A stretch of 64,000 bases of DNA. Origin: an uncultured Micavibrio sp. Its GTDB lineage: Bacteria; Pseudomonadota; Alphaproteobacteria; Micavibrionales; UBA2020. Positions 1-64,000 of this stretch are shown here, piece by piece (the first letter of the stretch is position 1; every line of letters begins with the position of its first letter). The stretch covers positions 6,849-70,848 of the forward strand of contig CAZNRN010000006.1 in the NCBI GenBank assembly GCA_964575605.1. Reading direction: 5' to 3'. The notes beneath the pieces are model-generated. The model worked only from the letters and a program-made list of their open reading frames with translations, made no database searches and was not told the origin of the DNA. The position numbers were made by a program, and so were the translations under genes.

Positions 1-1902
1 GTGATGGTTGACCTGCCGCGCCCGCTGCCCAAGCCCGAGCAGCAGAACGTGGTGATGGCGCTGTCCGAAGACGCCAAACAGGCCGAGGCCGAGCGCATCA
101 TCGCCGCCGGCGAGGCCGAGGCCGCCGCCAGCCAGCAGGCGAAAAGCGAAACCGTGCGCCTGCCGTCTGTGCTGCTCGAGAAAAAACCCACGCTGATGAC
201 CCGCGTCTTCGGCCCCGGCAAGCGGTTGTCCGACGACGACGCGGCCCGTTATGCGCATATCTTCGCTTTCCAGGACGTGGGCGATTTTGCCCGCGCCAAT
301 ACCGAGATTGAAAAGCTGTCCGACCTGCGCCTCATCGGCCATGTGCTGCAGCAGCGCTACATGAGCGCCGATTACGCGGCGAGCTATACCGAGCTGACCG
401 ACTGGATGAAGAATTTCGCCGACCTGCCGGGCGCGCAGAAAATCTACGACCTCGCCATGAAAAAACGCCCCAAGGGCGCGGCGCAGCCGGTTGCGGTGAA
501 ATCCAGCCGCGGCGTCTACGCGATGCACGACTTCGACGTCGGCCAGCTGGCGCAGTCCTACATGGGCGAACAGCGCCAGGGCCCGCGTGAGCGCGACCTG
601 ATGAAATCCATCAGCCTTGTCGTTTCGGGCAGCCCGACGCTGGCGCTGAAACGCCTCGAAAAAGACGAAGCGAAAACCATCTTCGACGCCGCCGAATATG
701 ACTCGCTGAAAGGCAATATCGCGGCCTCGTACTTCTACAACGGCAAGATCGAAAAGGCCTATGAACTGGCTTCCACCTCCGCGCTGCGCTCGGGCGCCGA
801 CGTGCCGCAGGCAGGCTGGATCGCGGGCCTTGCCGCCTGGCGCCTGAAAGACTACAAGGCCGCCGCAAAACATTTCGAAACCGCCGCAAAATCGCAGCGT
901 TCATCCGCCTGGATGACGGCCGCCGCCGCCCACTGGGCTGCGCGTTCGCACCTGCGCGCGCGGGAGCCGCAAAAAGTCGGCTACTGGCTGCGCAAGGCGG
1001 CTGAATATCCGCGCACCTTCTACGGCATCATTTCCATGAAAGCGCTCGGCATGGAGCAGGCGCGCTTCAACTGGGAAGTGCCCGAGATGACCGACAAGCA
1101 CGTCAAGGTGCTGGCAGGCATGCCCGCCGGACGCCGCGCCATGGCGCTGATTGACGCCGAGCGCCCCGACCTCGCCGAGGCGGAACTCCGCCAGATGAAC
1201 CCCGCCGGCAACGAAGTGCTGCAGGAAGCCATGATCGCCATGGCCGCCGAAAACGGCATGCCCGCGCTCGCCATGCGCATGGGATCATCCTTCAAGGGCA
1301 AGGGCGGCAGGCTTTACGACGCAGCCCTTTATCCCGACGCGCCCTGGGAGCCGGTGAAAGGCTTCTATGTCGACAAGGCGCTGGTCTATGCCTTCATCCG
1401 TCAGGAATCGAAATTCGAACCTGCCGCCGCGAACCGCTCCTCTGGCGCGACCGGCCTGATGCAGCTGATGCCGGGCACGGCCAAACACGTCGCGCGCGCG
1501 CACGGCGACAACATCGTGCACGAAAAGCTGCAGGACCCGATGCTCAACATCGACCTCGGCCAGAAATACCTGCACGAACTGCTGAACAACGGCGTCGTGG
1601 GCAACAACCTGTTCAAGCTCTGCGTCGCCTATAACGCCGGCCCCGGCAAGCTCGCGCGCTGGGAACAGGAAGCCAATTACCCCGATGACCCGCTGCTGTT
1701 CATCGAAAGCATCCCCGCCGCCGAGACCCGCATCTTCGTCGAACGCGTGCTGACCAACTACTGGATCTACCGCCTGAAATACAAACAGGACCTGATCTCG
1801 CTCGACCGCGTGGCGGAAGGCACCTGGCCGGTTTACGTGGCGCAGGATAACACCCGCCGCGGCTCCATCTTCGCCTCCGCCGGCAACGTCCTCACCCGCT
1901 GA
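1..1902 (+). CDS. Soluble lytic transglycosylase (SLT domain with helical/TPR-like N-terminal part); may start upstream of the window
   Basis: SLT motifs ALVYAFIRQES (catalytic Glu), GATGLMQLMP, NIDLGQKYL, AYNAGPG, IPAAETRIFV. Confidence 0.88.
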   Translation: MMVDLPRPLPKPEQQNVVMALSEDAKQAEAERIIAAGEAEAAASQQAKSETVRLPSVLLEKKPTLMTRVFGPGKRLSDDDAARYAHIFAFQDVGDFARANTEIEKLSDLRLIGHVLQQRYMSADYAASYTELTDWMKNFADLPGAQKIYDLAMKKRPKGAAQPVAVKSSRGVYAMHDFDVGQLAQSYMGEQRQGPRERDLMKSISLVVSGSPTLALKRLEKDEAKTIFDAAEYDSLKGNIAASYFYNGKIEKAYELASTSALRSGADVPQAGWIAGLAAWRLKDYKAAAKHFETAAKSQRSSAWMTAAAAHWAARSHLRAREPQKVGYWLRKAAEYPRTFYGIISMKALGMEQARFNWEVPEMTDKHVKVLAGMPAGRRAMALIDAERPDLAEAELRQMNPAGNEVLQEAMIAMAAENGMPALAMRMGSSFKGKGGRLYDAALYPDAPWEPVKGFYVDKALVYAFIRQESKFEPAAANRSSGATGLMQLMPGTAKHVARAHGDNIVHEKLQDPMLNIDLGQKYLHELLNNGVVGNNLFKLCVAYNAGPGKLARWEQEANYPDDPLLFIESIPAAETRIFVERVLTNYWIYRLKYKQDLISLDRVAEGTWPVYVAQDNTRRGSIFASAGNVLTR

Positions 1903-2465
1903 TGCATCCCGCACTTCTTGCCTGCGCATGGCTGTGGGCGGCTTGGGCCTTTATCTGGGTCGTCACCGCGCAATTCACGCTGAAAATGAAAAAGAACGAA
2001 ACGGTCGCGCGGCTGCAGCATACCGTGCCGACCTTTATCGGCCTCGTCACCGTCTTTCATAACGGACAGGTGCCGGAAATCGCGCTGGGGCAGGCCTATG
2101 ACAGCGACATCCTGCGCTGGATGGGCGTTGCGGTTACCATCCTCGGGCACGCCTTTTCCATCTGGGCGCGCAAGCATCTCGGAAAATACTGGAGCGGCAC
2201 GGTCGCGCTGAAACACGGCCATAAAATCATCGACACCGGCCCCTACGCGCTGGTGCGGCATCCCATCTATACAGGTTTATTGCTGGCATCCTTCGGCAGC
2301 GCCATGGCCGCGGGCACCTGCGAGGCCTTTATCGGCGTCGCCATCATGATTCCCGCCTACTGGATAAAATGGAGGCGCGAAGAAAAAATCATGACGCAGG
2401 AATTCGGCGCACAGTACACGGCCTATATGGCGCGCACCAAAGCGATTATTCCCTACGTCATTTAA
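1902..2465 (+). CDS. Isoprenylcysteine carboxyl methyltransferase (ICMT/Ste14/PEMT)-family membrane methyltransferase
   Basis: Several TM helices, HKIIDTGPYALVRHPIYTG, REEKIM..EFGAQYTAYM; start overlaps the SLT stop (TGATG). Confidence 0.82.
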   Translation: MHPALLACAWLWAAWAFIWVVTAQFTLKMKKNETVARLQHTVPTFIGLVTVFHNGQVPEIALGQAYDSDILRWMGVAVTILGHAFSIWARKHLGKYWSGTVALKHGHKIIDTGPYALVRHPIYTGLLLASFGSAMAAGTCEAFIGVAIMIPAYWIKWRREEKIMTQEFGAQYTAYMARTKAIIPYVI

Positions 2466-3256
2466 GCCGACAGGATTTCACACAAGCGGTCATGCAGCGG
2501 CCTGTCGCCGCAGGCGACAACCTCCTGCGATTCAAACGACAGGTCGAGGGGCAGGGGATTGCCCATCCAGTTGGTAATGACGCCGCCCGCGTTCTCGACG
2601 ATGGGGATGAGCGCGGCGTAGTCGTGCAGCTTCATATGCGCCTCCACCACGCCGTCCAGCCAGCCGCCCGCCAGCTGGCCGTAAGAATAGCAATCGCCGC
2701 CGTAGAGCGTGAAGCCGGTTTCTTCCTTCAGGTAGGTATAGAGTTTCAGGTAATCCTCGAACTCGAACATATCGGGGCCGGTGGTGCTGACATTGGCGCG
2801 GCTGATATCCTTGCAGGGGCGGCATTTCACCTGCTTGCCGTTGAGGGTAGTCCCGTGGCCGCGCGCGCCAATCCAGCGTTCCTTGTTAATCGGCTGGTCG
2901 AGCAGCCCCGCCACCGCCTCGCCCTCGTGCGCGAGGCCGATCAAGGTGCCGAACAACGGGCGTCCGGTCGCAAAGGCCTTGGTGCCGTCGATGGGGTCGA
3001 GTATCCAGACCCAGCCGGTCGAGCCCGCGTCGGAGCCGAATTCCTCGCCATGGATGCCGTCGCCCGCACGTTCCTTTTCAAGGATGGCGCGGATGGCCAG
3101 TTCGGCCTCTTTGTCGGCAATCGTCACTGGGCTGTCGTCCTGCTTGCCCTCGATATGAAAACCGGTGCGGAAGTATTTCGACACCACCCCCGCCGCGGCA
3201 TCGCCCAGGCGATGCATCAGGGACAGGATTTCGGGGGAAACGGGCGGCTTGGCCAT
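2462..3256 (-). CDS. hisN: Histidinol-phosphate phosphatase, inositol monophosphatase family
   Basis: SPVTIADKEAE, GEEFG, WILDPIDGTKAF, YGGDCYSYG, LHDYAA; start taken as ATG 3256 (MAKPP). Confidence 0.8.
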   Translation of the reverse strand: MAKPPVSPEILSLMHRLGDAAAGVVSKYFRTGFHIEGKQDDSPVTIADKEAELAIRAILEKERAGDGIHGEEFGSDAGSTGWVWILDPIDGTKAFATGRPLFGTLIGLAHEGEAVAGLLDQPINKERWIGARGHGTTLNGKQVKCRPCKDISRANVSTTGPDMFEFEDYLKLYTYLKEETGFTLYGGDCYSYGQLAGGWLDGVVEAHMKLHDYAALIPIVENAGGVITNWMGNPLPLDLSFESQEVVACGDRPLHDRLCEILSA

Positions 3257-3407
3257 GGTAAAACCTCTTAAAAACCCTATATTTTTATGAATAATTTGCG
3301 TCTCTCGCGCTAAAAGTATTATATTTGTTGGCGCCATAAAAGCAGAATTAAAAAATTAACAAGCTTGGCGTAAATTAAAACACGGCAAATTTCTAAAAGA
3401 GGGCACC

Positions 3408-6068
<2,661 letters not shown>

Positions 6069-6182
6069 GCCCTCTATTCCTTTGATGTGGCTTGAAAAAG
6101 CCGTTTAGCGCGCCTCGCGCTAAGCGAAGCTTAAGCATAATTTAGTATAATAATGCAGCTGTTCTCATGGGCGGGCAGAGGC

Positions 6183-8348
6183 ATGGCTGGTGATAAACTC
6201 ATCAAGGGTTGGAAGGCAGCGCAGACGGTCATAGCGCCGCGCGACGGTACAGCCGTGATCGATATCCATGGCCGCAGCATCCCCGATCCCTTCCGCCCGC
6301 TTGAAAACAAAAACACCTCCGCCGCCTGGGTCCGGGTGGAAGAAGAAAACTTTCAGGAGAGTGTTTCAGCGGAGGGGCAGGCCGCTTTCGTGCAGGCCGC
6401 CGCCGGTTTCCGTGACGAGGTGCAGAAGGGCGTGCCGGTCAAGGCCGGCGACAACTATCTTTTCTATTACCGCGGCAAAGGCGAGGCCCAGGCGCGCGTA
6501 ATGGTTTCCGACACGCCGGACGGCGAGGGCCGCACGCTCATCGACCCGCTCGCCATCGACCCTTCCGGCAAGACGGGTGTCGAAGCCTATCCCAGCCCCG
6601 ATGGAAAATATGTCGCCTGCCGCATCCGCCGCGCCGACATCTGGGAGTCGGAGGTGCGCGTCGTCGAGGTCGAAACAGGCAAGACCCTCGATGAAAAGTT
6701 CAAGGACGCCGGCACTATCGTCTGGGACAAGGACAGCAGGGGCTTCGCCTACAACTACCGCCCCGAACCCGGCAAAAGCGGCCGCGTCACCTATGGCCAC
6801 CATGTGCTGGGGCAGGATTGCGCCGCCGACAAACCGTATTACGACGCCACCACGCGCGAAGGCCCGACCGCCCAGCCCGGCTACGGTTTCCATTACAACC
6901 ACATGGCTTATGACGGGCCGCAGGAATGGGTTTACTGGGGCATGGCTGTCGGCACGCGCGACCTGAAGCCCGGCATCAGCATGAAATCGCCCGGCGACGA
7001 TTATTTCCGCGTGCTGGTCGAACCCGGCACGGCGGATGTCAGCCCGGTCGGCGACAACGGCAGCGGAAAAATCATCGCCTGGACGACCGAGGGGGCGGAA
7101 AAGGGCAGGGTCGTCCTGATCGACCCCGCAAATCCGGCGCCCGGAAACTGGCAAACGCTGATCCCCGCGCAGGACGACGCGCTCCAGCATGCTTTCGTGC
7201 ATGGCGGGCGCATCTACGGTGTTTACATGCACGACAGCGCCGACCGGCTCAGCGTTTTCAGCAAGCAGGGCGAACATATCACCGATGTCGACACCGGCCA
7301 TGCGCGCCTGATATTCGGGCATGCGCAAAACGCCGGCCTTGCGCTGGGCGGCAACCTGCCTGCGCAAGGGGGCGAACTGCTGTTCAGGGCGGAAACCTAT
7401 ACGGGCACGCCGCGCGTCATGGCCTATAACCCCGATGCCAACGCGGTCAGGCCGCTCGATCCCGGCATGGCGGGCCTGCAGCTGGACGGTTGCATAGTCG
7501 AGACGATCCACGCCACATCGCCCGACGGCACAAAAGTGCCGATCACGGTCATCCGCCGCGAAGGCGTGCAACTCGACGGCAGCGCGGCGCTTAAAATCAC
7601 CGGCTACGGCGGCACCGGATGCTCGCAGGGCCCGGGCAGCGATCCCGAAGTGATCGACTTCGTGAAGTCTGGCGGCATTTATGCCGTCGCCCATATCCGC
7701 GGCGGCAGCGAGCTCGGCAAGGCATGGCATGACGGCGGCCGCGGCGAAAACAAGGAAAACTGCATCGAGGATTTCAACGCCTGCGTAAGGCACCTCGTCG
7801 ATCAGCGCTACACCTCGCCGCAGCGCTTGGTGGCGCAGGGGTTCAGCCACGGCGGTTTCGTGGTGCTGGGCGCCATGGAGCGCGAACCCGCGCTTTACGG
7901 CGCGGTGATCGCCGGCTGCCCGCTGACCGACCAGCTGCTGCGCGACCGCACCGTCAGCAGCGACGAATTCGCCGACCCCTACGCCAGCCCGCGCAACCTC
8001 GACATCGCGCTGAAAACCTCGCCGCTGCACAACATCACGCCCGGCGCGAAATACCCGCCGGTGCTGGTGCATACCGCGGAAAACGATTTCCTTTACGCCC
8101 ATTCGCTGAAATTCGTGGCAGCGCTGCGCGCGCTCTGCCCGGACGTGAAAGCGCTGCTGCATGTCGAAAAAGGCTATGGCCATTCCATGGACCGCCCGCC
8201 CGAAATCGAGGCGGACGAGGGCGCAAAGCGCCGTGCCTTTGTCGAGCAGGCCATCGGGCCGATCGGGCAGGATGCCTGGCAGGCAACGCAAAAACCCGCC
8301 ACTGCGGGCAAGGTGACGGCGAAGGCCAAGCCCTCCCCCGCGCGTTAA
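6183..8348 (+). CDS. Divergent prolyl oligopeptidase-family (S9A) serine peptidase
   Basis: N-terminal IPDPFRPLE, beta-propeller region, HIRGGSELGKAWHDGGR, nucleophile GFSHGG, acid ENDF, His in KGYGHS. Confidence 0.85.
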   Translation: MAGDKLIKGWKAAQTVIAPRDGTAVIDIHGRSIPDPFRPLENKNTSAAWVRVEEENFQESVSAEGQAAFVQAAAGFRDEVQKGVPVKAGDNYLFYYRGKGEAQARVMVSDTPDGEGRTLIDPLAIDPSGKTGVEAYPSPDGKYVACRIRRADIWESEVRVVEVETGKTLDEKFKDAGTIVWDKDSRGFAYNYRPEPGKSGRVTYGHHVLGQDCAADKPYYDATTREGPTAQPGYGFHYNHMAYDGPQEWVYWGMAVGTRDLKPGISMKSPGDDYFRVLVEPGTADVSPVGDNGSGKIIAWTTEGAEKGRVVLIDPANPAPGNWQTLIPAQDDALQHAFVHGGRIYGVYMHDSADRLSVFSKQGEHITDVDTGHARLIFGHAQNAGLALGGNLPAQGGELLFRAETYTGTPRVMAYNPDANAVRPLDPGMAGLQLDGCIVETIHATSPDGTKVPITVIRREGVQLDGSAALKITGYGGTGCSQGPGSDPEVIDFVKSGGIYAVAHIRGGSELGKAWHDGGRGENKENCIEDFNACVRHLVDQRYTSPQRLVAQGFSHGGFVVLGAMEREPALYGAVIAGCPLTDQLLRDRTVSSDEFADPYASPRNLDIALKTSPLHNITPGAKYPPVLVHTAENDFLYAHSLKFVAALRALCPDVKALLHVEKGYGHSMDRPPEIEADEGAKRRAFVEQAIGPIGQDAWQATQKPATAGKVTAKAKPSPAR

Positions 8349-8465
8349 GCTCATTTAAAACTAATAATTACAATAGCTTAAAGGTAATTGATTTTGCCTA
8401 AGAAAGCCTATATAGAATTCATGCACTAAATGACTGTTCAAGAAAAACCGAGGGAATGAAACGCC

Positions 8466-8894
8466 ATGGGCGCAGCCAAAGAACGTACACTGTCCATCAT
8501 CAAGCCGGACGCAACCCGCCGCAACCTGACGGGCAAAATCAACGCGAAATTCGAAGACGGCGGCCTGCGCATCGTTGCGCAAAAACGCCTGCACCTCACC
8601 GAAGAACAAGCGGGCAAATTCTATGAAGTCCACAAAGAGCGTCCCTTCTACAAGGACCTCGTGAACTTCATGATCTCCGGCCCTGTCGTCGTGCAGGTGC
8701 TGGAAGGCGCCGACGCCGTAGCCGCCAACCGCAAGATCATGGGCGCGACCAACCCCGCCAACGCCGATCCCGGCACGATCCGCAAGGAATTCGCGGAATC
8801 GATCGAAGCGAACTCGGTGCACGGCTCCGACAGCCTCGACAACGCCAAGCGCGAGATCAACTTCTTCTTCGCCGAAACCGAAATCGTCGGCTAA
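8466..8894 (+). CDS. ndk: Nucleoside-diphosphate kinase
   Basis: [29 protein letters not shown]. Confidence 0.98.
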
Positions 8895-8913
8895 GGCTGA
8901 AGGGATATGATTT

Positions 8914-8943
8914 AAAAACCCGCCGGGCGACCGGCGGGTTTTT
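8914..8943. terminator. Rho-independent terminator after ndk
   Basis: aaaaacccgccgg-gcga-ccggcgggttttt perfect hairpin with T tract. Confidence 0.9.
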
Positions 8944-9028
8944 CTTTTGGAAACCGTGCCGAACCAAACCTTCCCACAGCCGTTATTAAAGGCTATAAAT
9001 GAGCATCCGTTTCAAAAGGAATCCCGCC

Positions 9029-9580
9029 ATGAAAAAAGCAGCCCTTCTCGCCACCGCCGTCCTGTTCCTCGCAACCGCGCCCGCGCGTGCGGAGGAAGCG
9101 GCGCCGCTGGTGACGCCCACGCCCGCGCCGGTGAAGGCCGAGGCGAAACTGCTCGACAACGCCGGCAAGGAAACCGGCACGGTCAATATCACCGAAACGA
9201 AAAAGGGCAGGCTCTTCTCAATCTCCGTCACCGGCCTTACGCCCGGCTGGCACGGCGTTCATATCCACGGCACCGGCGATTGCTCCGACCACGAAGGCCA
9301 TTTCAAGAAAGCGGGCGGCCATGCCGCAGCCGAAGGGCAGAAGCACGGATTTTTGAGCGACGAAGGCCCGCATGACGGCGACCTGCCGAACCTCTGGGTC
9401 GCAGCCGACGGCGCGGGCAAGGCGGAATACTATTCCGAATCCGCCGCGCGCACGATGCAGGACCAGGACGGTTCCGCCCTCATGATCCACGCCGGCCCCG
9501 ACGACTACACGACCGACCCCTCGGGCAATTCCGGCGACCGCGTCGCCTGCGCCGTGATGACCGAAAACAAGGCCAAGTAA
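9029..9580 (+). CDS. sodC: Periplasmic Cu/Zn superoxide dismutase
   Basis: Sec signal peptide; GWHGVHIHGTGDC, AGGH, PHDGDLPNL, ALMIHAGPDDY, GNSGDRVAC. Confidence 0.92.
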   Translation: MKKAALLATAVLFLATAPARAEEAAPLVTPTPAPVKAEAKLLDNAGKETGTVNITETKKGRLFSISVTGLTPGWHGVHIHGTGDCSDHEGHFKKAGGHAAAEGQKHGFLSDEGPHDGDLPNLWVAADGAGKAEYYSESAARTMQDQDGSALMIHAGPDDYTTDPSGNSGDRVACAVMTENKAK

Positions 9581-9734
9581 GCAATTCCGTGCATCGGGAT
9601 AGGCGCTGGCCGTGACTTACCCGCAGCGCCACGCCCGCTTCTTTCGTTATGTAAAATAAAATACCCGTCTCTGCCACTTTATCCTGCACTTTTACCGTAA
9701 TCTGTTGTATATAAGCTGCCGAGCAGGGGCGGGC

Positions 9735-12047
9735 ATGAAGCATAACCTCAAAATCGCGGAACAGCAGGTTCCGGTGGCGGCTGATCTTCCGCCGCCGCGC
9801 CGCAAATCCGTGTCGAAACAGATGCAGGAAAGGTTCGAGAACCGCAAGATATGGCGGCGCACGCTTTCCTTCGCCTATATCGCCCTGCTCTGCGTATACC
9901 TGGGCTGGCGCTTCACCATCATCAACCCGCAATCGCTGGCGCTTTCGATCCTTTATTACGCGACTGACGTGATGGCCTTCCTGCTCAGCGTCACCTCCAT
10001 CGTCATCGTCTGGGATTACAGCCACCGCGAACCGCCACCCGCGCCGCAGGGCAAGACCGTCGACGTCTTCGTGCCGGCGTACAAGGAGCCGATCAACATC
10101 ATCCGCCGCACGGTGATGGCAGCGAAGGCGATATCATATCCGCATGAAACCTGGCTGCTCGACGACGGCAAGCGCGACGAATTGAAAGCCCTTGCGGCGG
10201 AGCTGGGCGTGCATTACCTGCGCCGCCCCGACAACCTGCACGCCAAGGCGGGGAACCTGAATTACGCGCTGAAGCATTCGACGGGCGAATTCGTCATGAG
10301 CTTCGACGCCGACCATATCGCGCAGCCGCATGCGCTCGACGTCACGCTGGGATTTTTCGCGGATGAAAAGGTCGCGCTGGTGCAGACGCCGCAGGATTTT
10401 TATAACACCGAGGCCTTCCAGTACATGCCCGCCAAACGCACCGGCGGCCTGTGGCACGACCAGTCGTATTTCTACAGCATCATGCTGCCGACGGGCGACG
10501 CGGTGAACGGCGCCACTTGCGTCGGCACGGGCGTCGTTTACCGCCGCAGCGCGCTCGAGCACGCAGGCGGCATCCCGACAGACACCGTGACCGAAGACCT
10601 GCACACATCGCTGAAGCTGCACCTGAAAGGCTACAAAACCGTCTACCTGAACGAGCCCATCGCCTATGGCATCGCGGCCGTGGACCTGGCCGAATTCACC
10701 ACCACGCGCCTGCGCTGGGGCCATGGCAACCTGCACGTGCTGGCGCATGAAAAAATCCTCACCTGCAAGGGGCTTACCTTCCGCCAGCGCCTGCAATATA
10801 TCGCCATGGCGCTTTACTATGTGGAAGGCATCCACCAGATGCTGCTGCTGGGCATTCCCATCATTTCGCTGATGACCGGCCTGCAGCCCTTCACCATCAC
10901 CATCTTCAACGTGCTGGTGGTGACGGTATTCCCCATTTTTGCCTATTTCGTGCTGCAGGAAATGGGCTGCGGCTTCTCGCGCCACTGGGCGAACGAGATT
11001 TTCAGCATGGCGCGCTGGCCCATCCTCGTGCGCTCCTGGGCGGGCATTACGCAGCGCCGCATACCATTCCGCGTATCGTCGAAAGCCATGAAGGGCAAAA
11101 CAGGCTGGCACCTGATGGTGCCGCAGCTGGCGGTGATTGTGCTAAGCCTCGCTGCGCTCGCTGCGGGCATTTACAAGCTGGACGGCCATTACGAATTCGG
11201 CCCGCTGTTCCAGTATATCGCCGGCATTTTCACCGGCCACATCCCGCAGGGCGTCGACGTGCATGCGGTGCTGAAGGGCGGCTATACGCTCGACTTCATC
11301 GGCATCGCGGGCTTCTGGGCGATCTATGGCGCCTGCCGCGCAGGTTATTTCGTGTGGAAGACATGGTCGGATGCGCGCAACAGCCACGACTTTTTCCGCT
11401 TCAAATTGCCGCTGCCCGCCAGCATCGACGGCGCGCCCGCTGGCCGCGTCAATGTCATCGCCGAAGACTGGGCGCGCATGGATATTTATCCCGGCCGCCC
11501 TGTCGCGCTGGGTGACGAACTTGCCGTCTCCGTCCACCTGCCCTCGGGGCCGCTGCCTCTGAAATTGCGCGCCGAAAAGATATCCGGCGGCGCGGTGGAG
11601 GGCCATCTGGCCTGGGAAGGGGAGGCGCAGCGCGACAAATTGGCCGCCGCGCTTTATTCCTGTGATTGGCACCGCGAATTCCTGACGCGCAACGCCTATT
11701 TCGTCACGCCGTCTGACGTTCTGCTCTCCTGCATCAGGCTGGAATCGCCCTTTACCGTGAAATACGGAGAATGGCAGGCAGCCCTGCTGGAGATACCCGC
11801 CGGAAATCCCCCCGCCGAAAAACTCTATGCCATTGCCGCGCCGCTTAAAAAGGACCCCGGGCGGGGCTCGCTGGTGACTTTCGGTTATTTCGCGCCGGGG
11901 ACGCGGATGACGGCACGGTTATTCACGGCCGGCGGGTTAAAGGACGCCATTTTCGACATTATGGAAGAAGAGGCGGTATCCTCCCTTATCCAGAAGGGTC
12001 TCGACGGCGCCACGCCCCGCCGTTACGCCATTAAAATAGTTGCGTAA
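9735..12047 (+). CDS. Processive GT2 polysaccharide synthase, cellulose synthase BcsA-like, with degenerate PilZ-like C-terminal region
   Basis: VDVFVPAYKEP, LLDDG, HAKAGNLN, FDADH, VQTPQDF, VTEDL, TRLRW (QxxRW position), multiple TM helices. Confidence 0.85.
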   Translation: MKHNLKIAEQQVPVAADLPPPRRKSVSKQMQERFENRKIWRRTLSFAYIALLCVYLGWRFTIINPQSLALSILYYATDVMAFLLSVTSIVIVWDYSHREPPPAPQGKTVDVFVPAYKEPINIIRRTVMAAKAISYPHETWLLDDGKRDELKALAAELGVHYLRRPDNLHAKAGNLNYALKHSTGEFVMSFDADHIAQPHALDVTLGFFADEKVALVQTPQDFYNTEAFQYMPAKRTGGLWHDQSYFYSIMLPTGDAVNGATCVGTGVVYRRSALEHAGGIPTDTVTEDLHTSLKLHLKGYKTVYLNEPIAYGIAAVDLAEFTTTRLRWGHGNLHVLAHEKILTCKGLTFRQRLQYIAMALYYVEGIHQMLLLGIPIISLMTGLQPFTITIFNVLVVTVFPIFAYFVLQEMGCGFSRHWANEIFSMARWPILVRSWAGITQRRIPFRVSSKAMKGKTGWHLMVPQLAVIVLSLAALAAGIYKLDGHYEFGPLFQYIAGIFTGHIPQGVDVHAVLKGGYTLDFIGIAGFWAIYGACRAGYFVWKTWSDARNSHDFFRFKLPLPASIDGAPAGRVNVIAEDWARMDIYPGRPVALGDELAVSVHLPSGPLPLKLRAEKISGGAVEGHLAWEGEAQRDKLAAALYSCDWHREFLTRNAYFVTPSDVLLSCIRLESPFTVKYGEWQAALLEIPAGNPPAEKLYAIAAPLKKDPGRGSLVTFGYFAPGTRMTARLFTAGGLKDAIFDIMEEEAVSSLIQKGLDGATPRRYAIKIVA

Positions 12048-12164
12048 TTGCTACACTTCCACTCCGAGTTGCGCGACGAGCCCTGACAGCCGTTAACCTT
12101 GCCCTGCGGATAGATTATGGTCTTTCCAGTATAATAAGAACCAAGCTTCGAAAGGGCACATCAG

Positions 12165-12875
12165 ATGAAAACCAAATTTCTTGCAACTCTCCTCGCGGGC
12201 GCCATGCTGCTCGCACCCGCCGCGGCGAAAGCCGACTCTTCCGGCGTCTGGGCCGGCGCCGATTTCGGCCCCGACAGCTATTTCCTCTACCTCGGCGGCG
12301 TGACCGCCCTGCAAAACCAGGACATCCGCACGCAGGACGGCTTCCTGCTGCGCGGCAGCCTCGGCTTCGGCAACTATGATTACGATACGCCCGCCGTTCC
12401 CGGCGGCAACGTTGACTCCGACGTGTTCAGCGGCGACCTGATGGTCGGTTACGGCCACCACTTCGGCCCCCACACGCTCAGCTTCTACGCCGGTGGCGAG
12501 TTCCAGAACCACGATCCCTCGCCGAACGATCCCGGCAACAGCGTTGACGGCACCGAAGGCGGCGTGAAAGCGCAGCTGGAACTTAACGCGCATCCCGCCG
12601 AGAACTGCGTGCTGGACCTCGCCGGCAGCTACTCGACGGCTTTCGACAGCTACTGGAGCCGCGGCTTCGCCGGCTATGACTTCGGCCCCGTCACCATCGG
12701 CCCCGAAATCGGCTTCCTCGGCAACGAGGAATGGGACCAGGTCCGCTTCGGCGCTTCGGCCGGCGACGTCGACCTCGGCTTCGTCAACGCACGCGCTTAT
12801 GTCGGCTATGCCAACAACGACGGCCAGGGCGACGACGGCATGTACGGCGGCCTTGCCTTCGGCAAAGGCTTCTAA
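12165..12875 (+). CDS. Outer-membrane beta-barrel, cellulose biosynthesis protein BcsS-like
   Basis: Signal peptide, alternating beta-strand pattern (VWAGADF...YLGGVTAL...DGFLLRGSLGFGNYDY), C-terminal Phe; lies next to the BcsA-like gene. Confidence 0.65.
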   Translation: MKTKFLATLLAGAMLLAPAAAKADSSGVWAGADFGPDSYFLYLGGVTALQNQDIRTQDGFLLRGSLGFGNYDYDTPAVPGGNVDSDVFSGDLMVGYGHHFGPHTLSFYAGGEFQNHDPSPNDPGNSVDGTEGGVKAQLELNAHPAENCVLDLAGSYSTAFDSYWSRGFAGYDFGPVTIGPEIGFLGNEEWDQVRFGASAGDVDLGFVNARAYVGYANNDGQGDDGMYGGLAFGKGF

Positions 12876-12877
12876 GC

Positions 12878-13372
12878 CTGACAAGATACTCCGTCACACG
12901 GCGGAAACTTTTGAAAACGCTCCTCGCGCTCGGCGCGGGGGGCGTTTTTCTTTCTGCGCCCGTGGCCGGCAGGGTTTGCGTGGCGCTGGCCGAAGGGCCT
13001 TTCACGTTTGAATCATTTGTGGTGCTTTCCACCCTCGTCACCATGCAGGGCAAGCTCGATATCGCGACCGCGCATCGTATCCATGATGTGCTTCAGAAGG
13101 AACCTGGCGCGCCGGATTACATGGCCGCCGTTTACGCCAAACTCTCGCGCGCGTTGCGGGGCGGCGGTGCGGAAAAGCTGACGGAAGGGGAGGCGTGGTT
13201 CGCAGACCACCTGCTGAAAATCTGGTATCTTGGCATTTATTATCATGAAAGCAGCCCGCCGCTGCGCCTTGCCTATGATACCGCGCTGATGTTCCGCGCG
13301 GGCGGCGGCGTCATCCCCGTGCCGCTCCTCGAAAACGCGCCCTTTGGCAGCTGGGCGGAAAAACCCGCATGA
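12878..13372 (+). CDS. Tat-exported small (gamma) subunit of an FAD sugar/polyol dehydrogenase; probable CTG start
   Basis: TRRKLLK twin-arginine signal with ALA cleavage site; C-terminal LLKIWYLG...LAYDTALM...P...FGSWAEKP; overlaps the GMC gene by ATGA. The only ATG/GTG/TTG codons upstream of the RR motif lie deep inside the bcsS-like gene. Confidence 0.7.
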   Translation: MTRYSVTRRKLLKTLLALGAGGVFLSAPVAGRVCVALAEGPFTFESFVVLSTLVTMQGKLDIATAHRIHDVLQKEPGAPDYMAAVYAKLSRALRGGGAEKLTEGEAWFADHLLKIWYLGIYYHESSPPLRLAYDTALMFRAGGGVIPVPLLENAPFGSWAEKPA

Positions 13373-14970
13373 GCGCCGAAAAAATCACCGCTGAAGTCGC
13401 CATCATCGGCTCCGGCGTCGCGGGTGCGATGGTCGCGTGGAAACTGGCCAGCCTCGGCATCAAAAACATCGTGATGGTCGAGGCGGGGCCGCGCATCAAG
13501 CGCGGCGATATCGTGGAGGGGTTTAAAGCTTCGCCGCTTACCGATTTTTCCGCGGGCTACCCGAACACCGCGCATGCGCCGCGCCCCGACTGGAACAATA
13601 AAGACAAGCCCTATATCGACAACATCGGCGCGGTCGCGGCGCGCACCGAATATATCCGCGCCGTCGGCGGCACCACCTGGCACTGGAGCGGCATCACGCC
13701 GCGTTTCCTGCCCGCGGATTTTCGCCTCAAAAGCGAATACGGCGTCGGCGTCGACTGGCCTGTCGGCTATACGGCGCTGGAGCCTTTTTATACGGAAGCG
13801 GAAACCGAAATGGGCGTCGCTGGCGACGATGGCGAGGATACGGGCGCGCCGCGCTCCGCCAAATATCCGCTGCCGCCCGTGCCGCGCAGCTACAGCGACA
13901 AGCATATCGTCGGAAAACTGCAGGGTATGGGGCTTGATTTCATTACGTGCCCCGCAGCACGCGCAACGAAACCGTACCGCGGGCGCGGGCAATGCCAGGG
14001 CTTCGGCACCTGTTCACCCATTTGCCCCAGCGGCGCGCAATATGGCGCGGTCTATCATGTCGAGGCCGCGGAAAAGCTGGGGGTCAGGGTGATCGGCAAC
14101 CTGCGCGCCGACCGCATCGTCGCGAAAGACAGGGCAACGCAAATCACCGCCCGCCGTCCTGATGGCGCAGAGGTGAATATCACCGCAAAAATCTTCGTGG
14201 TCGCGGCAAACGGCATCGAAACGCCGCGCCTGCTGCTGATGTCAGCGGGCGAAAGCGTGCCTGCGGGCATCGCCAACAGCTCGGGCGCGGTGGGACGCAA
14301 TTTCATGGATCACCCGTCGATTTTCTGCTCGCTGCTGCTGAAGGAACCCGTCTGGCCGGGGCGCGGGCCTGAAACCATTATCGCCAGTAATACCTATCGT
14401 GACGGTGCATTCCGGCGCGAAAGGGCGGGCTGGATACTGGGCGTCGGCAACCGGGCGGATTTTCACAACACCACCGATAGCCTGCTGGCGCAGGGTGTTG
14501 CGCCGCGGGATTTGCAAGGGCGCATCCGCGATCAGCTGCAGCGGCAGGTGGGCCTCTCGGCCAGCCTCGAACAGCTGCCCGATGCTGGCAACGGCATCAC
14601 GCTCGACTGGGGCAGGCGCGATACGGCGGGGCAGCCCGTCATCCGCCATGCCTATTCCTATAGCGATTACGAACGCAAGGGCTACGCCCACGCCAAGGCT
14701 GAGCTGGAAAAGGCAGCTAAAGCGCTCGATGCCGATATCGTCTGGATGTCGCCGCTCTCGGCCGTCAGCCACCCGATGGGTATGGCGCGGATGGGGGATG
14801 ACAAAAAAACCTCGGTCACCGACAGCTTCGGGCGCTGCCACGACCATGCGAACCTTTTTATCGCAGGCAGCGCGCTGTTCCCGTCAAGCTCCGCCGCCAA
14901 CCCGACATTGACGATTGCGGCGCTCGCGGTGCGTACGGCGGGCGAGATCGCACGTCAGCTTAAATCATAA
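13369..14970 (+). CDS. GMC-family FAD oxidoreductase, large subunit of a glucose/sorbitol-dehydrogenase-like enzyme
   Basis: GSGVAG FAD motif, AVGGTTWHW, Cys cluster CQGFGTCSPICP, GRNFMDH, HPMG, NPTLTIAAL; no signal peptide. Confidence 0.9.
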   Translation: MSAEKITAEVAIIGSGVAGAMVAWKLASLGIKNIVMVEAGPRIKRGDIVEGFKASPLTDFSAGYPNTAHAPRPDWNNKDKPYIDNIGAVAARTEYIRAVGGTTWHWSGITPRFLPADFRLKSEYGVGVDWPVGYTALEPFYTEAETEMGVAGDDGEDTGAPRSAKYPLPPVPRSYSDKHIVGKLQGMGLDFITCPAARATKPYRGRGQCQGFGTCSPICPSGAQYGAVYHVEAAEKLGVRVIGNLRADRIVAKDRATQITARRPDGAEVNITAKIFVVAANGIETPRLLLMSAGESVPAGIANSSGAVGRNFMDHPSIFCSLLLKEPVWPGRGPETIIASNTYRDGAFRRERAGWILGVGNRADFHNTTDSLLAQGVAPRDLQGRIRDQLQRQVGLSASLEQLPDAGNGITLDWGRRDTAGQPVIRHAYSYSDYERKGYAHAKAELEKAAKALDADIVWMSPLSAVSHPMGMARMGDDKKTSVTDSFGRCHDHANLFIAGSALFPSSSAANPTLTIAALAVRTAGEIARQLKS

Positions 14971-14982
14971 AATGCGGGATTA

Positions 14983-17900
14983 TTAATTAACCTTCATCCA
15001 CTTGTCGACGATCGAGCGTGTGTCGTAGTAAGTGGGGCGCAGTTTCTTGACAATGTCCGACAATGCGTCGAGCGGGAAGTTTTCCTTCGCCTGACGCTCG
15101 AGCCTTGCGCCAAGGTCTGACAGACCGGTGAGGCCGAAGTTGGAGGTCATGCCCTTGATGTCGTGGCCGCGGCCGATCAGGGCCTTCATGTCTTTTTCCT
15201 CGATCGCTTTCTCGGCGGCGGCGATCAGTTCCTCGGTCTTCTGGTAGAGGCCGTCCATCATCTCGTTCATCGCGTCGTTGCCGAGGCTGGCTTTCAACCC
15301 GCCCAGCATATCGGCGCTGAACAGGCGCTGCTGCTCCGCCGTCAATACCATCGGCGCCGCTGCGGCAGCAGGGGCAGCGGGCGCGGCGGTAGCCGGAGCA
15401 GCGGGCGCGGGCTCAGCTGCAGCTGCGGGTGCAGGTGCAGCCGGAGCCGGAGCGGCTGGCGCAGCGGGTGCAGCGGGTGCGGGGGCAACTGCCGCGGGGG
15501 CGGCTGGTGCAGGTGCAGGCGCCGGAGCCGGAGCCGGAGCCGGAGCAGCAGGGGCAACCGGCGCTGCCGGCGGTGCAGCCGGAGCGGGCGCCGGGGGCGC
15601 CGGTGCCGGTGCCACGGGCGCCGCAGCGGCGGGCTGCGCGGGCGGGGGCGGCGGGACGGCGTTCGGGTATCTTTTCTTGGCCAGCGCGATCAGCAGTTTG
15701 CGCAGCGCCTCGGGGTTCACGGGCTTGGTCACGAAATCGTCCATGCCCGCGTCGCGGCAGCGCTGGATGTCTTCCTTGCGCGTATTCGCGGTCATGGCGT
15801 AGACGGTGGTTTTCGCTTTTTGCGCATCGGGCAGGCGGCGGATCATCTGCGTCGCGGTTACGCCGTCGATCTGCGGCATCTCCATGTCCATCAGCACGAC
15901 GTCGAAGACCGGCTTTTCCTTGATTTCGGCCAGCGCCTGTTCCGCGCCGCCGACGGTGATGATCTTGTGCCCGTCTTTTTCCAGCAGGCCCGCCACGACG
16001 CGCTGGTTGATGACGTTGTCGTCGACAACCAGGATCTTCATCGGCACGATGCCCTGCTCGACGCGCTGCTGCGCCTGCTGCGCCTCGGTGATGCCGTAGT
16101 CGAGCGCGAGGATGAAATAGAAAACCGTGCCCTCGCCGGGCTTGGAGGCGATCTGGATCGACGAGCCCATCGCTTCGACGAGGCGTTTGCAAATCGAAAG
16201 GCCAAGGCCCGTGCCGCCGAACTTGCGCGCGGTCGAGGCGTCTGCCTGCTGGTAGGGCTGGAACAGTTTTTTCTGCTGGTCTTCGGTGATGCCGATGCCG
16301 GTATCCTTCACGCCGAAATAGATACGCGGTTTTTTCGCCGTCTTGTCATGCACCTTCACGACCAGCGTCACGCCGCCCTTGTCGGTGAACTTGATGGCGT
16401 TACCGATCAGGTTCAGGAAGATCTGGCGCAGGCGCGTCGGGTCGCCTTTCAGCGCGGCGGGCAGGTCGGGGTCCATCTCCGCCTTGACGTAGATTTTCTT
16501 TTCCTCGGCGCGGCCCGACATCAGCAGCACGACGGATTCGACCAGGCGGACGAGATCGAAGTCGATGTTCTCGATCGTCATCTTGCCTTCCTCGACCTTC
16601 GAGAGGTCAAGGATGTCGTTCAGCATCACCAAAAGCGCATCGCCCGAGTATTGTATGGTGCGCGCGAATTCTTTTTGCTTTTCGGTCAGCGTGGTGTCGA
16701 GCAGCAGGCGGATCATGCCCATGATGCCCGTCATCGGCGTGCGGATCTCGTGGCTGATGACGGCCAGGAAGTCCGATTTCGCCTTGTTCGCGGTCTCGGC
16801 CGCTTCCTTGGCGCGGCGCATGGCCTGCGCGCGCTCGGCCTCGCGGTTCTTCAGGTCGGCCTGCAGTTCTTTTTCACGCTGCAGGATGCCCAGCAGGCGC
16901 GTCTGGTCGGCCAGTTCCTTGGTCTTGCGCAGCTCTTCCGCCTCTTCGCGGCGGCGCTTCATTTCGGCCTGCTCCTGCCGCGTCATTTCCTCGGTCAGCG
17001 CAAGGTGGCGCAGTGCGGCGAAGGACAGTACGGAAAGGTGCAGGATAAAGCATATCCAGTAAAGGTTGGCGGTTGCCGAGGAATAGCCGAGGATGCCGGA
17101 CAGCGTCAGCTCGGTCGCAAGGCCGCCGATCAGCAGCACCGCCCAGGAAAAGGCCAGCGGCATGGCCTGCGGGCGGTTGCCTTTCATGACGGCCATCACG
17201 CCCAGCGCCAGGAAAACGGCAGGGAAGATGATGGGGCCGAGGCGCACGAAGATAGTCGATGAAACGCCCGACACCGCCTCGATCAGCGAGAAGATGGCGA
17301 TCACTGCCACCGACACCGACACGATATTGAGGATAACGCGCACCTTGTCCTTCTTGTCGCGCGTCATCAGCGTATGGCGCGCCAGCGCAGCCGCGACCAG
17401 CGCCGAAAACGCGTAGAGCAGGTCGATATATTGCGCCGCCGTGTTGTTGCCATAGGGGACGAGGTCGTCGGAGGCCGTGAAGATGCAGTATTGCGTCGCC
17501 GTGTAGAGGATCAGCAGGAAGGGCGCCGCCTTGCGGAAGTTGATCCAGAACATCAGGAAGATGCAGGAGATGACGATCGTCGTGATTTTCAGCACGTTAT
17601 TCTGCAGGCCGCTCTGGTCGAGCGCGCTGGTGAAGGAGCCCTGTTCGACCAGTTCCGGCTTGAACGATATGGCGATGCCGGCCGAGGGTTCGATCTGGAT
17701 GCCGATGATCTTGGTCTTGCCGGGCTCAAGCGTGACGGGCAGCGCGTTGCGTTCCTGCCCCATCAGGTGCAGCTTGTTCTTCACGCTGCGGCCGTCCTGC
17801 ATCAGCGGCATGTCGGGGTAGAGGTCGGAATAGACGGCGAACTTGCCCGCGACGCCGACCGTCCCGCCCATGCGCGAGCCAAGGTCAAGCACCCAGCGGC

Positions 17901-18342
17901 TCTTGCCCTGGTTGCGGTTGTAAACGCTGAAGACCACCCATTTGGTGGTCGTGCCGTAGCCGATGAAAAGCTGGTCGCCGTCCTTCGGCGTTTCGCCCTG
18001 TCCCTGCTTGTATTGCATCAGGATTTCGCGGAAGGTCATCTGGCCGGTGGTATCTTCGAAAACCTTCGCCTGCGGCGCAACCGGATAGGCCGAGGCCTTG
18101 CTGGAAATGTAGATAGGTTTGAACAGCTGGGGCTGCTGTTGCTGCACGGGCGCCTGTCCGATGCCGGGCGCGGGCGCCATCTGCGTCACGGCCTGCGCCA
18201 GCATCTGGCTCGGCACGGCGGCCGTGGAGGCAGCGGGCTTCGACGGCGCTGCGTTTTGCGCATGCGCCGTTACGCCCCCCGTCACGAGCACCAGCACAGC
18301 CAACAGGCATCCGACATAAGCTCTCAACCAAACCCCCAGCAT
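14983..18342 (-). CDS. Hybrid sensor histidine kinase: periplasmic domain + 7TM (7TMR-DISM-like), HisKA, HATPase, REC, Pro/Ala linker, HPt
   Basis: SHEIRTPM H-box, NLIGNAIKFT, DTGIGI, GGTGLGL, REC LVVDDN...LMDMEMP...KP, HPt GHDIKGMTSNFG. Confidence 0.93.
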   Translation of the reverse strand: MLGVWLRAYVGCLLAVLVLVTGGVTAHAQNAAPSKPAASTAAVPSQMLAQAVTQMAPAPGIGQAPVQQQQPQLFKPIYISSKASAYPVAPQAKVFEDTTGQMTFREILMQYKQGQGETPKDGDQLFIGYGTTTKWVVFSVYNRNQGKSRWVLDLGSRMGGTVGVAGKFAVYSDLYPDMPLMQDGRSVKNKLHLMGQERNALPVTLEPGKTKIIGIQIEPSAGIAISFKPELVEQGSFTSALDQSGLQNNVLKITTIVISCIFLMFWINFRKAAPFLLILYTATQYCIFTASDDLVPYGNNTAAQYIDLLYAFSALVAAALARHTLMTRDKKDKVRVILNIVSVSVAVIAIFSLIEAVSGVSSTIFVRLGPIIFPAVFLALGVMAVMKGNRPQAMPLAFSWAVLLIGGLATELTLSGILGYSSATANLYWICFILHLSVLSFAALRHLALTEEMTRQEQAEMKRRREEAEELRKTKELADQTRLLGILQREKELQADLKNREAERAQAMRRAKEAAETANKAKSDFLAVISHEIRTPMTGIMGMIRLLLDTTLTEKQKEFARTIQYSGDALLVMLNDILDLSKVEEGKMTIENIDFDLVRLVESVVLLMSGRAEEKKIYVKAEMDPDLPAALKGDPTRLRQIFLNLIGNAIKFTDKGGVTLVVKVHDKTAKKPRIYFGVKDTGIGITEDQQKKLFQPYQQADASTARKFGGTGLGLSICKRLVEAMGSSIQIASKPGEGTVFYFILALDYGITEAQQAQQRVEQGIVPMKILVVDDNVINQRVVAGLLEKDGHKIITVGGAEQALAEIKEKPVFDVVLMDMEMPQIDGVTATQMIRRLPDAQKAKTTVYAMTANTRKEDIQRCRDAGMDDFVTKPVNPEALRKLLIALAKKRYPNAVPPPPPAQPAAAAPVAPAPAPPAPAPAAPPAAPVAPAAPAPAPAPAPAPAPAAPAAVAPAPAAPAAPAAPAPAAPAPAAAAEPAPAAPATAAPAAPAAAAAPMVLTAEQQRLFSADMLGGLKASLGNDAMNEMMDGLYQKTEELIAAAEKAIEEKDMKALIGRGHDIKGMTSNFGLTGLSDLGARLERQAKENFPLDALSDIVKKLRPTYYDTRSIVDKWMKVN
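15352..15666 (-). repeat. Low-complexity Pro/Ala coding repeat (about 105 aa) between REC and HPt
   Basis: PPPPPAQPAAAAPVAPAPAPPAPAPAA...PAAAAAP in the kinase frame. Confidence 0.9.
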
Positions 18343-18722
18343 TCGAGCAAAGTGTATCCGAGCAAAGTGCAGCAGCGTATTTCGTGAAGCAACGCGGCAG
18401 AGAACCCGCCGCGCGAAGTGCCTGTCCTTACAAGAGGATAAGCGCCATCAGGGAAAGCACCCCAACGACCGCCACGGTCGAAACCGTCGCAAAACGTGTG
18501 AAGACGACCCAGTTGTTCCAGGCCTTTTCCGTTTCCTTGTCCATTCCAGTCGCCATCTTGGTAATCCTCTAAAAGAACCGTTTGCACCAAAGAATAATGA
18601 CCTTGGCACAGAGACTCAACATTAGCATGATATTTTTAACAAAAAGTAACTGGAATATCTGGATTTTATGGGGCGCGGCAGCTATCTTCGTTTAAAGGAT
18701 TCTGTCATTGGGTTGGCCGGCT

Positions 18723-20198
18723 ATGTTAAATAAATTTCCCTTTCATGCATTTTTAATCATCTCCCTGATTTCGTTTGGTTTTAGCACCGGCACCGTGGCC
18801 GAGGTAGGGCCGAAGAACGGCGACACATGGCGCCCTGTCCTGCCCAAACCCGTCTCGAGTGTGCCGTCACAGACGCCCGATCCCCTTACCATTGATGGCG
18901 TGGTGATCGACAAGGAAGCCGAAAATTCGGTCGTCGCGCGCGAAAAGGCGCTGGAGGCCATTCCCGAACTCGCTTTCCAGAAGTTTGTCGAAGCCAATAT
19001 GGGGCCGGAAGCCGCCAAGACTGTGGCCGTGCCCAAGGACGTCGCAGCCCTGGTCGCCGATTTCGAGGTCAGCGGCGAACAGATGTCGGCCACCCGTTAC
19101 GTCGGCAAATACACGGTGCGTTTCCGTGACAGCATCCGCAACTATGTCACGGTGAAGGAACCCGAAACCATCATCGCCGCCCAGCCGGGCTATGTCGCCC
19201 CGTCGGGTGACACTGCCGCGGCTGACGCCACGGGCGTGCTGCCGGGCGAGGTCGAACGCGACATGGCGAGCGCTGCCGCCGTCACCGCGCCGCTGGTCGA
19301 GGCCTCGGGCCCGCTGCCGCGCCATGTGCTGGTGCTCCCCTACTTTGAAAACGCCGCAGGGCAGACTGTTTTGTGGGAAGACCCCAACCCCTGGCGCGAC
19401 GTCTGGGTGAACGCGCTGCCGCCGATGCCCGAAAACGGCACGCAGTTCTTCGTGCCGCTGGGCGATGCCAATGACATGTCCGCAGGCCCCACCAACGGCG
19501 TCTGGTCGGGCGATTACGCCATGGTCGAACGCCTGCGCCGCAATTATACCGCAGGCGCGGTCGCGCTGCTGGTCGCGACCAAGTCTGAAAAAACGCTGGG
19601 CATCGACGTTTATATTTATCAGGACGGCAAGCTGTCGCGCCGTGGTTCCATCCATCCCTATGTGGGCGCGGATGTCGCGGGCGGCTGGCACCAGGCGCTA
19701 TCCGGCGCGCTGGAATACCTCCGCCGCCCGCCAACCGCGCAGGCGCAGCCGCGCGTCGAGCAGATCAGCCGCGACATCGTCGGCCAGTACAGCAACACCA
19801 CGACCATCATCGACAGCACAGGCGGCCGCGTGGTGGGCCAGCCCTCGCTGCAGGTCACCAACCAGCCCTATATCCCGGGCAGCGCCGAACAGCGCCAGCC
19901 GGTGCTGACAACCGCAGTTGCAGGCGCGCCCGATGTGAACCCGATCACCGGCGCCTACAGCCCGCGCACGCAGATCGACGCCGAAATGCGCTTCCAGCAG
20001 CTGTCGGCCTGGACGGAAATGCAGCGCCGCCTGAACGGCCTTGCGATCGATATCAAATCGCTTTCCAGCGCAGGCGCTTCCTTCGCGGTCAGTTTTGACG
20101 GCCCGCCCGGCGCGCTGCGCTCCGCGCTTGCCGCCCGCGGCATCGCGATGGACGGCCCCTATCCCGGCGGCGGTTATACCTTCGCGCTCTCGAACTGA
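18723..20198 (+). CDS. DUF2066-like exported protein
   Basis: Signal peptide; VVAREKALE...AFQK, LVADFEVSGEQMSATRYVGKYTVRF, VLVLP..WEDPNPWR; usual position upstream of hdaA. Confidence 0.65.
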   Translation: MLNKFPFHAFLIISLISFGFSTGTVAEVGPKNGDTWRPVLPKPVSSVPSQTPDPLTIDGVVIDKEAENSVVAREKALEAIPELAFQKFVEANMGPEAAKTVAVPKDVAALVADFEVSGEQMSATRYVGKYTVRFRDSIRNYVTVKEPETIIAAQPGYVAPSGDTAAADATGVLPGEVERDMASAAAVTAPLVEASGPLPRHVLVLPYFENAAGQTVLWEDPNPWRDVWVNALPPMPENGTQFFVPLGDANDMSAGPTNGVWSGDYAMVERLRRNYTAGAVALLVATKSEKTLGIDVYIYQDGKLSRRGSIHPYVGADVAGGWHQALSGALEYLRRPPTAQAQPRVEQISRDIVGQYSNTTTIIDSTGGRVVGQPSLQVTNQPYIPGSAEQRQPVLTTAVAGAPDVNPITGAYSPRTQIDAEMRFQQLSAWTEMQRRLNGLAIDIKSLSSAGASFAVSFDGPPGALRSALAARGIAMDGPYPGGGYTFALSN

Positions 20199-20884
20199 TG
20201 ACCAGATCCGCGCAGCTGCCTTTTGATCTCGGCCACCGCGAGGCTTTCGCGCGCGAAGACCTCTGGGTGTCTTCCGCCAACGAGGGCGCGGTCGCCTGGC
20301 TCGACAAATATCCCGACTGGAACGCGCCCGTGCTGGTCATCTACGGCCCGGCGGCGTCCGGCAAGACGCACCTTTGCCATGTCTGGCAGAAAGCCTCCGG
20401 CGCCGTGTCGGTTGCGGGCACCGACCTCGCGCGCATGGGCGCGCTGAACGATTTCCCCAAAGCCTCCATCATCGACGATGCGCAATCGCTGGCGGGTGAC
20501 GCCGCGATGGAAACCGCGCTATTCCATTTCTACAACCGTGCGAAGGAGGAGGGGGCGCATATCCTCCTCACCGGCACCGACGCGCCGAAGGAATGGGGCA
20601 TCGCGCTGCCCGACCTGAAATCGCGGCTGCTGGCAGCACCCGCGGCATCCGTCGGCGCGCCCGATGAACAGCTGATGTCGGTGGTGCTGGCCAAGCTCTT
20701 TTCCGACCGCCAGCTTGTCGTGGGGCAGGACGTGATCGCCTTCATCGTCGCCCGCATCGAGCGCAGTTTCGAGAGTGTGCGGGGCATCGCCACGGCCATC
20801 GACCGCAAGGCGCTGGCCGAAAAACGCGCCGTCACCATCCCGCTGGTGCGCGAAATCCTGCAGGAACAGGGCCGGCTGTTCTAG
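20198..20884 (+). CDS. hdaA: DnaA regulatory inactivator HdaA
   Basis: QLPFDL clamp-binding motif, SSANEGAV, GPAASGKTHL, LFHFYN, LPDLKSRL, RIERS. Confidence 0.88.
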   Translation: MTRSAQLPFDLGHREAFAREDLWVSSANEGAVAWLDKYPDWNAPVLVIYGPAASGKTHLCHVWQKASGAVSVAGTDLARMGALNDFPKASIIDDAQSLAGDAAMETALFHFYNRAKEEGAHILLTGTDAPKEWGIALPDLKSRLLAAPAASVGAPDEQLMSVVLAKLFSDRQLVVGQDVIAFIVARIERSFESVRGIATAIDRKALAEKRAVTIPLVREILQEQGRLF

Positions 20885-21151
20885 TACGTTAACCACATGA
20901 AAACGCGCATGAATCCCGATAGTCTTTGACGCGGGGGCGAATCCATTATACATAATACTCAAGCCGAGTGCATATATTCGGGGCAAAGCGGTTTTCTGGT
21001 GGCCAGACTTTCCCGCCTGCCCGTCACGCACGACCTGCAAAAGAGCCATACCCGTCACCTGTACGCGACGACGACAGGATGATTATTGACCATCGCGGTT
21101 TTACCGCTGGTGACGTGTGTATGACTTGAACAACAGCAGGAGTAAAAAGTC

Positions 21152-21772
21152 ATGATGGCACCACGCAACCGTAAACAGGGATACCTTATTGCCGTCGGCG
21201 GCCCATCGGGCGCCGGCAAATCCACGCTCGCTTCGGGCATCTCGCTGCAGCACGATATCCTCTCCGTCGAAATCGATGTGCTGTGGAAACAGCAGCTGGG
21301 CATCCATCCCACGGCCAAAGCGCCCGACGGTTCCTACAGCAATGCCGCGCGCGACAAGGTGCAGGCGGGTTTTGACGGCGCCTGCGTCTCGGCGCTGGTC
21401 GTCGGCCGTACGGTCATCGCGCAGAAAGCTTTTTTACGTCAGGAAGAACGCGAAGCCATCGAACGCCTGGCGCGCAAATGCGACGCACGTTTCCTCGGCC
21501 TCTGGCTCGACGCACCGCAAGCCGTATTGAAAAAACGCATCATGGAGCGTGACGAGAATTTCTCCGACGCGCCTGCCGCCATCGTCAAGAAACAGGCCGC
21601 CATCGAACGCGGCGAGATGAACTGGCGCGTGATCAACGCGGGGCAGGATGCCGACGATGTGCTTGAAACCGCGCTGCATGCCATCCGCGCGCACGGCCCG
21701 CTGCAGCCCTCGCGCAGGCCTACGCCCGAGCGCTTCCAGCACCTCGAACACCTGCTGACCGGCGGAAAATAA
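21152..21772 (+). CDS. Stand-alone P-loop kinase (AAA_33 / gluconate-kinase-like)
   Basis: GGPSGAGKSTLA Walker A; FLGLWLDAP..VLKKRI..R...SDA lid region. Confidence 0.72.
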   Translation: MMAPRNRKQGYLIAVGGPSGAGKSTLASGISLQHDILSVEIDVLWKQQLGIHPTAKAPDGSYSNAARDKVQAGFDGACVSALVVGRTVIAQKAFLRQEEREAIERLARKCDARFLGLWLDAPQAVLKKRIMERDENFSDAPAAIVKKQAAIERGEMNWRVINAGQDADDVLETALHAIRAHGPLQPSRRPTPERFQHLEHLLTGGK

Positions 21773-23053
21773 TTACTTCCAGCGTTTCAGACGCCACGCA
21801 AAGCTAAGCGCGGGGAATTTGCGCCCCAGTGCGGCGAATATCCCGTGCGTGTCGATCCACAGCGCATAGTCGCGGTAGTCCGCGTCTTCGGACAACAGCT
21901 TTTCTTCCACATAGGCGCGCAGCGCATAAATAACACAGACGCAGGCCCAGAGGATGGAGAGGCGCAGGCATTCGAACACCGTATCGCCCGCGACAAAGGG
22001 CATCCACAGCATCAGCCAGACCGCGCATTTCGCGACATAGACCGGATGCTTGGTAAAACGGTAGGGCCCGGTGGTGATAATGCCGCGGTTCGACAGGTTC
22101 GAGGCGCGCAGGCCGAAAATCGCCTCGCCCCAGACATGGATAAGGGTAAAGGCCAGTATCGCGCCGCCCGCCGCGGCCGACAATCCCGGCAGCGAGGCCT
22201 GCAACTCGCCCCAGGGCGAGGCGCTGGTGCCGTCGGCGCGCGCGGTGAAGTTGAACCATTGCAGGAAGACCGCGTTATACAGCGGCGGGTAACAGCTCAA
22301 CGTCACCACCCAGCCGAGCAGGCTTTGATCAACGCGGCGGATATGGGTGCCCAACAACCGCGACGCAAAGAAATATCCCGGCACGATGGCGGCGGCTAGC
22401 AGCGCCATCAGCATGGTGATGATGATATTTTCCGCCTCCGGCCACGGCGCGGTAAAGATATCGCCCTCGCGCCCGCGTATCTGCGCGATAAACGACGCCA
22501 GCGCCGAAAAATTCAGCGGCAGGAAAATCCCGCGCACCAGCCAGCCGAAAGCGGCCTGCTTTACCTGCGCCCAGTCCAGTTTTTTAAAGCGCAGCAGCGC
22601 CAGCTGGCCCAGATGCCATCCCGCATCGCGCGCGGGGCCGATGCGCCATTCGGTCAGCAGGATAAACCCGAACACCACAAAGGGCAGCAGCCCCAGCACG
22701 GCGGGCATCATGCCGAAGAACGGCCGGTACTGCGCCTGCGCATATTCGGGCAAAACCGCCCAGCAGAGCAGCAGGGCGACAATGCCCAGCATCACGCCCG
22801 CGGTTTTTTCCCCCGCACGGCGCGCCAGCTTGCGGAATTCTTCGGGCTTGGGCTTGCGGTTGATCCAGGGCGCGCGAAAGACCTCCACGCCGCCCATCAC
22901 CGCCGCCACGCCCAGCGCGACAATCAGCCCCAGCCCTGCATCCGACACCGCCGCGTCGCGGAACAGCGCATAAAGCGCGGCCACCGTGCCCGCGATGATA
23001 AGCGGGTCCAGCCAGCCGGCGAAAGAGTGCGGAAGGGATGCGGTTTTTGCCAT
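21773..23053 (-). CDS. Long multi-TM ICMT-family methyltransferase-like protein
   Basis: About 10 TM segments; C-terminal RASNLSNRGIITTGPYRFTKHPVY, RAYVEEKLLSED..YRDY. Confidence 0.75.
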   Translation of the reverse strand: MAKTASLPHSFAGWLDPLIIAGTVAALYALFRDAAVSDAGLGLIVALGVAAVMGGVEVFRAPWINRKPKPEEFRKLARRAGEKTAGVMLGIVALLLCWAVLPEYAQAQYRPFFGMMPAVLGLLPFVVFGFILLTEWRIGPARDAGWHLGQLALLRFKKLDWAQVKQAAFGWLVRGIFLPLNFSALASFIAQIRGREGDIFTAPWPEAENIIITMLMALLAAAIVPGYFFASRLLGTHIRRVDQSLLGWVVTLSCYPPLYNAVFLQWFNFTARADGTSASPWGELQASLPGLSAAAGGAILAFTLIHVWGEAIFGLRASNLSNRGIITTGPYRFTKHPVYVAKCAVWLMLWMPFVAGDTVFECLRLSILWACVCVIYALRAYVEEKLLSEDADYRDYALWIDTHGIFAALGRKFPALSFAWRLKRWK

Positions 23054-23140
23054 GACAGGGATTAAACCATGCCTTGCTTTATACTAAAAGCTTGTTTTAC
23101 CTTGTTTTTGCCACCGCAACTCCCCCTGCTTTAGGAAAAA

Positions 23141-23149
23141 TGATATAAT
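23141..23149 (+). promoter_or_regulatory. Possible extended -10 promoter (TGaTATAAT) for the 23178-24710 gene pair
   Basis: TGATATAAT 28 nt upstream of the ATG; no clear -35. Confidence 0.35.
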
Positions 23150-23177
23150 GGACGGGTGGCGATAAGGGGGCATTGAT

Positions 23178-23588
23178 ATGGAGGGCAAATCCTTGAGCGG
23201 TAAATTCCCGGCATCCGGATTTCTTAAACTCGCGCGGCTGGTCGAAGCCGAAGGCGAGCCGTTCCAGCTGCATGTGCTCGACCTGCTGCGCGACATGAAA
23301 GAAGACAGCGACTTTTGCCGCGATGCCATGGCAACGCTGCGCCAGAAACTGGCGCACAAGGACATCGACGATTTCCTGAAATTGATGCCCGCCGCGACGG
23401 GCTATGCCGCGGGCTCCGCGCATGTGAAGGAAATCATCAGGCTTTCGGCCGAGCTTGACGGCTCGCACTTCAGCACCGCCGATGCGGCGCATGTCATGGC
23501 GGCCGAGCTTATCCATCGCAAAAAATGGGAAAAGGTGATGGAGGAAAACCCCGGCACGCTGCAGGAACTCAAGAACAGGATGGTATGA
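23178..23588 (+). CDS. Hypothetical helical protein (136 aa), partner of the downstream RelE-like fusion
   Basis: RBS aagggggc, normal codon usage, stop 3 nt before the next ATG; no recognised family. Confidence 0.7.
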   Translation: MEGKSLSGKFPASGFLKLARLVEAEGEPFQLHVLDLLRDMKEDSDFCRDAMATLRQKLAHKDIDDFLKLMPAATGYAAGSAHVKEIIRLSAELDGSHFSTADAAHVMAAELIHRKKWEKVMEENPGTLQELKNRMV

Positions 23589-23591
23589 CGC

Positions 23592-24710
23592 ATGCCTGAC
23601 GTCGAGATCCTCGCCAATCCCGAAGCCCGCCGCGTGCTCACCGCGCGCCCCGGCAAGGAATTGCCGCAGGATGTCTACGACAATCTTGCCAAGCGCCTCT
23701 CGGCCGTCGCGGGCCGCAGCGAGCCCAAGGGCGCCGGCTTTTACGGCGTCGACCTCAACAACGGTTACCGCAGCATTTTCACCTTCAACAAGGACCACCA
23801 GCCGGTGCTGGTTTACGTGGGCGACCACGCGGGCTACGAAAAGCTGTCGCGCGAAATCGCCAAAGACGCCGACAAGGTGCGCAGCAACTTCCTGAAGGAA
23901 ACGCCCGAGAAGGTCACCATCAGCTCGAAAAAAGCGCTCAAGAGCCTGACGTTCGAGGAATTCCGCCACAGCTTCCTGCAGGAAACGGGCAAGACCGATG
24001 TGCTGGCGAAAGAAGCCAAGGCCGCGGCCGAGCTTGCCGAAAATGCCGGCCGGGGCGGGCGATTTATCAAGGGCATCAAGGGCGGCGCGAAGGTTGGCGG
24101 CAAGGTTTTAAAGGTCGTCGCCGTCGGCGTGGTCGCGGCGGAAATACTCGGCCTGACCGAAAAGGCCGAGGCAGCTGAACTTGACGGCCGCCTGCCGAAG
24201 GGCGCGGTCGACGAATACAAAAAGATCCTTGCAGGGCAGGGCGCGACCGTGCTTGACCCGACTTTCATCGGCGGCGAAATCGCCGTGCAGTCGTCCTATA
24301 TGGACTGGGCGAAAAAATACCTGAACGGCAACGCGCAGCTGGAAGCGGAACTGCGCCCCTCCAGCATCCTTGAATCTCTCGGCATGCCCATGCCGACGGT
24401 GGCGGAGGAAAAACGCTCCGAATTCTACCGCAGCGTGCCGGACAAAGAGGCGCCCGGCATGACGGCCGAGATGCGCGAATTCGTGAAGGCGAAACAGGAA
24501 ATCCACAAGGCCTGCGACGCGCTGATGAAACAGAAGACAAGTTTCTGGGGCGCGCTGGCGCAATCGGGCGGCCAGGTGCCCGACGAAGCGCTCTACCCCG
24601 CCGAGGTCAAGGCCATCGACGACGCGCAAAAACGCTTCAACGATTTGTACCAGCGTAAAATCGAAGGCGCAGCACCCGCAAGGCCCGCGCAGTCCGCACC
24701 CGGACGTTAA
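23592..24710 (+). CDS. Hypothetical 372-aa protein with putative N-terminal RelE/ParE-like domain
   Basis: Residues ~1-90 follow the RelE pattern (EILANPEARRVL...GFYGVDLNNGYRSIFTF...VLVYVGDHAGYEKL); Gly-rich hydrophobic segment mid-protein. Confidence 0.7.
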   Translation: MPDVEILANPEARRVLTARPGKELPQDVYDNLAKRLSAVAGRSEPKGAGFYGVDLNNGYRSIFTFNKDHQPVLVYVGDHAGYEKLSREIAKDADKVRSNFLKETPEKVTISSKKALKSLTFEEFRHSFLQETGKTDVLAKEAKAAAELAENAGRGGRFIKGIKGGAKVGGKVLKVVAVGVVAAEILGLTEKAEAAELDGRLPKGAVDEYKKILAGQGATVLDPTFIGGEIAVQSSYMDWAKKYLNGNAQLEAELRPSSILESLGMPMPTVAEEKRSEFYRSVPDKEAPGMTAEMREFVKAKQEIHKACDALMKQKTSFWGALAQSGGQVPDEALYPAEVKAIDDAQKRFNDLYQRKIEGAAPARPAQSAPGR

Positions 24711-24719
24711 GCGGGAATA

Positions 24720-25382
24720 TCAGTTATATTCATCCGCCGCGTTGCGGCGCCCGCCGCCGCGCACGCCGGCTTCCTGGCCGAGGCCCGCTTTTTCGCGCGC
24801 CTCTTTCGCTTCGTGGATGGCTTTCTTGAATTCGATCGGCGCCTCGATGGAGGGCAGGGTGACCTCGCCCACGCCCATACCGCGGACGCAGACGCGGCCG
24901 AAGCCGAACATACGGCCCATCACGTCCTGCCGGACCGACACACCCTCGATACGGTCGACGTTCAATTCACCCACGTTACGGGCGACGAGGCCGGTCTTGA
25001 AAATCAGGCGTTCGGTCGTGACCGCGATTTCGGTGGTCGCCTTCTTCACCATCATGTGCGCGAAGAACCAGAGGCCGAGTGCAAACATGCCAAGGATGCC
25101 GAAGCGCACGAACCAGTGCAGGCCCCAGAGGATTTTCAGGTAACCGCCGCGCTTGATGACGATGGTCTGCCAGGCCTTGTGGTACATTTCGTCGGGCACG
25201 TCGCCATAGGTCTGCCTGATCTCTTGCGTCACTTCCCACCAGATCATCGAATAGCCGATGATGATGCCCATCGCGAGGCCGAAGAGGATCCAGAAGATCG
25301 CCTGCAGCGTGTACATCCAGTGAAACCGCGCCGCCATCAGGATCTCTTCCTTGGGCCCGAGCGATTGCTGCACGTAAAGCAT
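24720..25382 (-). CDS. Membrane protein with bacterial PH (bPH_2) domain
   Basis: YVQQSLGPKEEIL...ARFHW, two TM helices, TTEIAVTTERLIFKTG...RIEGVSVRQ..MGRMFGFGRV. Confidence 0.78.
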   Translation of the reverse strand: MLYVQQSLGPKEEILMAARFHWMYTLQAIFWILFGLAMGIIIGYSMIWWEVTQEIRQTYGDVPDEMYHKAWQTIVIKRGGYLKILWGLHWFVRFGILGMFALGLWFFAHMMVKKATTEIAVTTERLIFKTGLVARNVGELNVDRIEGVSVRQDVMGRMFGFGRVCVRGMGVGEVTLPSIEAPIEFKKAIHEAKEAREKAGLGQEAGVRGGGRRNAADEYN

Positions 25383-25450
25383 GTGACACCCCTAATATAT
25401 TGCCGCGGGGATAAAGCCTTTTCCCCGTCTACCGTTATTTCATATCTTAG

Positions 25451-25465
25451 TTAAGACGGGGTTAA
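25451..25465. promoter_or_regulatory. Candidate CtrA box (TTAA-N7-TTAA)
   Basis: TTAA-GACGGGG-TTAA, 69 bp upstream of the PH-domain gene start. Confidence 0.4.
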
Positions 25466-25566
25466 AGTGGAAGCATTGCCCTGTCCTCTTGTCGTAATCA
25501 TGAAATAATTGCGCCCGGCGGGGTGTGACGCCGGGCGCGGTCGGGGAGACAAGGATAAGCGCGGCT

Positions 25567-26127
25567 TCAGGCCTCCGCCGGCTGCCATGCGCAGCCATAG
25601 GGTTCGGCCAGCATGAAGGACAGCACGGATTTATGCGCCTTTTCGCTTTTCTTGGTTTCCTCCAGCTGCAGCTGCAGGTGCCGCGCCAGCTCGCGCTCGC
25701 TGACGATGCCGAGCAGCCGGCGGCTGTCGAAGCGGCTGACGACGGGCATATAGCGGTAGCCCCGCCGCAGCATCAGCGCGGCCGCTTCCTCGATCGGCAT
25801 GTTTTCGGGCAGCGTTTCGGGCGCCGCGATCATGGCCTCGCCGACCGTCATGTCGTCGATGTACTTGCGCAGGTTGAGGGGGCTGAGCAACCGGTCGCAA
25901 CTGCGCGCGAAAACATGGCGCAGGATGGAACGCTCGGTCAGCAGGCCCGTCAGCCTGCCTTCGTCGTCCAGCACGCCCGCCGCGCCGCATTCGGTTTCCT
26001 GCAGCAGCGGCAGCACGACTTTTACGTAGTCGGTTTCGAAGAATTCCGCCGCAGGACGCGTCGATACGATATCGCCCAGCGTCCGGGTGGGGGCGGGCCT
26101 GTTCAGGTTTGCTGCGATTTTTCCCAT
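25567..26127 (-). CDS. Tandem CBS-domain protein
   Basis: VLDDEGRLTGLLTERSIL; MTVGEAM..PETL...EEAAALM...YRYMPVV....LLGIVSERE. Confidence 0.85.
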   Translation of the reverse strand: MGKIAANLNRPAPTRTLGDIVSTRPAAEFFETDYVKVVLPLLQETECGAAGVLDDEGRLTGLLTERSILRHVFARSCDRLLSPLNLRKYIDDMTVGEAMIAAPETLPENMPIEEAAALMLRRGYRYMPVVSRFDSRRLLGIVSERELARHLQLQLEETKKSEKAHKSVLSFMLAEPYGCAWQPAEA

Positions 26128-26281
26128 GGCATGTCTCCTTTCGATGGCACGAGAATAATGACAACGGGGCAAAAGCCCTTCCTGTCTCTTACGCAACGGG
26201 GCGCAGGCCGGATGCGGCGGTTTTATTGCTTTTTAGGGCAAAAAAATTACCGCGGGATGTAAAAAAATTGCGGGGGGCGGC

Positions 26282-26650
26282 TCAGCCGAACTGCAGCGCC
26301 GCCAGATAGGCCGCCAGCGCCGCCGCGAGCAGCGCGATGGCCGCATTCACCCAATAGGCAAGGCGCGGGTTGACATGCGCGGGGATTTCATTGGGTTTCA
26401 GGGTTTTAAGGATTTTCTTGTACTGCTTCGCCGCCGTTGCCGAAAAAAGGCAGCCCATCAGCACGAAGACAAGTCCGAACCAGAAGGCGGAGGTTTCCGC
26501 TGCTTTCGCCTTGTCAGTCAGCGCATCGTCGAACAACCCGAAGCGCGCAATCGCAAGGCCAAAGGCCATCAGCGTCAAGGCTGTGCGGTTCCAGGCCAGC
26601 GCCGTGCGTTCGGCCGCAAAATAAACGCGGGGGTCGTCGAGTGTGGACAA
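26282..26650 (-). CDS. DUF202/YidH-family inner membrane protein
   Basis: DPRVYFAAERTALAWNRT motif, three TM helices; TTG start 4 nt after the pfkA stop. Confidence 0.85.
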   Translation of the reverse strand: MSTLDDPRVYFAAERTALAWNRTALTLMAFGLAIARFGLFDDALTDKAKAAETSAFWFGLVFVLMGCLFSATAAKQYKKILKTLKPNEIPAHVNPRLAYWVNAAIALLAAALAAYLAALQFG

Positions 26651-26654
26651 GGCC

Positions 26655-27743
26655 TTAGTCCCCGAGGCAGATGCCGAGCATCCGTGCCGTATGCACCAGA
26701 GGGCCGTTGACGTCGACCTGCTGGTAGGAAGCGATTGCCTCCTGAATCGGCACGTCGATGACGCCGCGGTTGGACCAGGCGACCATGCGGTCGAACTTGC
26801 CTTCCGCCACCAGTTCCACCGCGCGCACGCCAAAGGCGGCGGCGACCAGACGGTCCTGAGGGATAGGCGCCGACCCGCGCTGCACGTGGCCCAGCACGGT
26901 GACGCGGGTTTCGAAGCCCGTCAGCTCGGCGATCTGCTCGCCGATGTAATAGCCGATGCCGCCGAAGCGTTTTTCACCGCCCTTGTATTCCATCTGCTTC
27001 GCGTCGCCGGTGATGGTCTTCACGGCCTCCGACACGACGACGAGGGCGAAGTTGCGCTGTTCCTTGTCGCGCACCTTGATGATTTTCTCGGCGACTTTTT
27101 TGATGTCGTAGGGGATTTCGGGGATCAGGATGACGTCCGCCCCGCCTGCGATGCCGGTGGAAATGGCGATGTTGCCGGCGTCGCGGCCCATCACCTCCAG
27201 CACCATCACGCGGTCGTGCGATGCGGCGGTGGGCTGCAGGCGGTCGAGCGCCTCGGTCGCGACATAGAGCGCGGTTTCGAAGCCGACCGACATTTCCGTT
27301 TTGCCCACGTCGTTATCAATCGTTTTCGGCACGCAGACCAGGCCGAACTTGCCGCGCGCGGCCAGCTCGCGCAATATCGCCATCGAGCCGTCGCCGCCGA
27401 TGCCGATCACGGCTTCCAATCCCAGCTGCTGGATGCCGTCGATGATCTCGCCGGTGCGGTCCTTGAAGGTGCCGTCGTTCATCGGGAATTTGAACGGGTT
27501 GCCCTTGTTCGTCGTGCCCAAAATCGTGCCGCCCATGCGCATCACGGTGGTGTCGAACATCGCGCGGCTTAAAACCTTGTAGCGCAGGGGACGGTCGAGC
27601 AGGCCGGCCGTGCCGTCCTCGAGCCCGATCACTTCCCAGTCTTTTTCCGCCGCCGCATGCACCGCCGCGCGGATGACCGCATTCAGCCCCGCGCAGTCGC
27701 CGCCGGAGGTGAGGATGCCGATACGTTTCTTTCCCATATTCAC
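26655..27743 (-). CDS. pfkA: ATP-dependent 6-phosphofructokinase
   Basis: LTSGGDCAGLNAVIR, GGTILGT, IGGDGS, PKTIDND, EVMGRDAG, TVLGHVQRG. Confidence 0.93.
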   Translation of the reverse strand: MNMGKKRIGILTSGGDCAGLNAVIRAAVHAAAEKDWEVIGLEDGTAGLLDRPLRYKVLSRAMFDTTVMRMGGTILGTTNKGNPFKFPMNDGTFKDRTGEIIDGIQQLGLEAVIGIGGDGSMAILRELAARGKFGLVCVPKTIDNDVGKTEMSVGFETALYVATEALDRLQPTAASHDRVMVLEVMGRDAGNIAISTGIAGGADVILIPEIPYDIKKVAEKIIKVRDKEQRNFALVVVSEAVKTITGDAKQMEYKGGEKRFGGIGYYIGEQIAELTGFETRVTVLGHVQRGSAPIPQDRLVAAAFGVRAVELVAEGKFDRMVAWSNRGVIDVPIQEAIASYQQVDVNGPLVHTARMLGICLGD

Positions 27744-27876
27744 TACCCTTCGCTATGCCGTTTATCTTTATTGAGTCGGCCGTTGCGGCATTGCATCAAA
27801 TAAAGCTTAAAAAAACAAGGGTTTCCTGCTAATATATTTTCGCTTTTTGAGGCCAGACAGGATAGATTCCCCCGGC

Positions 27877-28083
27877 ATGATGCAAGAAGAAGAAGAAGAA
27901 CTGAATAAAATGCTGGAGGAGCTCCGCACGGAGCACCGCGACCTCGATATTATCATCGAGCAGCTGGGCGATGTCGTCCCCGTCGATTTCCTGCGCATGC
28001 AGCGCCTCAAAAAACGCAAACTCTTCCTCAAAGACCAGATCTCGAAACTCGAGAGCATGCTGCTACCGGATATTATTGCATAA
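27877..28083 (+). CDS. DUF465/YdcH-family small coiled-coil protein
   Basis: LEELRTEHRDLD...RMQRLKKRKLFLKDQI...PDIIA. Confidence 0.85.
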   Translation: MMQEEEEELNKMLEELRTEHRDLDIIIEQLGDVVPVDFLRMQRLKKRKLFLKDQISKLESMLLPDIIA

Positions 28084-28116
28084 TTTTTCATAACTTTTTC
28101 GTTAAAGAAGAATACC

Positions 28117-28641
28117 ATGACCGAGCAAAACCCTTCGCCTGCCCCGTTGCCGCAAGCGCCGCGGAGGGGGGGAAGGATCATTCACTGGCTGTTCATTCTG
28201 ATAATGATGGCCTACTGGCCGCGCGTTTTCTCGCACGACTTTATTGCCAGCAAGGAATGGTGGACCATAAGCTTGTGTACTGCCTTGGCAGGCACAGCGC
28301 TTTTCGCAAAGGTTATGTGGATACAGGGCGCGCAGCCCGGCGTGCCGGCCATCTCCCGCCCCATGCGGACGGCGCTGCTGACGCCATTTGCGTTCTTTGC
28401 GCTCTATTCGATGCTGGTATGCGGCCTGGGCGGCGGCGCGACCTGGATGGGTGGAAAAAACACGACCGATATCTTCGCAGCTTACAGAAGCCCCAGCGCA
28501 GGCCCGAACTGCCTGCGGCTGGAAGAGGCTGACACTGTGGTGTGCATGTCGCCGGAAAAGTTCAAACTCCTTCCGCCGTCTCCCCGCGTGAAACTCGACG
28601 CCAAAAGATCATGGTTTGGCACCATCGTCTACGGGCCGTGA
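28117..28641 (+). CDS. Hypothetical membrane protein (three TM helices)
   Basis: Open frame with aagaag-N-ATG start and hydrophobic segments; no recognised family. Confidence 0.6.
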   Translation: MTEQNPSPAPLPQAPRRGGRIIHWLFILIMMAYWPRVFSHDFIASKEWWTISLCTALAGTALFAKVMWIQGAQPGVPAISRPMRTALLTPFAFFALYSMLVCGLGGGATWMGGKNTTDIFAAYRSPSAGPNCLRLEEADTVVCMSPEKFKLLPPSPRVKLDAKRSWFGTIVYGP

Positions 28642-28708
28642 CGGCGTCCGGCATCCTATACGCAGAGTTTCATAAATTGTTTATTTACAACGCTATATCA
28701 GCCTTTAT

Positions 28709-28737
28709 TTGACATAGCGCAAACCCGTTGATATAAA
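28709..28737 (+). promoter_or_regulatory. Near-consensus sigma70 promoter
   Basis: TTGACA-N17-TATAAA. Confidence 0.7.
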
Positions 28738-28919
28738 ATCCCTACGGCTCGTCACCGGGCGCACGGTTTTTGTCGTTTCCGCGTGCGCCATTTCATACGA
28801 GGCGAGAAACGGCCTGCAAACTGCCCTCTGTCCAGGGCGGCATTGGAGGCTGTGAAAGTGAAACGTACCGTCACACATTCATTCGCGATCGCACCCTCCT
28901 CAACCGAAGGAGAATAACC

Positions 28920-29123
28920 ATGCCTGAATGGTCACGCGATCAAATCGAAAAAGGCCTGAAAGAAGCGTTCGACGCGCAAAAGGCGCAGGGCAATTATGAA
29001 TACGTCCCCGCCGGCACCAGCCGCAACGGCGAACAGCTCTACAAGAAGCAGGTCCAGCGTTCCGGCGCCACCGACTACTGGGATGCGCAGATGTCTGCCT
29101 ACTACTTCAGCATCGGCAGGTAA
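28920..29123 (+). CDS. Orphan 67-aa protein
   Basis: Strong RBS gaaggaga, high-expression-like codons, MPEWSRDQIEK...YYFSIGR. Confidence 0.7.
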   Translation: MPEWSRDQIEKGLKEAFDAQKAQGNYEYVPAGTSRNGEQLYKKQVQRSGATDYWDAQMSAYYFSIGR

Positions 29124-29176
29124 CCCCGGCGATACGGGCGGGGAAAGGCGAGGGCAGGGCGTTTGAAAACGCCCGC

Positions 29177-30955
29177 CTAATCCGTGATAAACCCGCCCGA
29201 TTGCAGGCGGAAGAAACCGGCGTAAATGCCGTGTTCGCGGTTGACCAGTTCGTCGTGCGTGCCTTCCTCGACGATTTTGCCCTCGTCGAAAACGATAATG
29301 CGGTCGGCGTCCAGTATCGTGGAAAGGCGGTGCGCGATCATGATCGAGGTGCGGCCGTGGGTGAGCGCGAGCAGCGCATCCTGTATCGCGCGTTCGGATT
29401 CTGAATCGAGCGAGCTGGTCGCCTCGTCCAGAATCAAAATCGGCCGGTCGGCCAGTATCGCGCGGGCAATCGCAATCCTTTGCCGCTCGCCGCCCGAGAG
29501 CTTCACGCCACGCTCGCCCACCAGCGTGTCGTACTGCTGCGGCAGCGTCATGATGAAATCGTGGATATGCGCCTGCTTCGCGGCTTCCTGCACGGCCGCC
29601 ATCGATGCGCCCGGCTGGCCATAGGCGATGTTGTCCGACAGCGAGCGGTGGAACAAAATCGGGTCCTGCGGCACCAGGGCGATGGCGCTGCGCAGCGAAT
29701 GGCGCGAGCCTGCGGCGATATCCTGCCCGTCAATCGTGATGCGCCCCTCCTGCAGCGGATACATATGCTGCAGCAGGCGCACGAAAGTCGTTTTCCCGCT
29801 GCCCGAATGCCCCACCAGCGCCACGCGCTCGCCCGCCTTGATGCTGATGTTGAATTTATCAAAGATGCGGCGGTCCTTGCCGGGATAGGTGAAGCCCGCG
29901 TTTTCAAACGTGATCGCACCTTTTTTGATGTCAAGCGCAGGCAGCTTCGGCTCGTCCGGCACTTCGGGCGGCTCGCGCAAAATGTCGATGATGGCGTGCA
30001 GGTCGTAAGATGAGGTCAGCAGGTTCTTGATGTTCTCGCCCAAATCCTTGATGTAGGACTGCAGGATGTTATAGGCAAAGGCAAGATAGGCCATGCTCTC
30101 GACCGTCGCCTGCCCGTTGAACAGGTACCACGTGCCGCCGCCCAGCAGCAGCACCAGCATGCCCGTCAATAACATCCGCTGGCAGAAGGCCGCGGTATTG
30201 CCGCGCAAATACGCGCTGGCGTTCTTGCCGCGCAGCGCTTCGGTCACGGCGACAAAGGTGCGGTATTCGCCGCCTTCCTGCGCATAGGCCTTGGCCGTCG
30301 AAATGCCGCTGACGCTGTCGGCCAGATGCGCGCCGAAATGATCTTGCGCCTCGGCATAGGCCGCCTGCGCGGGGCCCGAAACGTTGAACACAAGGTAGGC
30401 CGAGGCACAGGCAAGGATGATCAGGTAAACCGTCATCAGCAGCGCCAGCATCGGGAAACGCATGGCAAGGAAAATAATCGTGCCCGTCAAGACGACAAAG
30501 GTCGGGAAGATGCGCAAAATAATCTGGTCTTCGAAAGTCTCGATTTTCGTGCGCGCACGGTTGATCTTCGAAATAATCGCGCCCATGAAGGTATTGGCGA
30601 AATAAGGCTCGGGCAGGCGGTAGACATGCGCGAAGGCGTCGTCCAGCACCTGCTTGAATAAATTGGTTTCGAAAACGTTGTAGACGCGGAAAGTGGAGAC
30701 AAAAACCAGCGCCTGCAAAAAATACAGACCCAGGAACATCACCAGCGCATGGGTGATGGCGTCGTGGCTTTTCTCCAGCCGTATCGCCCCCAGAAAATCC
30801 GCCAGCGCGTTCGGCAGGTATGTTTCGATGAGCGCGCTGACCAGCAAACAGCCCAGCACCAGCCCGAGCCGCCGCGGCTGCCGCCTCCAGTACCCCGCCG
30901 CAAACCGCAGCACGTCGGTAAAGCCCATCTGTGATTTCTTGCGCGATGATGACAT
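29177..30955 (-). CDS. ABC exporter, fused TMD-NBD (ABCB/MsbA-Atm1-like)
   Basis: Six TM helices, GHSGSGKTT, VPQDP, LSGGERQR, ILILDEATSSLD; start ATG 30955 preceded by GAGG. Confidence 0.93.
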   Translation of the reverse strand: MSSSRKKSQMGFTDVLRFAAGYWRRQPRRLGLVLGCLLVSALIETYLPNALADFLGAIRLEKSHDAITHALVMFLGLYFLQALVFVSTFRVYNVFETNLFKQVLDDAFAHVYRLPEPYFANTFMGAIISKINRARTKIETFEDQIILRIFPTFVVLTGTIIFLAMRFPMLALLMTVYLIILACASAYLVFNVSGPAQAAYAEAQDHFGAHLADSVSGISTAKAYAQEGGEYRTFVAVTEALRGKNASAYLRGNTAAFCQRMLLTGMLVLLLGGGTWYLFNGQATVESMAYLAFAYNILQSYIKDLGENIKNLLTSSYDLHAIIDILREPPEVPDEPKLPALDIKKGAITFENAGFTYPGKDRRIFDKFNISIKAGERVALVGHSGSGKTTFVRLLQHMYPLQEGRITIDGQDIAAGSRHSLRSAIALVPQDPILFHRSLSDNIAYGQPGASMAAVQEAAKQAHIHDFIMTLPQQYDTLVGERGVKLSGGERQRIAIARAILADRPILILDEATSSLDSESERAIQDALLALTHGRTSIMIAHRLSTILDADRIIVFDEGKIVEEGTHDELVNREHGIYAGFFRLQSGGFITD

Positions 30956-31038
30956 CGAAAACCTCAATCGGGGCACTATTCACGTTTTGGCGCTCCTTTT
31001 ACAGGGAAATTTTTCGCATTACGAAAAACCGCGCAGGG

Positions 31039-31518
31039 TTACTCCGCCAGCGCCGTACCCGAAAGCTGGTACAGCATCCCGTGCTCCCGCTCCGCGCGGG
31101 TTTTCAGCAGGCGCAACACCCCGCAGAGTGTCACCGCGCCTACCGCGTAATCGATTTTATCGACAGTGTCCGTCACCTCGATCATCTCGGCATAGCCGCC
31201 CGGCAGGCAGAAGGGGCAGGTCGGCTGGTAGGCGCTGAGGATGAAATGCGACTGGCTCTCCGCGCCCTGCAGCGGGAACATATAGCCGGTGATGCAGATT
31301 TTCTTGCCCGCCGCCGCCTGCGCCTCGGCGGTAAAGCTGGCTTCGCCGTCCTTGACTTTCGCCGCCGCCAGCACGGGCCAGCTGATGGTATCTTTCACCC
31401 CCGCCGCCGGATGGCTGCGGTTGACAAGGTCGCGCACGCCCAGCACGAAGATCAGGGCCAGGAAAACAACGGGCAGCGCGCCCTTCAGGGTCATGCGGTT
31501 CTTTGCGGGTGCGCTCAT
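31039..31518 (-). CDS. DUF3299-like protein (ZrgD/PA4066-like)
   Basis: N-terminal anchor; ISWPVL, ITGYMFPL, HFILSAYQPTCPFC, VTLCGVL. Confidence 0.72.
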   Translation of the reverse strand: MSAPAKNRMTLKGALPVVFLALIFVLGVRDLVNRSHPAAGVKDTISWPVLAAAKVKDGEASFTAEAQAAAGKKICITGYMFPLQGAESQSHFILSAYQPTCPFCLPGGYAEMIEVTDTVDKIDYAVGAVTLCGVLRLLKTRAEREHGMLYQLSGTALAE

Positions 31519-32090
31519 TTCCCTGCCTCCACCGCGTCCTTCAACCGGTAAAAAGTGCTGTTCTCGCGGTCTTCCACCACCAGTTCCAGCTTGCCTTTCA
31601 GCGTCACGGGGTCGTAGGAGAAAGCGACCGGCTTTTTGTCCGCATGCACCTCCAGCACCAGCGACGGCGCGACGTGGTAATGGAAGGGGCAGCCGACAGG
31701 GAAGGGGCCCAGCAAAAATTCCTTCTGCTTTTCCTCCGCCCCCAGCGGGAACATGAAACCCTTGATGGTCACTTCCTTGCCGTCAAGCGCCTTTACCTCC
31801 TCGGTAAAGCCCGGCTTGAAATACTGGAAGTCATAGCCATCCTTGTCCTTGCCCTCGACGTTCTTTTCCTTCGTCGCGCCAAGCACCCGCCAGTCGAGCG
31901 CGCCTTTTGGCGTGTCGACATAGTTCTTGGCAAGGTCCTTCAGCGACATGTTGCCGCCGCTGAGGTCGATGGTGCCAAGGTCGACCGTGCCGGTCACGGT
32001 CATGGTTTCGTACGTGTACTCCTCCTTTTTCAAGGCGAAGGCCGGCGTGGCGCAGCAAAGCAGCAGTAAGGCAAAAACAACCTGTTTCAT
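31515..32090 (-). CDS. DUF3299-like exported protein (second copy)
   Basis: Signal peptide; LDWRVL, ALDGKEVTIKGFMFPL, EFLLGPFPVGCPFHYH, PVTLKGKL. Confidence 0.8.
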   Translation of the reverse strand: MKQVVFALLLLCCATPAFALKKEEYTYETMTVTGTVDLGTIDLSGGNMSLKDLAKNYVDTPKGALDWRVLGATKEKNVEGKDKDGYDFQYFKPGFTEEVKALDGKEVTIKGFMFPLGAEEKQKEFLLGPFPVGCPFHYHVAPSLVLEVHADKKPVAFSYDPVTLKGKLELVVEDRENSTFYRLKDAVEAGK

Positions 32091-32100
32091 GGGCCCCCCT

Positions 32101-33468
32101 TTACCCTCGTCCCCTGGCCAGCAAGGCCGCAATATCGGTGCGCGCGGCGGACAGCGCGGGCACGACACCCGCGGTGATGCCGACGCCCGCGCCCAGCGCC
32201 AGCAGCAGGGCGTCCAGCGACGAAAGCTGCAGCAGCGTGGCAGGCAGGACGATGCCGCGCAGGCTTTCCACCTGCACCGCGACCGTATAGGCCGCAAGAT
32301 GGCCCAGCACGATCCCGGCGGCCGTCCCCGCCAGCGACAGCGCCGCACCCTCGCACATCACCGTGGCGAAAAGCGCCGCAGGGGAGGCGCCCAGCACGCG
32401 CAGCACGCCAAGGTCATAGCGCCGCGCCGCCAGGCCCGAGGCCAGCGCCGAGAGCAGCATCAGCCCCGACAGCGCGATAAAGCCCAGGCCAAGCACGCCC
32501 AGCACATCGCGGCCCATGCCCATCATCGACGCCAGCCGTGCGACTTCGTAGGCGGGGCTTGCCGCCTGCAGGCCCGATTGCGCGTTGATCTGCCGTGGCA
32601 GGCTCATCACCGCCATGGGGCTCCTCGTCTTCAGCAGCAGCGCGGTGATTTGATGCTCCGGCGCCTCGCCTTCGTCATGATCATGATCGTGGTCTTCATG
32701 CGCATGGTCATCATCGCCGTCGTCATGGTGATGTTCCGCGGCTTCGTCGTGGTCATGGTCTTCATGGTCGTGGTCTTCATGCGCATGCTCGTCGTCGCCA
32801 TCCTCATGATGGTGGCCTTCCGCCTCCTCCTCGCCTTCATCCCCGTCATCATGGTGATGATGGTGGTGATGCAGCTCCTGGACGCTCTTGACCGATGTCA
32901 CGATCAGCCGGTCCAGCACAGTGCCGGTGGGCGCAAGGCGCCCGGTGATTTTATACAGGTGGTCCTTGTGGATATCGGTGCTTTCCGCCGACAACCCGTG
33001 CGCGCCCGCGAAACTGTCGCCGGTGTTCAGACCGGTCGCGGCGCCCGCCACGGCTTCGAAGGGGGCATCGAAAACCTTGCCCTCCGCCAGGCTGCCGCCC
33101 AGCAGGCTGATATATTCCGGCGTCGTGCCCGCAATGCGGAAACCGTGGTAATTGTCGCCCAGCGCCAGCGGGATCGCCTCTTTTACCTGCGGGTTATGCG
33201 CGATTTTATCGGCATCGTCGGCATGGATGTTACCGGTCGGCACATCGGCGTGGTAGATGGTCGACAACACCAGCTGCAGCGGGCTGCCTTTGGCGCCCAC
33301 CACGATGTCGATGCCCTCGGCGTTGCGCGCGAAACCGCGGTTCACCGATTGCGACAGCAGGAAAATGGCGCAGAGCAGCGCCACGCCCGCGGCCGCCGCC
33401 GCAAAGCAGAGGAAGGATTGCATCTTGCGCGTGCGGATGGACGCGATGGAAAGGGAAAGGGGGTTCAT
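32101..33468 (-). CDS. FtsX/MacB-like ABC permease (ZrgC/PA4065-like) with His-rich insert
   Basis: DIVVGAKGSPLQLVLSTIYH..PTGNI, AIPLALGDNYHGFRIAGT, C-terminal RRYDLGVLRVLGA + TM helices. Confidence 0.9.
   Translation of the reverse strand: MNPLSLSIASIRTRKMQSFLCFAAAAAGVALLCAIFLLSQSVNRGFARNAEGIDIVVGAKGSPLQLVLSTIYHADVPTGNIHADDADKIAHNPQVKEAIPLALGDNYHGFRIAGTTPEYISLLGGSLAEGKVFDAPFEAVAGAATGLNTGDSFAGAHGLSAESTDIHKDHLYKITGRLAPTGTVLDRLIVTSVKSVQELHHHHHHHDDGDEGEEEAEGHHHEDGDDEHAHEDHDHEDHDHDEAAEHHHDDGDDDHAHEDHDHDHDEGEAPEHQITALLLKTRSPMAVMSLPRQINAQSGLQAASPAYEVARLASMMGMGRDVLGVLGLGFIALSGLMLLSALASGLAARRYDLGVLRVLGASPAALFATVMCEGAALSLAGTAAGIVLGHLAAYTVAVQVESLRGIVLPATLLQLSSLDALLLALGAGVGITAGVVPALSAARTDIAALLARGRG
32653..32871 (-). 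repeat. His/Asp/Glu-rich coding tract (73 aa) with internal duplication
   Basis: HHHHHHHDDGDEG...HHHEDGDDEHAHEDHDH...HHHDDGDDDHAHEDHDH...EH. Confidence 0.92.
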
Positions 33469-34118
33469 GCGGCCTCGCTTGCCCGCCCGTCAAGGCGGAT
33501 GATGGTGGTGAAGTTTTTGGTGATGCGCGCGTCATGCGTGGCGACGACAAGCGCGGCCCTGGTGTCCTCGGCCTGCTGCGTCAGCAGCCGGATGACGGCC
33601 TCCGCATTGGCGTCGTCGAGCGCCGAGGTCGGCTCGTCCGCCACCAGCACTTTCGGGCGGTTCAGCACCGCGCGGGCGATGGCGCCGCGCTGCTGTTCGC
33701 CCTGGCTCAGGGCATCGGGCCTGCGGTGCGCCTTGGCGCCCAGGCCAAGGCTTTCCAGCAGCGCGTCGATGCGTTTTTCATCCCGCGGCGCGCCCGCCAT
33801 GTCGGCCGCCAGCGCGACATTCTGCCGCAGGCTGAGCGAGGGCAGCAGGTGCAGCGACTGGAATACGAAGCCGAAATTGCGCCCGCGCAATGTGTCGCGC
33901 GCGCGGGGCGGCAGGGCGTAAATATCGCTTCCCTCGAACAGCGCCTTGCCCGCGGCGGGCTGCAGCAGCCCCGCCATCACGGACAGCAAGGTGGTTTTGC
34001 CCGAGCCGGAAGGGCCCAGGATGGCAAGGCGTTCGCCCGCCTTGATCGTCAAATCAGGGAATTCAAGCGACGGCGCCGTGCCGCGCACGACGCGGATCCC
34101 GCGTGTTTCAAGAAGCAT
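33465..34118 (-). CDS. ABC ATP-binding protein (LolD/ZrgB-like)
   Basis: GPSGSGKTTLL, FVFQSLHL, LSQGEQQR, LVADEPT; ATGA overlap with the permease. Confidence 0.93.
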   Translation of the reverse strand: MLLETRGIRVVRGTAPSLEFPDLTIKAGERLAILGPSGSGKTTLLSVMAGLLQPAAGKALFEGSDIYALPPRARDTLRGRNFGFVFQSLHLLPSLSLRQNVALAADMAGAPRDEKRIDALLESLGLGAKAHRRPDALSQGEQQRGAIARAVLNRPKVLVADEPTSALDDANAEAVIRLLTQQAEDTRAALVVATHDARITKNFTTIIRLDGRASEAA

Positions 34119-34164
34119 GGCTGCTCCTCCTTCATATCGTTGCTAAAAAAAAGAAATCGGGGTT

Positions 34165-34482
34165 TTAGCAGACGGAAGGGGGGCCGGTGGAAAGATAGGG
34201 TTTTGCGCTGATGCCGCGCAGGGCGGTGGCGGCTGGCTGCGGGACGGGGACGTCGGGCAGCGGCGCGGCGGGCAGGGCGAGGGGCGCGGGCGCCGCAGCG
34301 GCGGCCAGGGCCTTGCCGGTCTGCGAAATGCCGCAATCGTCCTCGTGCTGGCCATGCGCCAGCTTGCTGAAAAGGTGCAGCGGCGCATGCTGGATCGCAA
34401 TAAACTGCGCCAGCAACAGCAGCGCCGCCAGCGCCAGCGCCGTCAAAATCCGCGATTCACGATGTGCCGCCTGTGTCGACAT
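34165..34482 (-). CDS. DUF2946/CruR-like leader protein (TM helix, His/Cys patch, Pro/Ala linker, C-terminal TGPP)
   Basis: ILTALALAALLLLAQFIAIQH-APLH...HGQHEDDC-Pro/Ala linker-KPYLSTGPPSVC; first gene of the metal-ABC operon. Confidence 0.65.
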   Translation of the reverse strand: MSTQAAHRESRILTALALAALLLLAQFIAIQHAPLHLFSKLAHGQHEDDCGISQTGKALAAAAAPAPLALPAAPLPDVPVPQPAATALRGISAKPYLSTGPPSVC

Positions 34483-34488
34483 GTCGCG

Positions 34489-34518
34489 ACTCTAGGCCTC
34501 CCGGGGCGATAGAGTCAA
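34489..34518 (-). promoter_or_regulatory. sigma70-like promoter giving a probably leaderless transcript, overlapped by a 7-bp inverted repeat
   Basis: Minus strand TTGACT-N18-TAGAGT-N6-ATG(34482); GACTCTA (34488-34494) / TAGAGTC (34510-34516). Confidence 0.5.
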
Positions 34519-34564
34519 GAAAGCCGCCATTTAGCGATTTACTCAAAGGCTACAAGCCTTTACG

Positions 34565-35737
34565 GTGACGCGCATGAAAATGTTTATCGTCATGATGGCC
34601 AGCTTTATGGCCGCGGTTGCCATCTCCATCGATGCCATGCTGCCGGCGCTCGATTATATCGGGCGCGACCTGGGCGTGACCGACCCAAACCACACGCAGT
34701 TTATCCTCGTGCTTATCTTCCTTGGCATGGCGGCGGGGCAGTTGATCTGCGGGCCGCTGTCGGATGCGGAGGGACGTAAAAGGGTTTTGTACGGCGGCCT
34801 CGCGGTTTATGCGGCGGGGGCGGTGGTCAGCCTTTTTGCGACCTCGATGCCGGTGATGCTGGCGGGGCGGCTGTTGCAGGGGTTGGGCGTCTCGGGGCCT
34901 TATGTCAGTGCCGTGGCGATCGTGCGCGACAAGTTCAGCGGCGCGGAAATGGCGCGCGTGATGTCGCTGGTGATGATGATCTTCGTGGCCGTGCCCGCCA
35001 TCGCGCCCGCGCTGGGGCAGGCGATTTTGTTCTATGCCTCGTGGCGTTATATTTTCGGCCTGCTGCTGCTGGTGGCGGTGGGGATGACGGTCTGGGTTTA
35101 CTTCGGGCTTGAAGAAACCTTGCCGCCTGAAAAGCGCATTCCCTTGCGCCTTAAAGACATCGGCGCGGGTTTTCGTGAAGTTTTATCGACGCGCGTGACG
35201 GCGGGATATATGGTCTGCATGGGCCTGGTGTTCGGCGGCTTTATCGGCTACCTGAACTCGACGCGCCAGATTTTCCAGGACATGTTCGGCACAGGGCCGA
35301 TGTTCAGCGCGTACTTCGGCGGCCTCGCGATTATCTTCGGCGCGTCGTCGCTTTTGAATTCGCGCATCGTCAAGAAGTTCGGCATGCGCAAATTGTGCCG
35401 TATGGCGGCGGTCGCTATTGCGGTGACCTCGGCGCTGTACCTTGTCTGGCTGTATACCATGGGGGCGGGGCTCTGGACGTTTGTGCTGTATGTTTCCGTG
35501 CCTTACTTTGCGATGGGGCTGATGTTCGGCAATTTGAATGCGATTGCGATGGAGCCCATGGGGCATATCGCGGGCATTGCCTCGGCGGTGACGGGGGCGG
35601 TGTCGTCCATCATTTCGCTCTGCATCGGCACCACCGTGGGGCAGATGTTCGACGGGACGCTGGTGCCGGTGACGCTGGGTTTTATGGGGGTCAGCCTTGC
35701 ATCGCTCCTGATGATGCGTATTGCGGATAAGAATTGA
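34565..35737 (+). CDS. Bcr/CflA-family MFS drug efflux transporter
   Basis: SIDAMLPAL, GPLSDAEGRKRVL, GRLLQG, AIVRDKFSG.EMARVMS, PAIAPALG; 12 TM helices. Confidence 0.92.
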   Translation: MTRMKMFIVMMASFMAAVAISIDAMLPALDYIGRDLGVTDPNHTQFILVLIFLGMAAGQLICGPLSDAEGRKRVLYGGLAVYAAGAVVSLFATSMPVMLAGRLLQGLGVSGPYVSAVAIVRDKFSGAEMARVMSLVMMIFVAVPAIAPALGQAILFYASWRYIFGLLLLVAVGMTVWVYFGLEETLPPEKRIPLRLKDIGAGFREVLSTRVTAGYMVCMGLVFGGFIGYLNSTRQIFQDMFGTGPMFSAYFGGLAIIFGASSLLNSRIVKKFGMRKLCRMAAVAIAVTSALYLVWLYTMGAGLWTFVLYVSVPYFAMGLMFGNLNAIAMEPMGHIAGIASAVTGAVSSIISLCIGTTVGQMFDGTLVPVTLGFMGVSLASLLMMRIADKN

Positions 35738-35769
35738 CATAATCAAGCAATCGGGCTAGGCTACTTCGC

Positions 35770-36501
35770 ATGTTGAAAGATTATTCCATCGAACCGAAAG
35801 ACGGCAAAAAGCCCGAGTATGTGGTGATTTTCTTCCACGGCCTCGGCTCATGCGGCGCGTCGATGCAGAGCTGGGCGGGAGGCCTGCTGTCGGCGCAGCT
35901 GCCGGAGGCAAAGCTGGTCTTCCCCGACGGCCCGATGGAATGGGGGCAGGACGGGGAGGGGAACAAGTACTATTCATGGTTCCCGATCAAGGACCTCATC
36001 GACGGCGACAAAATTCCCGACAAGGCCGAAATCGGCCGCCGCGCCACGGCTGCGGCGAAAGACATGAACGCCTATATAGATGAAGTGATCAAACGCGAAG
36101 GCATCACGGAAGACCGCGTCATTATTGCAGGTTTTTCAATGGGCGGCACGATGGCGGTCTATACCGCCCTGCAGCGCGATACGCCTGTTGCAGGCGTTTA
36201 CGCGCTCTCCGGCGGCGCGCTCGAGCTTGAAAATATCGGCCCCGTGAAATCGATGCCGCCCATCGGCCTTGTCGCGGGCGGGCTGGAGCAGCAGGATTAT
36301 TCCGGCGCCCCGCATGCGGAGAAAGTGCATAAAGCCTTCGATAAAGCGGGCTTCTTCGCCGACTGCGTGATCGTGCCGGGGCAGAAGCACGAGATCAGCC
36401 CCAAATCGATGGAGCTGCTGGCGGTCTTCACCCGCGCCGTGACGGGCGAGCCTTTCAAGGCGAAGCAGGCCGCGGCACGGAACAAGCCGCCCTCGCCCTA
36501 A
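35770..36501 (+). CDS. Alpha/beta hydrolase (phospholipase/carboxylesterase family)
   Basis: VIFFHGLG, VFPDGP, SWF, GFSMGG nucleophile elbow, His in GQKHEIS. Confidence 0.85.
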   Translation: MLKDYSIEPKDGKKPEYVVIFFHGLGSCGASMQSWAGGLLSAQLPEAKLVFPDGPMEWGQDGEGNKYYSWFPIKDLIDGDKIPDKAEIGRRATAAAKDMNAYIDEVIKREGITEDRVIIAGFSMGGTMAVYTALQRDTPVAGVYALSGGALELENIGPVKSMPPIGLVAGGLEQQDYSGAPHAEKVHKAFDKAGFFADCVIVPGQKHEISPKSMELLAVFTRAVTGEPFKAKQAAARNKPPSP

Positions 36502-36764
36502 TCCCGATCCCGCCTTGACCCGCCCTGAAATCGCGTTATGTAAACTAAATACTGCCATAATCTCGCATTATGGTAAATTTTTAGAACGCGCAGAAAATGC
36601 GGTGCCGCAACAATCAGGGAACAAGCTTGCGGCTCAAGGGCAAAATCAATCCATAAATTCCAAAATTATGGAATTAAAACAGAGATTTATTCTTGAAAGC
36701 CCGTATTATTTGTTATTCTCTACTGGGGATTAGCGAAGTGTTAACGAATAAATGGGGTAAACTC

Positions 36765-37379
36765 ATGAAACGCTTTATCGACCCGGCCGCGCTTATGGCC
36801 GCGAACAGCAATGCCGCCGAACAGTTCCAGTCCGACCGCCGCGGCTTCCTGAAGGGCGGCGCCATCGCGCTGGCCGCTTTGGGCTTCTGGACACCTGATC
36901 TCGCTTTCGCCTCCGCCCCCGCCAGCATGGCGATCAAGGGCCGCGAGATGAAGCTTGTCAACGCCCATACCGGCGAGAAATTCACCGGCGAATACTGGTA
37001 CAACGGCAAATACCTGCCGGACGCTTTCGGCGAGATCAAATCCGTCATGAAAGACCACCGCACGGGCGAGCGCTATCCCATCGACCCGCGCCTGATGGAC
37101 ATCATGTATGTGATGCAGCACCGCCTCGGCAACTACACGCCGTTTGAAGTGTTCTCGGGCTACCGTTCCGAAAAAACCAACGCCAAGCTGCGCAAGGGCA
37201 GCCACGGCGTCGCGCGCCACAGCCTGCACATGACCGGCCAGGCCTGCGACCTCAACCTGCCCGGCACGAGCCTGTCGTCGGTGCGCAACGCGGCGATCAA
37301 GCTGAATTCTGGCGGCGTCGGCTATTACGCACGCTCCAACTTCGTGCACGTCGATACCGGACGTGTCCGCCACTGGTAA
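36765..37379 (+). CDS. YcbK/DUF882 (peptidase M15, MepK-like) Tat-exported peptidoglycan endopeptidase
   Basis: DRRGFLK Tat motif, NAHTGE, IDPRLMD, SGYRS.KTN, SLHMTGQACD, GGVGYY..SNFVHVDTG.VRHW. Confidence 0.9.
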   Translation: MKRFIDPAALMAANSNAAEQFQSDRRGFLKGGAIALAALGFWTPDLAFASAPASMAIKGREMKLVNAHTGEKFTGEYWYNGKYLPDAFGEIKSVMKDHRTGERYPIDPRLMDIMYVMQHRLGNYTPFEVFSGYRSEKTNAKLRKGSHGVARHSLHMTGQACDLNLPGTSLSSVRNAAIKLNSGGVGYYARSNFVHVDTGRVRHW

Positions 37380-37393
37380 GAAGATAGCGATTT

Positions 37394-37425
37394 AAAAAAG
37401 CCCGGCAGCAATGCCGGGCTTTTTT
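37394..37425. terminator. Bidirectional Rho-independent terminator
   Basis: aaaaaagcccggca-gcaa-tgccgggctttttt between convergent genes. Confidence 0.92.
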
Positions 37426-37450
37426 ATTAATCCAGCCTGTCGCGCAAGCG

Positions 37451-38605
37451 TCAATCAAGCGTCTGCCGGTACCGCTTCATCGCGATAAAGGTAATCACCA
37501 CCATAAACGCCAGCTGCGGCCAGAGGTGCGGCCATATCTGGATAAGGTCATTGCCCTTCAGCAATATGCCGCGCGAGATATTGATGAAATGCGTGGCCGG
37601 CAGCATATTGCCGATCCACTGCGCCCATTCCGGCATGCCGCGGAAGGGGAAGATAAAGCCAGAGAGCATGAAGGACGGCATCATCATCATCATCGAGGCC
37701 TGCAGCGCCTGCGCCTGGTTCTGCGCCGCCGCGGATAAGGTAAAGCCCAGCGCCATGTTGCAGGTGATGAACACGAACAACGCACCCGACAATAACCACA
37801 AGCTGCCCAATATCGGGATCGCGAACAGCAGTTTCGCCACCACCACGACGATAAAGGCCTGGATGTAGCCGATGATGACATAGGGCGCGATCTTGCCGAT
37901 CATCACCTCCAGCGGGCGGCAGGGCATGGCCAGCAGGTTTTCCATCGACCCGCGCTCGCGCTCCTTCGTCATCGTCATCGCCGTCATCATGATGCCCGTC
38001 ATGGTCAGCAGGATGGCAATCAGCCCGGGCACGATGTTGTAGCGCGTGAAGCCTTCCGGGTTGTACATGCGCTGCAAAATCACCTCGACCGGCGGGGCGG
38101 ATTGCTTCAGGTCTTCCGTCGCGCCCCTTAATTCCTGCCGCGCCACGCGGTCGATCGCGCCCGAGAGCGACGCCAGCGCGCCCGAGGTCGCGACAGGGTC
38201 GGTCGCGTCGGCCTGCACCAGAATCTTCGGCCTGTCGCCGCGCACCAGATCGCGGCCGAAATTTTCAGGTATGGTGATGATGAACTGCGCCCGCCCCGAA
38301 TGCACAAGGTCCATCGCCTCGGCCTCCGTCCGGGGTTCATAGGCGATGTGGAAATACGAGGTATTGTTCAGCCCCGCCACCACGCTGCGCGCGAAACTGC
38401 CGTGGTCCTGCACCAGCATCGCGGCGGGCAGGTGGCGTGGGTCGTTGTTCAGCGCATAGCCGAACAGCAGCAATTGCATCAAAGGCAGGACAACAATCAT
38501 GCGCAGCGTCATCCGGTCGCGCCGCAGCTGCGTGAATTCTTTCTTCAACACCGCATAGGTGCGGCGGAAGGAAAAGCGTTCGGCAGAGCCTTCGGGTTTA
38601 GGCAT
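37451..38605 (-). CDS. ABC-2 type permease (YbhS/YbhR-like)
   Basis: KEFTQLRRDR, QLLLFGYA, YNP, KERERGSMENLL..P, PSFMLSGFIFP. Confidence 0.92.
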   Translation of the reverse strand: MPKPEGSAERFSFRRTYAVLKKEFTQLRRDRMTLRMIVVLPLMQLLLFGYALNNDPRHLPAAMLVQDHGSFARSVVAGLNNTSYFHIAYEPRTEAEAMDLVHSGRAQFIITIPENFGRDLVRGDRPKILVQADATDPVATSGALASLSGAIDRVARQELRGATEDLKQSAPPVEVILQRMYNPEGFTRYNIVPGLIAILLTMTGIMMTAMTMTKERERGSMENLLAMPCRPLEVMIGKIAPYVIIGYIQAFIVVVVAKLLFAIPILGSLWLLSGALFVFITCNMALGFTLSAAAQNQAQALQASMMMMMPSFMLSGFIFPFRGMPEWAQWIGNMLPATHFINISRGILLKGNDLIQIWPHLWPQLAFMVVITFIAMKRYRQTLD

Positions 38606-38629
38606 TTAACACCCACCTTTCCCCAAGCG

Positions 38630-38735
38630 CCACCCCGCCGACGGGCGGGGTCCGGTGCGGCCGACAGGCCGCCTTAATGGCTGCCGTAAAAACGCAGCTG
38701 CGCTGCGTACCGGACCCCGCCCGTCGGCGGGGTGG
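38630..38735. repeat. REP/REPIN-like palindromic element, copy 1 (106 bp)
   Basis: Perfect 27-bp terminal inverted repeats (38630-38656 / 38709-38735), each itself an 8-bp hairpin. Confidence 0.88.
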
Positions 38736-38769
38736 TGTGTGAGGGGAGAGTGTGCGCAAAGGCCGAAAT

Positions 38770-39711
38770 TCACTTCCCGCCCTCCCCGACAAACGCATCC
38801 TTAGACCCCGCCATGTAATGGATGAACACATCCTCGAACGACGGCTCCGAGCGTTTCCACTGCATGTCGGCCTGCGCCATATAGGGCTGCAGCGCGGCCT
38901 CCAGCTTCGCTTCGTCCACGCCGCTCACGTGCAAACTGTCGCCGAACGGCGCGACGGTGGCGATCGCCGGGTCGTGTTCCAGTTTTTTCGCCAGCTCCAT
39001 CAGGCGCGGGCCTTTCACCACCCAGGTGTGCAGCCCTGCGCCCGACAGCACTTCCTTGATGGTGCCCTGCGTCACCAGCTTGCCGTAGGACATGTAAATG
39101 ATGGCGTGGCAGCGTTCGGCCTCGTCCATGTAATGCGTGCTGACCAGCACGGTAATCCCGCGCGCGGCCAGATGGTGGATCTCGTCCCAGAATTCGCGCC
39201 GCGCCTTGGGGTCGACGCCCGCGGTGGGTTCGTCCAGCAGCAGTAATTCCGGTTCGTGCAGGATGGATGCCGCAAGCGCAAGGCGCTGCTTCCACCCGCC
39301 CGACAACTGCCCCGCCAGCTGTTTCTGGCGGTTGGTCAGGCCAAGGCCGGCCAGCGTGTCGTCGACGCGCTGCTTGATGTTATCGAGGCCATACATCTCC
39401 GCCACGAAATTCAGGTTCTCGCGGATGCTGAGGTCCTCCCAATAGCTGAATTTCTGCGTCATGTAGCCGATGCGGCGCTTGATGGCCGCCGACTGCGTGC
39501 GGATATCGAAGCCGAGGCAGGTGCCTTCGCCCGCATCCGGCGTCAGAAGCCCGCAAATCATCCGCATCGTGGTCGTCTTGCCGGAACCGTTCGGCCCCAG
39601 GAACCCGTAAATCTTCCCCTTCGGCACGCGGATATCCACGCCGTCGACGGCCTTCTTGCCGTTGAAGGATTTTTTAAGGCCGCGGACGTCGATGGCGAAT
39701 TCTTCTGTCAT
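38770..39711 (-). CDS. ABC ATP-binding protein (YbhF/CcmA-like)
   Basis: GPNGSGKTT, YMTQKFS, LSGGWKQRL, LLDEPTAGVDP, VSTHYMDEAERC. Confidence 0.95.
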   Translation of the reverse strand: MTEEFAIDVRGLKKSFNGKKAVDGVDIRVPKGKIYGFLGPNGSGKTTTMRMICGLLTPDAGEGTCLGFDIRTQSAAIKRRIGYMTQKFSYWEDLSIRENLNFVAEMYGLDNIKQRVDDTLAGLGLTNRQKQLAGQLSGGWKQRLALAASILHEPELLLLDEPTAGVDPKARREFWDEIHHLAARGITVLVSTHYMDEAERCHAIIYMSYGKLVTQGTIKEVLSGAGLHTWVVKGPRLMELAKKLEHDPAIATVAPFGDSLHVSGVDEAKLEAALQPYMAQADMQWKRSEPSFEDVFIHYMAGSKDAFVGEGGK

Positions 39712-39732
39712 GTGCAATTCTTGCCATCAATA

Positions 39733-39838
39733 CCACCCCGCCGACGGGCGGGGTCCGGTACGCAGCGCAGCTGCGTTTTTTCGTCAGCCATTAAGGCGGC
39801 CTTTCGGCCGCACCGGATGCCGCCCGTCGGCGGCATGG
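39733..39838. repeat. REP/REPIN-like palindromic element, copy 2 (inverted relative to copy 1)
   Basis: 99/106 positions identical to the reverse complement of 38630-38735 by manual alignment. Confidence 0.88.
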
Positions 39839-39871
39839 CGCAGGGTGAGAGTGATGTGCTCAAAGCCACAC

Positions 39872-40825
39872 TCACTTCACCACCTCCACATCCACCGGCA
39901 AGCCCAGTTTTAACCGGCTGTCAAAAGCATCCGGTTTCGCCTCCACCATAAACACCAGTTTCTGGCGGCTCTCGACGCTGTAGATCACCGGCGGGGTGAA
40001 TTCGGCTTCGGCGGCGATGAAGGTTATCTTCGCGGCAATCGGCGCGCCGCAGCCGTCGCAGGACAGCGACACGGCTTGCCCTTCCTTCAGCTGCGCGATG
40101 CCCGATTGCGGCACGAAGAACCGCGCCTTGACGTGTTCGGGCTGCAATAAACTGACAACGGGCTTGCCCGCCGCCACAAATTCGCCGGGGCGGTAGAAAG
40201 TATCCTCGACCTTCGCCGCGGCCGTCGCCACGGGTGCGGCCTCGGCCAGCCAGCGTTCCTGCTCGGCCAGTTTCTGCTTCGCCATCTCGACGGTCGCCGC
40301 GGCCGCGTCGATGCGGTCGATGCGCGCGCCCAGCTCGCTGGTTTTCAGCTGCGCGTCCAGTTCCTGTATGCGCGCGGTCGCGGTATCCTGCGCCATTTTC
40401 AATTTGTCGATTTCCGTCTTGCTGACCGCGCCGGTTTTCACCAGCGGGATGGAACGCGTATATTCCGCCGCCGCCTGCTCCAGCGTCGCCACGGCCTGTT
40501 CACGCTGCTTGACGACAATCTCGATCTCTTCCGCGCGTTCGCCTTTTTTAAGGTCCGCCAGTTCGGCCTCGGCCTTGGCGATTTCGGCCTTCGCCGCGTC
40601 GCGCTGCGCCGTCAGCATCGTCAGGTCGATCGAAAACAGCTTCGCACCCGCGGCCACCTGCTGCCCGCGCTCGACATCAAGCGTCTTCAGCACGCCGTCC
40701 GACGAGGGCGCGACCATCACGAACTCGCCCTCGATATATCCCTGCAGCTTTTCCTCGTCCTGCTGGCAGGCGACGAGCCAGAGCAGGGGGATAATGAACA
40801 GCAGGCGTTTGATGCCGGGTTTCAT
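39872..40825 (-). CDS. HlyD-family periplasmic adaptor (YbhG-like), lipoprotein
   Basis: Lipobox LVAC, LQGYIEGE, lipoyl-like halves around a coiled coil, FIAAEAEFTPPVIYS. Confidence 0.92.
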   Translation of the reverse strand: MKPGIKRLLFIIPLLWLVACQQDEEKLQGYIEGEFVMVAPSSDGVLKTLDVERGQQVAAGAKLFSIDLTMLTAQRDAAKAEIAKAEAELADLKKGERAEEIEIVVKQREQAVATLEQAAAEYTRSIPLVKTGAVSKTEIDKLKMAQDTATARIQELDAQLKTSELGARIDRIDAAAATVEMAKQKLAEQERWLAEAAPVATAAAKVEDTFYRPGEFVAAGKPVVSLLQPEHVKARFFVPQSGIAQLKEGQAVSLSCDGCGAPIAAKITFIAAEAEFTPPVIYSVESRQKLVFMVEAKPDAFDSRLKLGLPVDVEVVK

Positions 40826-41523
40826 GACGGTTTCCTTTTGGCAACATACATATCGAGGATGGCGTCGGTGTGCCGCTTCACCAGCTGCACGATGGCCTCC
40901 GTCTCGCCCTCGCCGTAACCCGTCCAGCCGGTGCGGCGCAGCGCAACCTCGCGGTGGGTCTTGAAAATAATCGCCTGGCCGATCAGCGCCTGCGCGGCCA
41001 GCACGGCCTGTTCGCCCTGCAGCCCCGTCACTGTCGTCACCAGCGTCGTCACCATCTCATGCATAGGCCGGATGGTGCTGTCGTAGAGCGGGTCAAAGGC
41101 CGGTGTCGGGTCCATCTGCTCGCGGATGAAAATGCGCCCCATGTGCGGCGAGGCTTTTTCGCTGAGCAAGAAACGCGTCAGCCCTTCGATAAATCCGTGC
41201 AGGTGGCGCCGGCATTCTTCCTCGCTCAGCGAGCGCGGGCCGCCCGAGCGTATCGCGCCCTCCGCCATCGCCAGCTTGATGCGCGCGATGCGCTCGCCCA
41301 TCGCGCCCTGCGCCGTGCCCGCGATATGCGCCAGCACCGCCGCGTACAGGCCTTCCTTGCCGCCGAAATAATAGGGGATCTGCGAGATGTTAATGCCCGC
41401 CTCGCGCGCCAGCTCGCGCGTCGACGCGCCCTCGTAACCGTAAGTGCCAAAAACCTTGATGCCCGCCTGAATCAGTTTCTCGCGGCCGGAGAGGGGAGGG
41501 GCCTTTTTCTTGCGGCTGGTCAT
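40822..41523 (-). CDS. TetR-family regulator, CecR/YbiH-like (DUF1956-type C-terminus)
   Basis: REKLIQAGIKVFGTYGYEGASTRELAREAG.NISQIPYYFGGKEGLY; REQMDPT; GQAIIF; heads a ybhG/F/S-like operon. Confidence 0.88.
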   Translation of the reverse strand: MTSRKKKAPPLSGREKLIQAGIKVFGTYGYEGASTRELAREAGINISQIPYYFGGKEGLYAAVLAHIAGTAQGAMGERIARIKLAMAEGAIRSGGPRSLSEEECRRHLHGFIEGLTRFLLSEKASPHMGRIFIREQMDPTPAFDPLYDSTIRPMHEMVTTLVTTVTGLQGEQAVLAAQALIGQAIIFKTHREVALRRTGWTGYGEGETEAIVQLVKRHTDAILDMYVAKRKPS

Positions 41524-42728
41524 GGGATAGCCTCCGGAACAAATAAGCCGTCGCGTGAAACAGTGGCGCAGACACCGTCGGGATGGTTTTTAGCAAAAGC
41601 GGTTTCCCATTCAGTCACGCGCCTGTCCAGCTTTTCCCGCTCAATGGTCGAAAGTTGGTTTGTTGCTTCCCTCAACCTGTTTTGCGGCGCAGCGTGAAAG
41701 GCATAAAGGGGGTGATGCGAGGCCAGCGTAAGCCAGAAATAGCCCTCCGCATAATCGGGGACTGACCGGTCGATAAAGCCAACCCCGAATTCACCCTGCG
41801 CTTTCGGATTCCCTTCCTGCGCGGTTTTCTCAAGGGCGGCATGATCTCCGCCGGCGTAATCCCAGTTCAGCCTTGTAAAAGATGTATCCAGAATTTTACC
41901 CTGCCCGTCATGAGTTGCGATGGCCAGATAGGGCACGTTGATACTGCCTCCCATGCCAAACTCAAACATCACGGGCAGGCCGAACGCACTGATATTTTGG
42001 AGGCTCGTGGCGGTTGACGCGTCGCAAAGCCGCGGCATTTTTTTCAGGCCTGCCCTTGCAAGCGCATCTTCAAAATTTTTCACGTCCGAACCGGCAGGAA
42101 ACAGCTGCTTGACCAGATATCTTTTGCCGATTGTGCTGACTTCGTCGGAGGCGATGAGAGCGGGCTGCAACGGCGGCCGCACGGCTATTGAATCCTCGCA
42201 CAATTTGCAGCTTGGTGCATCCTCAATAGCGGAGCCAATGCCATCATAATAGCTGGCGGGACAACAGGAAGGGTGTGAAATTTTGTAGTCTGAAAAAACA
42301 AGCGGCCACGCTATAAAAAGTGCAGAACAGAGCGTAAAAAAATATGCGAAGGGTTTGGGGGTCACTCCGCCTAGAAACTTGTAAACCAGCCAGCCGCCCG
42401 TTAAAGACAAAATAATTCCCGTCATCCAATAAAGCGAACGGTCAAGTGCGGCGTTGAGCCAAGGCAGTACGGCAAGTGCTGCTGCCGTAAAGAAATGGCT
42501 TGCGGGGATTTTTGCGCTTATTTTTTTTCGCCTGAACTCTTTCAAGGACATTAAGCTCACTGCAAAAAAACCGGAAGCTAAGAACCAGCAGAGGGCGTTG
42601 CGCAGGTTATTGATGCCGCTGTTATTATAGGGCGTCTGGCTTGCCAACACTTCCACCGGCAGCAAGACACAAAGGCAGGTCAGGCAGAGAAGGGCGGGGA
42701 TGCCGATGCAGTGAAACTTCTTTGCCAT
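41520..42728 (-). CDS. Hypothetical membrane protein with a C-terminal Sel1-like repeat; AT-richer than its flanks
   Basis: About six N-terminal TM segments; AQEGNPKAQGEFG...DYAEGYFWLTLAS; stop overlaps the TetR start (ATGA); RBS aaaggaa. Confidence 0.72.
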   Translation of the reverse strand: MAKKFHCIGIPALLCLTCLCVLLPVEVLASQTPYNNSGINNLRNALCWFLASGFFAVSLMSLKEFRRKKISAKIPASHFFTAAALAVLPWLNAALDRSLYWMTGIILSLTGGWLVYKFLGGVTPKPFAYFFTLCSALFIAWPLVFSDYKISHPSCCPASYYDGIGSAIEDAPSCKLCEDSIAVRPPLQPALIASDEVSTIGKRYLVKQLFPAGSDVKNFEDALARAGLKKMPRLCDASTATSLQNISAFGLPVMFEFGMGGSINVPYLAIATHDGQGKILDTSFTRLNWDYAGGDHAALEKTAQEGNPKAQGEFGVGFIDRSVPDYAEGYFWLTLASHHPLYAFHAAPQNRLREATNQLSTIEREKLDRRVTEWETAFAKNHPDGVCATVSRDGLFVPEAIP

Positions 42729-42741
42729 GCGCTTGTTTCCT

Positions 42742-43077
42742 TTACCCGCGGCTCAGCAGCGGCCTTGCGCCCGCCGTGTCGCGGCGGCGCAGGACGTAGC
42801 CATGGACGGGGGCGGGGACGGGCGCGCCTTGCAGCTGAAGTGTTTCTGTTTCGGGCAGGAGCATTTCTGTGACGCGTTGCGGCAGCCGGGGCAGCTCTGG
42901 CAGCGACATGCTGCGAAAGCGCATGCCGATGAATCGCGCCTCGAGCGCGCGGGCGCGGGCGGGGCCGATTTTCCGGCTTTGCGCCGCCATCCTGATAAAA
43001 TCACCCAGATTGTTAATTATGGAAAATAAGATCATGACTGTCCCAAGGCCTTTCTCTGTCCCCAACGCAGGGCCCAT
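42742..43077 (-). CDS. Hypothetical protein (111 aa; alternative start 43035)
   Basis: ATG lies 6 nt after a -10 hexamer; stop 13 nt before the next start; no recognised family. Confidence 0.4.
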   Translation of the reverse strand: MGPALGTEKGLGTVMILFSIINNLGDFIRMAAQSRKIGPARARALEARFIGMRFRSMSLPELPRLPQRVTEMLLPETETLQLQGAPVPAPVHGYVLRRRDTAGARPLLSRG

Positions 43078-43083
43078 GATTCC

Positions 43084-43122
43084 ATATTAATCAATCGATT
43101 GATTTAAGTCAATCGATTGATT
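43084..43122 (-). promoter_or_regulatory. sigma70 promoter overlapped by tandem palindromic (TetR-type) operator sites
   Basis: Minus strand TTGACT(43112-43107)-N17-TAATAT(43089-43084); palindromes AATCAATCGATTGATT (43089-43104) and TCAATCGATTGA (43109-43120). Confidence 0.75.
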
Positions 43123-43283
43123 GAATATCGGGAAATAGCGGCATTCATGCGGCGCAGACGCGGCGGAGAAGGCCTTCTGCTGCGGCGCTGGAGGCGCGGA
43201 ATCAAGGGGTTAGGGCGGCGCGGGTGCGCAAAACCGCGATTATCCCTTATTGGCCTAAGTGAGGGTAATTTTGAGGGGGAAAG

Positions 43284-43360
43284 TGGCGCGCCCGGTGAGA
43301 TTCGAACTCGCAACCTTTGCCTTCGGAGGGCAACGCTCTATCCAGTTGAGCTACGGGCGC
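43284..43360 (-). tRNA. tRNA-Arg(CCG)
   Basis: GCGCCCGTAGCTCAACTGGATAGAGCGTTGCCCTCCGAAGGCAAAGGTTGCGAGTTCGAATCTCACCGGGCGCGCCA: 77 nt, anticodon CCG, T-loop TTCGAAT, encoded CCA. Confidence 0.97.
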
Positions 43361-43472
43361 ACGCATAACTCAAGTATATCAGGCTTTTTTGATGTTGTGT
43401 CAATCTTGCTGCTGGCCGCGGCCCGCTCCCGCTGGGGGCGGGAGACGGGGATTTACCTGGGAAACCAGAAGC

Positions 43473-43997
43473 TTAAGCGTCGTTGTACTTCTGGAGCGTG
43501 GTTTTGAGCCGGTCGAGCAGCGGAACCATCTCTCGGCGAAACGCTTCCTGTTTGTCGTCCGGCACGTGGTAAGCGACGTTTTTCATGGACAGCTGGGCGG
43601 CTTCCTCGATCTCCTGCAGCTCCATGTTTTGTCTCATCAATTTCGCGTTCGTGTCGCGCAGGCGCTCGGCCATGGCTTTCATGACGTGCTGGAAAAGCCC
43701 GTTCGGCTGGCCGATGCTCTCCTCGATGTCGCGCTGCGAGATCACGATAAGTATCGAATTTTCAAGGGTTTTTATGCTGGCGGAGCGGCGGGCGCCCGTG
43801 AGCATCGCCATTTCGCCGATAATCGCGCCGGGCCCGGCCTCCGCAATTTTTACGGTATGGCCTTTTTCGTCCTGCATGAAAATTTCAACGCGGCCGCTTT
43901 CGATCAGAAAGGCGCGGTTTCCGATATTGCCCTGCTCGATGACCACTTCCCCGGCGGGGAAAAAGCGGCGGTCGAGAATCTTGACTTTCTTCACCAT
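43473..43997 (-). CDS. Stand-alone cyclic-nucleotide-binding domain protein with C-terminal coiled coil
   Basis: FPAGEVVIEQG, AFLIESGRVEI, GAIIGEMAML.GARRSAS; no HTH seen. Confidence 0.85.
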   Translation of the reverse strand: MVKKVKILDRRFFPAGEVVIEQGNIGNRAFLIESGRVEIFMQDEKGHTVKIAEAGPGAIIGEMAMLTGARRSASIKTLENSILIVISQRDIEESIGQPNGLFQHVMKAMAERLRDTNAKLMRQNMELQEIEEAAQLSMKNVAYHVPDDKQEAFRREMVPLLDRLKTTLQKYNDA

Positions 43998-44179
43998 AGA
44001 AAGTCCCCCCTGCTATCATTATACGCCCTGATAATTTGCTTTTTCGTTGATATTTAATGCAATTTTAGACAAATTCCCCGCATTCAGGCTGTCTATTAAC
44101 AGTTTGAATACATTTATGTATTGACTCTGGCGGGAGCTGCGGCATATACATCTGGACTTGGATTTTATGGAGAAATACT

Positions 44180-44314
44180 GTGAAACGCACTTATCAACCG
44201 AGCAAACTGGTCCGCAAGCGCCGCCACGGCTTCCGCGCGCGCCTCGCCACCAAGAACGGCCGCAAGGTTCTTGCCGCCCGCCGCTCGAAGGGCCGCAAGC
44301 GCCTGTCGGCGTAA
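44180..44314 (+). CDS. rpmH: 50S ribosomal protein L34 (absent from the ORF track)
   Basis: GTG start; [44 protein letters not shown]. Confidence 0.98.
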
Positions 44315-44323
44315 GCCTTTTTA

Positions 44324-44662
44324 TTGCAGCAGACCGTGATGACCCTGAAATCTTCCGCAGAATTCAGGCGCGTGTCGCGCGAGGGCAGAAGGTGGGCCGG
44401 TCCCGCTTTCGTGATGCAGCTTCTTAAAAAGAACGATGACGAGAATTTCCGCCTCGGACTCACGGTGAGCCGCAAGGTCGGCAATGCCGTCACGCGCAAC
44501 CGCGCGAAAAGACGTTTGAGGGAAATGGTCCGCCACACGCTGAAAACCCGTGCACTGAAATCGATCGATATCGTGCTGATCGCGAATACAAGCGCAACGA
44601 CGCGCGATTTCAAGGAAATGACGGATGATTTCGCCCGCGGCCTGGACGCGCTCAAAGCATGA
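44324..44662 (+). CDS. rnpA: Ribonuclease P protein component (start may be 44336 or 44339)
   Basis: RLGLTVSRKVGNAVTRNRAKRRLRE; synteny. Confidence 0.95.
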   Translation: MQQTVMTLKSSAEFRRVSREGRRWAGPAFVMQLLKKNDDENFRLGLTVSRKVGNAVTRNRAKRRLREMVRHTLKTRALKSIDIVLIANTSATTRDFKEMTDDFARGLDALKA

Positions 44663-44943
44663 AAAAACTTTTCCTCGCTCTTATAAGGCTCTACCAGCTC
44701 ACGCTCTCGCCGTTTATGGGAAGAAGCTGCCGCTATTACCCCAGCTGCTCGGCCTATATGAAGACATCAATCGAGCGCTTCGGCGCCGCCCGCGGCGTTA
44801 CGCTGGGCGCAAAACGCCTGTGCCGCTGCCATCCTTTCACAAAGGGCGGCTACGACCCCGTCCCTGAAGAATACCCCTCAAAATTATCGCAAGGCTGTGG
44901 TAGAACCGCGCCAAGCAAACAAATGGAAGAACCCACGGCATGA
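44659..44943 (+). CDS. yidD: Membrane protein insertion efficiency factor
   Basis: CRYYPSCSAY, RLCRCHPF..GGYDPVP. Confidence 0.95.
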   Translation: MKKLFLALIRLYQLTLSPFMGRSCRYYPSCSAYMKTSIERFGAARGVTLGAKRLCRCHPFTKGGYDPVPEEYPSKLSQGCGRTAPSKQMEEPTA

Positions 44944-46868
44944 AATCCAACAGCCCGATGACCCCGGAAGACCGCGCGCGCATCATGGTCGCGATCGCGC
45001 TCTCGCTGCTCGTGCTGCTGGGCTATAACTGGTACGCCAAGGGCTTCCCGCATGAAAAAGTGACGGGCGATATCAAGAAGGCCGAAGCCCCGGTGCTGGG
45101 CGGGGACGGCAAGCCCGCCATTCCCGCGAACGACACGACGCCCGCCACCTCGCAGGCAATGCCGCCGCGCGGCGACGCTGTCGCATCCTCGGGCGGCAAG
45201 CGCATCGAATTTTCCAACGGCCGCATGCACGGCACGATCCCCACGGTCGGCAACCGCCTCGACGACCTGCTGCTCGACGAACATTTCGACGACCTGAAGC
45301 GCGAGAACAAGGTGCCGCTGCTGTCCCCCGCCGGCACGAAACACGCCTACTATGTCGAGAACGGCTGGGTCGCCGGCGCCGGCACCGACGCGGCATCGAA
45401 CCCGCTGCCCGGCGCGGATGCCGTCTGGTCGCGCGTTTCCGACAGCGCCTCTCAACTGGAAGGCGGCGGCAAGCCCGTCGTCTTGCGCTGGGATAACGGC
45501 AAGGGCCTTGTCTTCGAGCGCTCGTACGAAATCGACCGCAATTTCCTGTTCACCATCAAGCAGCGCGTGACCAACAACACGGGCAAGGCGGTAAACCTCA
45601 ACAGCTACCACGCGATGTCGCGCAACAGCCTGCCGCCCGACTTCGCCGGCATCTTCACGCACCACGAAGGCTTCGTCGGCTTCATCAACGGCAAAAGCTA
45701 TGACCCCGAGTACAAGGACATCGCCAAGGGCGAGAAACTGAACCTCGAGGGCGCGAAGGGCTGGCTCGGCATCTCCGACAAATACTGGCTGGTGGCCATG
45801 CTGCCGAAGCCGGACGAGGAATTCAACGTGCGCGTCATCGGCAGCCGCGAGCTGGGCAGCGACAAGCAGCACTACCAGGGCGACATCGTCCAGAAAACGC
45901 AAACGGTGCAGCCCGGCGCTTCGGCCGAGGACACGATTTTCCTGTTCACCGGCGTAAAAGACCTGAAATCCATCCAGCGCTACGAGCGCGACCGCGGGTT
46001 TGACCATCTCGAGCTCAGCATCGATTTCGGCATGTGGTATTTCATCACCAAGCCGTTTTACCACCTGCTGCAGTTCCTGTTCTACCTGACGACGAAAATC
46101 GGCCTCGGCACGTATAACGTCGCGGCCTCCATCCTGTTGATGACCCTTGTCATCAGGGGGTTGATGTTCCCCATCGTCAGCCGCCAGTTCAAGTCGATGG
46201 CGAAGATGAAAATCGTCACGCCGATGATGAAGGAACTGCAGACGAAATATAAAGACGACAAACACAAGCTGCAGGCCGAGATGTTCGAGTTGTACAAGAA
46301 GTACGACGTGAACCCGTTCTCCTCCTGCTTCCCCATCTTCATCCAGATCCCCGTGTTCTTCGCGCTGTACAAGGTGCTGATGCTCTCGGTCGAGCTGCGC
46401 CACGCGCCGTTCTGGGGCTGGATCCCCGACTTGTCGGTCGGCGACCCCACAACTATTTTCAACCTCTTCGGCCTGCTGCCTATCAACTCGCCGATTCCGT
46501 ATACGCTGGGCCTCTGGCCGGTGCTGTTCGGCGTCACGATGCTGATGCAAAAACATATCAGCCCGCCGATGCCCGACCCCGCGCAGGAAAAATTGCAGAC
46601 CTTCCTGCCGCTCCTGTTCACGGTGATGTTCGCGCAGTTCCCCTCCGGCCTTGTCATTTACTACACATGGTCGGGCCTGCTGGGCGTGCTGCAGCAATAC
46701 TACATCCTGCGCACGGTAAGCGGCGAGGACACCTCGCTGCTGCGCGGCCACGCCGGCCGCCGCAAGGGCCCCAAGGTGAAGCATAAGGCGGGCGAGGTGA
46801 TTGACGCCGAAGCCGTTGAGGTCACCGACGATAAACATGGTGGCGGCGGCAAGAAGCACAAGAAATGA
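44940..46868 (+). CDS. yidC: Membrane protein insertase
   Basis: GWLGISDKYW, IDFGMWYFITKP, SMAKMK..P, PIFIQIPVFFALYK, ELRHAPF.GWIPDLS, GLVIYY. Confidence 0.97.
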   Translation: MKSNSPMTPEDRARIMVAIALSLLVLLGYNWYAKGFPHEKVTGDIKKAEAPVLGGDGKPAIPANDTTPATSQAMPPRGDAVASSGGKRIEFSNGRMHGTIPTVGNRLDDLLLDEHFDDLKRENKVPLLSPAGTKHAYYVENGWVAGAGTDAASNPLPGADAVWSRVSDSASQLEGGGKPVVLRWDNGKGLVFERSYEIDRNFLFTIKQRVTNNTGKAVNLNSYHAMSRNSLPPDFAGIFTHHEGFVGFINGKSYDPEYKDIAKGEKLNLEGAKGWLGISDKYWLVAMLPKPDEEFNVRVIGSRELGSDKQHYQGDIVQKTQTVQPGASAEDTIFLFTGVKDLKSIQRYERDRGFDHLELSIDFGMWYFITKPFYHLLQFLFYLTTKIGLGTYNVAASILLMTLVIRGLMFPIVSRQFKSMAKMKIVTPMMKELQTKYKDDKHKLQAEMFELYKKYDVNPFSSCFPIFIQIPVFFALYKVLMLSVELRHAPFWGWIPDLSVGDPTTIFNLFGLLPINSPIPYTLGLWPVLFGVTMLMQKHISPPMPDPAQEKLQTFLPLLFTVMFAQFPSGLVIYYTWSGLLGVLQQYYILRTVSGEDTSLLRGHAGRRKGPKVKHKAGEVIDAEAVEVTDDKHGGGGKKHKK

Positions 46869-47500
46869 ATATTTTCGAAATCGACGCCGCCGCGCTGAAA
46901 AAGGGGGAGAAACTTTTCCAGCGTGAAATCGATTTCGTCGCGGGCGCGATCGGCCCCGACAACATGCCCGAAGACGACGGCATGCCCGAAATCGCCTTCG
47001 CCGGCCGATCGAACGTCGGCAAATCCTCGCTCATCAACGCCGTCACCAACCGCCGCGCGCTGGCAAGGTCATCGAAAACCCCCGGCCGCACGCAGCAGAT
47101 CAATTTCTTCGAAGTGGCGGGCACGCTACGCCTTGTCGACCTGCCGGGCTATGGCTATGCCAAGGCCTCGAAGGAAAAGGTGGAGAAGTGGAACGACTTC
47201 ATCCGCGGTTACCTGCGCAACCGCCGCAGCCTGAAACTGGTTTGTTTATTGATTGACGCCCGCCACGGCATCATGGTCGCCGACCAGCTGACCATGGAGG
47301 CGCTGGTCTATGCCGGCGTGCCCTTCATGGCCGTGCTGACCAAGGCGGATAAAACCCGCGAAGATGACCTCGCCGCGCTGGTGGCGCGGATTGATGCGGA
47401 ACTGCGCGGGACACCCGGCGCGGTGCCGAAGATTTGCGTGACCAGTTCGAACGACAAGACGGGACTGTCCGAGCTGAGGGCGATTTTGGCGGGGGTTTGA
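46865..47500 (+). CDS. engB: Ribosome biogenesis GTP-binding protein YihA/YsxC
   Basis: AFAGRSNVGKSSLIN, SKTPGRTQQINFF, DLPGYG, TKADK. Confidence 0.96.
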   Translation: MNIFEIDAAALKKGEKLFQREIDFVAGAIGPDNMPEDDGMPEIAFAGRSNVGKSSLINAVTNRRALARSSKTPGRTQQINFFEVAGTLRLVDLPGYGYAKASKEKVEKWNDFIRGYLRNRRSLKLVCLLIDARHGIMVADQLTMEALVYAGVPFMAVLTKADKTREDDLAALVARIDAELRGTPGAVPKICVTSSNDKTGLSELRAILAGV

Positions 47501-47530
47501 GCCGCCGCTAAATCGTTCCCGTTGCCTGAG

Positions 47531-47550
47531 ACGCCGGCCTTCGCCGGGGT
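47531..47550. repeat. Solitary REP-like hairpin
   Basis: acgccggc-cttc-gccggggt (one mismatch), same 8-bp stem/short loop design as the other REP arms. Confidence 0.45.
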
Positions 47551-47706
47551 TACGTCACATCTCAAAAAAAGTTCCCCCGTTATTTTCTGCTGTGGCGAAA
47601 GGGCAACGGTGATGTCTTTGGGGCATCACGGGACAGGAACTACATATAATCGGCATGCATTGACTTGGCGGTTGAACACGGAAAAAACCGCGAAGGAAAT
47701 GCACAC

Positions 47707-48324
47707 ATGAAAAACAATATGAAACTGCTGGCCACGGCGGCCGTGATTGCGACGATGGCGCTGGCTGCACCGGCTTCGGCGCAGGAATATGGCCACAATA
47801 CGCGCGCGATGGGTTCGATGAGCGGGCCTTATATCGGCGCCTACGGCGGCTATGGCTGGACCGACGCGGATGTGGCGGGCGGCGACGATATCAACGGCGG
47901 CGATTACGGCCTGTTTGCCGGTTACGAGATGACCGGCCTGTTCGAGAGCTGGATGCACGGCCTGTCGGCTGCGGTCGAACTGCACTATGGCTGGTCGGGC
48001 GCGGATGACGCGGGCGCGGGCAATACCTTCGACAAGGAACACGAACTGGGTGTCAGCTTCAAGCCCGGCCTTGCTTTCCTTGCGACCGAAGATTCAGTCG
48101 TGAAGCCTTACGGCATCGTCGGCTGGCGCCGCACACAGTTCGAGAACAACATCGCCGGCACGGATGACGATTTCGACGGCCTCGAGGTCGGTATCGGCAC
48201 GGAAGTTGTCGCGATGGGCAACTTCGGCGTGCGCCTTGATTACACCCACGTGTTCTATGGCGACGACGGCGCGGTGGATCCGGATGAAGACAATATCCGC
48301 GCGGGCCTTGCTTATCACTTCTAA
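47707..48324 (+). CDS. Small outer-membrane beta-barrel (Omp25/OmpA-TM-like)
   Basis: Signal peptide ASA, GPYIGAYGGYGW, GLEVGIG.E...NFGVRLDY, C-terminal RAGLAYHF. Confidence 0.9.
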   Translation: MKNNMKLLATAAVIATMALAAPASAQEYGHNTRAMGSMSGPYIGAYGGYGWTDADVAGGDDINGGDYGLFAGYEMTGLFESWMHGLSAAVELHYGWSGADDAGAGNTFDKEHELGVSFKPGLAFLATEDSVVKPYGIVGWRRTQFENNIAGTDDDFDGLEVGIGTEVVAMGNFGVRLDYTHVFYGDDGAVDPDEDNIRAGLAYHF

Positions 48325-48386
48325 GGCCACTTCCAAGACATACGGATCGCCTTTGCGCCTTTAACGGCGCTTAAGGCCCCACAGCG

Positions 48387-48449
48387 GGGAAGGCGGGACT
48401 GCCAGTGACTGCGTTTCGCGGCACGGCGGGCCCGCCTTCCCGGTTTTTT
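48387..48449 (+). terminator. Long stem-loop plus T6 downstream of the porin
   Basis: gggaaggcggg (48387-48397) pairs with cccgccttccc (48431-48441), inner arms also pair, followed by tttttt. Confidence 0.65.
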
Positions 48450-48575
48450 ATCTGGCGCCCTGGTTTTTTGTGGCGCTACTTTCAAATAGTTCCATCAGAA
48501 CAATATTTTTTTCGCAGGCTATTGAACCGCATAGTTGGCAGTGATTGCAATGGTTTGACCTTGCGTTGCGATGGC

Positions 48576-48604
48576 TTGGGAATCACAACCTTGCGTGGTA
48601 TAAT
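48576..48604 (+). promoter_or_regulatory. sigma70-like promoter
   Basis: TTGGGA-N17-TATAAT with TG in the extended -10 position. Confidence 0.55.
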
Positions 48605-48649
48605 AAGTGTAACAGCGCAGGTCGACCCTTTTTCAGTTTAGGACCTTTC

Positions 48650-48742
48650 ATCGGATTGCTGCGCTGCCGAGCGTAGCCTCATACCCGTTCACGTGAACCA
48701 AGGTATAAAACATCGCACGTTGCGGTGGGTTGCCAATCCGAT
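48650..48742 (+). ncRNA. Candidate structured RNA/leader (four-way junction), family unknown
   Basis: 9-bp closing stem atcggattg/caatccgat enclosing three hairpins. Confidence 0.4.
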
Positions 48743-48759
48743 CGAAAGAAGCCAATACG

Positions 48760-49080
48760 ATGCCACAGAAACTGACCCCGCATACAGCCGAATGGCTGGA
48801 TGCCTTCCAGATGCTTAATCCCGTACAAGCGGAACTGACGAAGCGTTTCATCAAACGCGCAGGCCACAGCTATGTCTGCACCACCTGCGGCGACACGCCG
48901 ATGGGCGATTACCTGGTGCAGATGATCCCCTATATCACGCTCCGGCTCTGCCAGCCCTGCCTCGACATCTATGCGCGCACCTATGGCGCAAGCCTGGCGC
49001 ATGTAAACGGCGACCGGCATGCGAACGGCGACGCGCGCCCGCAGGCGCACCAGGATAATGCCGCCGGCACAGCGGAATAA
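48760..49080 (+). CDS. Orphan 106-aa protein with a putative CxxC...CxxC zinc site
   Basis: YVCTTCGD...LRLCQPCLDIY; purine-rich gaaagaag upstream. Confidence 0.65.
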   Translation: MPQKLTPHTAEWLDAFQMLNPVQAELTKRFIKRAGHSYVCTTCGDTPMGDYLVQMIPYITLRLCQPCLDIYARTYGASLAHVNGDRHANGDARPQAHQDNAAGTAE

Positions 49081-49145
49081 ACAGGCGCCGCGATTCTCGC
49101 GCCCTTGCGACTCTGTTGAAAACGCTCGCTAAAACGGGCCTCCGT

Positions 49146-49173
49146 TTGACAGCCAGCCTGCTTCTGTTACACT
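49146..49173 (+). promoter_or_regulatory. sigma70-like promoter
   Basis: TTGACA-N16-TACACT. Confidence 0.55.
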
Positions 49174-49229
49174 TTTCCTAATGCAAAAAACCGATGTTGT
49201 TTGCCGACGGCCACCTGTTACGGGGTTGA

Positions 49230-49478
49230 ATGGTTAAAGAAACTGCGACTGCGCATTTTATCGCCGCGCTGGGCCTCGAACGCCTGTTTGAAAAAGCGAC
49301 GCGCGATTACCTCAGCCATTTTTACCAGCGCGTACTGGTCGAATACCGCAAGGAAGTGCAGGTGGAGCGCGCGCGCCTGATGCGCCAGTGCCCGCTGGAC
49401 TACCGCAAAGTTCGCATGCTCGACCGCGAGCTGGACGATATCTCCGCGATGATCCGGGAGCGGGAGATGGCGGGTTGA
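49230..49478 (+). CDS. Orphan 82-aa helical protein
   Basis: ggggttga RBS-like sequence, own promoter upstream; no recognised family. Confidence 0.55.
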   Translation: MVKETATAHFIAALGLERLFEKATRDYLSHFYQRVLVEYRKEVQVERARLMRQCPLDYRKVRMLDRELDDISAMIREREMAG

Positions 49479-49560
49479 TTATCCATAATAATGGCCACTT
49501 GCGTTTTTGAACGCGGGGGCGTAGATATGGCAAGCTTCCTTTAGGGCAGGAGATTGATCC

Positions 49561-50166
49561 ATGGCACGCAGCCTCAATAAAACGCGCATGCGCGACACCC
49601 GTATCCTGATTGGCTTGACCATCGCCGCCGGTGTCTTCTGCAAAACCATGTTTCCCGATGATACCATCCCGCACGAGGTTCTGGACCTGACGGGCTATAT
49701 CCTCGTGACTATTTGCGCCATCGGGCGGATTTACTGCACGGCCTTTATCGGCGGCGAGAAAAACGCCCAGCTGGTAACCTGGGGGCCTTATTCGATGTGC
49801 CGCAACCCGCTTTACTTCTTTTCGCTCTGCGGCGCGGCGGGCGTGGGCACGATGACGACCTCGATCGCGGCCTTTGCCATTATCTTCACCGGCTTTTTCA
49901 TTATCTACCAAGGCCTTATCGCGCGGGAGGAGGAATTCCTCGAGGCGAAGTTCGGCCAGCCCTACCGCGACTATTGCCAGCGCGTGCCGCGCCTCTTCCC
50001 GTCTTTCAGGAACGTCTACTTCCCCGAGGAAGTGACGATGCACCCGAAATTCCTGAACAAGGGCGTGCTCGACGCCGTCTGGTGGTTTGCGGCCTTCCCG
50101 CTGATCGAGGCGGCCGAGATGCTGCAGGCAAGCGGCATCATCAAGCCCATCATGCAGCTCTTCTGA
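49561..50166 (+). CDS. ICMT/Ste14-family membrane methyltransferase (third copy)
   Basis: GRIYCTAFIGGEKNAQLVTWGPYSMCRNPLY, REEEFLEAKFG..YRDYCQRVPR. Confidence 0.85.
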   Translation: MARSLNKTRMRDTRILIGLTIAAGVFCKTMFPDDTIPHEVLDLTGYILVTICAIGRIYCTAFIGGEKNAQLVTWGPYSMCRNPLYFFSLCGAAGVGTMTTSIAAFAIIFTGFFIIYQGLIAREEEFLEAKFGQPYRDYCQRVPRLFPSFRNVYFPEEVTMHPKFLNKGVLDAVWWFAAFPLIEAAEMLQASGIIKPIMQLF

Positions 50167-50315
50167 AAATTCCCTAACGCCTTGAAAAGCCTTCCGGCGA
50201 GGGTGCGTTATGGCACCCGTTTTTTCTTGATCATCTCTTCACATTAACAGGGCGCGGGTGTATATCTTTTTGAAATACCTTGCCTCTTAAAATCCCCAAA
50301 CACGGATTCAATATA

Positions 50316-53778
<3,463 letters not shown>

Positions 53779-53781
53779 GCC

Positions 53782-53901
53782 ATGCCTCACAGCGACCTGC
53801 ACAAGCAAAAACGGGGCAAGAACATCGCGGTATTCATCGCCGTGCTGGCCTTCATGGCGACGATTTTCGCCGTCAGCATCATCCGCATGAAGGGCGGGTG
53901 A
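53782..53901 (+). CDS. Small single-TM cox-operon protein (39 aa, CoxF-like; absent from the ORF track)
   Basis: MPHSDLHKQKRGKNIAVFIAVLAFMATIFAVSIIRMKGG between ctaB and ctaG, 3-nt gaps on both sides. Confidence 0.75.
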   Translation: MPHSDLHKQKRGKNIAVFIAVLAFMATIFAVSIIRMKGG

Positions 53902-53904
53902 GGC

Positions 53905-54528
53905 ATGACCACCCCCGCCGAGCAGCTGGCTGAAAAAAACCGCAAAGTCCTGCGCCGCACGCTGGGCCTTGTCGCCTTTATGGTGCTGGTGTCTTTCGTT
54001 TCCGTCCCGCTGTACCGCCTGACCTGCAAGGTCACGGGCTGGGGCGGCACGCCGCAGGAACAGCTGGACGCCGCCGCGCGCGCGCCGCATGAGGTGCAGA
54101 ACCGCGACATCACCGTGCGCTTCGACGCGCAGGCCGACCGCCGCCTCGCCTGGGATTTCAAGCCCGACCAGGGGCCCGTGACCGTGAAAGTGGGGGAGGA
54201 CAAGCTCGTCTCCTTCAGCGCGCACAATAAAACCGAAGCCCCCATCACCGGCACGGCCGTCTATAACGTGACGCCGCTGAAAGCGGGCAAATACTTCGTG
54301 AAGACCGAATGCTTCTGCTTCGCCGAACAGCTGCTGGCGCCCGGGCAGGCCGTGCATATGCCGGTGTCGTTCTATATCGACCCCGCCATCATGCAGGACC
54401 GCGATATGGCCGATGTCGGTACGATCACGCTGTCATACACCTTCTACCGCGCGTCGTCCGACGAACTGGACGCCGCGACAAACACATTCATCGAACAGCA
54501 CGGTGCCGATACCGTGAATAAAGGATAA
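53905..54528 (+). CDS. ctaG: Cytochrome c oxidase assembly protein CtaG/Cox11
   Basis: VPLYRL.CKVTGWGGT, YNVTP..AGKYF.K.ECFCF.EQ, MPVSFYIDP. Confidence 0.97.
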   Translation: MTTPAEQLAEKNRKVLRRTLGLVAFMVLVSFVSVPLYRLTCKVTGWGGTPQEQLDAAARAPHEVQNRDITVRFDAQADRRLAWDFKPDQGPVTVKVGEDKLVSFSAHNKTEAPITGTAVYNVTPLKAGKYFVKTECFCFAEQLLAPGQAVHMPVSFYIDPAIMQDRDMADVGTITLSYTFYRASSDELDAATNTFIEQHGADTVNKG

Positions 54529-54542
54529 ATAAGGGGACAAAC

Positions 54543-55409
54543 ATGTCAGACGAACATATCCATTACGACCTCAAATCCGGCAAGCCTCATCCTTATCATC
54601 TGGTGAAGCCCTCTCCCTGGCCGCTGTTCGGCTCGATGGCGGCGGGTACGCTGGCCGCGGGCGCCGTGATGTACATGCACAAATTCGCGCCGGGCGGTTT
54701 CTCCATTGGCCTGAAAGGCGTGATACTGGGCTTTATCCTCGTCGGCCTCGTCATGTACGGCTGGTGGAAAGACGTGGTGAAGGAGGCAGTGGTCGAAAAG
54801 GCGCACACGCCCATCACCAAAATCGGCTTCCGCTACGGCATGGCGCTGTTTATTTCGTCCGAGGTGATGTTCTTCGTCGCCTTCTTCTGGGCGTTCTTCG
54901 CGTCCTCGCTGTTCCCGACCGCCGCCATCGGCGGCATCTGGCCGCCCGCAAGCGTCACGCCGATCAAGGCGTTCGAGCTGCCCTTCATGATGACCATGAT
55001 CCTGCTGCTCTCGGGCTGCACCTGCACCTGGGCGCACCACGCGATTTTGGAAGGCAAGAGGGACGAGGCGACCAAGGCGCTGCTGATTACCATCCTTCTG
55101 GGATGCGCTTTCACCTTCTTCCAGGGCTTCGAATACATCCATGCCACCTTCCGCTTCAAGGATACGGACGGCGGCACGATTTATTCCTCGGCCTTCTATA
55201 TGGCGACCGGGTTCCACGGCTTCCACGTGCTGGTCGGCACGATCTTCCTGATCGTCTGCTACTTCCGCAACAAGAAAGGCCACTTCCTGCCCAACAGCCA
55301 TTTTGGCTTCGAGGCCGCGGCATGGTACTGGCACTTCGTTGACGTGGTATGGCTGTTCCTGTTTGCCGCGATCTACTGGTGGGGCAACACCCCCGCCGTG
55401 GCCGGATAA
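54543..55409 (+). CDS. coxC: Cytochrome c oxidase subunit III
   Basis: HPYHLVKPSPWP, LFISSEVMFF, TGFHGFHV, AAWYWHFVDVVWLFL. Confidence 0.98.
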   Translation: MSDEHIHYDLKSGKPHPYHLVKPSPWPLFGSMAAGTLAAGAVMYMHKFAPGGFSIGLKGVILGFILVGLVMYGWWKDVVKEAVVEKAHTPITKIGFRYGMALFISSEVMFFVAFFWAFFASSLFPTAAIGGIWPPASVTPIKAFELPFMMTMILLLSGCTCTWAHHAILEGKRDEATKALLITILLGCAFTFFQGFEYIHATFRFKDTDGGTIYSSAFYMATGFHGFHVLVGTIFLIVCYFRNKKGHFLPNSHFGFEAAAWYWHFVDVVWLFLFAAIYWWGNTPAVAG

Positions 55410-55410
55410 A

Positions 55411-55438
55411 GAAAAAGCCGCCTTCGGGCGGCTTTTTC
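55411..55438. terminator. Bidirectional Rho-independent terminator after coxC
   Basis: gaaaaagccgcc-ttcg-ggcggctttttc. Confidence 0.92.
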
Positions 55439-55467
55439 TTGTCCAGCGGGCGGGTAATTGTCTGGGC

Positions 55468-56325
55468 TTATTCCATCCCCGGCGCGTAGCGGGTGTTGAT
55501 GCGCTTAACGGGGGTGACGGGGGTTTTGTCGATGCTTTTTTCGCGCAGCAGGGAGGTGAGCTCGAGCACCGTGGCGCGAAGCTCTTTTACCTCGGCGGAA
55601 AGACTTTCGATGCTAGGCGGAGCGGTCGGGGCGGTATAGTCCCTGAGGCGCTCCAGCAGCAGCACGGCGTCGAGGTTGCCGAGCGAGCGCTCCCACGAGG
55701 CGGCCTTGGTGACATCCGCGCCGTGCTTGTCGATCAGGTGGCGGCAGACGGCGTCGTTGCCGGCCAGCGCCGCGCGGCGCAGCAGCTGTTCCCCGTTCGC
55801 GCGCGGGTCGAGCCCTGCGGCGGCGAGGATGTCGATGGCGGTGGTGAGGCCTTTATCGGTTGCCGCAAAAAGCAGTTCTTCCTTTTTCTCGACATTGCTG
55901 AGCCCGCCCGCGGCGATTTTGCGCAGCAACGGCATTTTCTGATCCTCGGGCATATCCATGCGCAGCAGCAGCATGGCGGCATGGTTGTCGGTCGCGTTGC
56001 CCCGATCAAAGGTGGGGCAAGCGTAGATGAAGGCGGCGGCGGCCGCGGCATTGCCGGATTGCAGCGCGGCGGGCACCATGAAGGTGCTCATCAGGCGGGG
56101 CATGTCGTCAATGCCATGCCTGAACCAGTGGGTGACGATTTTGTCGATATTGGCGGCCATCAGCTGCGCCATGGGGGCCGACATGGGCGTATAGGTCTCG
56201 CGGTTCATCAGGCCGAAATAGGAGAATTTGCTGGCCAGCAGCTGCTCCATCGCCTTCAGGTCATCGGATGAGATGGCGGCGTTGATCTGGCCGCTTCTCG
56301 TTTTGAACATGTCTGACAGCGCCAT
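55468..56325 (-). CDS. Ankyrin-repeat-like protein with C-terminal coiled coil
   Basis: ELLFAATDKGLTTAIDILAAAGLDP; QLLRRAALAGNDAVCRHLIDKHGADV; no signal peptide. Confidence 0.7.
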   Translation of the reverse strand: MALSDMFKTRSGQINAAISSDDLKAMEQLLASKFSYFGLMNRETYTPMSAPMAQLMAANIDKIVTHWFRHGIDDMPRLMSTFMVPAALQSGNAAAAAAFIYACPTFDRGNATDNHAAMLLLRMDMPEDQKMPLLRKIAAGGLSNVEKKEELLFAATDKGLTTAIDILAAAGLDPRANGEQLLRRAALAGNDAVCRHLIDKHGADVTKAASWERSLGNLDAVLLLERLRDYTAPTAPPSIESLSAEVKELRATVLELTSLLREKSIDKTPVTPVKRINTRYAPGME

Positions 56326-56422
56326 ATTTCTTGTCCTTTTGATATCGGGCAAGGGTAGGCGCACGAGTGTGTTATGTCAAGATGCTATGGAAATGAGTAT
56401 TTTCAGGGGTTTGGGGAGAGGC

Positions 56423-57238
56423 TTAGCCCATCCCGGTTTTCGGCTTCGCAGGCGCGGTGGAGCGGGTTTCTTCGGTTTTGGGGAATTCGACGGGGCAGGT
56501 CTTGTAGCTGGGGTCGCGGATGAACTCTTTCATGACGGCCAGCAGCTGCTTGTCTTCTTCCGCCTGCTTGCGCTGCGCTTCTTCCCAGGCACGGCGCTGG
56601 GCTTCGACGGGCTGCTGCACAAGGTGCGCGTGGCCGTCCTTGTCCAGCGTGATGGCGCCGCTTTTCAGCGCGTCCTGCACAAATTGTTTGGCGAAGCCCA
56701 TGCGGCTGAGGACCTCGAACTTCATCAGGTTGGGCGCGACGAAGGGGTTTTTCTCAAGCGCGGCGTAATCCGTCGGCGTGAAAACCTCGGGGGTGGCCTG
56801 GCGTTCCTTGTATTCGAAATACTTTTCAATCAGGCGGCCCTGCTGCTCGAGGTTATAGTCCTTGAAATCCTTTTTCGGGTCGAGCTTGAATTCGTATGTG
56901 GAGGCGTAATTGCCGAAGCTCGAGATGCCGAGGCCGAGGCCTTCCAGCTGCGGGTCGCGGCCCTGCTGCTTCTGCCAGACGTGCGTCATTTCGTGCATGA
57001 ACAGGCTGCGGCGGAAACCCGTCGAATAGTCGTCCTGATAAATGGCGGTGGGGTAATACATGTTGCCGTCGGGCGTCATGGCCGTGTTGTCGTCCTGCCC
57101 GATGGGCGGGTAATGCCTGTGGTAGAGCCGCACCTTGCTGTAATCGATGCTGTTGCCGAAGACGGTTTTGGCCATCTCGATCTCGCCCTTTGTCAGCGGG
57201 CGGCTTTCGCCGTACTTGATATTAGGCTCGTCACCCAC
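56423..57238 (-). CDS. HExxH zinc-metallopeptidase-like protein (DUF4157/Rhs-VgrG-associated type) with C-terminal extension
   Basis: RPLTKGE..MAKTVFGNSIDY, TAMTPDG, LFMHEMTHVWQ, DYNLEQQ; GTG start preceded by aagggg. Confidence 0.78.
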   Translation of the reverse strand: MGDEPNIKYGESRPLTKGEIEMAKTVFGNSIDYSKVRLYHRHYPPIGQDDNTAMTPDGNMYYPTAIYQDDYSTGFRRSLFMHEMTHVWQKQQGRDPQLEGLGLGISSFGNYASTYEFKLDPKKDFKDYNLEQQGRLIEKYFEYKERQATPEVFTPTDYAALEKNPFVAPNLMKFEVLSRMGFAKQFVQDALKSGAITLDKDGHAHLVQQPVEAQRRAWEEAQRKQAEEDKQLLAVMKEFIRDPSYKTCPVEFPKTEETRSTAPAKPKTGMG

Positions 57239-57327
57239 GCGCCATACCCCTTTTTCCCTGATAGGGTTATTTTACCACGGATGGCATTTTTGGGCGAGGG
57301 TTCGCGGGGAATAGCCTGCGATTCCAG

Positions 57328-57918
57328 CTATTTGACTTTGGGCGGTTTTGGTTTTTTCGGATTGGTGGGGAAAGCGTCGCGTTTCGCATAGGCGGGGTCG
57401 GCGATGAACTTTTCCAGCACTTTTTCGAAGAGGCGTTTTTTCTCGGCGTCGTCGCAGTGGCTGTCCTTGCAGTTGCCCCAGAACTGGTACGCGCCGCCTT
57501 CCTGCTTCATCGCGAAATAATCCTGCACGATGCTGGCCTGCTGCTCCATGTTGTAGTCGATAAGGTCTTTTTTCTCGTCGAGCTTGTACGGGTAAGCCGC
57601 GGCGTAGTTGAAGCCGTGGGAAAGGTTGAGGCGCACGGCCTCGGCCATCGGCGCCAGCACCTTGTTCTGGTACTGCCAGACATGCGTCATTTCGTGGACG
57701 AAGAGCGCCTTCCAGTAGGTGTCCTCTTTCGAATAGTCATCCTTGTAGCAGCCCGGCATGAAGAGGTGGCCGTTCGGCGCCATGGCCGTGCCCTCGGGCA
57801 GCATCGACAGCGCCATGAATTTCTCGTCCGAAATCGTGATGCTCTTGTAATCGAGGCTGTTGCCGAAAACGGTTTTGGCAAGCGCGGTTTCACCGGGGGT
57901 GAGCGGGCGGGCGGGCAT
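57328..57918 (-). CDS. HExxH zinc-metallopeptidase-like protein, tandem paralog
   Basis: RPLTPGE..LAKTVFGNSLDY, TAMAPNG, LFVHEMTHVWQ, DYNMEQQ. Confidence 0.8.
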   Translation of the reverse strand: MPARPLTPGETALAKTVFGNSLDYKSITISDEKFMALSMLPEGTAMAPNGHLFMPGCYKDDYSKEDTYWKALFVHEMTHVWQYQNKVLAPMAEAVRLNLSHGFNYAAAYPYKLDEKKDLIDYNMEQQASIVQDYFAMKQEGGAYQFWGNCKDSHCDDAEKKRLFEKVLEKFIADPAYAKRDAFPTNPKKPKPPKVK

Positions 57919-58048
57919 TCGAGCCTCTCTTCAAATTTTGATGTCCCTTAGTTGTGGACGGGGTTTATGCCGTAAGCAAGGGGGTTTATGGCATGTATTG
58001 ACATAAACCGGCAGGGGTTCTATAACGGGCTGTTTTTAGGAGATGAGA

Positions 58049-58570
58049 ATGTTCGACAAGAACTTCGGCCGGGTCGTTTTAACGCTGCTGCTGATGGCGG
58101 GTGTAGCCGCCGTGGGCGCGGCTGCGCTGGGGGCCTGGGGCGCCTATGCGCTGGCCATCCACCTTGGCGCGTCCAAAGGCCTGGCAATCGCGGCTGCCGT
58201 CGGCGGCGCTGCGGCCGCGCCCGGCATGGGCTATGGCGGTTTTAAAGGCACCAAAAAACTGATGCGCTGGAACAAGAAGCGCAAGTGGCAGCAGCAGATG
58301 CAGCAGAACTACCAGCAGCCCGCCACCTATGCGCCGCCCGTGAGCGCGCCCGTGCCGCGCCCCGAAACGACGCCCGACGGCACGCCCACCATCTTCGTCG
58401 ACGCGATGGAGAAGCTGGAAGAAATGAAGCCCGAGGAGCGCAAGAAATACCTCGAGACCCTGCGCGACAAGTTCCCGAACGAGGTCGACACGCTGCACGG
58501 CTATGACGAGAAGATGGCGCTGAAACAGCCGCTGAAACCCGCCAAGAAAATCACCCTCGCGCAGAAATAA
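58049..58570 (+). CDS. Orphan protein with Gly/Ala-rich TM hairpin, Gln/Pro linker and helical C-domain (alternative start 58043)
   Basis: AGGAG RBS 6 nt before ATG 58049; glycine-zipper-like hydrophobic segments. Confidence 0.72.
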   Translation: MFDKNFGRVVLTLLLMAGVAAVGAAALGAWGAYALAIHLGASKGLAIAAAVGGAAAAPGMGYGGFKGTKKLMRWNKKRKWQQQMQQNYQQPATYAPPVSAPVPRPETTPDGTPTIFVDAMEKLEEMKPEERKKYLETLRDKFPNEVDTLHGYDEKMALKQPLKPAKKITLAQK

Positions 58571-58644
58571 AGTTTCTGTAAATTCCGCATTTCTATACGT
58601 TTTCCGGCCAGCGTCTTATAATCGGCGGTCTGGAAGGGGAAGGC

Positions 58645-59343
58645 ATGCGATTCACCGATAAAAAAGCGCTCGTGACGGTCATCATCGGCTTTTCGGTGCT
58701 GGTGCTGCTGGGCTGCTGGCAGATGCGGCGGCTGGAGTGGAAGACCGACCTTATCGCCAAAATGGAAGAGCGCCTGCAGCGCGAACCCGTCACCATGCCG
58801 CATGAGATTAACAACATCGGCAACTGGCAGTACCGCCGCGTCAACCTCTACGGCACCTTCCTGCACAAGAAAGAATTCCTGGTCGGCCCGCGCACGCTGG
58901 ACGGCACCCCCGGCTATTACCTTGTCACACCCTTCGAGCATCAGGACGGCAAGGGCGCGGTGATGGTCAACCGCGGGTTCGTCGACGACGCGCACCTGAC
59001 ATCGCTCGACAGGCCGCAAGGCGTGCAGAACGTCACAGGCACGATGATGATGGCGGACCGCGGCACCTATCCCGCCAACGACTTCGACAAGCGCCAGTGG
59101 TACTGGATCGAGCCGGCGGCCATGGGGCAGGCGGCGGGGCTGGATGTCGTATCGCCGCTCGTCGTCGTCGCCGCGCCGCAGGGTAACGCCGCCTGGCCGA
59201 AAGCGCTGCCCGCCAAGCCCGAAATCAGGAACGAGCATAAACAATACGCGATTTTCTGGTTCACGATGGCCTTCATCCTGCTCGCCATCTATATCACTTG
59301 GCAGCGCGCACAAAATAAGGGGAAACGGCATGCAGGCGTATAA
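58645..59343 (+). CDS. surf1: SURF1/Shy1 cytochrome oxidase biogenesis protein
   Basis: LGCWQMRRLEWK, GYYLVTPF, VMVNRGFV, RNEHKQYAIFWF. Confidence 0.95.
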   Translation: MRFTDKKALVTVIIGFSVLVLLGCWQMRRLEWKTDLIAKMEERLQREPVTMPHEINNIGNWQYRRVNLYGTFLHKKEFLVGPRTLDGTPGYYLVTPFEHQDGKGAVMVNRGFVDDAHLTSLDRPQGVQNVTGTMMMADRGTYPANDFDKRQWYWIEPAAMGQAAGLDVVSPLVVVAAPQGNAAWPKALPAKPEIRNEHKQYAIFWFTMAFILLAIYITWQRAQNKGKRHAGV

Positions 59344-60829
59344 GCAACTGGAAGAACGTTTCGGCCAGATACAGGCGCTGAAACAGGTCAGCAGCCTGAT
59401 CGACTGGGACAAATCCGTGATGATGCCCGAAAAGGGCGGCGAGCAGCGCGCGCGCCAGATGGAAGTGCTGAACGTCAAGATCCACGAAATGCAGACCGAC
59501 CCCAAGGTCGGCGACTGGATTTCAAGCGCCGTCAACGAAGACCTGACCGAATGGCAGCGCGCCAATGTGCGCATCATCGAATGGCTCTACGCGCACGCAA
59601 CGGCCGTGCCCGCGCAGCTGGTGGCGCGCAAAATGAACCAGCAGACGAAAACCGAAATGATCTGGCGCAAGGCGCGCGCCAACGACGATTTCATGATGGT
59701 GCGGGACGAGCTGGAGCGCCTGCTGGACATCGTGCGCGAATTCGCCAGCGCCAAGGCCGGGAAGCTGAATAAACCCTTATACGACGCGCTCTTCGACAAC
59801 TATTCCCCCGGCATGACATCGGCCGAGGTCGACGTGATTTTCGACGATATGGCGGCATTTATCCCGGGCTTCCTGAACGAGGTCATTGAAAAACAAAAAC
59901 CCGCCCTGCCGCTCAAGGGGCCTTACCCCGTCGAGACGCAAAAGAAGCTGTGCCTGCAGCTGGCGCAATTCCTGGGCATGGAGCCGCAGTGGAGCCGCCT
60001 TGACGCCTCCGCCCACCCGTTCAGCATGGGCATCGGCGATGACGTGCGCATCACCACGCGCTTCAACGAAAAAGATTTCACCAACGCCATGCAGGCGGTG
60101 GCGCATGAAGTCGGCCACGGGCTCTACGACCGCTACACGCCGCGCGAATGGCACAGCCAGCCGGTGGGGGCGAGCCTGCACATGGGCCTCGCCATCCATG
60201 AATCGCAGAGCCTGTCGCTCGACCAGCAATTGGCGCGTTCCCGCGAGTACTGGGATTTCATGGCGCCGCACGTGCAAAAGGCCTTCGGGCAGGAGGGTGC
60301 GCCGGAACTGTCCGCCGAAAACATCCACCGCCATGTGACGACCGTTTCCCGCGGCTTTATCCGCGTCGAGGCGGACGAGGTTGCCTACCCCGCGCATGTT
60401 ATCGCGCGCTACCGCCTTGAAAAACGCATGGTGGAAAGCAAGCTGGAGGTGAAAGACCTGCCCGCCGCCTGGAACGCCGAATTTAAGGGGCTGGTGGGCG
60501 TCGAGCCGCCGTCGGATAAATTCGGCTGCCTGCAGGATATCCACTGGTACATGGGCGCCTTCGGCTATTTCCCCACCTATGCGCTGGGCGCGTTTTTGGC
60601 CGCGCAATATGCCGACAAGATGAAAACCGATATCCCGAACTTCAGCGACGAAATGCGCAAGGGCAATTTCACCGTCATGACCAACTGGCTGACCGGCAAC
60701 GTGCAGATGAAGGGATGCCTCTACCCGCCGATGGAACTGGTGGAGCGCGCCACGGGGCAGAAAATGTCGACGGATTTCTTCAAAAGGCACCTGACGGAAC
60801 GGTACCTGAATAAAAAATATGCGGGGTGA
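59330..60829 (+). CDS. Carboxypeptidase Taq-like, peptidase family M32
   Basis: WDKSVMMP, HPFS, DVRITTR, HEVGHGLY, HESQS, IRVEADE, GCLQDIHW, FGYFPTYALG. Confidence 0.95.
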   Translation: MQAYKQLEERFGQIQALKQVSSLIDWDKSVMMPEKGGEQRARQMEVLNVKIHEMQTDPKVGDWISSAVNEDLTEWQRANVRIIEWLYAHATAVPAQLVARKMNQQTKTEMIWRKARANDDFMMVRDELERLLDIVREFASAKAGKLNKPLYDALFDNYSPGMTSAEVDVIFDDMAAFIPGFLNEVIEKQKPALPLKGPYPVETQKKLCLQLAQFLGMEPQWSRLDASAHPFSMGIGDDVRITTRFNEKDFTNAMQAVAHEVGHGLYDRYTPREWHSQPVGASLHMGLAIHESQSLSLDQQLARSREYWDFMAPHVQKAFGQEGAPELSAENIHRHVTTVSRGFIRVEADEVAYPAHVIARYRLEKRMVESKLEVKDLPAAWNAEFKGLVGVEPPSDKFGCLQDIHWYMGAFGYFPTYALGAFLAAQYADKMKTDIPNFSDEMRKGNFTVMTNWLTGNVQMKGCLYPPMELVERATGQKMSTDFFKRHLTERYLNKKYAG

Positions 60830-60833
60830 TTAA

Positions 60834-62237
60834 GTGTTCAGCTATATCAGCACAAGGGGACAGGCCCCGCGCCTCGGCTTTGCCAATACCATGCTGGCGG
60901 GGCTGGCCGACGACGGCGGCCTCTATGTGCCCGAATTCTGCCCGAAAATAGAACTGCCCGAAATCGGCAACATGAACAGCCAGCGGTACCTTGAAATCGC
61001 GTGGCGCGTGATGCTGCCCTTTGTGTCCGACGATATCCCGTCGGAAGACCTTATCCGCCTGCTGCAGCGCGCCTACAAGAATTTCGATGACAAGGAAATT
61101 ACCCCGCTGCACCGCCTTGAAAACAACCTGTATGTACAGGAACTGTTCCACGGCCCCACGCTGGCCTTCAAGGATGTGGCGCTGCAGTTCCTCGGGCAGG
61201 TATTTGATTACATGCTGGCCAAGAAAAAAACGCGCGTGACGATTATCGGCGCGACCTCGGGCGATACGGGCTCCGCCGCTATCGAGGCGTTCCGCGGCAA
61301 GGACAACGCGGATATTTTCATTTTACACCCCAAGGGCCGCGTCTCCGACGTGCAGCGCCGCCAGATGACGACGGTGCTGGATAGCAACGTGCACAATATT
61401 GCGATCGAAGGCACCTTCGACGACTGCCAGAATATCGTAAAGGAACTGTTCAACGACCCGGTGTTCCGGCGCGAGATGCAGCTCTCGGCCATCAATTCCA
61501 TCAACTGGGCGCGTATCCTTGCGCAGGTGGTTTATTATTTCTACGCGGGCGCGCGCATCTATCACGGCATGGGAAAATCGCCCTGCTTCGCCGTGCCGTC
61601 CGGCAATTTCGGCAACGTCTATGCGGGCTATGTGGCGCAGTCGATGGGCTTGCCGGTCGATAAACTGCTGGTCTCCACCAACCGCAACGACATTCTGCAC
61701 CGCTTTATCCAGACGGGACAGATGAAGATGGAAGGCGTCAACCCGACGCTGAGCCCCAGCATGGATATACAGCAAAGCAGCAATTTCGAGCGGTTATTGT
61801 TCGACCTCTTCGGCCGCATGCCGAAGGCGGTCGAGCAGACCATGAAGCATTTCAACAAGGGCGGCCCCTTCCGCGTCGAACCGCAGATCATGCAGGGCGT
61901 GCATAAAATCTTCGCCAGCGGGCGGCTGGATGACCTCGAAACCATCGCGACGATTAAAAATATCTACGATAAATATAATTACATCGTCGACCCGCACACG
62001 GCCATCGGCCTCGGCGTCGCGCGCCGCCATCTGGACGAAAACCGAGATGCCGTGGTGGTCGCGCTGGCGACCGCGCATCCCGCCAAATTCCCCGACGCGG
62101 TAAAACGCGCCATCGGCATCGAACCCGCACTGCCCCCGCACCTCGCCGACCTGCACACGCGCGAAGAGCGCTGCACGACGCTGGAGAAGGATGCGGCGAA
62201 GGTGAAAGACTTTATGCGGGTGAATAAGAGGAAATAA
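60834..62237 (+). CDS. thrC: Threonine synthase
   Basis: YISTRG, GLADDGGLYVP, ELFHGPTLAFKD, ATSGDTGSAA, NSINWARI, VPSGNFGN, TAHPAKF. Confidence 0.98.
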   Translation: MFSYISTRGQAPRLGFANTMLAGLADDGGLYVPEFCPKIELPEIGNMNSQRYLEIAWRVMLPFVSDDIPSEDLIRLLQRAYKNFDDKEITPLHRLENNLYVQELFHGPTLAFKDVALQFLGQVFDYMLAKKKTRVTIIGATSGDTGSAAIEAFRGKDNADIFILHPKGRVSDVQRRQMTTVLDSNVHNIAIEGTFDDCQNIVKELFNDPVFRREMQLSAINSINWARILAQVVYYFYAGARIYHGMGKSPCFAVPSGNFGNVYAGYVAQSMGLPVDKLLVSTNRNDILHRFIQTGQMKMEGVNPTLSPSMDIQQSSNFERLLFDLFGRMPKAVEQTMKHFNKGGPFRVEPQIMQGVHKIFASGRLDDLETIATIKNIYDKYNYIVDPHTAIGLGVARRHLDENRDAVVVALATAHPAKFPDAVKRAIGIEPALPPHLADLHTREERCTTLEKDAAKVKDFMRVNKRK

Positions 62238-62268
62238 TGGGCAACTGTATGGCGCGCGTAAACGGCGT

Positions 62269-62375
62269 CCACCCCCGCCTTGTGCGGGGGTCCAAAAGCG
62301 CGTCCGCGCGTCTTGTAAGCCGGACTCATATGACGGCTGGACAGCCTTTTGGATGCCCGCACAAGGCGGGCATGG
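62269..62375. repeat. REP/REPIN-like palindromic element, copy 3 (107 bp, different loop and spacer)
   Basis: 30-bp terminal inverted repeats (62269-62298 / 62346-62375), 26/30 complementary; each arm is an 8-bp hairpin. Confidence 0.85.
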
Positions 62376-62393
62376 CGGAGAAGTGGGGCTAAA

Positions 62394-63479
62394 ATGAACC
62401 TCTATCCTCTCGCCCGCCCTTTCCTGATGAAGATGGACGCCGAGGAGGCGCACCGGCTGACGGTTAAATTGCTGAAAACCGGATTGGGGCCACGCCAGAA
62501 ACGTGATATCGCGCGGCTGCGCACAACGGTTTTCGGGCTGGATTTCGCCAATCCGCTGGGGCTTGCCGCGGGGTTTGATAAAGAGGCCGAGGTGATCGGC
62601 CCCCTGTTCAACATGGGCTTCGGCTTTGTCGAGGCGGGGACGGTGACGCCGAAACCGCAGGAGGGCAACCCGAAGCCCCGCGTCTTCCGCGACGCCGACA
62701 ACAAATCGGTCATCAACCGCATGGGTTTTCCGGGCGGGGGGTTGGATGTATTCGAACGCAACCTGAAGGAATATCTGAAACGCCCGCGTAAAGGCGTGCT
62801 GGGCGTGAATATCGGCGCGAACAAGGATGCGGTGTCGCGCATCGACGATTACCGGCAGGGCATCGAACGCCTTGCGCCGCTGGCCGATTATATCACCATC
62901 AATATTTCATCGCCCAATACCGCGGGCCTGCGCGATTTGCAGAAGCGGGACGAGCTGGATTTGCTGCTGGAGGCGTCTGTCGCCGCGCGTAACGCGGGGG
63001 CGAAGAAACCGCCGCTGCTGCTCAAAGTCGCGCCCGACCTCGATGACGCGCAGCGCGGCGCGATTGCGGAGCTGGTGCTGCAATATAAAATCGACGGCCT
63101 GATCGTTTCCAACACCACCATCACGCGGCCGCCGGAGCTGAAAGCGGAACTGAAAGAAGAAAAGGGCGGGCTCTCGGGCCTGCTGGTGCGCGACCTCTCG
63201 ACCGCGGTGCTGCATGATTTCTACGCGCGGCTGCAGGGCGTGGTGCCGATTGTAGGCGTGGGCGGGGTGTCATCGGCCGAGGACGCCTATGCGAAAATCC
63301 GCGCCGGTGCGGCGCTGGTGCAGATGTATACGGGGCTTATCTATGAAGGCCCTGCGGCCATTCCCAGAATTCTCGACGGGTTGGCCTTCCTGCTGAAACG
63401 CGACGGGTATGAGACTGTAGCCGAGGCCGTGGGCGCGGCGCATGCCACTGGCAAACATCCCGCGAAAGCGCTAGGGTAG
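62394..63479 (+). CDS. pyrD: Dihydroorotate dehydrogenase (quinone), class 2
   Basis: NPLGLAAGFDK, GTVTPKPQEGNPKPRVFR, INRMGF, INISSPNT.GLR, LLKVAPDL, NTT, GGLSG, VQMYTGLIYEGP. Confidence 0.97.
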   Translation: MNLYPLARPFLMKMDAEEAHRLTVKLLKTGLGPRQKRDIARLRTTVFGLDFANPLGLAAGFDKEAEVIGPLFNMGFGFVEAGTVTPKPQEGNPKPRVFRDADNKSVINRMGFPGGGLDVFERNLKEYLKRPRKGVLGVNIGANKDAVSRIDDYRQGIERLAPLADYITINISSPNTAGLRDLQKRDELDLLLEASVAARNAGAKKPPLLLKVAPDLDDAQRGAIAELVLQYKIDGLIVSNTTITRPPELKAELKEEKGGLSGLLVRDLSTAVLHDFYARLQGVVPIVGVGGVSSAEDAYAKIRAGAALVQMYTGLIYEGPAAIPRILDGLAFLLKRDGYETVAEAVGAAHATGKHPAKALG

Positions 63480-63483
63480 CGCC

Positions 63484-64000
63484 ATGGCCTCGCCGCAAAA
63501 ACAGGACGACGACAATATCGTGGATTTCACCCAGCTGCGCCGCCCCATGCCGGGGCAGCGCGCGGATTTCGGCAAGTATTTGTCGCTGAAGAACATCGTT
63601 ATCTTCCTTGGCGTGGTGACCTTCCTGATATTTTTGGGCTCGGTCGTTTCGGCGCGTATCGCGTTTTTGTTCGCGGCGCTGCTGGGGCTGTTCGGTCTGA
63701 TGCTGATGGAAATGTCGTCGCGCCGCGGCTGGGAGGCCAGCATCATGCAGCAGATGCAGCGCATGACCGGCGATTACGAACGCCTTGTGCGTGAAACCGC
63801 GCGCAACCGCAACGAAGTGACGCAGCTGAAAAAGATATTGTCGGAGGCCGGCGCCACCGCCGCCAAGCAGGGGCGGAGCCAGTCGCCCGATGTCGAGCAG
63901 CGCATGGTGCGGCACCTGGCCGAGCAGCTCTCCAAACTGGGCGAGGCCGCAGCGCCCGAGATGGAAGTGCAGGACAGCGCCTATGAAACCGGCGCGATAC
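63484..64000 (+). CDS. Partial membrane-anchored coiled-coil protein, truncated at the window end
   Basis: MASPQKQDDDNIVDF..., two TM helices then coiled coil; frame stays open to 64000. Confidence 0.7.
   Translation, partial: MASPQKQDDDNIVDFTQLRRPMPGQRADFGKYLSLKNIVIFLGVVTFLIFLGSVVSARIAFLFAALLGLFGLMLMEMSSRRGWEASIMQQMQRMTGDYERLVRETARNRNEVTQLKKILSEAGATAAKQGRSQSPDVEQRMVRHLAEQLSKLGEAAAPEMEVQDSAYETGAI

Follow-up and report, generated by a model that had tools for sequence, protein, structure and literature searches.

Lysine- and proline-rich C-terminal tails in an uncultured Micavibrio family: candidate signals for type IVB (Dot/Icm) secretion

The tail-bearing proteins of the window

The window analyzed here is a 64-kb stretch from the metagenome-assembled genome of an uncultured Micavibrio sp. 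(98% complete, 3.7 Mb, 3350 proteins; G000 below). Eight of its 60 proteins pass a loose criterion for a Lys- and Pro-rich C-terminal tail:

6153..8348, + strand: S9 (prolyl-oligopeptidase family) peptidase, 731 aa, with Pfam support for S9; tail KPATAGKVTAKAKPSPAR at 8292-8345, net +5, 3 Pro
21152..21772, + strand: AAA_33 kinase-like protein, 206 aa
23592..24710, + strand: 372-aa protein with no Pfam family match; tail GAAPARPAQSAPGR at 24666-24707, Arg-based, net +3
35770..36501, + strand: Abhydrolase_2 esterase, 243 aa, supported by Pfam; tail at 36451-36498
55468..56364, - strand: weak ankyrin-repeat protein, about 285-298 aa, with weak Pfam Ank support; tail at 55471-55527, weak, net +2
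56423..57238, - strand: HExxH protein A, 271 aa, paralogous to HExxH protein B over the N-terminal ~140 aa; net +2 tail at 56426-56464
57328..57918, - strand: HExxH protein B, 196 aa; tail PTNPKKPKPPKVK at 57331-57369, net +6, 5 Pro
58043..58570, + strand: protein of 173-175 aa whose N-terminus has a hydrophobic signal or anchor; tail KQPLKPAKKITLAQK at 58523-58567, net +5

The initial annotation had listed all of these save the kinase-like protein, proposing that the seven lack an obvious Sec or Tat signal and share a disordered tail that might serve as a common secretion signal. This observation is partly confirmed. The seven peptides it quoted are the true C-termini, i.e., the last residues before the stop codons of real ORFs, and their likeness holds at the level of composition: the last 20 residues of each contain 4-7 K+R, 2-5 P, 0-2 D+E and 1-5 hydrophobic residues, with net charges of +2 to +6, the 372-aa protein alone having an Arg-based version. 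The likeness does not extend to sequence, with no motif common to the seven, and the tails of the ankyrin protein and HExxH A are weak, lying at the 74th and 85th percentiles, respectively, among all C-termini. Further, as the two HExxH proteins are paralogs, their tails do not represent independent cases. By a Kyte-Doolittle heuristic, six of the seven indeed lack an N-terminal hydrophobic segment, whereas the 58043..58570 protein has a Sec-type signal or anchor, given its strongly hydrophobic N-terminal segment (RVVLTLLLMAGVAAVGAAALGAW; KD 2.76). Of the proposed identities, the peptidase and the esterase stand and the ankyrin protein is weakly upheld; the 372-aa protein had been termed a 'RelE-like fusion', a label that finds no backing in Pfam.

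The claim that the tails are disordered extensions of folded domains is supported for two of the proteins by AlphaFold2 models: the esterase (mean pLDDT 88) drops to 60 and then 47 over its last ~13 residues, and HExxH B shows a confident fold followed by residues 182-196 at pLDDT 34-42. The contrast drawn with neighboring genes likewise holds, in that AlaS, Ndk and CoxC are devoid of such ends, while YidC (44940-46868) terminates in GGGGKKHKK and PyrD has a mildly basic end. The individual tails differ in their conservation. The esterase has five aligned orthologs and a sixth recovered via tblastn, each with a different K/P-rich end. In the ankyrin protein, an end of the form KP[VL]L[RS]xP is seen in four of five orthologs, with the fifth (G006) showing a different Pro-rich tail. 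In HExxH B, FP...KKPK is unchanged across four orthologs. The S9 peptidase is a divergent paralog found in this genome alone.

Genome-wide prevalence and phyletic distribution of the tails

The window is not enriched in tails over the rest of the genome (p = 0.33): 365 of the 3350 C-termini of G000 (10.9%) are of this type, as against 0.9% of internal windows, a 12-fold difference, and 2.5% of N-termini. Similarly, 11.8% of C-termini but only 1.9% of internal windows have a net charge of at least +4. The tails are short (median ~13 residues), with K and P enrichment fading by about -20, and show positional preferences at their extreme end (P 2.2x at -1, K 2.4x at -2, P 2.4x at -3); 'PKP' constitutes the last residues of 45 proteins, 75x its internal frequency. 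Their K:R ratio is 2.3:1, compared to 1.08:1 in gene bodies. We also considered if they might be captured 3' UTRs or gene-calling artefacts. This is ruled out by the GC3 of the tails (0.70, where gene bodies have 0.77 and the downstream GC is 0.54), by the in-frame translation of the 3' flanks, which yields a composition unlike that of the tails (K 5%, R 11%, Phe 5%, Leu 8%), and by the codon scores of tail-bearing genes, which equal those of other genes, with a slight relaxation of codon bias inside the tails.

The tail excess is specific to one family, whose three genomes have tails on 10.9% (G000), 8.3% (G062) and 6.9% (G001) of their proteins; the figures for five genomes outside it are 1.8-4.8% (two sister families 1.8-3.3%, other Alphaproteobacteria 2.5-4.8%). 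Outgroup orthologs of G000 proteins have tails on 3.2%. Within G000, roughly 260 proteins lie beyond a background of ~3%, which includes the ribosomal proteins L3, L28 and L25 as well as pyrophosphatase, cytidylate kinase and adenosine deaminase (identified from N-terminal sequence rather than family models). Thus, the candidate 'scattered effector repertoire' postulated from the window would extend far beyond its seven proteins.

The comparison of orphan and conserved proteins that had been suggested as a check gave the expected outcome: of the proteins with order- or class-level orthologs, 3.4% have tails, while those without reach 11.9% (p = 1e-8). The anticipated effector-like cargo profile is also seen. 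By a Kyte-Doolittle heuristic (not SignalP), 81% of tail bearers are soluble proteins that lack a hydrophobic segment at the N-terminus, and tails are rarer where the N-terminus is Sec-like (OR 0.40, p = 1e-9). Ankyrin proteins are heavily represented: in a family of 174 members, 59% display a K/P tail or a related module, compared to 11% elsewhere. Finally, orthologs that are 46-65% identical retain K/P-rich tails whose sequences cannot be aligned.

A near-complete Dot/Icm system

A search for a matching secretion system recovered a near-complete Dot/Icm type IVB system (T4BSS) in G000, with nine components detected by family models and three assigned by gene position:

DotL-type T4CP: family model, 369 bits
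DotM_C: family model, 157 bits
DotN: family model, 93 bits, below the curated cut-off of 100
DotH: family model, 238 bits
DotI, two copies: family model, 184 bits
DotG: family model, 149 bits
DotB: family model, 392 bits
DotD: family model, 110-125 bits
DotA: family model, 206 bits
DotF: family model, weak match
DotC, DotO and the icmC/icmD positions: assigned solely by Legionella-like gene position

The dot/icm gene order matches that of Legionella, and dotA lies 2.3 kb past the right end of the window. Of the refuting outcomes named in the original proposal, neither a lack of enrichment among orphans nor the want of a matching secretion system was thus found. Two of the other systems it named, VirB/D4 and T6SS, were not recovered: G000 has no match to VirB4 (PF03135) or VirD4/TraG (PF02534), and searches of this genome for a T6SS sheath and a contractile sheath were negative. 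Tails are found on 18.8% of proteins within ten genes on either side of dot/icm loci against 10.8% otherwise (p = 0.025), a weak signal that varies with how wide a neighborhood is chosen.

Comparison with known C-terminal signals

T4SS signals are C-terminal and often compositional, and those of VirB/D4 (type IVA) systems are positively charged, as in the Arg motif of Agrobacterium VirF/VirE2 or the BID domain plus positively charged tail of the Bartonella Beps (PMC10025392, which also describes the Arg-based consensus of Vergunst 2005). Like these, the tails in G000 are uncleaved, located at the extreme C-terminus, net positive, compositional and borne by soluble cytoplasmic proteins of an alphaproteobacterium. 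However, they are Lys- rather than Arg-based, Pro-rich and free of a BID-like domain; hundreds of proteins carry them rather than a handful, in a genome that has no VirB4 or VirD4-type system.

Dot/Icm signals are C-terminal stretches of small, polar and charged residues, with an E-block that is rich in Glu and recognized by DotM, a hydrophobic residue at -3/-4 and an FxxxLxxxK motif for LvgA (PMC5802825, PMC10025392, PMC9519443); over 300 effectors are translocated in Legionella (PMC5802825). G000 resembles Legionella and Coxiella in the machine family, the DotL-DotM-DotN coupling complex and gene order. It also resembles them in a scattered, ankyrin-rich candidate arsenal amounting to ~10% of the proteome, a disordered C-terminal candidate signal, and putative cargo that would be taken from the cytoplasm rather than through Sec/Tat, as suits six of the seven window proteins and most tail bearers at large. 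In contrast, the charge is opposite: the tails are basic and depleted in D/E over the last ~12 residues. No E-block is found: none of the tail bearers has three or more D/E at -10 to -17, although the criterion by which they were selected accounts for part of this, and E/D are only mildly enriched at -25 to -35. Of the tail bearers, 23% have a hydrophobic residue at -3/-4, against 46% of other proteins. The likeness to known T4SS signals asserted for the seven tails is thus not supported in its specifics for either type IVA or Legionella-type signals; the broader interpretation of the tails as T4SS signals is partly supported. A separate small class of C-termini with a phi-x-L end does have a hydrophobic -3/-4 residue. 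Sorting tags of the PEP-CTERM or LPXTG-like kind were rejected, as the tails have no helix-length hydrophobic run, their few hydrophobic residues being scattered over the last 20 positions.

A further point of comparison is the contact-dependent kib T4BSS of Pseudomonas putida IsoF, which establishes that such systems are able to kill bacteria (PMC9519443). It is likewise of the Dot/Icm type, and bacterial targets would suit relatives of epibiotic predators. Unlike kib, which lies on an island acquired recently and has a single effector-immunity pair (PMC9519443), the system described here is chromosomal, order-wide (DotH in 60 of 61 genomes) and accompanied by hundreds of candidate substrates.

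A proposed role for the tails and competing explanations

As G000 combines the tails with a near-complete Dot/Icm system, the tails are plausible candidates for export tags. Our preferred proposal, to which we give slightly less than even confidence, is that these disordered Lys/Pro-rich C-terminal extensions, a class found throughout the family and including the seven tails, function as a T4BSS export signal. The data show the tails, how they are distributed, that their composition is conserved and that the machine is present; its reading of the tails is inferred. Under this proposal, tailed cargo would be taken from the cytoplasm via the DotL-DotM-DotN coupling complex and injected into a contacted cell, either bacterial prey or a eukaryote. 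More speculatively, and with correspondingly lower confidence, we envisage an order-wide, vertically inherited chromosomal Dot/Icm system whose several hundred substrates in one family (~100 of them ankyrin proteins) would be marked by a new class of receptor-read C-terminal signal. It would comprise the Lys/Pro-rich tail together with a K-P-phi-x-phi-K module related to it, and its charge would be the opposite of that of the Legionella E-block. T4BSSs do not in general require the tail, since the sister families represented by G016 and G020 are T4BSS-positive with no K/P-tail excess. Also counting against the export proposal are the background tails on ribosomal and other conserved enzymes and proteins named above, and the size of the arsenal it implies, several hundred substrates being a great many for a genome of 3.7 Mb.

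The search for a reader of the tails centered on two candidates. The cytoplasmic domain of DotM is strongly basic (pI 9.7, net +15), a charge that suits it poorly for pairing with basic tails; its equivalents of the Glu-binding residues R196, R197, R217, R314 and R315 of Legionella DotM are D, R, K, R and N, three of the five still being basic. In a comparison of 75 genomes, the acidic repeats in the C-terminal extension of DotL do not track how often tails occur near dotL. Thus, neither DotM charge nor the DotL repeats yielded a tail receptor.

This outcome counts in favor of the strongest of the alternatives, which we nevertheless regard as unlikely: the tails might be basic disordered regions with a function apart from export, namely polycationic, polyproline-II-like anchors that hold to an anionic surface, be it membrane phospholipids, nucleic acid, polyphosphate or LPS, of the producer or the target cell, akin to the histone-H1-like K/A/P tails of AlgP, PhaF and HupB or to polybasic membrane-targeting tails. 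The retention of composition but not sequence, the positive charge and the predicted disorder are all consistent with such anchors, as is the presence of nucleic-acid-binding or housekeeping proteins among the bearers, including ribosomal proteins and a PhaF-like AKP-repeat protein. As the tail could act after delivery, anchoring is also compatible with secretion. However, it leaves unexplained why the excess avoids outgroup-conserved proteins and those with Sec-like N-termini, why unrelated esterases and peptidases should all need a polyanion anchor, and why the tails are strictly confined to the very C-terminus and close with Pro-Lys-Pro.

Less probable still is that the tails serve no specific purpose but arise as a by-product of rapid 3'-end turnover in young, fast-evolving family genes, with selection only filtering for solubility and against degron-like hydrophobic ends atop a general bacterial preference for C-terminal Lys. 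Such a preference is real, for Lys is enriched 1.3-2.0x near the C-terminus in every genome sampled, and the variable length and unalignability of the tails, their slightly relaxed codon bias and the concentration of the excess in lineage-specific genes all accord with this explanation. Nevertheless, the actual 3' flanks translate to Arg-rich, Lys-poor sequences quite unlike the tails, and accessory genes of an outgroup show no excess (G029: ~3.4% of non-shared genes, 7/207 by our own arithmetic, against 3.2% overall). Further, the K/P composition survives where the folded bodies of orthologs are ~50% identical, the KKPK of HExxH B is invariant, and PKP before the stop codon is strongly enriched.

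Finally, signals for another one-step pathway such as type I secretion (HlyB/HlyD/TolC) appear very improbable: G000 has two genuine type I HlyD membrane-fusion proteins, T1SS signals likewise sit at the C-terminus, stay uncleaved and vary in sequence, and the T1SS is reported to take ankyrin proteins of Orientia and Ehrlichia as substrates (PMC4315096, PMC3417381), but those signals are rich in LDAVTSIF and poor in KHPMWC (Delepelaire 2004, cited from PMC3417381), the opposite of the last 50 residues of our tail bearers (LDAVTSIF 46% vs 51% and KHPMWC 26% vs 20% in other proteins; KHPMWC 16-42% in the seven), and G020 has a T1SS yet no tails.

Implications

If the tails were indeed T4BSS signals, an uncultured family related to bacterial predators would possess a Legionella-sized arsenal of several hundred effectors, which a simple sequence rule could list. 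It would also mean that Dot/Icm coupling complexes are able to evolve toward a signal of opposite charge; a scenario of co-evolution between coupling complex and signal has been raised in the context of the DotM structure (PMC5802825). Quite apart from the tails, the near-universality of DotH in this order is of note in itself. The 2011 genome paper on M. aeruginosavorus reportedly described no type IV system, and we found no paper linking Micavibrio to a T4BSS in the literature searched; a DotL homolog is present in the cultured M. aeruginosavorus HCB189.

C-terminal tails of the window proteins

Checking the open reading frames bore out that the seven basic, proline-rich peptides quoted in the initial annotation are indeed protein C-termini at the positions given for them, namely those of an S9 peptidase, a 372-aa 'RelE-like' protein, an esterase, an ankyrin protein, the paralogous pair HExxH A and HExxH B, and ORF 58043-58570. 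In its last 20 residues each combines 4-7 Lys or Arg and 2-5 Pro with at most two acidic and few hydrophobic residues, the ankyrin protein and HExxH A having the weak tails of the set. The protein identities held only in part: Pfam supports the S9 peptidase and the Abhydrolase_2 esterase and weakly hints at the ankyrin and metallopeptidase assignments, whereas the 'RelE-like' protein has no Pfam match. Likewise, the claim that these proteins lack a Sec signal fails for ORF 58043-58570, which has a clear hydrophobic signal or anchor at its N-terminus.

AlphaFold2 models, resting on small ortholog alignments, were obtained for two of the proteins: that of the esterase has a confident fold and a low-confidence tail (overall pLDDT of 88, dropping to 60 and then 47 towards the end), and that of HExxH B has a confident fold followed by residues 182-196 at pLDDT 34-42. 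Across six orthologs from the genus the esterase tails are unalignable in sequence but keep their basic, Lys/Pro-rich (K/P) character; in the HExxH B orthologs 'FP...KKPK' is invariant.

The window S9 peptidase (6153-8348) is a divergent paralog for which 60 order genomes provided no close ortholog (37% identity at best). A second S9 paralog of the same genome (contig C30:902-3121) matches the family-wide copy and has a strongly basic C-terminal end, KKKPCKFKCYKKDKKFGT. Separately, window positions 21773-23053 (-) encode a 426-aa membrane protein whose isoprenylcysteine carboxyl methyltransferase (ICMT) domain belongs to a family of protein-modifying enzymes of eukaryotic type; the protein ends in basic WRLKRWK.

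A proteome-wide C-terminal feature

The source genome (G000; 3.70 Mb in 87 contigs, 98% complete), whose window (contig 6, positions 6849-70848) is placed by AlaS homology among uncultured Micavibrio-like Alphaproteobacteria, yielded 3518 genes at 86% coding density with a purpose-written codon-usage caller. We applied a fixed K/P-tail criterion to the last 20 residues (K+R >= 4, P >= 2, D+E <= 2, hydrophobic <= 5), which is satisfied by 365 of 3350 proteins (10.9%), by 0.9% of internal windows and by 2.5% of N-termini. With 8 of its 60 proteins qualifying (p = 0.33 against this base rate), the window is not enriched, which rules out a window-specific cluster; taken with the low internal frequency, this makes the tail a strongly C-terminal property of the proteome rather than of the window. 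The tail observation is real and far broader than the seven proteins.

The excess of Lys and Pro fades by about position -20 and follows a register over the last three residues (2.2x for P at -1, 2.4x for K at -2 and 2.4x for P at -3). 'PKP' closes 45 proteins, a 75x enrichment over internal sites, and 'KP' closes 99; outside the tail, the proteins that bear it are not rich in Lys and Pro. An origin of the tails in captured 3' UTR or in drift of the stop codon is rejected on their coding-like codon usage (GC3 0.70 vs 0.77 in gene bodies, with downstream GC at 0.54) and on in-frame translation of true 3' flanks, which gives Arg-rich, Lys-poor sequence as against a K:R ratio of 2.3:1 in the tails. 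A gene-calling artefact is likewise rejected, the codon scores of tail-bearing genes being those of other genes.

Distribution across genomes and proteins

Seven other genomes, of which 200-400 kb each were sampled with the same gene caller, provided the comparison.

K/P-tail frequency by genome
Own genome: G000, 10.9%
Same family: G001 (same genus), 6.9%; G062 (a different genus), 8.3%
Other families of the order: G016, 3.3%; G020, 1.8%
Other Alphaproteobacteria: G029, 3.2%; G025, 4.8%; G033, 2.5%

C-terminal Lys enrichment is common to every genome sampled; the Pro component and the tail excess are family-specific. Within G000, the expected division between orphan and conserved proteins was found, tails occurring in 3.4% of proteins with order- or class-level orthologs and in 11.9% of the rest (p = 1e-8), and the outgroup orthologs of the conserved proteins carry them at the same level. 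Roughly 260 tails lie above background. Clustering by sequence puts the bearers in 271 groups, 179 with a single member; 81% of the bearers are soluble and lack an N-terminal hydrophobic segment, and proteins with such a segment carry the tail less often (OR 0.40, p = 1e-9). A single ankyrin cluster of 174 proteins has the K/P tail or a related module (see below) in 59% of its members, vs 11% elsewhere. This ankyrin-repeat family amounts to about 5% of the genes of the 3.7-Mb genome, and an ANK consensus expression matches 76 of its 174 members vs 2 of 3176 other proteins.

A type IVB secretion system

The models for VirB4 (PF03135), VirD4 (PF02534), the T6SS sheath (TssC) and phage or contractile sheaths have no match in G000. 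We dropped the reading that the genome has no type IV system, because these models cannot detect type IVB parts; a weak TraG-D_C match pointed to that type, and DotL and DotM were then found. The genome encodes a near-complete type IVB (Dot/Icm) system, T4BSS, with the following components:

C13:55998-60350, dotL and dotM, with small ORFs between them
C1:135869-147380, two icmL, icmK, icmE, icmG and icmJ; by gene position only, two small genes as icmC and icmD candidates and a 1023-aa gene as the icmB/dotO candidate
C1:38645-41608, dotD and dotB; by gene position only, a gene in the dotC position
C6:72684-75716, dotA, on the contig of the window and 2.3 kb past its right end

The DotN match, at 93 bits, falls slightly short of the curated threshold (100). 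In the order, 60 of 61 sampled genomes (30/30 genera) have one chromosomal copy of DotH; outside it, just 1 of 25 alphaproteobacterial families has DotH. The cultured predator M. aeruginosavorus HCB189 (L260, NZ_CP195303.1) has a DotL homolog of 53% identity; the 2011 genome paper on strain ARL-13 reported no evidence of a type III or IV system (PMC3189940), and our literature search found no paper linking Micavibrio to a T4BSS. The initial proposal of a scattered effector set bearing type IV signals thus survives both the orphan comparison and the search for a secretion system, but with a system of type IVB and not of the VirB/D4 type.

Is the tail a Dot/Icm signal?

We tentatively propose that Dot/Icm reads the K/P tail, a reading to which we give somewhat less than an even chance. 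Such a signal would be a novel variant, rich in Lys and Pro and of the opposite charge to the E-block of Legionella. In its favour we count the location of the tails at the extreme C-terminus and their conserved composition; further, the bearers have a fitting cargo profile, being cytoplasmic, accessory and ankyrin-rich, and at about 10% of the proteome the candidate arsenal is like the effector set of Legionella, which exceeds 300 proteins (PMC5802825). Within ten genes on either side of the dot/icm loci, tails are also modestly more frequent than elsewhere (18.8% vs 10.8%, p = 0.025), other window sizes not being significant; a larger 'any tail' figure near these loci includes the phi-[SNKR]-L class, which was defined after it had been seen beside dotD.

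Against the Dot/Icm reading, the sister-family genomes G016 and G020 possess a T4BSS yet have no K/P excess. The tails might instead be polyanion binders, acting after delivery or inside the cell, which we consider less likely; that they arise as a by-product, with no specific role, where gene ends evolve fast appears more doubtful still. A signal for another pathway such as type I secretion is very improbable: type I components are present in the genome, but their signals, poor in Lys and Pro (PMC3417381), have the opposite composition, on which ground we rejected this candidate.

Also against Dot/Icm as the reader of the tails, the G000 tails lack the E-block and the hydrophobic residue at -3/-4 of the Legionella type, and the tail-bearers have only a mild acidic enrichment at -25 to -35. 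The five Glu-binding Arg positions of Legionella DotM are D, R, K, R and N in its G000 counterpart, which has a basic cytoplasmic domain (pI 9.7, net +15); no charge reversal of the effector-binding patch was seen there. G000 DotL is acidic. Its C-terminal extension (the last ~260 residues of C13:55998-58580) contains 3-4 acidic P-phi-[ST]W-x-[DE]-V-I-G repeats, found in 6/6 family genomes; they also recur in f8, occur in divergent form in f4 and are absent from f3, f5 and f6 (entries compared with G000: L228-L234, L236). These repeats may be docking sites, and they are concordant with tail status in all five genomes for which it was measured. As a receptor for the tails they were set aside, since over 75 genomes the tail frequency of the genes around dotL is not predicted by repeat status (8.2% vs 6.0%, p = 0.25; 6.9% vs 6.6% after GC matching), in a test of low power made with a crude ORF caller.

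Other C-terminal types

Unbiased enrichment in a reduced alphabet recovered a specific module, roughly [ND]G-x4-[IV]-x-V-[MKR]-[KR]-P-[LIV]-x-[LF]-K-[KP]-P, which stops 6-15 residues before the stop codon and occurs in ~158 G000 proteins vs 1 in the internal control. The ankyrin cluster supplies 70 of the carriers, often in tandem gene arrays. Examples are:

C1:131390-132262
C13:40247-44387
C4:7057-9988

It has six matches in 400 kb of G062 and none in 400 kb of G001. No copy lies inside the window, and an HMM of the module, found in these ~158 other proteins, matches 0/7 of the window tail proteins, leading us to reject a common sequence motif linking the seven tails.

A third type is a basic, Gly-rich stretch ending in phi-[SNKR]-L-stop (GFSL, GLNL, SFSL, FKL), counted in about 35 proteins with an expression defined after the fact; it shares a hydrophobic residue at -3 with the RalF-type signals of Legionella. 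Such tails occur at:

C1:43336-47238, six tandem genes adjoining dotD-dotC-dotB
C2:128548-129148
C13:50992-51495

Finally, proteins ending in '-AA' exceed the internal AA expectation 1.6-9x in G000 and most sampled Alphaproteobacteria. They make up 5.9% of G000 proteins ('KAA' in 48, 17x) and 10.8% of G016 proteins, housekeeping proteins included; their presence in the outgroups rules them out as a lineage signature.

Follow-up and report, generated by a model that had tools for sequence, protein, structure and literature searches.

Four adjacent genes encoding a cellulose-synthase-like enzyme, a small predicted outer-membrane barrel and a two-subunit periplasmic sugar dehydrogenase are conserved together in many uncultured proteobacteria. 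This conservation suggests that these genes constitute an undescribed pathway, in which a sugar polymer is made and is oxidised on its way out of the cell. The functional coupling of the synthase, barrel and dehydrogenase is well supported by the analysis, whereas the oxidation of the glucan is an inference. No paper in the literature library searched describes this combination.

Gene organization of the cassette

The window is a 64,000-nucleotide stretch of DNA from an uncultured Micavibrio sp. (GenBank assembly GCA_964575605.1, contig CAZNRN010000006.1, positions 6,849 to 70,848 of the forward strand). A sequence-only reading of this window reported four co-oriented genes for a processive GT2 synthase, a BcsS-like barrel, a Tat small subunit and a GMC large subunit, without the usual cellulose partners BcsB, BcsZ and BcsC. 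This observation is confirmed, because all four ORFs exist with the spacing described and belong to the families named. Their positions are summarized in Table 1. No BcsB, BcsZ or BcsC family was found among the large window ORFs tested, which do not include every ORF of the window.

Table 1. Positions of the four genes and their sequence features in the window
Feature	Position	Strand	Size	Remarks
BcsA-like processive GT2 synthase	9735-12047	+	770 aa	ATG start; 2 N-terminal TM helices, GT-A domain, about 4 further TM helices with interface helices, PilZ-like beta-barrel (about aa 560-626), second C-terminal beta domain (about aa 681-768)
GT2-BcsS spacer	12048-12164	+	117 nt
TATAAT	12130-12135			Within the spacer
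BcsS-family outer-membrane protein	12165-12875	+	236 aa	Sec-type signal peptide (MKTKFLATLLAGAMLLAPAAAKA), predicted 12-stranded beta-barrel, C-terminal Phe
BcsS stop codon	12873-12875			2 nt before codon 12878
Gamma (hitch-hiker) subunit	12878-13372	+	164 aa	CTG start
Twin-arginine motif T-R-R-K-L-L-K	12896-12916			In gamma subunit
TTG codon	12911			Start in the automatic gene call
ATGA overlap	13369-13372			Gamma and alpha subunits
Alpha (catalytic) subunit, GMC-family FAD dehydrogenase	13369-14970	+	533 aa	No signal peptide of its own
3Fe-4S cysteines C209/C215/C219	13993-14025			In alpha subunit

The start codons of the GT2 and gamma subunit genes were examined by comparison with homologues. 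The ATG of the GT2 gene is supported by the N-termini of its homologues. The gamma subunit gene starts with CTG. This start is supported, because homologues start M-x5-[ST]-R-R exactly at this position, and because the closest relative, the locus L035, also has CTG there, while its equivalent of the TTG codon in the window is TTA. The automatic gene call at the TTG codon would cut off the twin-arginine motif.

To examine whether the TATAAT in the spacer is part of a promoter that allows separate transcription of the synthase gene, as the sequence-only reading proposed, the spacer was scanned for promoter-like and terminator-like sites and compared with that of L035. Neither type of site was found. 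The TATAAT has no acceptable -35 and is not conserved in L035, whereas GAT(A/G)GATTATGGT and the region before the start codon are conserved. In addition, GT2 and BcsS overlap by 4 nt in one relative. The internal promoter is therefore not supported.

Conservation of the cassette in other genomes

To examine whether the arrangement is an accident of this genome, which had been set beforehand as a condition that would refute the reading, the neighbourhoods of homologous genes were compared. The same four families sit together in at least eight unrelated genomic contexts, in Alpha- and Betaproteobacteria and in one AT-rich genome. They are adjacent in the window and L035, in the lineage comprising the loci L003, L004, L031, L032 and L040, and in the loci L006, L007, L033, L038 (Betaproteobacteria), L039 and L042, with unrelated flanks. 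The gene order is rearranged into two divergent pairs in L039. One locus has 2 GT2 and 3 GMC copies, and the copy numbers of GT2 and GMC expand together in L033. L042 adds two fusions of a GH8 domain (BcsZ family) to a GSDH domain (PQQ aldose dehydrogenase family), which provide a second and unrelated link between beta-1,4-glucan processing and sugar oxidation. All seven close GMC homologues looked up (50-62% identity) lie next to GT2 and BcsS. In addition, 31 contig sizes are shared between the lists of the top 120 homologues of GT2 and of GMC. The arrangement is therefore not an accident of this genome, and its recurrence makes the functional coupling of synthase, barrel and dehydrogenase well supported.

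GT2 and BcsS also occur as a pair without the gamma and GMC subunits in other lineages. The GT2-BcsS pair is thus the core, and the dehydrogenase is a clade-specific addition. The barrel is therefore tied primarily to the GT2, rather than to the dehydrogenase as the sequence-only reading proposed. None of 12 related cassette loci shows BcsB or BcsC within 7-10 kb. Likewise, no CxxCH-containing ORF other than spurious overlaps, and hence no cytochrome c subunit, is found within the flanks of 7-10 kb of 11 cassettes.

GT2 synthase

The GT2 protein hits Pfam Glycos_transf_2 and Cellulose_synt, and its best solved relative is E. coli BcsA (E 2e-66). The AF2 model of this protein (pLDDT 87.7) matches BcsA structures, including 9b8v_E and 4p00_A, with E values of 1e-37 to 1e-42 and aligns to them over 650-700 columns with a TM score of about 0.65, such that the BcsA architecture with the GT domain on a TM channel is present in the model. 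However, the protein scores only 295.6 bits against the curated BcsA cut-off of 699.1 bits (TIGR03030) and 253.3 bits against that of 992 bits (NF008558). The motifs DAD, TED, HAKAGNLN and QTPQ are kept, but QxxRW is T-R-L-R-W (aa 324-328) and the gating loop is F-R-V-S-S-K (aa 445-450). The position of this Gln is occupied by Thr or Val in the long-type GT2s of the loci compared, and Thr is nearly invariant in an alignment of 33 sequences.

To examine whether the C-terminal region is a PilZ domain that binds c-di-GMP, it was searched for PF07238 and for the RxxxR and (D/N)xSxxG motifs. No PF07238 hit is obtained even at E up to 10, and both motifs are absent. In the model, however, a beta-barrel occupies the PilZ position, and the L042 homologue just reaches the PilZ cut-off (22.7 against 22.5 bits). 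The domain is therefore probably a degenerate PilZ. Thus, the GT2 folds like BcsA in the model, but is not a bona fide BcsA.

BcsS

The BcsS protein hits PF17036 (CBP_BcsS) at 141.1 bits against a cut-off of 24, over residues 28-232. This family has 1,215 clusters at 50% identity with E up to 1e-10. The AF2 model (pLDDT 89.6) has 12 strands. Its best Foldseek matches are the KdgM porin, the COG4313 channel, FapF and autotransporter barrels, and the best of these is KdgM (4fqe; E 1e-5; TM score 0.50 normalised to the query and 0.66 to the target). The resemblance to KdgM is structural only, because only PF17036 passes its cut-off, PF13505 is below its cut-off and no KdgM family hit is obtained.

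Dehydrogenase subunits

The gamma subunit hits PF12318 (FAD-SLDH), and its alignment with homologues shows M-x5-[ST]RRx[LI]x[KQ]TLLALGAG. The alpha subunit hits GMC_oxred_N/C and matches the B. cepacia FAD-GDH alpha subunit at E 2e-120. According to the residue roles in the structure of the B. cepacia enzyme (PMC6719666), it keeps the covalent-FAD His (H105, in TTWHW), the 3Fe-4S cysteines (Cys-x5-Cys-x3-Cys) and the catalytic pair of H468 and the Asn in ANPTLT. In 29 cassette homologues, the three Cys and H468 are invariant, H105 is at least 90% conserved and the Asn of the catalytic pair is also conserved, suggesting that the enzyme is catalytically intact. However, the two Asn residues that position glucose in the B. 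cepacia enzyme (N474 and N475) are Val and Ser, and Cys213, which forms an inter-subunit disulfide, is Gln.

Comparison with known systems

The cassette resembles the Bcs cellulose secretion systems (BcsA-BcsB-BcsZ-BcsC, types I-III) in that the GT2 has the BcsA fold in the model, a membrane channel, the D/DxD/TED/RW catalytic motifs, a gating loop and a C-terminal beta-barrel in the PilZ position, and in that BcsS was named as an accessory of such operons. It differs from them in the deviations of the GT2 described above, including the presence of only 2 N-terminal TM helices, in the lack of the BcsB and BcsC genes in the loci examined, in the lack of BcsZ in the window cassette and most relatives, and in the attached dehydrogenase, which no described bcs type has. 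The BgsBA-TolC mixed-linkage beta-glucan system of Sinorhizobium meliloti also uses a BcsA-like GT2 that works without BcsB or BcsC, lacks a recognisable PilZ and relies on a non-Bcs outer-membrane protein (PMC5567048, PMC13438883). However, the cassette has no BgsB-like membrane-fusion protein, its outer-membrane partner is a predicted 12-stranded barrel encoded in cis rather than TolC, and BgsBA has no redox enzyme.

The dehydrogenase resembles the membrane-bound FAD-dependent sugar dehydrogenase complexes (B. cepacia FAD-GDH gamma-alpha-beta, Gluconobacter fructose dehydrogenase, and sorbitol and gluconate dehydrogenases). The alpha subunit matches at E 1e-113 to 1e-120 over its full length, the cofactor and catalytic residues are kept, and a Tat-signal gamma hitch-hiker is encoded just upstream with a 4-nt overlap. 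It differs from these complexes in the lack of a tri-haem cytochrome c (beta) subunit in any of the 11 cassettes, in the substitutions at Cys213, Asn474 and Asn475, and in that its genes are embedded in a polysaccharide synthase locus rather than standing as a free respiratory operon. BcsS resembles the KdgM/NanC family of 12-stranded porins for acidic oligosaccharides in size (about 215 mature residues), strand number and best structural match. However, KdgM imports pectin fragments, whereas BcsS is genomically tied to a synthase. Glucoside 3-dehydrogenase of Agrobacterium and Halomonas is a periplasmic FAD/3Fe-4S catalytic subunit with a small Tat hitch-hiker, which acts on glycosides and disaccharides and uses a separate cytochrome c, and is not known to be linked to a synthase. 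It would be a two-subunit precedent for acting on glycosidically bound sugars, but only as a lead.

Possible function of the cassette

The most probable explanation, with a probability of roughly 0.5, is that the cassette is a self-contained envelope module. In this view, the inner-membrane GT2 polymerises a beta-glucan from a UDP-sugar, most likely UDP-glucose, and threads it reducing end first into the periplasm without a BcsB partner. BcsS, exported by Sec, would be the dedicated outer-membrane partner of this synthase family and act as a narrow channel or an anchor for a single chain. The alpha subunit would fold in the cytoplasm, be carried through Tat by the gamma subunit and, as a soluble periplasmic dehydrogenase, oxidise a hydroxyl of the nascent glucan or of oligomers cut from it. 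The preferred site is the reducing-end C1, giving an aldonolactone or aldonate end, because the nearest solved enzyme oxidises C1 of glucose and accepts maltose, and its active site was compared with that of cellobiose dehydrogenase (PMC6719666). Electrons would leave through the 3Fe-4S cluster to an acceptor that is not encoded in the cassette. Of these steps, the fold and motifs of the GT2, the barrel, the export route and the cofactor residues of the dehydrogenase are established by the analysis at the level of sequence and structure models, whereas the substrate of the GT2, the role of BcsS, the activity and substrate of the dehydrogenase and the electron acceptor are inferred without biochemical or expression evidence, and no RNA runs hold this sequence.

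The interpretation of the sequence-only reading, which includes the inference that the glucan or its oligomers are oxidised in the periplasm before or during export, is partly supported. The gene identities, the tight coupling, the absence of BcsB/Z/C from the window within the scope given above, and the novelty of the pairing hold up, but the chemical claim remains an inference from context, which gains some independent support from the GH8 fusions of L042. The explanation as a self-contained envelope module is also supported by the tight packing of the genes, with a 2-nt gap and an ATGA overlap, and by the best match of the 12-stranded BcsS model to KdgM, a porin for acidic oligosaccharides. 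Several results limit this explanation. The substitution of the glucose-positioning Asn residues leaves the regiochemistry and even the substrate of the dehydrogenase as predictions by analogy, and relatives in the same family oxidise secondary alcohols (fructose, sorbitol and gluconate). No electron acceptor is encoded nearby. GT2-BcsS pairs work without the dehydrogenase in other lineages, so that oxidation is not essential for synthesis or export. A 12-stranded barrel is smaller than the proven polysaccharide exporters described so far (16-18 strands), so that BcsS may not be a conduit. The Thr in place of the Gln of QxxRW means that the product may not be cellulose.

Other explanations are less likely. 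It is unlikely, but possible, that the dehydrogenase makes in-chain 2- or 3-keto-glucosyl residues, as glucoside 3-dehydrogenases do, which destabilise the glycosidic bond, such that it replaces BcsZ as the activity that cuts or releases chains rather than decorating the final product. The absence of GH8/BcsZ from the window cassette and most relatives, the fusion of GH8 to a dehydrogenase domain in the one variant that has it, the oxidation of secondary alcohols by members of the family (PMC6719666) and the loss of the glucose-positioning Asn pair of the C1-oxidising enzyme are consistent with this possibility. However, no lyase, hydratase or reductase partner of the known oxidative glycoside-cleavage routes is conserved next to the cassette, and L042 keeps gamma/GMC as well as GH8, so that the two are not simple substitutes. 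Slightly less likely is that the polymer is not a beta-1,4-glucan, but a homopolymer of another linkage or another sugar that is modified by the dehydrogenase. Q to T/V in QxxRW and F-R-S-S-x-K instead of FxVTxK are fixed in the long-type clade, the protein scores far below the curated BcsA cut-offs, and BgsA shows that BcsA-like enzymes without BcsB or PilZ can make mixed-linkage glucan (PMC5567048). In contrast, cassettes with the canonical QRLRW/FxVTxK short-type GT2 carry the same BcsS-gamma-GMC partners, and GH8 domains accompany one of them.

It is similarly doubtful that BcsS is a KdgM-like uptake channel for sugars or oligosaccharides that the dehydrogenase oxidises for energy, with the GT2 linked only through its own use of BcsS or through co-regulation. 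The best structural match of BcsS is an uptake porin, and gamma-alpha-type dehydrogenases are classically respiratory sugar oxidisers (PMC6719666). However, BcsS is found with the GT2 even where no dehydrogenase exists, so that its primary partner is the synthase, and all close homologues of this GMC clade that were examined sit beside GT2. Furthermore, there is no cytochrome c subunit to couple to respiration in the cassettes examined, and no transporter or kinase for oxidised sugars is conserved nearby. Least likely is an ordinary cellulose system, in which BcsB, BcsZ and BcsC are encoded elsewhere and the dehydrogenase is an unrelated neighbour. This possibility rests on the restriction of the analysis to 64 kb of this genome and on the listing of BcsS as an accessory of type I bcs operons in reviews (PMC8892547). 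It is disfavoured by the conservation of the neighbourhood across classes and its survival of rearrangement, by the failure of GT2 to reach the BcsA equivalog cut-offs and by the lack of BcsB and BcsC within 7-10 kb at the 12 loci.

Implications

A further reading, which is tentative but compatible with the results, is that the cassette represents a previously unrecognised class of synthase-dependent exopolysaccharide system, in which a BcsB-independent glucan synthase pairs with a 12-stranded BcsS barrel in place of BcsC, and a Tat-exported FAD/3Fe-4S dehydrogenase oxidises the polymer after polymerisation. To our knowledge, this would be the first bacterial exopolysaccharide pathway whose periplasmic tailoring step is an oxidation, rather than acetylation, deacetylation, epimerisation or phosphoethanolamine addition.

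If the coupling is real, it gives the uncharacterised BcsS family a testable role as the outer-membrane partner of a large clade of BcsB-less glucan synthases, and identifies a two-gene minimal synthase/porin unit that could be moved between hosts. It also points to an enzymatic route to oxidised (aldonate-ended or keto) beta-glucans, which are currently made chemically, and separately raises the question of how a 3Fe-4S flavoprotein with no cytochrome subunit is re-oxidised in the periplasm. The cassette is common in uncultured Alpha- and Betaproteobacteria from bioreactor, soil and freshwater metagenomes, so that it may contribute to biofilm matrix chemistry there.

Gene identities and spacing

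Four co-oriented ORFs occupy positions 9735-14970. The first ORF hits the Pfam families Glycos_transf_2, Glyco_tranf_2_3 and Cellulose_synt (GT2), and its best solved relative is E. coli BcsA (E 2e-66), although only residues 49-490 align. The second ORF is a clear member of PF17036 CBP_BcsS (141 bits, cut-off 24). The third ORF hits PF12318 FAD-SLDH, the small (gamma) subunit of membrane-bound FAD dehydrogenases. The fourth ORF is a GMC flavoprotein, which matches the alpha subunit of B. cepacia FAD-glucose dehydrogenase (6a2u_B, E 2e-120) and the large subunit of Gluconobacter fructose dehydrogenase (7w2j_A, E 5e-113) over its full length. The spacing reported in the sequence-only reading, a gap of 117 nt followed by a gap of 2 nt and an ATGA overlap, is correct. 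The cassette is flanked upstream by alaS, a prolyl oligopeptidase gene, ndk and sodC, and downstream by a convergent gene for a hybrid histidine kinase, which contains a 7TMR-DISMED2/7TMR-DISM sensor, HisKA, HATPase, receiver and Hpt domains and a long Pro/Ala-rich linker. The sequence comes from a bioreactor metagenome. The DNA runs that contain the region are also bioreactor metagenomes, and no RNA run contains it. The coordinates of the features in the window and in the related loci are summarized in the table.

Coordinates of the features in the window and in related loci
Sequence	Position	Strand	Feature
Window	9735-12047		GT2, 770 aa
Window	10704-10718		TRLRW of GT2, residues 324-328
Window	12130-12135		TATAAT between GT2 and BcsS
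Window	12165-12875		BcsS, 236 aa
Window	12731		ATG, rejected as gamma start
Window	12878		CTG, preferred gamma start
Window	12911		TTG, automatic gamma start, rejected
Window	13369-14970		GMC (alpha) subunit, 533 aa
Window	14983-18342	-	7TMR-DISM hybrid histidine kinase
Window	23592-24710		ORF, 372 aa, without Pfam family
Window	31927-33921		ORF, 664 aa, without Pfam family
Window	56423-57238	-	ORF sharing an N-terminal segment with its neighbour
Window	57328-57918	-	ORF sharing an N-terminal segment with its neighbour
L004 (JBBRVE010000006.1)	11247-12831		record labelled Bdellovibrionales; GMC gene split by a frameshift near 11806-11813
L010	4840-5955		histidine kinase with N-terminal PilZ domain
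L033	3871-14835		expanded cassette
L042	1883-3109		membrane protein, 408 aa
L042	3176-5623		GH8::GSDH fusion, first of two paralogues (815 and 820 aa)
L042	6918-9380		GH8::GSDH fusion, second of two paralogues (815 and 820 aa)

Elsewhere in the window, the two adjacent ORFs on the - strand share an N-terminal L-T-x-G-E-x-x-x-A-K-T-V-F-G-N-S-[IL]-D-Y segment, and the one tested has no Pfam hit at E up to 0.001. The ORFs of 664 and 372 aa are well supported by third-position GC, but have no Pfam family at E up to 0.001.

Start of the small subunit and the spacer

No ATG, GTG or TTG lies between the BcsS stop and the twin-arginine motif of the gamma subunit. To examine where this subunit starts, its sequence was aligned with those of its homologues. 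The homologues begin with M-x5-[ST]-R-R-x-[LI]-x-[KQ]-T-L-L-A-L-G-A-G, and the CTG located two bases after the BcsS stop is aligned with their Met. The closest relative (locus L035, with 81% BcsS identity and the same flanks) also has CTG two bases after the BcsS stop, although the following codons differ. A conserved CTG start is therefore the best reading. The TTG start called automatically is rejected, because it removes the conserved RR motif, and hence the Tat signal, and because it is TTA in L035. The ATG further upstream is rejected as well, because the resultant protein would overlap BcsS by 145 nt and contain an Arg-rich extension that is absent in the homologues.

The sequence-only reading proposed that the synthase may be transcribed separately, because the GT2-BcsS gap contains a TATAAT. 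However, this TATAAT has no -35 partner and is not conserved in the closest relative, and GT2 and BcsS overlap by 4 nt in the Sulfuritalea locus L038. On these sequence comparisons, it is rejected as evidence for separate transcription.

Conservation of the arrangement

To examine whether the arrangement is conserved in other genomes, as had been set beforehand as a test of the proposal, two approaches were taken. In one, a BcsS-anchored scan of one genome per species returned 28 loci (all loci compared are numbered with the prefix L). Search of these loci by tblastn with the window proteins shows GT2-BcsS-gamma-GMC in L003, L004, L005 (in which the contig ends early), L006 and L007. An all-against-all ORF comparison indicates that only these four genes are shared between the lineages. 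L004 is labelled Bdellovibrionales, but its ORFs are mostly 85-98% identical in protein sequence to those of the alphaproteobacterial L003 across the 20 kb, so that the label or the binning is doubtful. In the other approach, close GMC homologues with 50-62% identity (numbered with the prefix P) were looked up, and every one of them lies next to GT2 and BcsS. P0044, P0045 and P0050 are in one lineage flanked by an M48 peptidase and a Band_7 protein. P0040 is in an expanded locus (L033) with two tandem GT2 genes, one BcsS gene, one gamma gene and three tandem GMC alpha paralogues (50-61% identity to that of the window), which implies that one hitch-hiker serves several catalytic subunits. L007 also has two tandem GT2 genes. 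P0108 is in a Sulfuritalea (Betaproteobacteria) MAG, in which GT2 and BcsS overlap. P0116 is in Parvibaculaceae, where BcsS<-GT2 is transcribed divergently from gamma->GMC. P0083 is in the variant locus L042 described below. As a proxy for breadth, 31 exact sizes of contigs are shared between the lists of the top 120 GT2 and the top 120 GMC homologues. This matching is only a proxy for co-location, but is backed by 12 direct look-ups. Linkage that survives change of class, rearrangement and copy-number expansion is strong evidence of functional coupling. The hybrid histidine kinase, which was considered as a regulator of the cassette, is conserved next to it only in L035 and is therefore not part of the module.

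GT2 and BcsS occur without gamma and GMC in four places, Tepidamorphus sp. 3E244 (an isolate), a Hyphomicrobiales MAG, a Rickettsiales MAG and a Xanthobacteraceae MAG, and their neighbours are unrelated. This result indicates that the barrel is tied first to the synthase, and that the dehydrogenase is an add-on in a large subset. In the Hyphomicrobiaceae-type and related loci (L009, L011-L015, L018, L020-L023 and L025-L028), the BcsS homologue (about 170 residues aligned) lies next to a more distant GT2 with A-E-D instead of T-E-D and with Q-R-F-R-W-M, which is usually on the opposite strand. This may be a third kind of BcsS-synthase pairing. None of the cassette loci contains BcsB or BcsC, a result that is limited to these loci and, for this genome, to the 64-kb window, of which not every ORF was scanned against Pfam. 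A search for CxxCH in all cassette loci detects no cytochrome c partner, apart from spurious overlapping ORFs.

A variant with GH8::GSDH fusions

In L042, an AT-rich 2.4-Mb contig with long-read frameshifts, the module consists of GT2, a 408-aa membrane protein, a GH8::GSDH fusion, BcsS on the opposite strand, a second GH8::GSDH fusion, gamma and GMC in this order. The 408-aa protein contains an SGNH-like GDS motif (FFGDSFVFGEG), has no Pfam hit, and is possibly a polysaccharide esterase or acyltransferase. The two fusion proteins are secreted paralogues. GH8 is the family of the cellulase BcsZ, and GSDH is the family of soluble PQQ-dependent aldose dehydrogenases. Such a fusion is not known to have been described. 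It represents a second, evolutionarily independent link between beta-1,4-glucan processing and sugar oxidation in the same neighbourhood. It is the best contextual support for the proposed oxidation, and it also argues that the polymer is a beta-1,4-glucan, at least in that organism.

The synthase

The AF2 model of GT2 is confident (pLDDT 87.7, pTM 0.87) and superposes on E. coli and R. sphaeroides BcsA over 650-700 columns with TM about 0.65. It shows two N-terminal TM helices, the GT domain, further TM and interface helices, a beta-barrel where BcsA has PilZ, and an extra C-terminal beta domain. Nevertheless, the protein is not a curated BcsA, because it scores 295.6 bits with TIGR03030 against a cut-off of 699.1. 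Its QxxRW motif is TRLRW, and its gating loop is FRVSSK rather than FxVTxK. The Thr residue is nearly invariant in a 33-sequence alignment. Across the loci compared, GT2 is either of a long type (about 770 aa) with [TV]-R-x-R-W or of a short type (about 627 aa) with canonical QRLRW and FxVTxK, and both types occur in cassettes with BcsS-gamma-GMC. No canonical PilZ is detected with Pfam even at relaxed thresholds. The L042 homologue just reaches the PilZ cut-off, so that the barrel is probably a degenerate PilZ, and regulation by c-di-GMP is therefore uncertain. In L010, the histidine kinase with an N-terminal PilZ domain lies about 1.5 kb upstream of a BcsS-GT2 pair, and is a possible c-di-GMP input in trans for a synthase that lacks a canonical PilZ. 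BgsA is a precedent for BcsA-like enzymes that lack BcsB and PilZ and use a different outer-membrane protein (PMC5567048; PMC13438883).

BcsS

BcsS has a Sec-type signal peptide and ends in Phe. Its AF2 model (pLDDT 89.6) has 12 strands. The best Foldseek matches are the oligogalacturonate porin KdgM, the COG4313 channel, FapF and autotransporter barrels, all of which are 12-stranded. The family comprises about 1,200 clusters at 50% identity, nearly all of which are stand-alone proteins of about 230-280 aa. BcsS, which was reportedly named in the review by Romling and Galperin (2015), appears only in lists of accessory subunits in the literature searched.

The dehydrogenase

The GMC subunit has no signal peptide of its own, and its N-terminus runs straight into the GxGxxG fold. 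Comparison with the B. cepacia structure, for which the roles of the residues have been reported (PMC6719666), indicates that it keeps His105 (covalent FAD), Cys212/218/222 (3Fe-4S) and His476/Asn519 (catalytic pair). The three cysteines and the catalytic His are invariant in 29 cassette homologues, and the FAD-linking His is at least 90% conserved. In contrast, Asn474/Asn475, which are thought to position glucose, are replaced by Val/Ser, and Cys213, which forms the disulfide to gamma, is replaced by Gln. Judged from its sequence alone, the enzyme looks active and periplasmic, but its substrate and regiochemistry cannot be read from the sequence, and its electron acceptor is not encoded nearby. 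A literature search for subunit data on glucoside 3-dehydrogenase gave nothing usable.

Possible mechanism and relation to known systems

The folds (as models), export signals, cofactor residues, gene packing and conserved linkage are shown by computation. It remains an inference, without expression or biochemical evidence, that GT2 makes a beta-glucan and delivers it reducing end first to the periplasm, that BcsS is its outer-membrane partner, and that the gamma-alpha complex oxidizes the chain or oligomers derived from it. The interpretation in the sequence-only reading, that the glucan or its oligomers are oxidized in the periplasm, is an inference from context. Oxidation at the reducing-end C1 is favoured, because the nearest characterized enzyme is a C1 oxidizer that accepts a disaccharide, because the GSDH domains fused to GH8 in L042 belong to an aldose (C1) dehydrogenase family, and because the best structural match of BcsS carries acidic oligosaccharides. 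However, this preference is weak, and in-chain keto formation leading to cleavage is a serious alternative.

Every part of the cassette belongs to a known superfamily. The combination fits none of the described bcs types, nor does it fit the BgsBA-TolC system or the gamma-alpha-beta dehydrogenase operons. No relevant paper in the literature searched links BcsA-like synthases with GMC enzymes, the one hit being a Botrytis study. The cassette is regarded as a form of synthase-dependent polysaccharide secretion that differs from these systems in its combination of parts, and there is a realistic chance that it represents a new tailoring chemistry.

Follow-up and report, generated by a model that had tools for sequence, protein, structure and literature searches.

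A putative, diverged member of the CutF/CruR-like nascent-chain sensor class heads a split MacB-type ABC transporter operon

Nascent-peptide metal sensors, exemplified by CruR and CutF, were discovered recently and have been linked almost entirely to copper. CruR (Bp2923), a DUF2946 protein of Bordetella pertussis, has a Cys-xxPP spacing of 45 residues; a 5-residue insertion breaks regulation and the R139A substitution abolishes arrest (PMC9426467). Arg-to-Ala changes abolish arrest in ApdP, SecM, CruR, and seven S. lividans peptides, and AAPP in ApcA is arrest-defective (PMC12992588). CutF carries a CxxxC motif and a cleavable Sec signal, and controls a copper-induced multicopper oxidase (Ozturk et al. 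2021, 2023; bioRxiv 2025.02.05.636593). CutF-like clusters 14 and 17 are His-only and lie upstream of HupE/UreJ (Ozturk et al. 2023); the accessible part of the supplementary text of that study lists no ABC, FtsX or DUF3299 neighbours. On the transporter side, two operons that look like the one described here, ZrgABCDE of Vibrio and PA4063-66 of P. aeruginosa, are Zur-regulated. Their function is disputed, either as zinc import or as pyochelin-cobalt export (PMC11481552).

Here, we analyzed a stretch of 64,000 nucleotides (the window) from an uncultured Micavibrio sp., in which one locus, together with 13 syntenic relatives, presents the same peptide design before a split MacB-type ABC transporter and DUF3299. 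Two hallmark motifs are changed: a single Cys accompanied by extra His stands in for CxxC, and TGPP for RAPP, while the spacing and the distance to the stop codon are kept. The first cistron is a 105-aa open reading frame (ORF) on the minus strand (34482..34165; translation MSTQAAHRESRILTALALAALLLLAQFIAIQHAPLHLFSKLAHGQHEDDCGISQTGKALAAAAAPAPLALPAAPLPDVPVPQPAATALRGISAKPYLSTGPPSVC*), and it is followed by four same-strand genes with gaps of 46, -4, 10, and -4 nt. These encode a 217-aa ABC ATPase (33465..34118; PF00005, E 3.7e-35), a 455-aa FtsX/MacB-type permease (32101..33468), a 191-aa DUF3299 protein (31515..32090; PF11736, 30.7 bits), and a 159-aa second DUF3299-like protein with a sub-threshold match (31039..31518; PF11736, 16.3 bits), all on the minus strand. 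The permease matched PF02687 at 45.3 bits (cut-off 25.5) and PF12704 (MacB_PCD) at 26.7 bits, just under the cut-off of 27; it contains a His/Asp/Glu-rich insert of ~70 residues and is 455 aa long, versus mostly 401 aa among its relatives. A second DUF3299 gene occupies the same position in three related loci (L005, L006, and L098). A PDB sequence search with the 191-aa DUF3299 protein gave a single weak match (4hsp, E 0.08), and the same search with the 159-aa protein gave none. No ZrgA/PA4063 (DUF2796) gene was present between 31039 and 34565. Rfam detected neither a riboswitch nor a known leader over 33800-34800, and only one tRNA across the whole window. The sequencing runs that contain the 105-aa ORF sequence are DNA only, from bioreactor metagenomes.

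The 105-aa ORF is the head of this operon, with a promoter directly upstream. A promoter scan returned one site, TTGACT-N18-TAGAGT (34518..34489), where shuffles expect 0.2. Its -35 hexamer, TTGACT (34513..34518, minus strand), is identical in all 10 loci aligned, which represent three clades, and its -10 hexamer, TAGAGT (34489..34494, minus strand), falls within the conserved GAGGCCTAG. The arrangement TTGACT-N17/18-TAGxxT is kept across loci. The ATG of the 105-aa ORF follows the -10 hexamer by 6 nt, and this distance is 6-7 nt in 9 of the 10 loci; thus, the mRNA is probably leaderless, with its start at or beside the A of the ATG. The earlier note on this DNA had placed the transcription start at the ATG, a claim that thereby gains comparative support. 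Moreover, the TAG of the -10 hexamer lies in frame and closes the ORF on its upstream side, and a longer N-terminus is therefore excluded. A scan of 34119-34640 for the Zur pattern TGTTATNNNATAACA with up to three mismatches found none, in line with the previous report of no Zur-like box; across the window the same pattern matched eight times, no excess over chance, and this consensus may not be that of the lineage. An inverted repeat over the -35 and -10 hexamers was considered as a MerR-type operator and rejected, as its half-site spacing was wrong and it was not conserved in the locus of the closest homologue (L085).

The window has 61% G+C and contains many long spurious ORFs, and several lines of evidence bear on the coding status of the first cistron. 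We screened the 472 six-frame ORFs of at least 40 aa for an N-terminal hydrophobic helix and a Pro-Pro pair in the last 8 residues, and found that among those of 60-160 aa the 105-aa ORF alone has both. Its GC3 is 0.80 in-frame versus 0.73 and 0.55 in the other frames, compared with 0.84 for the ATPase gene. An exhaustive phmmer search of 1.84 billion representatives identified a single homologue (E 9e-9), which also heads an ABC ATPase and belongs to a more AT-rich genome; a word-indexed protein search returned only the query itself. An HMM whose training set was limited to upstream ORFs in syntenic position in related operons, with both the 105-aa ORF and its phmmer homologue left out, matched the 105-aa ORF at 30.0 bits over positions 7-99 of 101, and the best of 500 shuffles reached 6.9 bits. 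The gene call was made in three independent assemblies. As judged from these comparisons, the 105-aa ORF is a real, conserved gene, and its homology, leave-out HMM score and GC3 place it (34165..34482, minus strand) as a diverged CutF/CruR (DUF2946)-like cistron.

The encoded peptide contains all the parts of the layout initially proposed, namely a helix, a metal patch, a Pro/Ala linker, and a C-terminal xxPP. Residues 12-30 (34393..34449, minus strand) form a hydrophobic helix after R8 and R11 (KD19 = 2.61) and are predicted to be an N-in signal anchor or an uncleaved signal peptide. AlphaFold models a helix at residues 3-39 with pLDDT 80-89; this N-terminal helix alone is confident, and the C-terminal half has no confident fold. 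The candidate metal-ligand patch, H32-x3-H36...H43-x2-H46-E47-D48-D49-C50 (residues 32-50; 34333..34389, minus strand), is conserved in part: across 19 family members H32, H36, and C50 are invariant and D48 is nearly so. The description of four His and a single Cys holds for the patch, but not for the whole peptide, in which a second Cys (C105) is the last residue and a fifth His (H7) lies on the cytoplasmic side of the helix. In place of CxxC, the peptide has C50-G-I-S53; the only close homologue (P0122) has CGIC, and a clade of 100-aa relatives is also single-Cys (DDCPVAF). The 45-residue spacer (residues 54-98; 34189..34323, minus strand), defined by spacing counts and alignment, is Ala/Pro-rich with pLDDT ~50-65 and aligns with a second hydrophobic segment in the relatives. 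As first reported, TGPP is present at 34177-34188 on the minus strand; it corresponds to T99-G100-P101-P102, at the position of RAPP in the relatives, and three residues (SVC) separate it from the stop. The PP pair is invariant in the family alignment, and STGPP is common to the 105-aa ORF and P0122. What found no support is the reading of TGPP as a variant arrest motif: the Arg that is essential in the tested arrest peptides is replaced by Thr99, and RAPP-like arrest therefore cannot be assumed.

Kinship to DUF2946 was evident through the relatives rather than through the ORF itself. Pfam and NCBIfam scans of the 105-aa ORF gave no match, including none to PF11162 at E<=1, so that the HMM search against DUF2946 proposed as a check was negative for the ORF. 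By contrast, 18 of 21 family members matched PF11162 at E<=1 (best 4e-5), all under the 23.7-bit cut-off; the syntenic relatives scored 17-20 bits (E 0.001-0.01), and those matches that were displayed extend to the final profile position, the site of RAPP. The spacing from the Cys motif to xxPP is 45 residues in the 105-aa ORF; of 20 relatives in which it was counted, 19 have a spacing of 43-44. PP is fixed 2-4 residues before the stop. The assignment to DUF2946/CruR thus stands as kinship, by way of the leave-out HMM, the relatives' PF11162 matches and the spacing, and not as a Pfam match of the ORF's own. The upstream ORFs of this family have no Pfam annotation and no name in public databases, and are therefore invisible to standard annotation.

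Related operons were recruited with an alignment query, not with the single permease sequence, for which a locus search gave one irrelevant match. Family members lie directly upstream of the orthologous ATPase in L007, L008, L010, L011/L090, and L017/L088, and likewise in L085, L086/L087, L089, and L093-L097. In all 13 distinct loci with a family member upstream of the ATPase, the downstream unit is an ABC operon, not a TonB receptor, as had been proposed for the window. A search with the alignment of the 100-aa clade found 4 genomes, and a metagenome scan gave nothing useful. 'Hypothetical proteins' found upstream in Polymorphobacter and Paracoccus by plasmid tblastn were considered as relatives and rejected, as they read as thioredoxin-like and DUF3299-like. 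The upstream ORF is missing from 9 of the 14 closest transporter operons, and in distant loci from other phyla similar ORFs head a 467-aa ORF plus ZnuA, a TonB receptor, or a CobW gene. It therefore behaves, across the loci compared, as a movable head-of-operon module and not as a fixed transporter subunit.

The neighbourhoods of these relatives also bear on the metal. A Fur-family gene adjoins the closest orthologous operon (L005), and CobW and ZnuA genes are among the neighbours of transporter or ORF relatives. Pointing the other way, a distant Paracoccus relative of the transporter adjoins a PCu(A)C copper chaperone. The support for the Zn/Ni/Co assignment made at the outset is contextual, and this context suggests zinc as the most likely metal for the 105-aa ORF and the transporter.

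Together, these data suggest that the 105-aa ORF is a diverged member of the CutF/CruR-like nascent-chain sensor class heading a split-MacB ABC operon. That it acts as a nascent-chain metal sensor, from the first position of an operon mRNA that probably lacks a leader, has in our estimation an even chance of being correct; the peptide would then probably tune transporter production to metal supply during its own translation. In the mechanism we propose, a 70S ribosome would begin at the 5'-terminal AUG, and the N-terminal helix would direct the nascent chain to the membrane, N-in. The H32/H36/H43/H46/D48/C50 patch would become periplasmic at about the time when the ribosome decodes G100-P101-P102, 45 residues on, and the ribosome would pause there, three codons short of the stop. 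Such a paused ribosome would cover the stop-codon hairpin and those codons whose pairing partner is the 5' half of the ATPase Shine-Dalgarno sequence (SD), and would separate the C-rich 3' part of the ORF from the genes that follow. The pause would thereby promote both translation initiation at the ATPase-permease-DUF3299 genes and transcription through them, its length being set by metal occupancy of the periplasmic patch. We infer that the metal-free state would lengthen the pause and keep the operon on, and that bound metal would release the ribosome and turn the operon off; this is the logic of CruR, and it would suit a transporter family found elsewhere in zinc-starvation loci. Four features of the ORF speak against the sensor reading: it has no Pfam match of its own, the Arg is absent, CxxC is down to one Cys, and the second hydrophobic segment is missing. 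The unexceptional stability of the local RNA fold, the slight modelled gain in SD accessibility and the lack of compensatory base changes, described below, count against it as well.

Of the competing explanations, the one that survives best, although we consider it unlikely, is that the 105-aa ORF encodes a stable small bitopic membrane protein, a periplasmic metal binder that serves as a chaperone or accessory subunit of the transporter. It would fill the slot of ZrgA/PA4063 or ZrgD, and its C-terminal PP would serve protein interaction instead of arrest. Its place as first gene is that of zrgD (DUF2607) and zrgA (DUF2796) in the V. parahaemolyticus operon, its His/Cys/Asp ligands are conserved, most relatives have two hydrophobic segments as small membrane proteins do, and the arrest-critical Arg is missing from TGPP; a chaperone role, and an interaction role for the Pro-rich end, were also what Ozturk et al. 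(2021) first suggested for CutF. However, 9 of the 14 closest transporter operons do without it, and similar ORFs precede unrelated genes in other loci. The position of PP, 2-4 residues from the stop and 43-45 from the Cys, is the signature of the regulatory family, the C-terminal half has no predicted fold, and CutF itself is undetectable in vivo and acts in cis only.

If the peptide is instead a sensor, its output could pass through the RNA around the ORF stop codon and the ATPase ribosome-binding site, GAAGGAGGAG (34133-34124, minus strand), which precedes the ATPase ATG at 34118. Both MFE and centroid folds contain a stop-codon hairpin, UGCUAAAA / 14-nt loop / UUUUAGCA (34141..34170, minus strand). 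The stem TGCTAAAA/TTTTAGCA (34170-34163 with 34148-34141), which the earlier note had described over the ORF stop ahead of the ATPase ribosome-binding site, is present in the MFE fold and spans the stop codon, but it leaves the ribosome-binding site itself uncovered and is not distinctive, the local RNA being no more stable than shuffles (z-score -0.33). In an outer helix (34129..34179, minus strand), CCUUCCGU, comprising the P102-S103-V104 codons (34179-34172), pairs with ACG (34140-34138) and with GAAGG (34133-34129), which makes up the 5' half of the SD. A further hairpin, AGGAGCA / GCCA / UGCUUCU (34111..34128, minus strand), ties up the 3' half of the SD together with the ATPase start codon, and L085 has the same SD 3'-half hairpin with AGAGGCA. 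The last codons pair analogously with the SD in the 100-aa clade, where the consensus structure is conserved and no compensatory base changes were seen in the SD-sequestering helix. The unpaired probability of the ATPase SD is 0.03, and 0.12 with a modelled ribosome on PP; in upstream-shuffled controls its mean is 0.18, with 8% as low as observed. A modelled stall raised SD accessibility in 5 of 8 loci of the 100-aa clade. The rise in the window is small because the ribosome does not reach the pairing between the ATPase start region and the 3' half of the SD, and we therefore do not claim the CutF mechanism as demonstrated.

This RNA also bears on a variant, likewise unlikely in our view, in which the sensor is the same and its output is Rho-dependent termination as in CruR, not unmasking of the ribosome-binding site. 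With a fast ribosome exit, Rho would load on C-rich RNA, over the 3' part of the ORF and between the genes, and terminate transcription inside a poorly initiated ATPase gene; a paused ribosome would block it. The mRNA is C-rich, G-poor and rut-like in composition over 34137..34302 on the minus strand (C up to 0.60, C/G 1.9-3.7; ORF nt 180 to 345), and L087 has a similar but shorter tract. Most of the sequestration of the ATPase SD comes from a hairpin out of range for a ribosome on the ORF, so that uncoupled downstream RNA is to be expected; Rho-dependent termination is also how CruR operates. On the other hand, the intergenic region measures 46 nt versus 162 nt in CruR, the tract is simply the Ala/Pro codons of the ORF and is missing in L085, and composition is an unreliable predictor of Rho sites.

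A decayed family member, with neither metal sensing nor arrest left, would be a translated leader that provides constitutive coupling to the ATPase gene, and we regard this as rather improbable. The changes from R to T, A to G, and CxxC to CxxS, the replacement of a hydrophobic segment by a low-complexity Ala/Pro run, the loss of any Pfam signal, and the tiny lineage (one homologue among 1.84 billion representatives) would all fit decay. However, both clade members keep STGPP, an aromatic residue at -5, H32, H36, D48, and C50 at 37% identity, the spacing is held at 44-45 residues, and the extra H43 and H46 that flank the Cys look like an altered ligand set, not like a loss. Finally, a chance open frame in GC-rich DNA, to which we give next to no credence, could be imagined for an ORF with no database name or Pfam match in a window full of spurious ORFs, but it is refuted by homology (E 9e-9 in a more AT-rich genome; leave-out HMM, 30 bits) and synteny, along with coding-type GC3, conserved promoter and position, and gene calls in three assemblies.

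Returning to the nascent-chain sensor, a bolder version of it, which we hold to be doubtful, is that [YF]-x-S-T-G-P-P can arrest or pause the ribosome without an Arg, on an mRNA that has no leader, and that the peptide is the first non-copper (zinc or other) nascent-chain sensor of a MacB-type ABC transporter. If so, CutF/CruR-like upstream ORFs would be a general, unrecognised post-transcriptional layer of zinc-starvation loci, one that would include, in other phyla, the ORFs at the head of a 467-aa ORF plus ZnuA, of TonB-receptor genes, and of CobW genes; zrgD (DUF2607), the head of the Vibrio zrg operon, might then be a further case. Should the 105-aa ORF regulate its operon, the sensor class would not be copper-specific, the Arg of RAPP would be dispensable in some cases, and the debated function of Zrg/PA4064-65-type transporters could be approached by simple genetics through the ORF. 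Should it not, it would exemplify how such sensors decay.

Compared with CruR, the 105-aa ORF has a Cys-containing motif exactly 45 residues before xxPP, PP three residues before the stop, and C-rich RNA at its end; the proposed control is also alike, with metal releasing arrest and shutting off a system needed at low metal. It differs in having no Pfam match, CGIS for CxxC, and TGPP for RAPP, in its length (105 versus 145 aa) and intergenic distance (46 versus 162 nt), in the split MacB-type ABC and DUF3299 genes downstream with no TonB receptor, in a context that points to zinc rather than copper, and in a probably leaderless mRNA. The resemblance to CutF of Rhodobacter capsulatus lies in the short intergenic region, the base-paired SD of the next gene, and a PP without an adjacent Arg, so that a stall, if there is one, may be a polyproline stall sensitive to EF-P. 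The 105-aa ORF also has every feature in the rule-based CutF-like criteria (Ozturk et al. 2023): fewer than 150 aa, PP in the last 15 residues, an N-terminal export signal (here a predicted one), a same-strand gene no more than 1000 nt downstream, and a Cys/His motif. Unlike for CutF, the direction proposed here is the opposite one, the stop-codon hairpin leaves the SD uncovered, and the modelled unmasking is small.

With the RAPP/RGPP arrest peptides (ApdA, ApdP, and SecM-type RAGP; PMC10951233) the ORF has in common a Gly-Pro-Pro core near the C-terminus, a small membrane-targeted product, and a same-strand gene downstream, whereas the Arg two residues before Pro-Pro, essential in every tested case, is Thr99 here. 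Going by published descriptions, the operon resembles ZrgABCDE and PA4063-PA4066 in its separate ABC ATPase, FtsX/MacB-type permease, and DUF3299 protein(s), and the Vibrio zrg operon in having a small gene at its head (zrgD, DUF2607, in V. parahaemolyticus). Relatives of the window transporter also lie beside Fur-family, CobW, and ZnuA genes. The window operon has neither a ZrgA/PA4063 (DUF2796) gene nor a Zur box that we could find. CutF-like clusters 14 and 17 differ from the 105-aa ORF in their downstream family and in that the ORF retains one invariant Cys, and they show that His-based sites occur within the class and that its members can precede transport genes for metals other than copper (Ni/Co).

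The 105-residue ORF lies on the minus strand, from an ATG at 34482 to a TAA at 34167-34165, and this ATG is its sole possible start because an in-frame TAG stands four codons before it with no start codon between. A short basic N-terminus (R8, R11) leads into a strongly hydrophobic segment at residues 12-30 (Kyte-Doolittle 19-residue mean 2.61), the patch H32-x3-H36 and H43-x2-H46-E-D-D-C50, a 45-residue Ala/Pro-rich linker after the Cys patch, and the C-terminus Y96-L-S-T-G-P-P-S-V-C105, directly followed by the stop. The earlier note placed TGPP correctly (34188-34177); the single Cys that it described left out the terminal C105, and the ORF also carries a fifth His, H7. In-frame GC3 (0.80) exceeds that of the other two frames (0.73 and 0.55) and comes near the 0.84 of the ATPase gene. 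The six-frame set of ORFs with 40 aa or more numbers 472 across the window; within the 60-160 aa range, no other member combines an N-terminal hydrophobic helix with PP in its last eight residues.

A word-indexed search of 5.8 billion proteins matched the ORF to itself alone, and the one homologue to emerge from an exhaustive phmmer search against 1.84 billion representatives was P0122 (E 9e-9). This 106-aa protein is 37% identical over residues 1-103, shares the N-terminal helix and H-x3-H, has a complete CGIC where the window ORF reads CGIS, and ends in F-Y-S-T-G-P-P-G-T-A-Y; an ABC ATPase starts 40 nt downstream of it, and its locus (L085) holds a divergent DUF3299 gene. We also fetched 80 loci through the permease relationship and inspected what precedes their ATPase genes. 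Among the 14 operons nearest to the window's (ATPase identity 54-67%), 5 have an ORF of 100-132 aa with the same layout in that place, and a profile built from these ORFs found 17 further database proteins, all of which, where the contig was opened, directly precede ATPase-permease(-DUF3299) genes. A non-circular leave-out HMM of 19 syntenic proteins, built without the window ORF and P0122, scored the ORF at 30.0 bits (model positions 7-99 of 101) and P0122 at 40.0 bits; with 500 shuffles per protein, the top scores were 6.9 and 8.4, respectively. Scores so far above the shuffles establish the ORF as a real, conserved gene of a syntenic upstream-ORF family.

The earlier note had given the ORF a DUF2946/CruR layout and proposed an HMM search; scanned against Pfam and NCBIfam, the ORF itself matched nothing at E<=1. 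PF11162 was nevertheless the top family for the syntenic ORFs of four loci (L010, L017, L008 and L011; E 0.001-0.01, 17-20 bits), with alignments reaching the final profile position, the site of the RAPP motif. It was matched at E<=1 by 18 of 21 family members (best 4e-5), every match lying under the 23.7-bit cut-off, and no member carries a precomputed Pfam label or name. Across 19 members, M1, L23, Q26, H32, H36, C50, P101 and P102 are invariant and D48 nearly so, and most have an aromatic residue five positions ahead of the first Pro. The usual ending among relatives is [YF]-x-A-R-A-P-P plus 2-3 residues; in the window ORF and P0122 it is [YF]-x-S-T-G-P-P plus 3-4. The gap between the Cys motif and xxPP, counting both motifs as four residues, is 45 residues in the window ORF and 43-44 in 19 of 20 relatives counted. 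Every rule by which Ozturk et al. define CutF-like proteins holds for the ORF, and we read its family as a probable diverged subfamily of the CutF/CruR-like class.

A promoter scan of 33900-34800 found one sigma-70-like site, TTGACT-N18-TAGAGT (0.2 expected), which stops 6 nt short of the ATG. In an alignment of ten loci (the window, L085 and eight from the 100-aa clade, a group of related upstream ORFs with a single Cys), TTGACT and GA(G/A)GCCTA(G/A) were invariant, in front of proteins merely ~25% identical. The -10 hexamer lies 6-7 nt from the ATG in 9 of 10 loci; the sole exception, L085, has a 22-nt insertion and a GGGG five nt ahead of the ATG. Given this conserved short distance, and since the window's GGGAGG sits within the promoter spacer, 14 nt upstream of the ATG, the best inferred reading is a leaderless transcript. 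Near the promoter, nothing matched the Zur consensus of Alphaproteobacteria. Of two perfect 7-bp inverted repeats nearby, GACTCTA-N15-TAGAGTC (34488-34516) covers both hexamers and may be chance, because neither L085 nor the homologous promoters keep it. The other, AAAGGCT-N3-AGCCTTT (34545-34561), which L085 lacks, lies in the gap separating the operon promoter from a divergently oriented MFS transporter gene and may serve as an operator or form a hairpin in the 5' UTR of that gene.

Downstream of the ORF come an ABC ATPase (PF00005), a 455-aa permease (FtsX above the Pfam cut-off, MacB_PCD just under it), a DUF3299 protein (30.7 bits) and a second, more weakly matching DUF3299-like protein, with successive gaps of 46, -4, 10 and -4 nt. 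Most permease relatives have 401 aa, and the window permease reaches 455 through a His/Asp/Glu-rich insert of ~70 residues (32653-32871, minus strand, residues ~200-272; HHHHHHHDDGDEGEEE...HEDHDHDHDEGE). The insert directly precedes the second membrane segment, and relatives have a shorter His-containing stretch there. In L005, a Micavibrio locus with the closest operon lacking the upstream ORF, a Fur-family gene (6568-7002; PF01475, 55 bits) follows two DUF3299 genes and may be that locus's Zur. More distant operons have CobW/COG0523 GTPases upstream or adjoining ZnuA, TonB-receptor or MerC genes. Bacteroidota and some Proteobacteria encode MerC-domain membrane proteins next to their ABC-DUF3299 operon (L025 2833-3219, confirmed by Pfam; L026; L028; L037; L044 2875-3297; L098 2347-2814, annotated as MerC). 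In Balneolaceae, a 108-110-aa protein stands directly upstream of the ATPase gene (L034 3013-3342; L035 2310-2642; L071 3014-3340; L074 3001-3333); by eye it has a ribbon-helix-helix-like N-terminus and a C-terminal Cys/His cluster, a Pfam scan gave no match, and it is a candidate metal-responsive regulator. Copper should be kept in mind as a possible metal, given a PCu(A)C copper chaperone gene downstream of a distant Paracoccus relative: on a P. liaowanqingii plasmid (L099, 2661-5584), a DUF3299-like gene, ATPase, FtsX permease and PCu(A)C lie together, which hints that part of the transporter family handles copper.

Elsewhere in the window, a GC-rich palindromic intergenic element of ~136 nt (core CCCCGCCGACGGGCGGGGTCCGGT) occurs at 38601-38744 and 39732-39867, flanking an ABC-2 ATPase gene (38770-39717). 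Each copy is internally an inverted repeat of 30-39 nt around a 46-nt spacer; the element looks REP/MITE-like, and the window holds no third copy.

For the ORF itself, we favor a cis-acting nascent-chain metal sensor, at about even confidence. This reading builds on the reality of the gene, its family, position and spacing, the conserved promoter and SD pairing predicted in silico. The nascent peptide would be targeted to the membrane and bind metal, presumably zinc; the ribosome would pause on the ORF, and pausing would be coupled to downstream expression, with the direction of control equally conjectural. A stable accessory membrane protein, the best placed of the alternatives, is unlikely. 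AlphaFold (19-sequence alignment) predicted one confident element, a helix at residues 3-39 (pLDDT 80-89), with pLDDT near 50 for the final 35 residues. At several distant loci in other phyla, a similar DUF2946-like ORF (CxxC ... RAPP, RSPP or RGPP) follows the ABC-DUF3299 genes and heads other genes (L053 5932-6273; L036 6072-6416; L077 1943-2437; L073 6086-6439; L071 5811-6155; L027 6769-7056). A Pfam check on three of these placed it before a 467-aa ORF without Pfam assignment and then ZnuA (L036), a TonB receptor (L073) and a CobW GTPase (L071). The peptide class therefore seems a recurrent part of zinc-type loci, and with such varied partners it behaves as a movable head-of-operon module, not a fixed transporter subunit. 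In Caulobacter, czrCBA is headed by a DUF2946 gene with a Zur box.

The sensor reading was also considered at the RNA level. The stem UGCUAAAA/UUUUAGCA that the earlier note drew over the ORF stop codon was recovered in both minimum-free-energy and centroid folds. In the outer helix, the 5' half of the ATPase SD (GAAGG) is paired to CCUUC from the codons for P102 and S103, and an AGGAGCA/UGCUUCU hairpin, retained in L085 with AGAGGCA, joins the SD 3' half to ATPase codons 1-3. The consensus of the 100-aa clade likewise has its final sense codons (UACUCC) paired to the SD (GGAGUA), enclosing a conserved UUUCAG/CUGAAA hairpin directly past the stop. The window fold was no better than shuffles (z = -0.33), no compensatory changes were seen in the structure of the 100-aa clade, and an Rfam scan matched no family. 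In a partition-function model, pairing of the ATPase SD is nearly complete, with an unpaired probability of 0.03 that climbs to only 0.12 when a ribosome occupies the Pro codons, because the SD-start hairpin lies beyond the ribosome's reach; the same model gave a clear rise in 5 of 8 clade loci. Together, the modelled structures are weak evidence for SD unmasking. The mRNA at ORF nt 180-345 is C-rich and G-poor (C/G 1.9-3.7), a composition like that of Rho loading sites, which makes a CruR-type output possible; we rate the same sensor with a Rho-dependent output as unlikely.

In CruR, the two Pro codons occupy the P and A sites during arrest; replacing the Arg of RAPP/RGPP abolishes arrest in ApdP, SecM, CruR (R139A) and seven Streptomyces peptides, and an AAPP version of ApcA is also arrest-defective (PMC12992588). 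Unlike these peptides, the window ORF has Thr in place of Arg. A weaker, polyproline-type pause at TGPP is possible by analogy, since the Pro-rich end of CutF does not arrest strongly by itself and is sensitive to EF-P. S-T-G-P-P and its distances to Cys and stop are kept in two proteins that share only 37% identity, which argues that the motif is under selection, whatever its role. Of the remaining readings, a decayed, non-sensing leader is quite improbable, and a chance open frame is so improbable that, with the leave-out scores at hand, we set it aside.

The CutF/CruR-like class itself is already known, and His-only, non-copper CutF-like members have been noted upstream of HupE/UreJ (Ozturk et al.). 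In the papers searched we found no description of this subfamily or its link to split MacB-type ABC/DUF3299 operons, of its leaderless layout, or of a TGPP variant without Arg. ABC, FtsX and DUF3299 are absent from the neighbor classes of Ozturk et al. and, with zinc, unmentioned in the CruR paper. One upstream-ORF family member has a weak DUF2607 match (E 0.063). In Vibrio parahaemolyticus, the Zur-regulated zrg operon begins with zrgD (VP_RS01475), which encodes a DUF2607 protein (PMC9817125) and is a candidate for a related leader peptide. The function of Zrg/PA4063-66-type systems is disputed between zinc import and a MacB-type pyochelin-cobalt exporter (PMC11481552). Unlike the DUF2946/CruR definition, the window ORF lacks strict Pfam membership, CxxC and RAPP; its operon shares the described gene architecture of the Zur-regulated ZrgABCDE and PA4063-PA4066 operons but, unlike them, has no DUF2796 protein.
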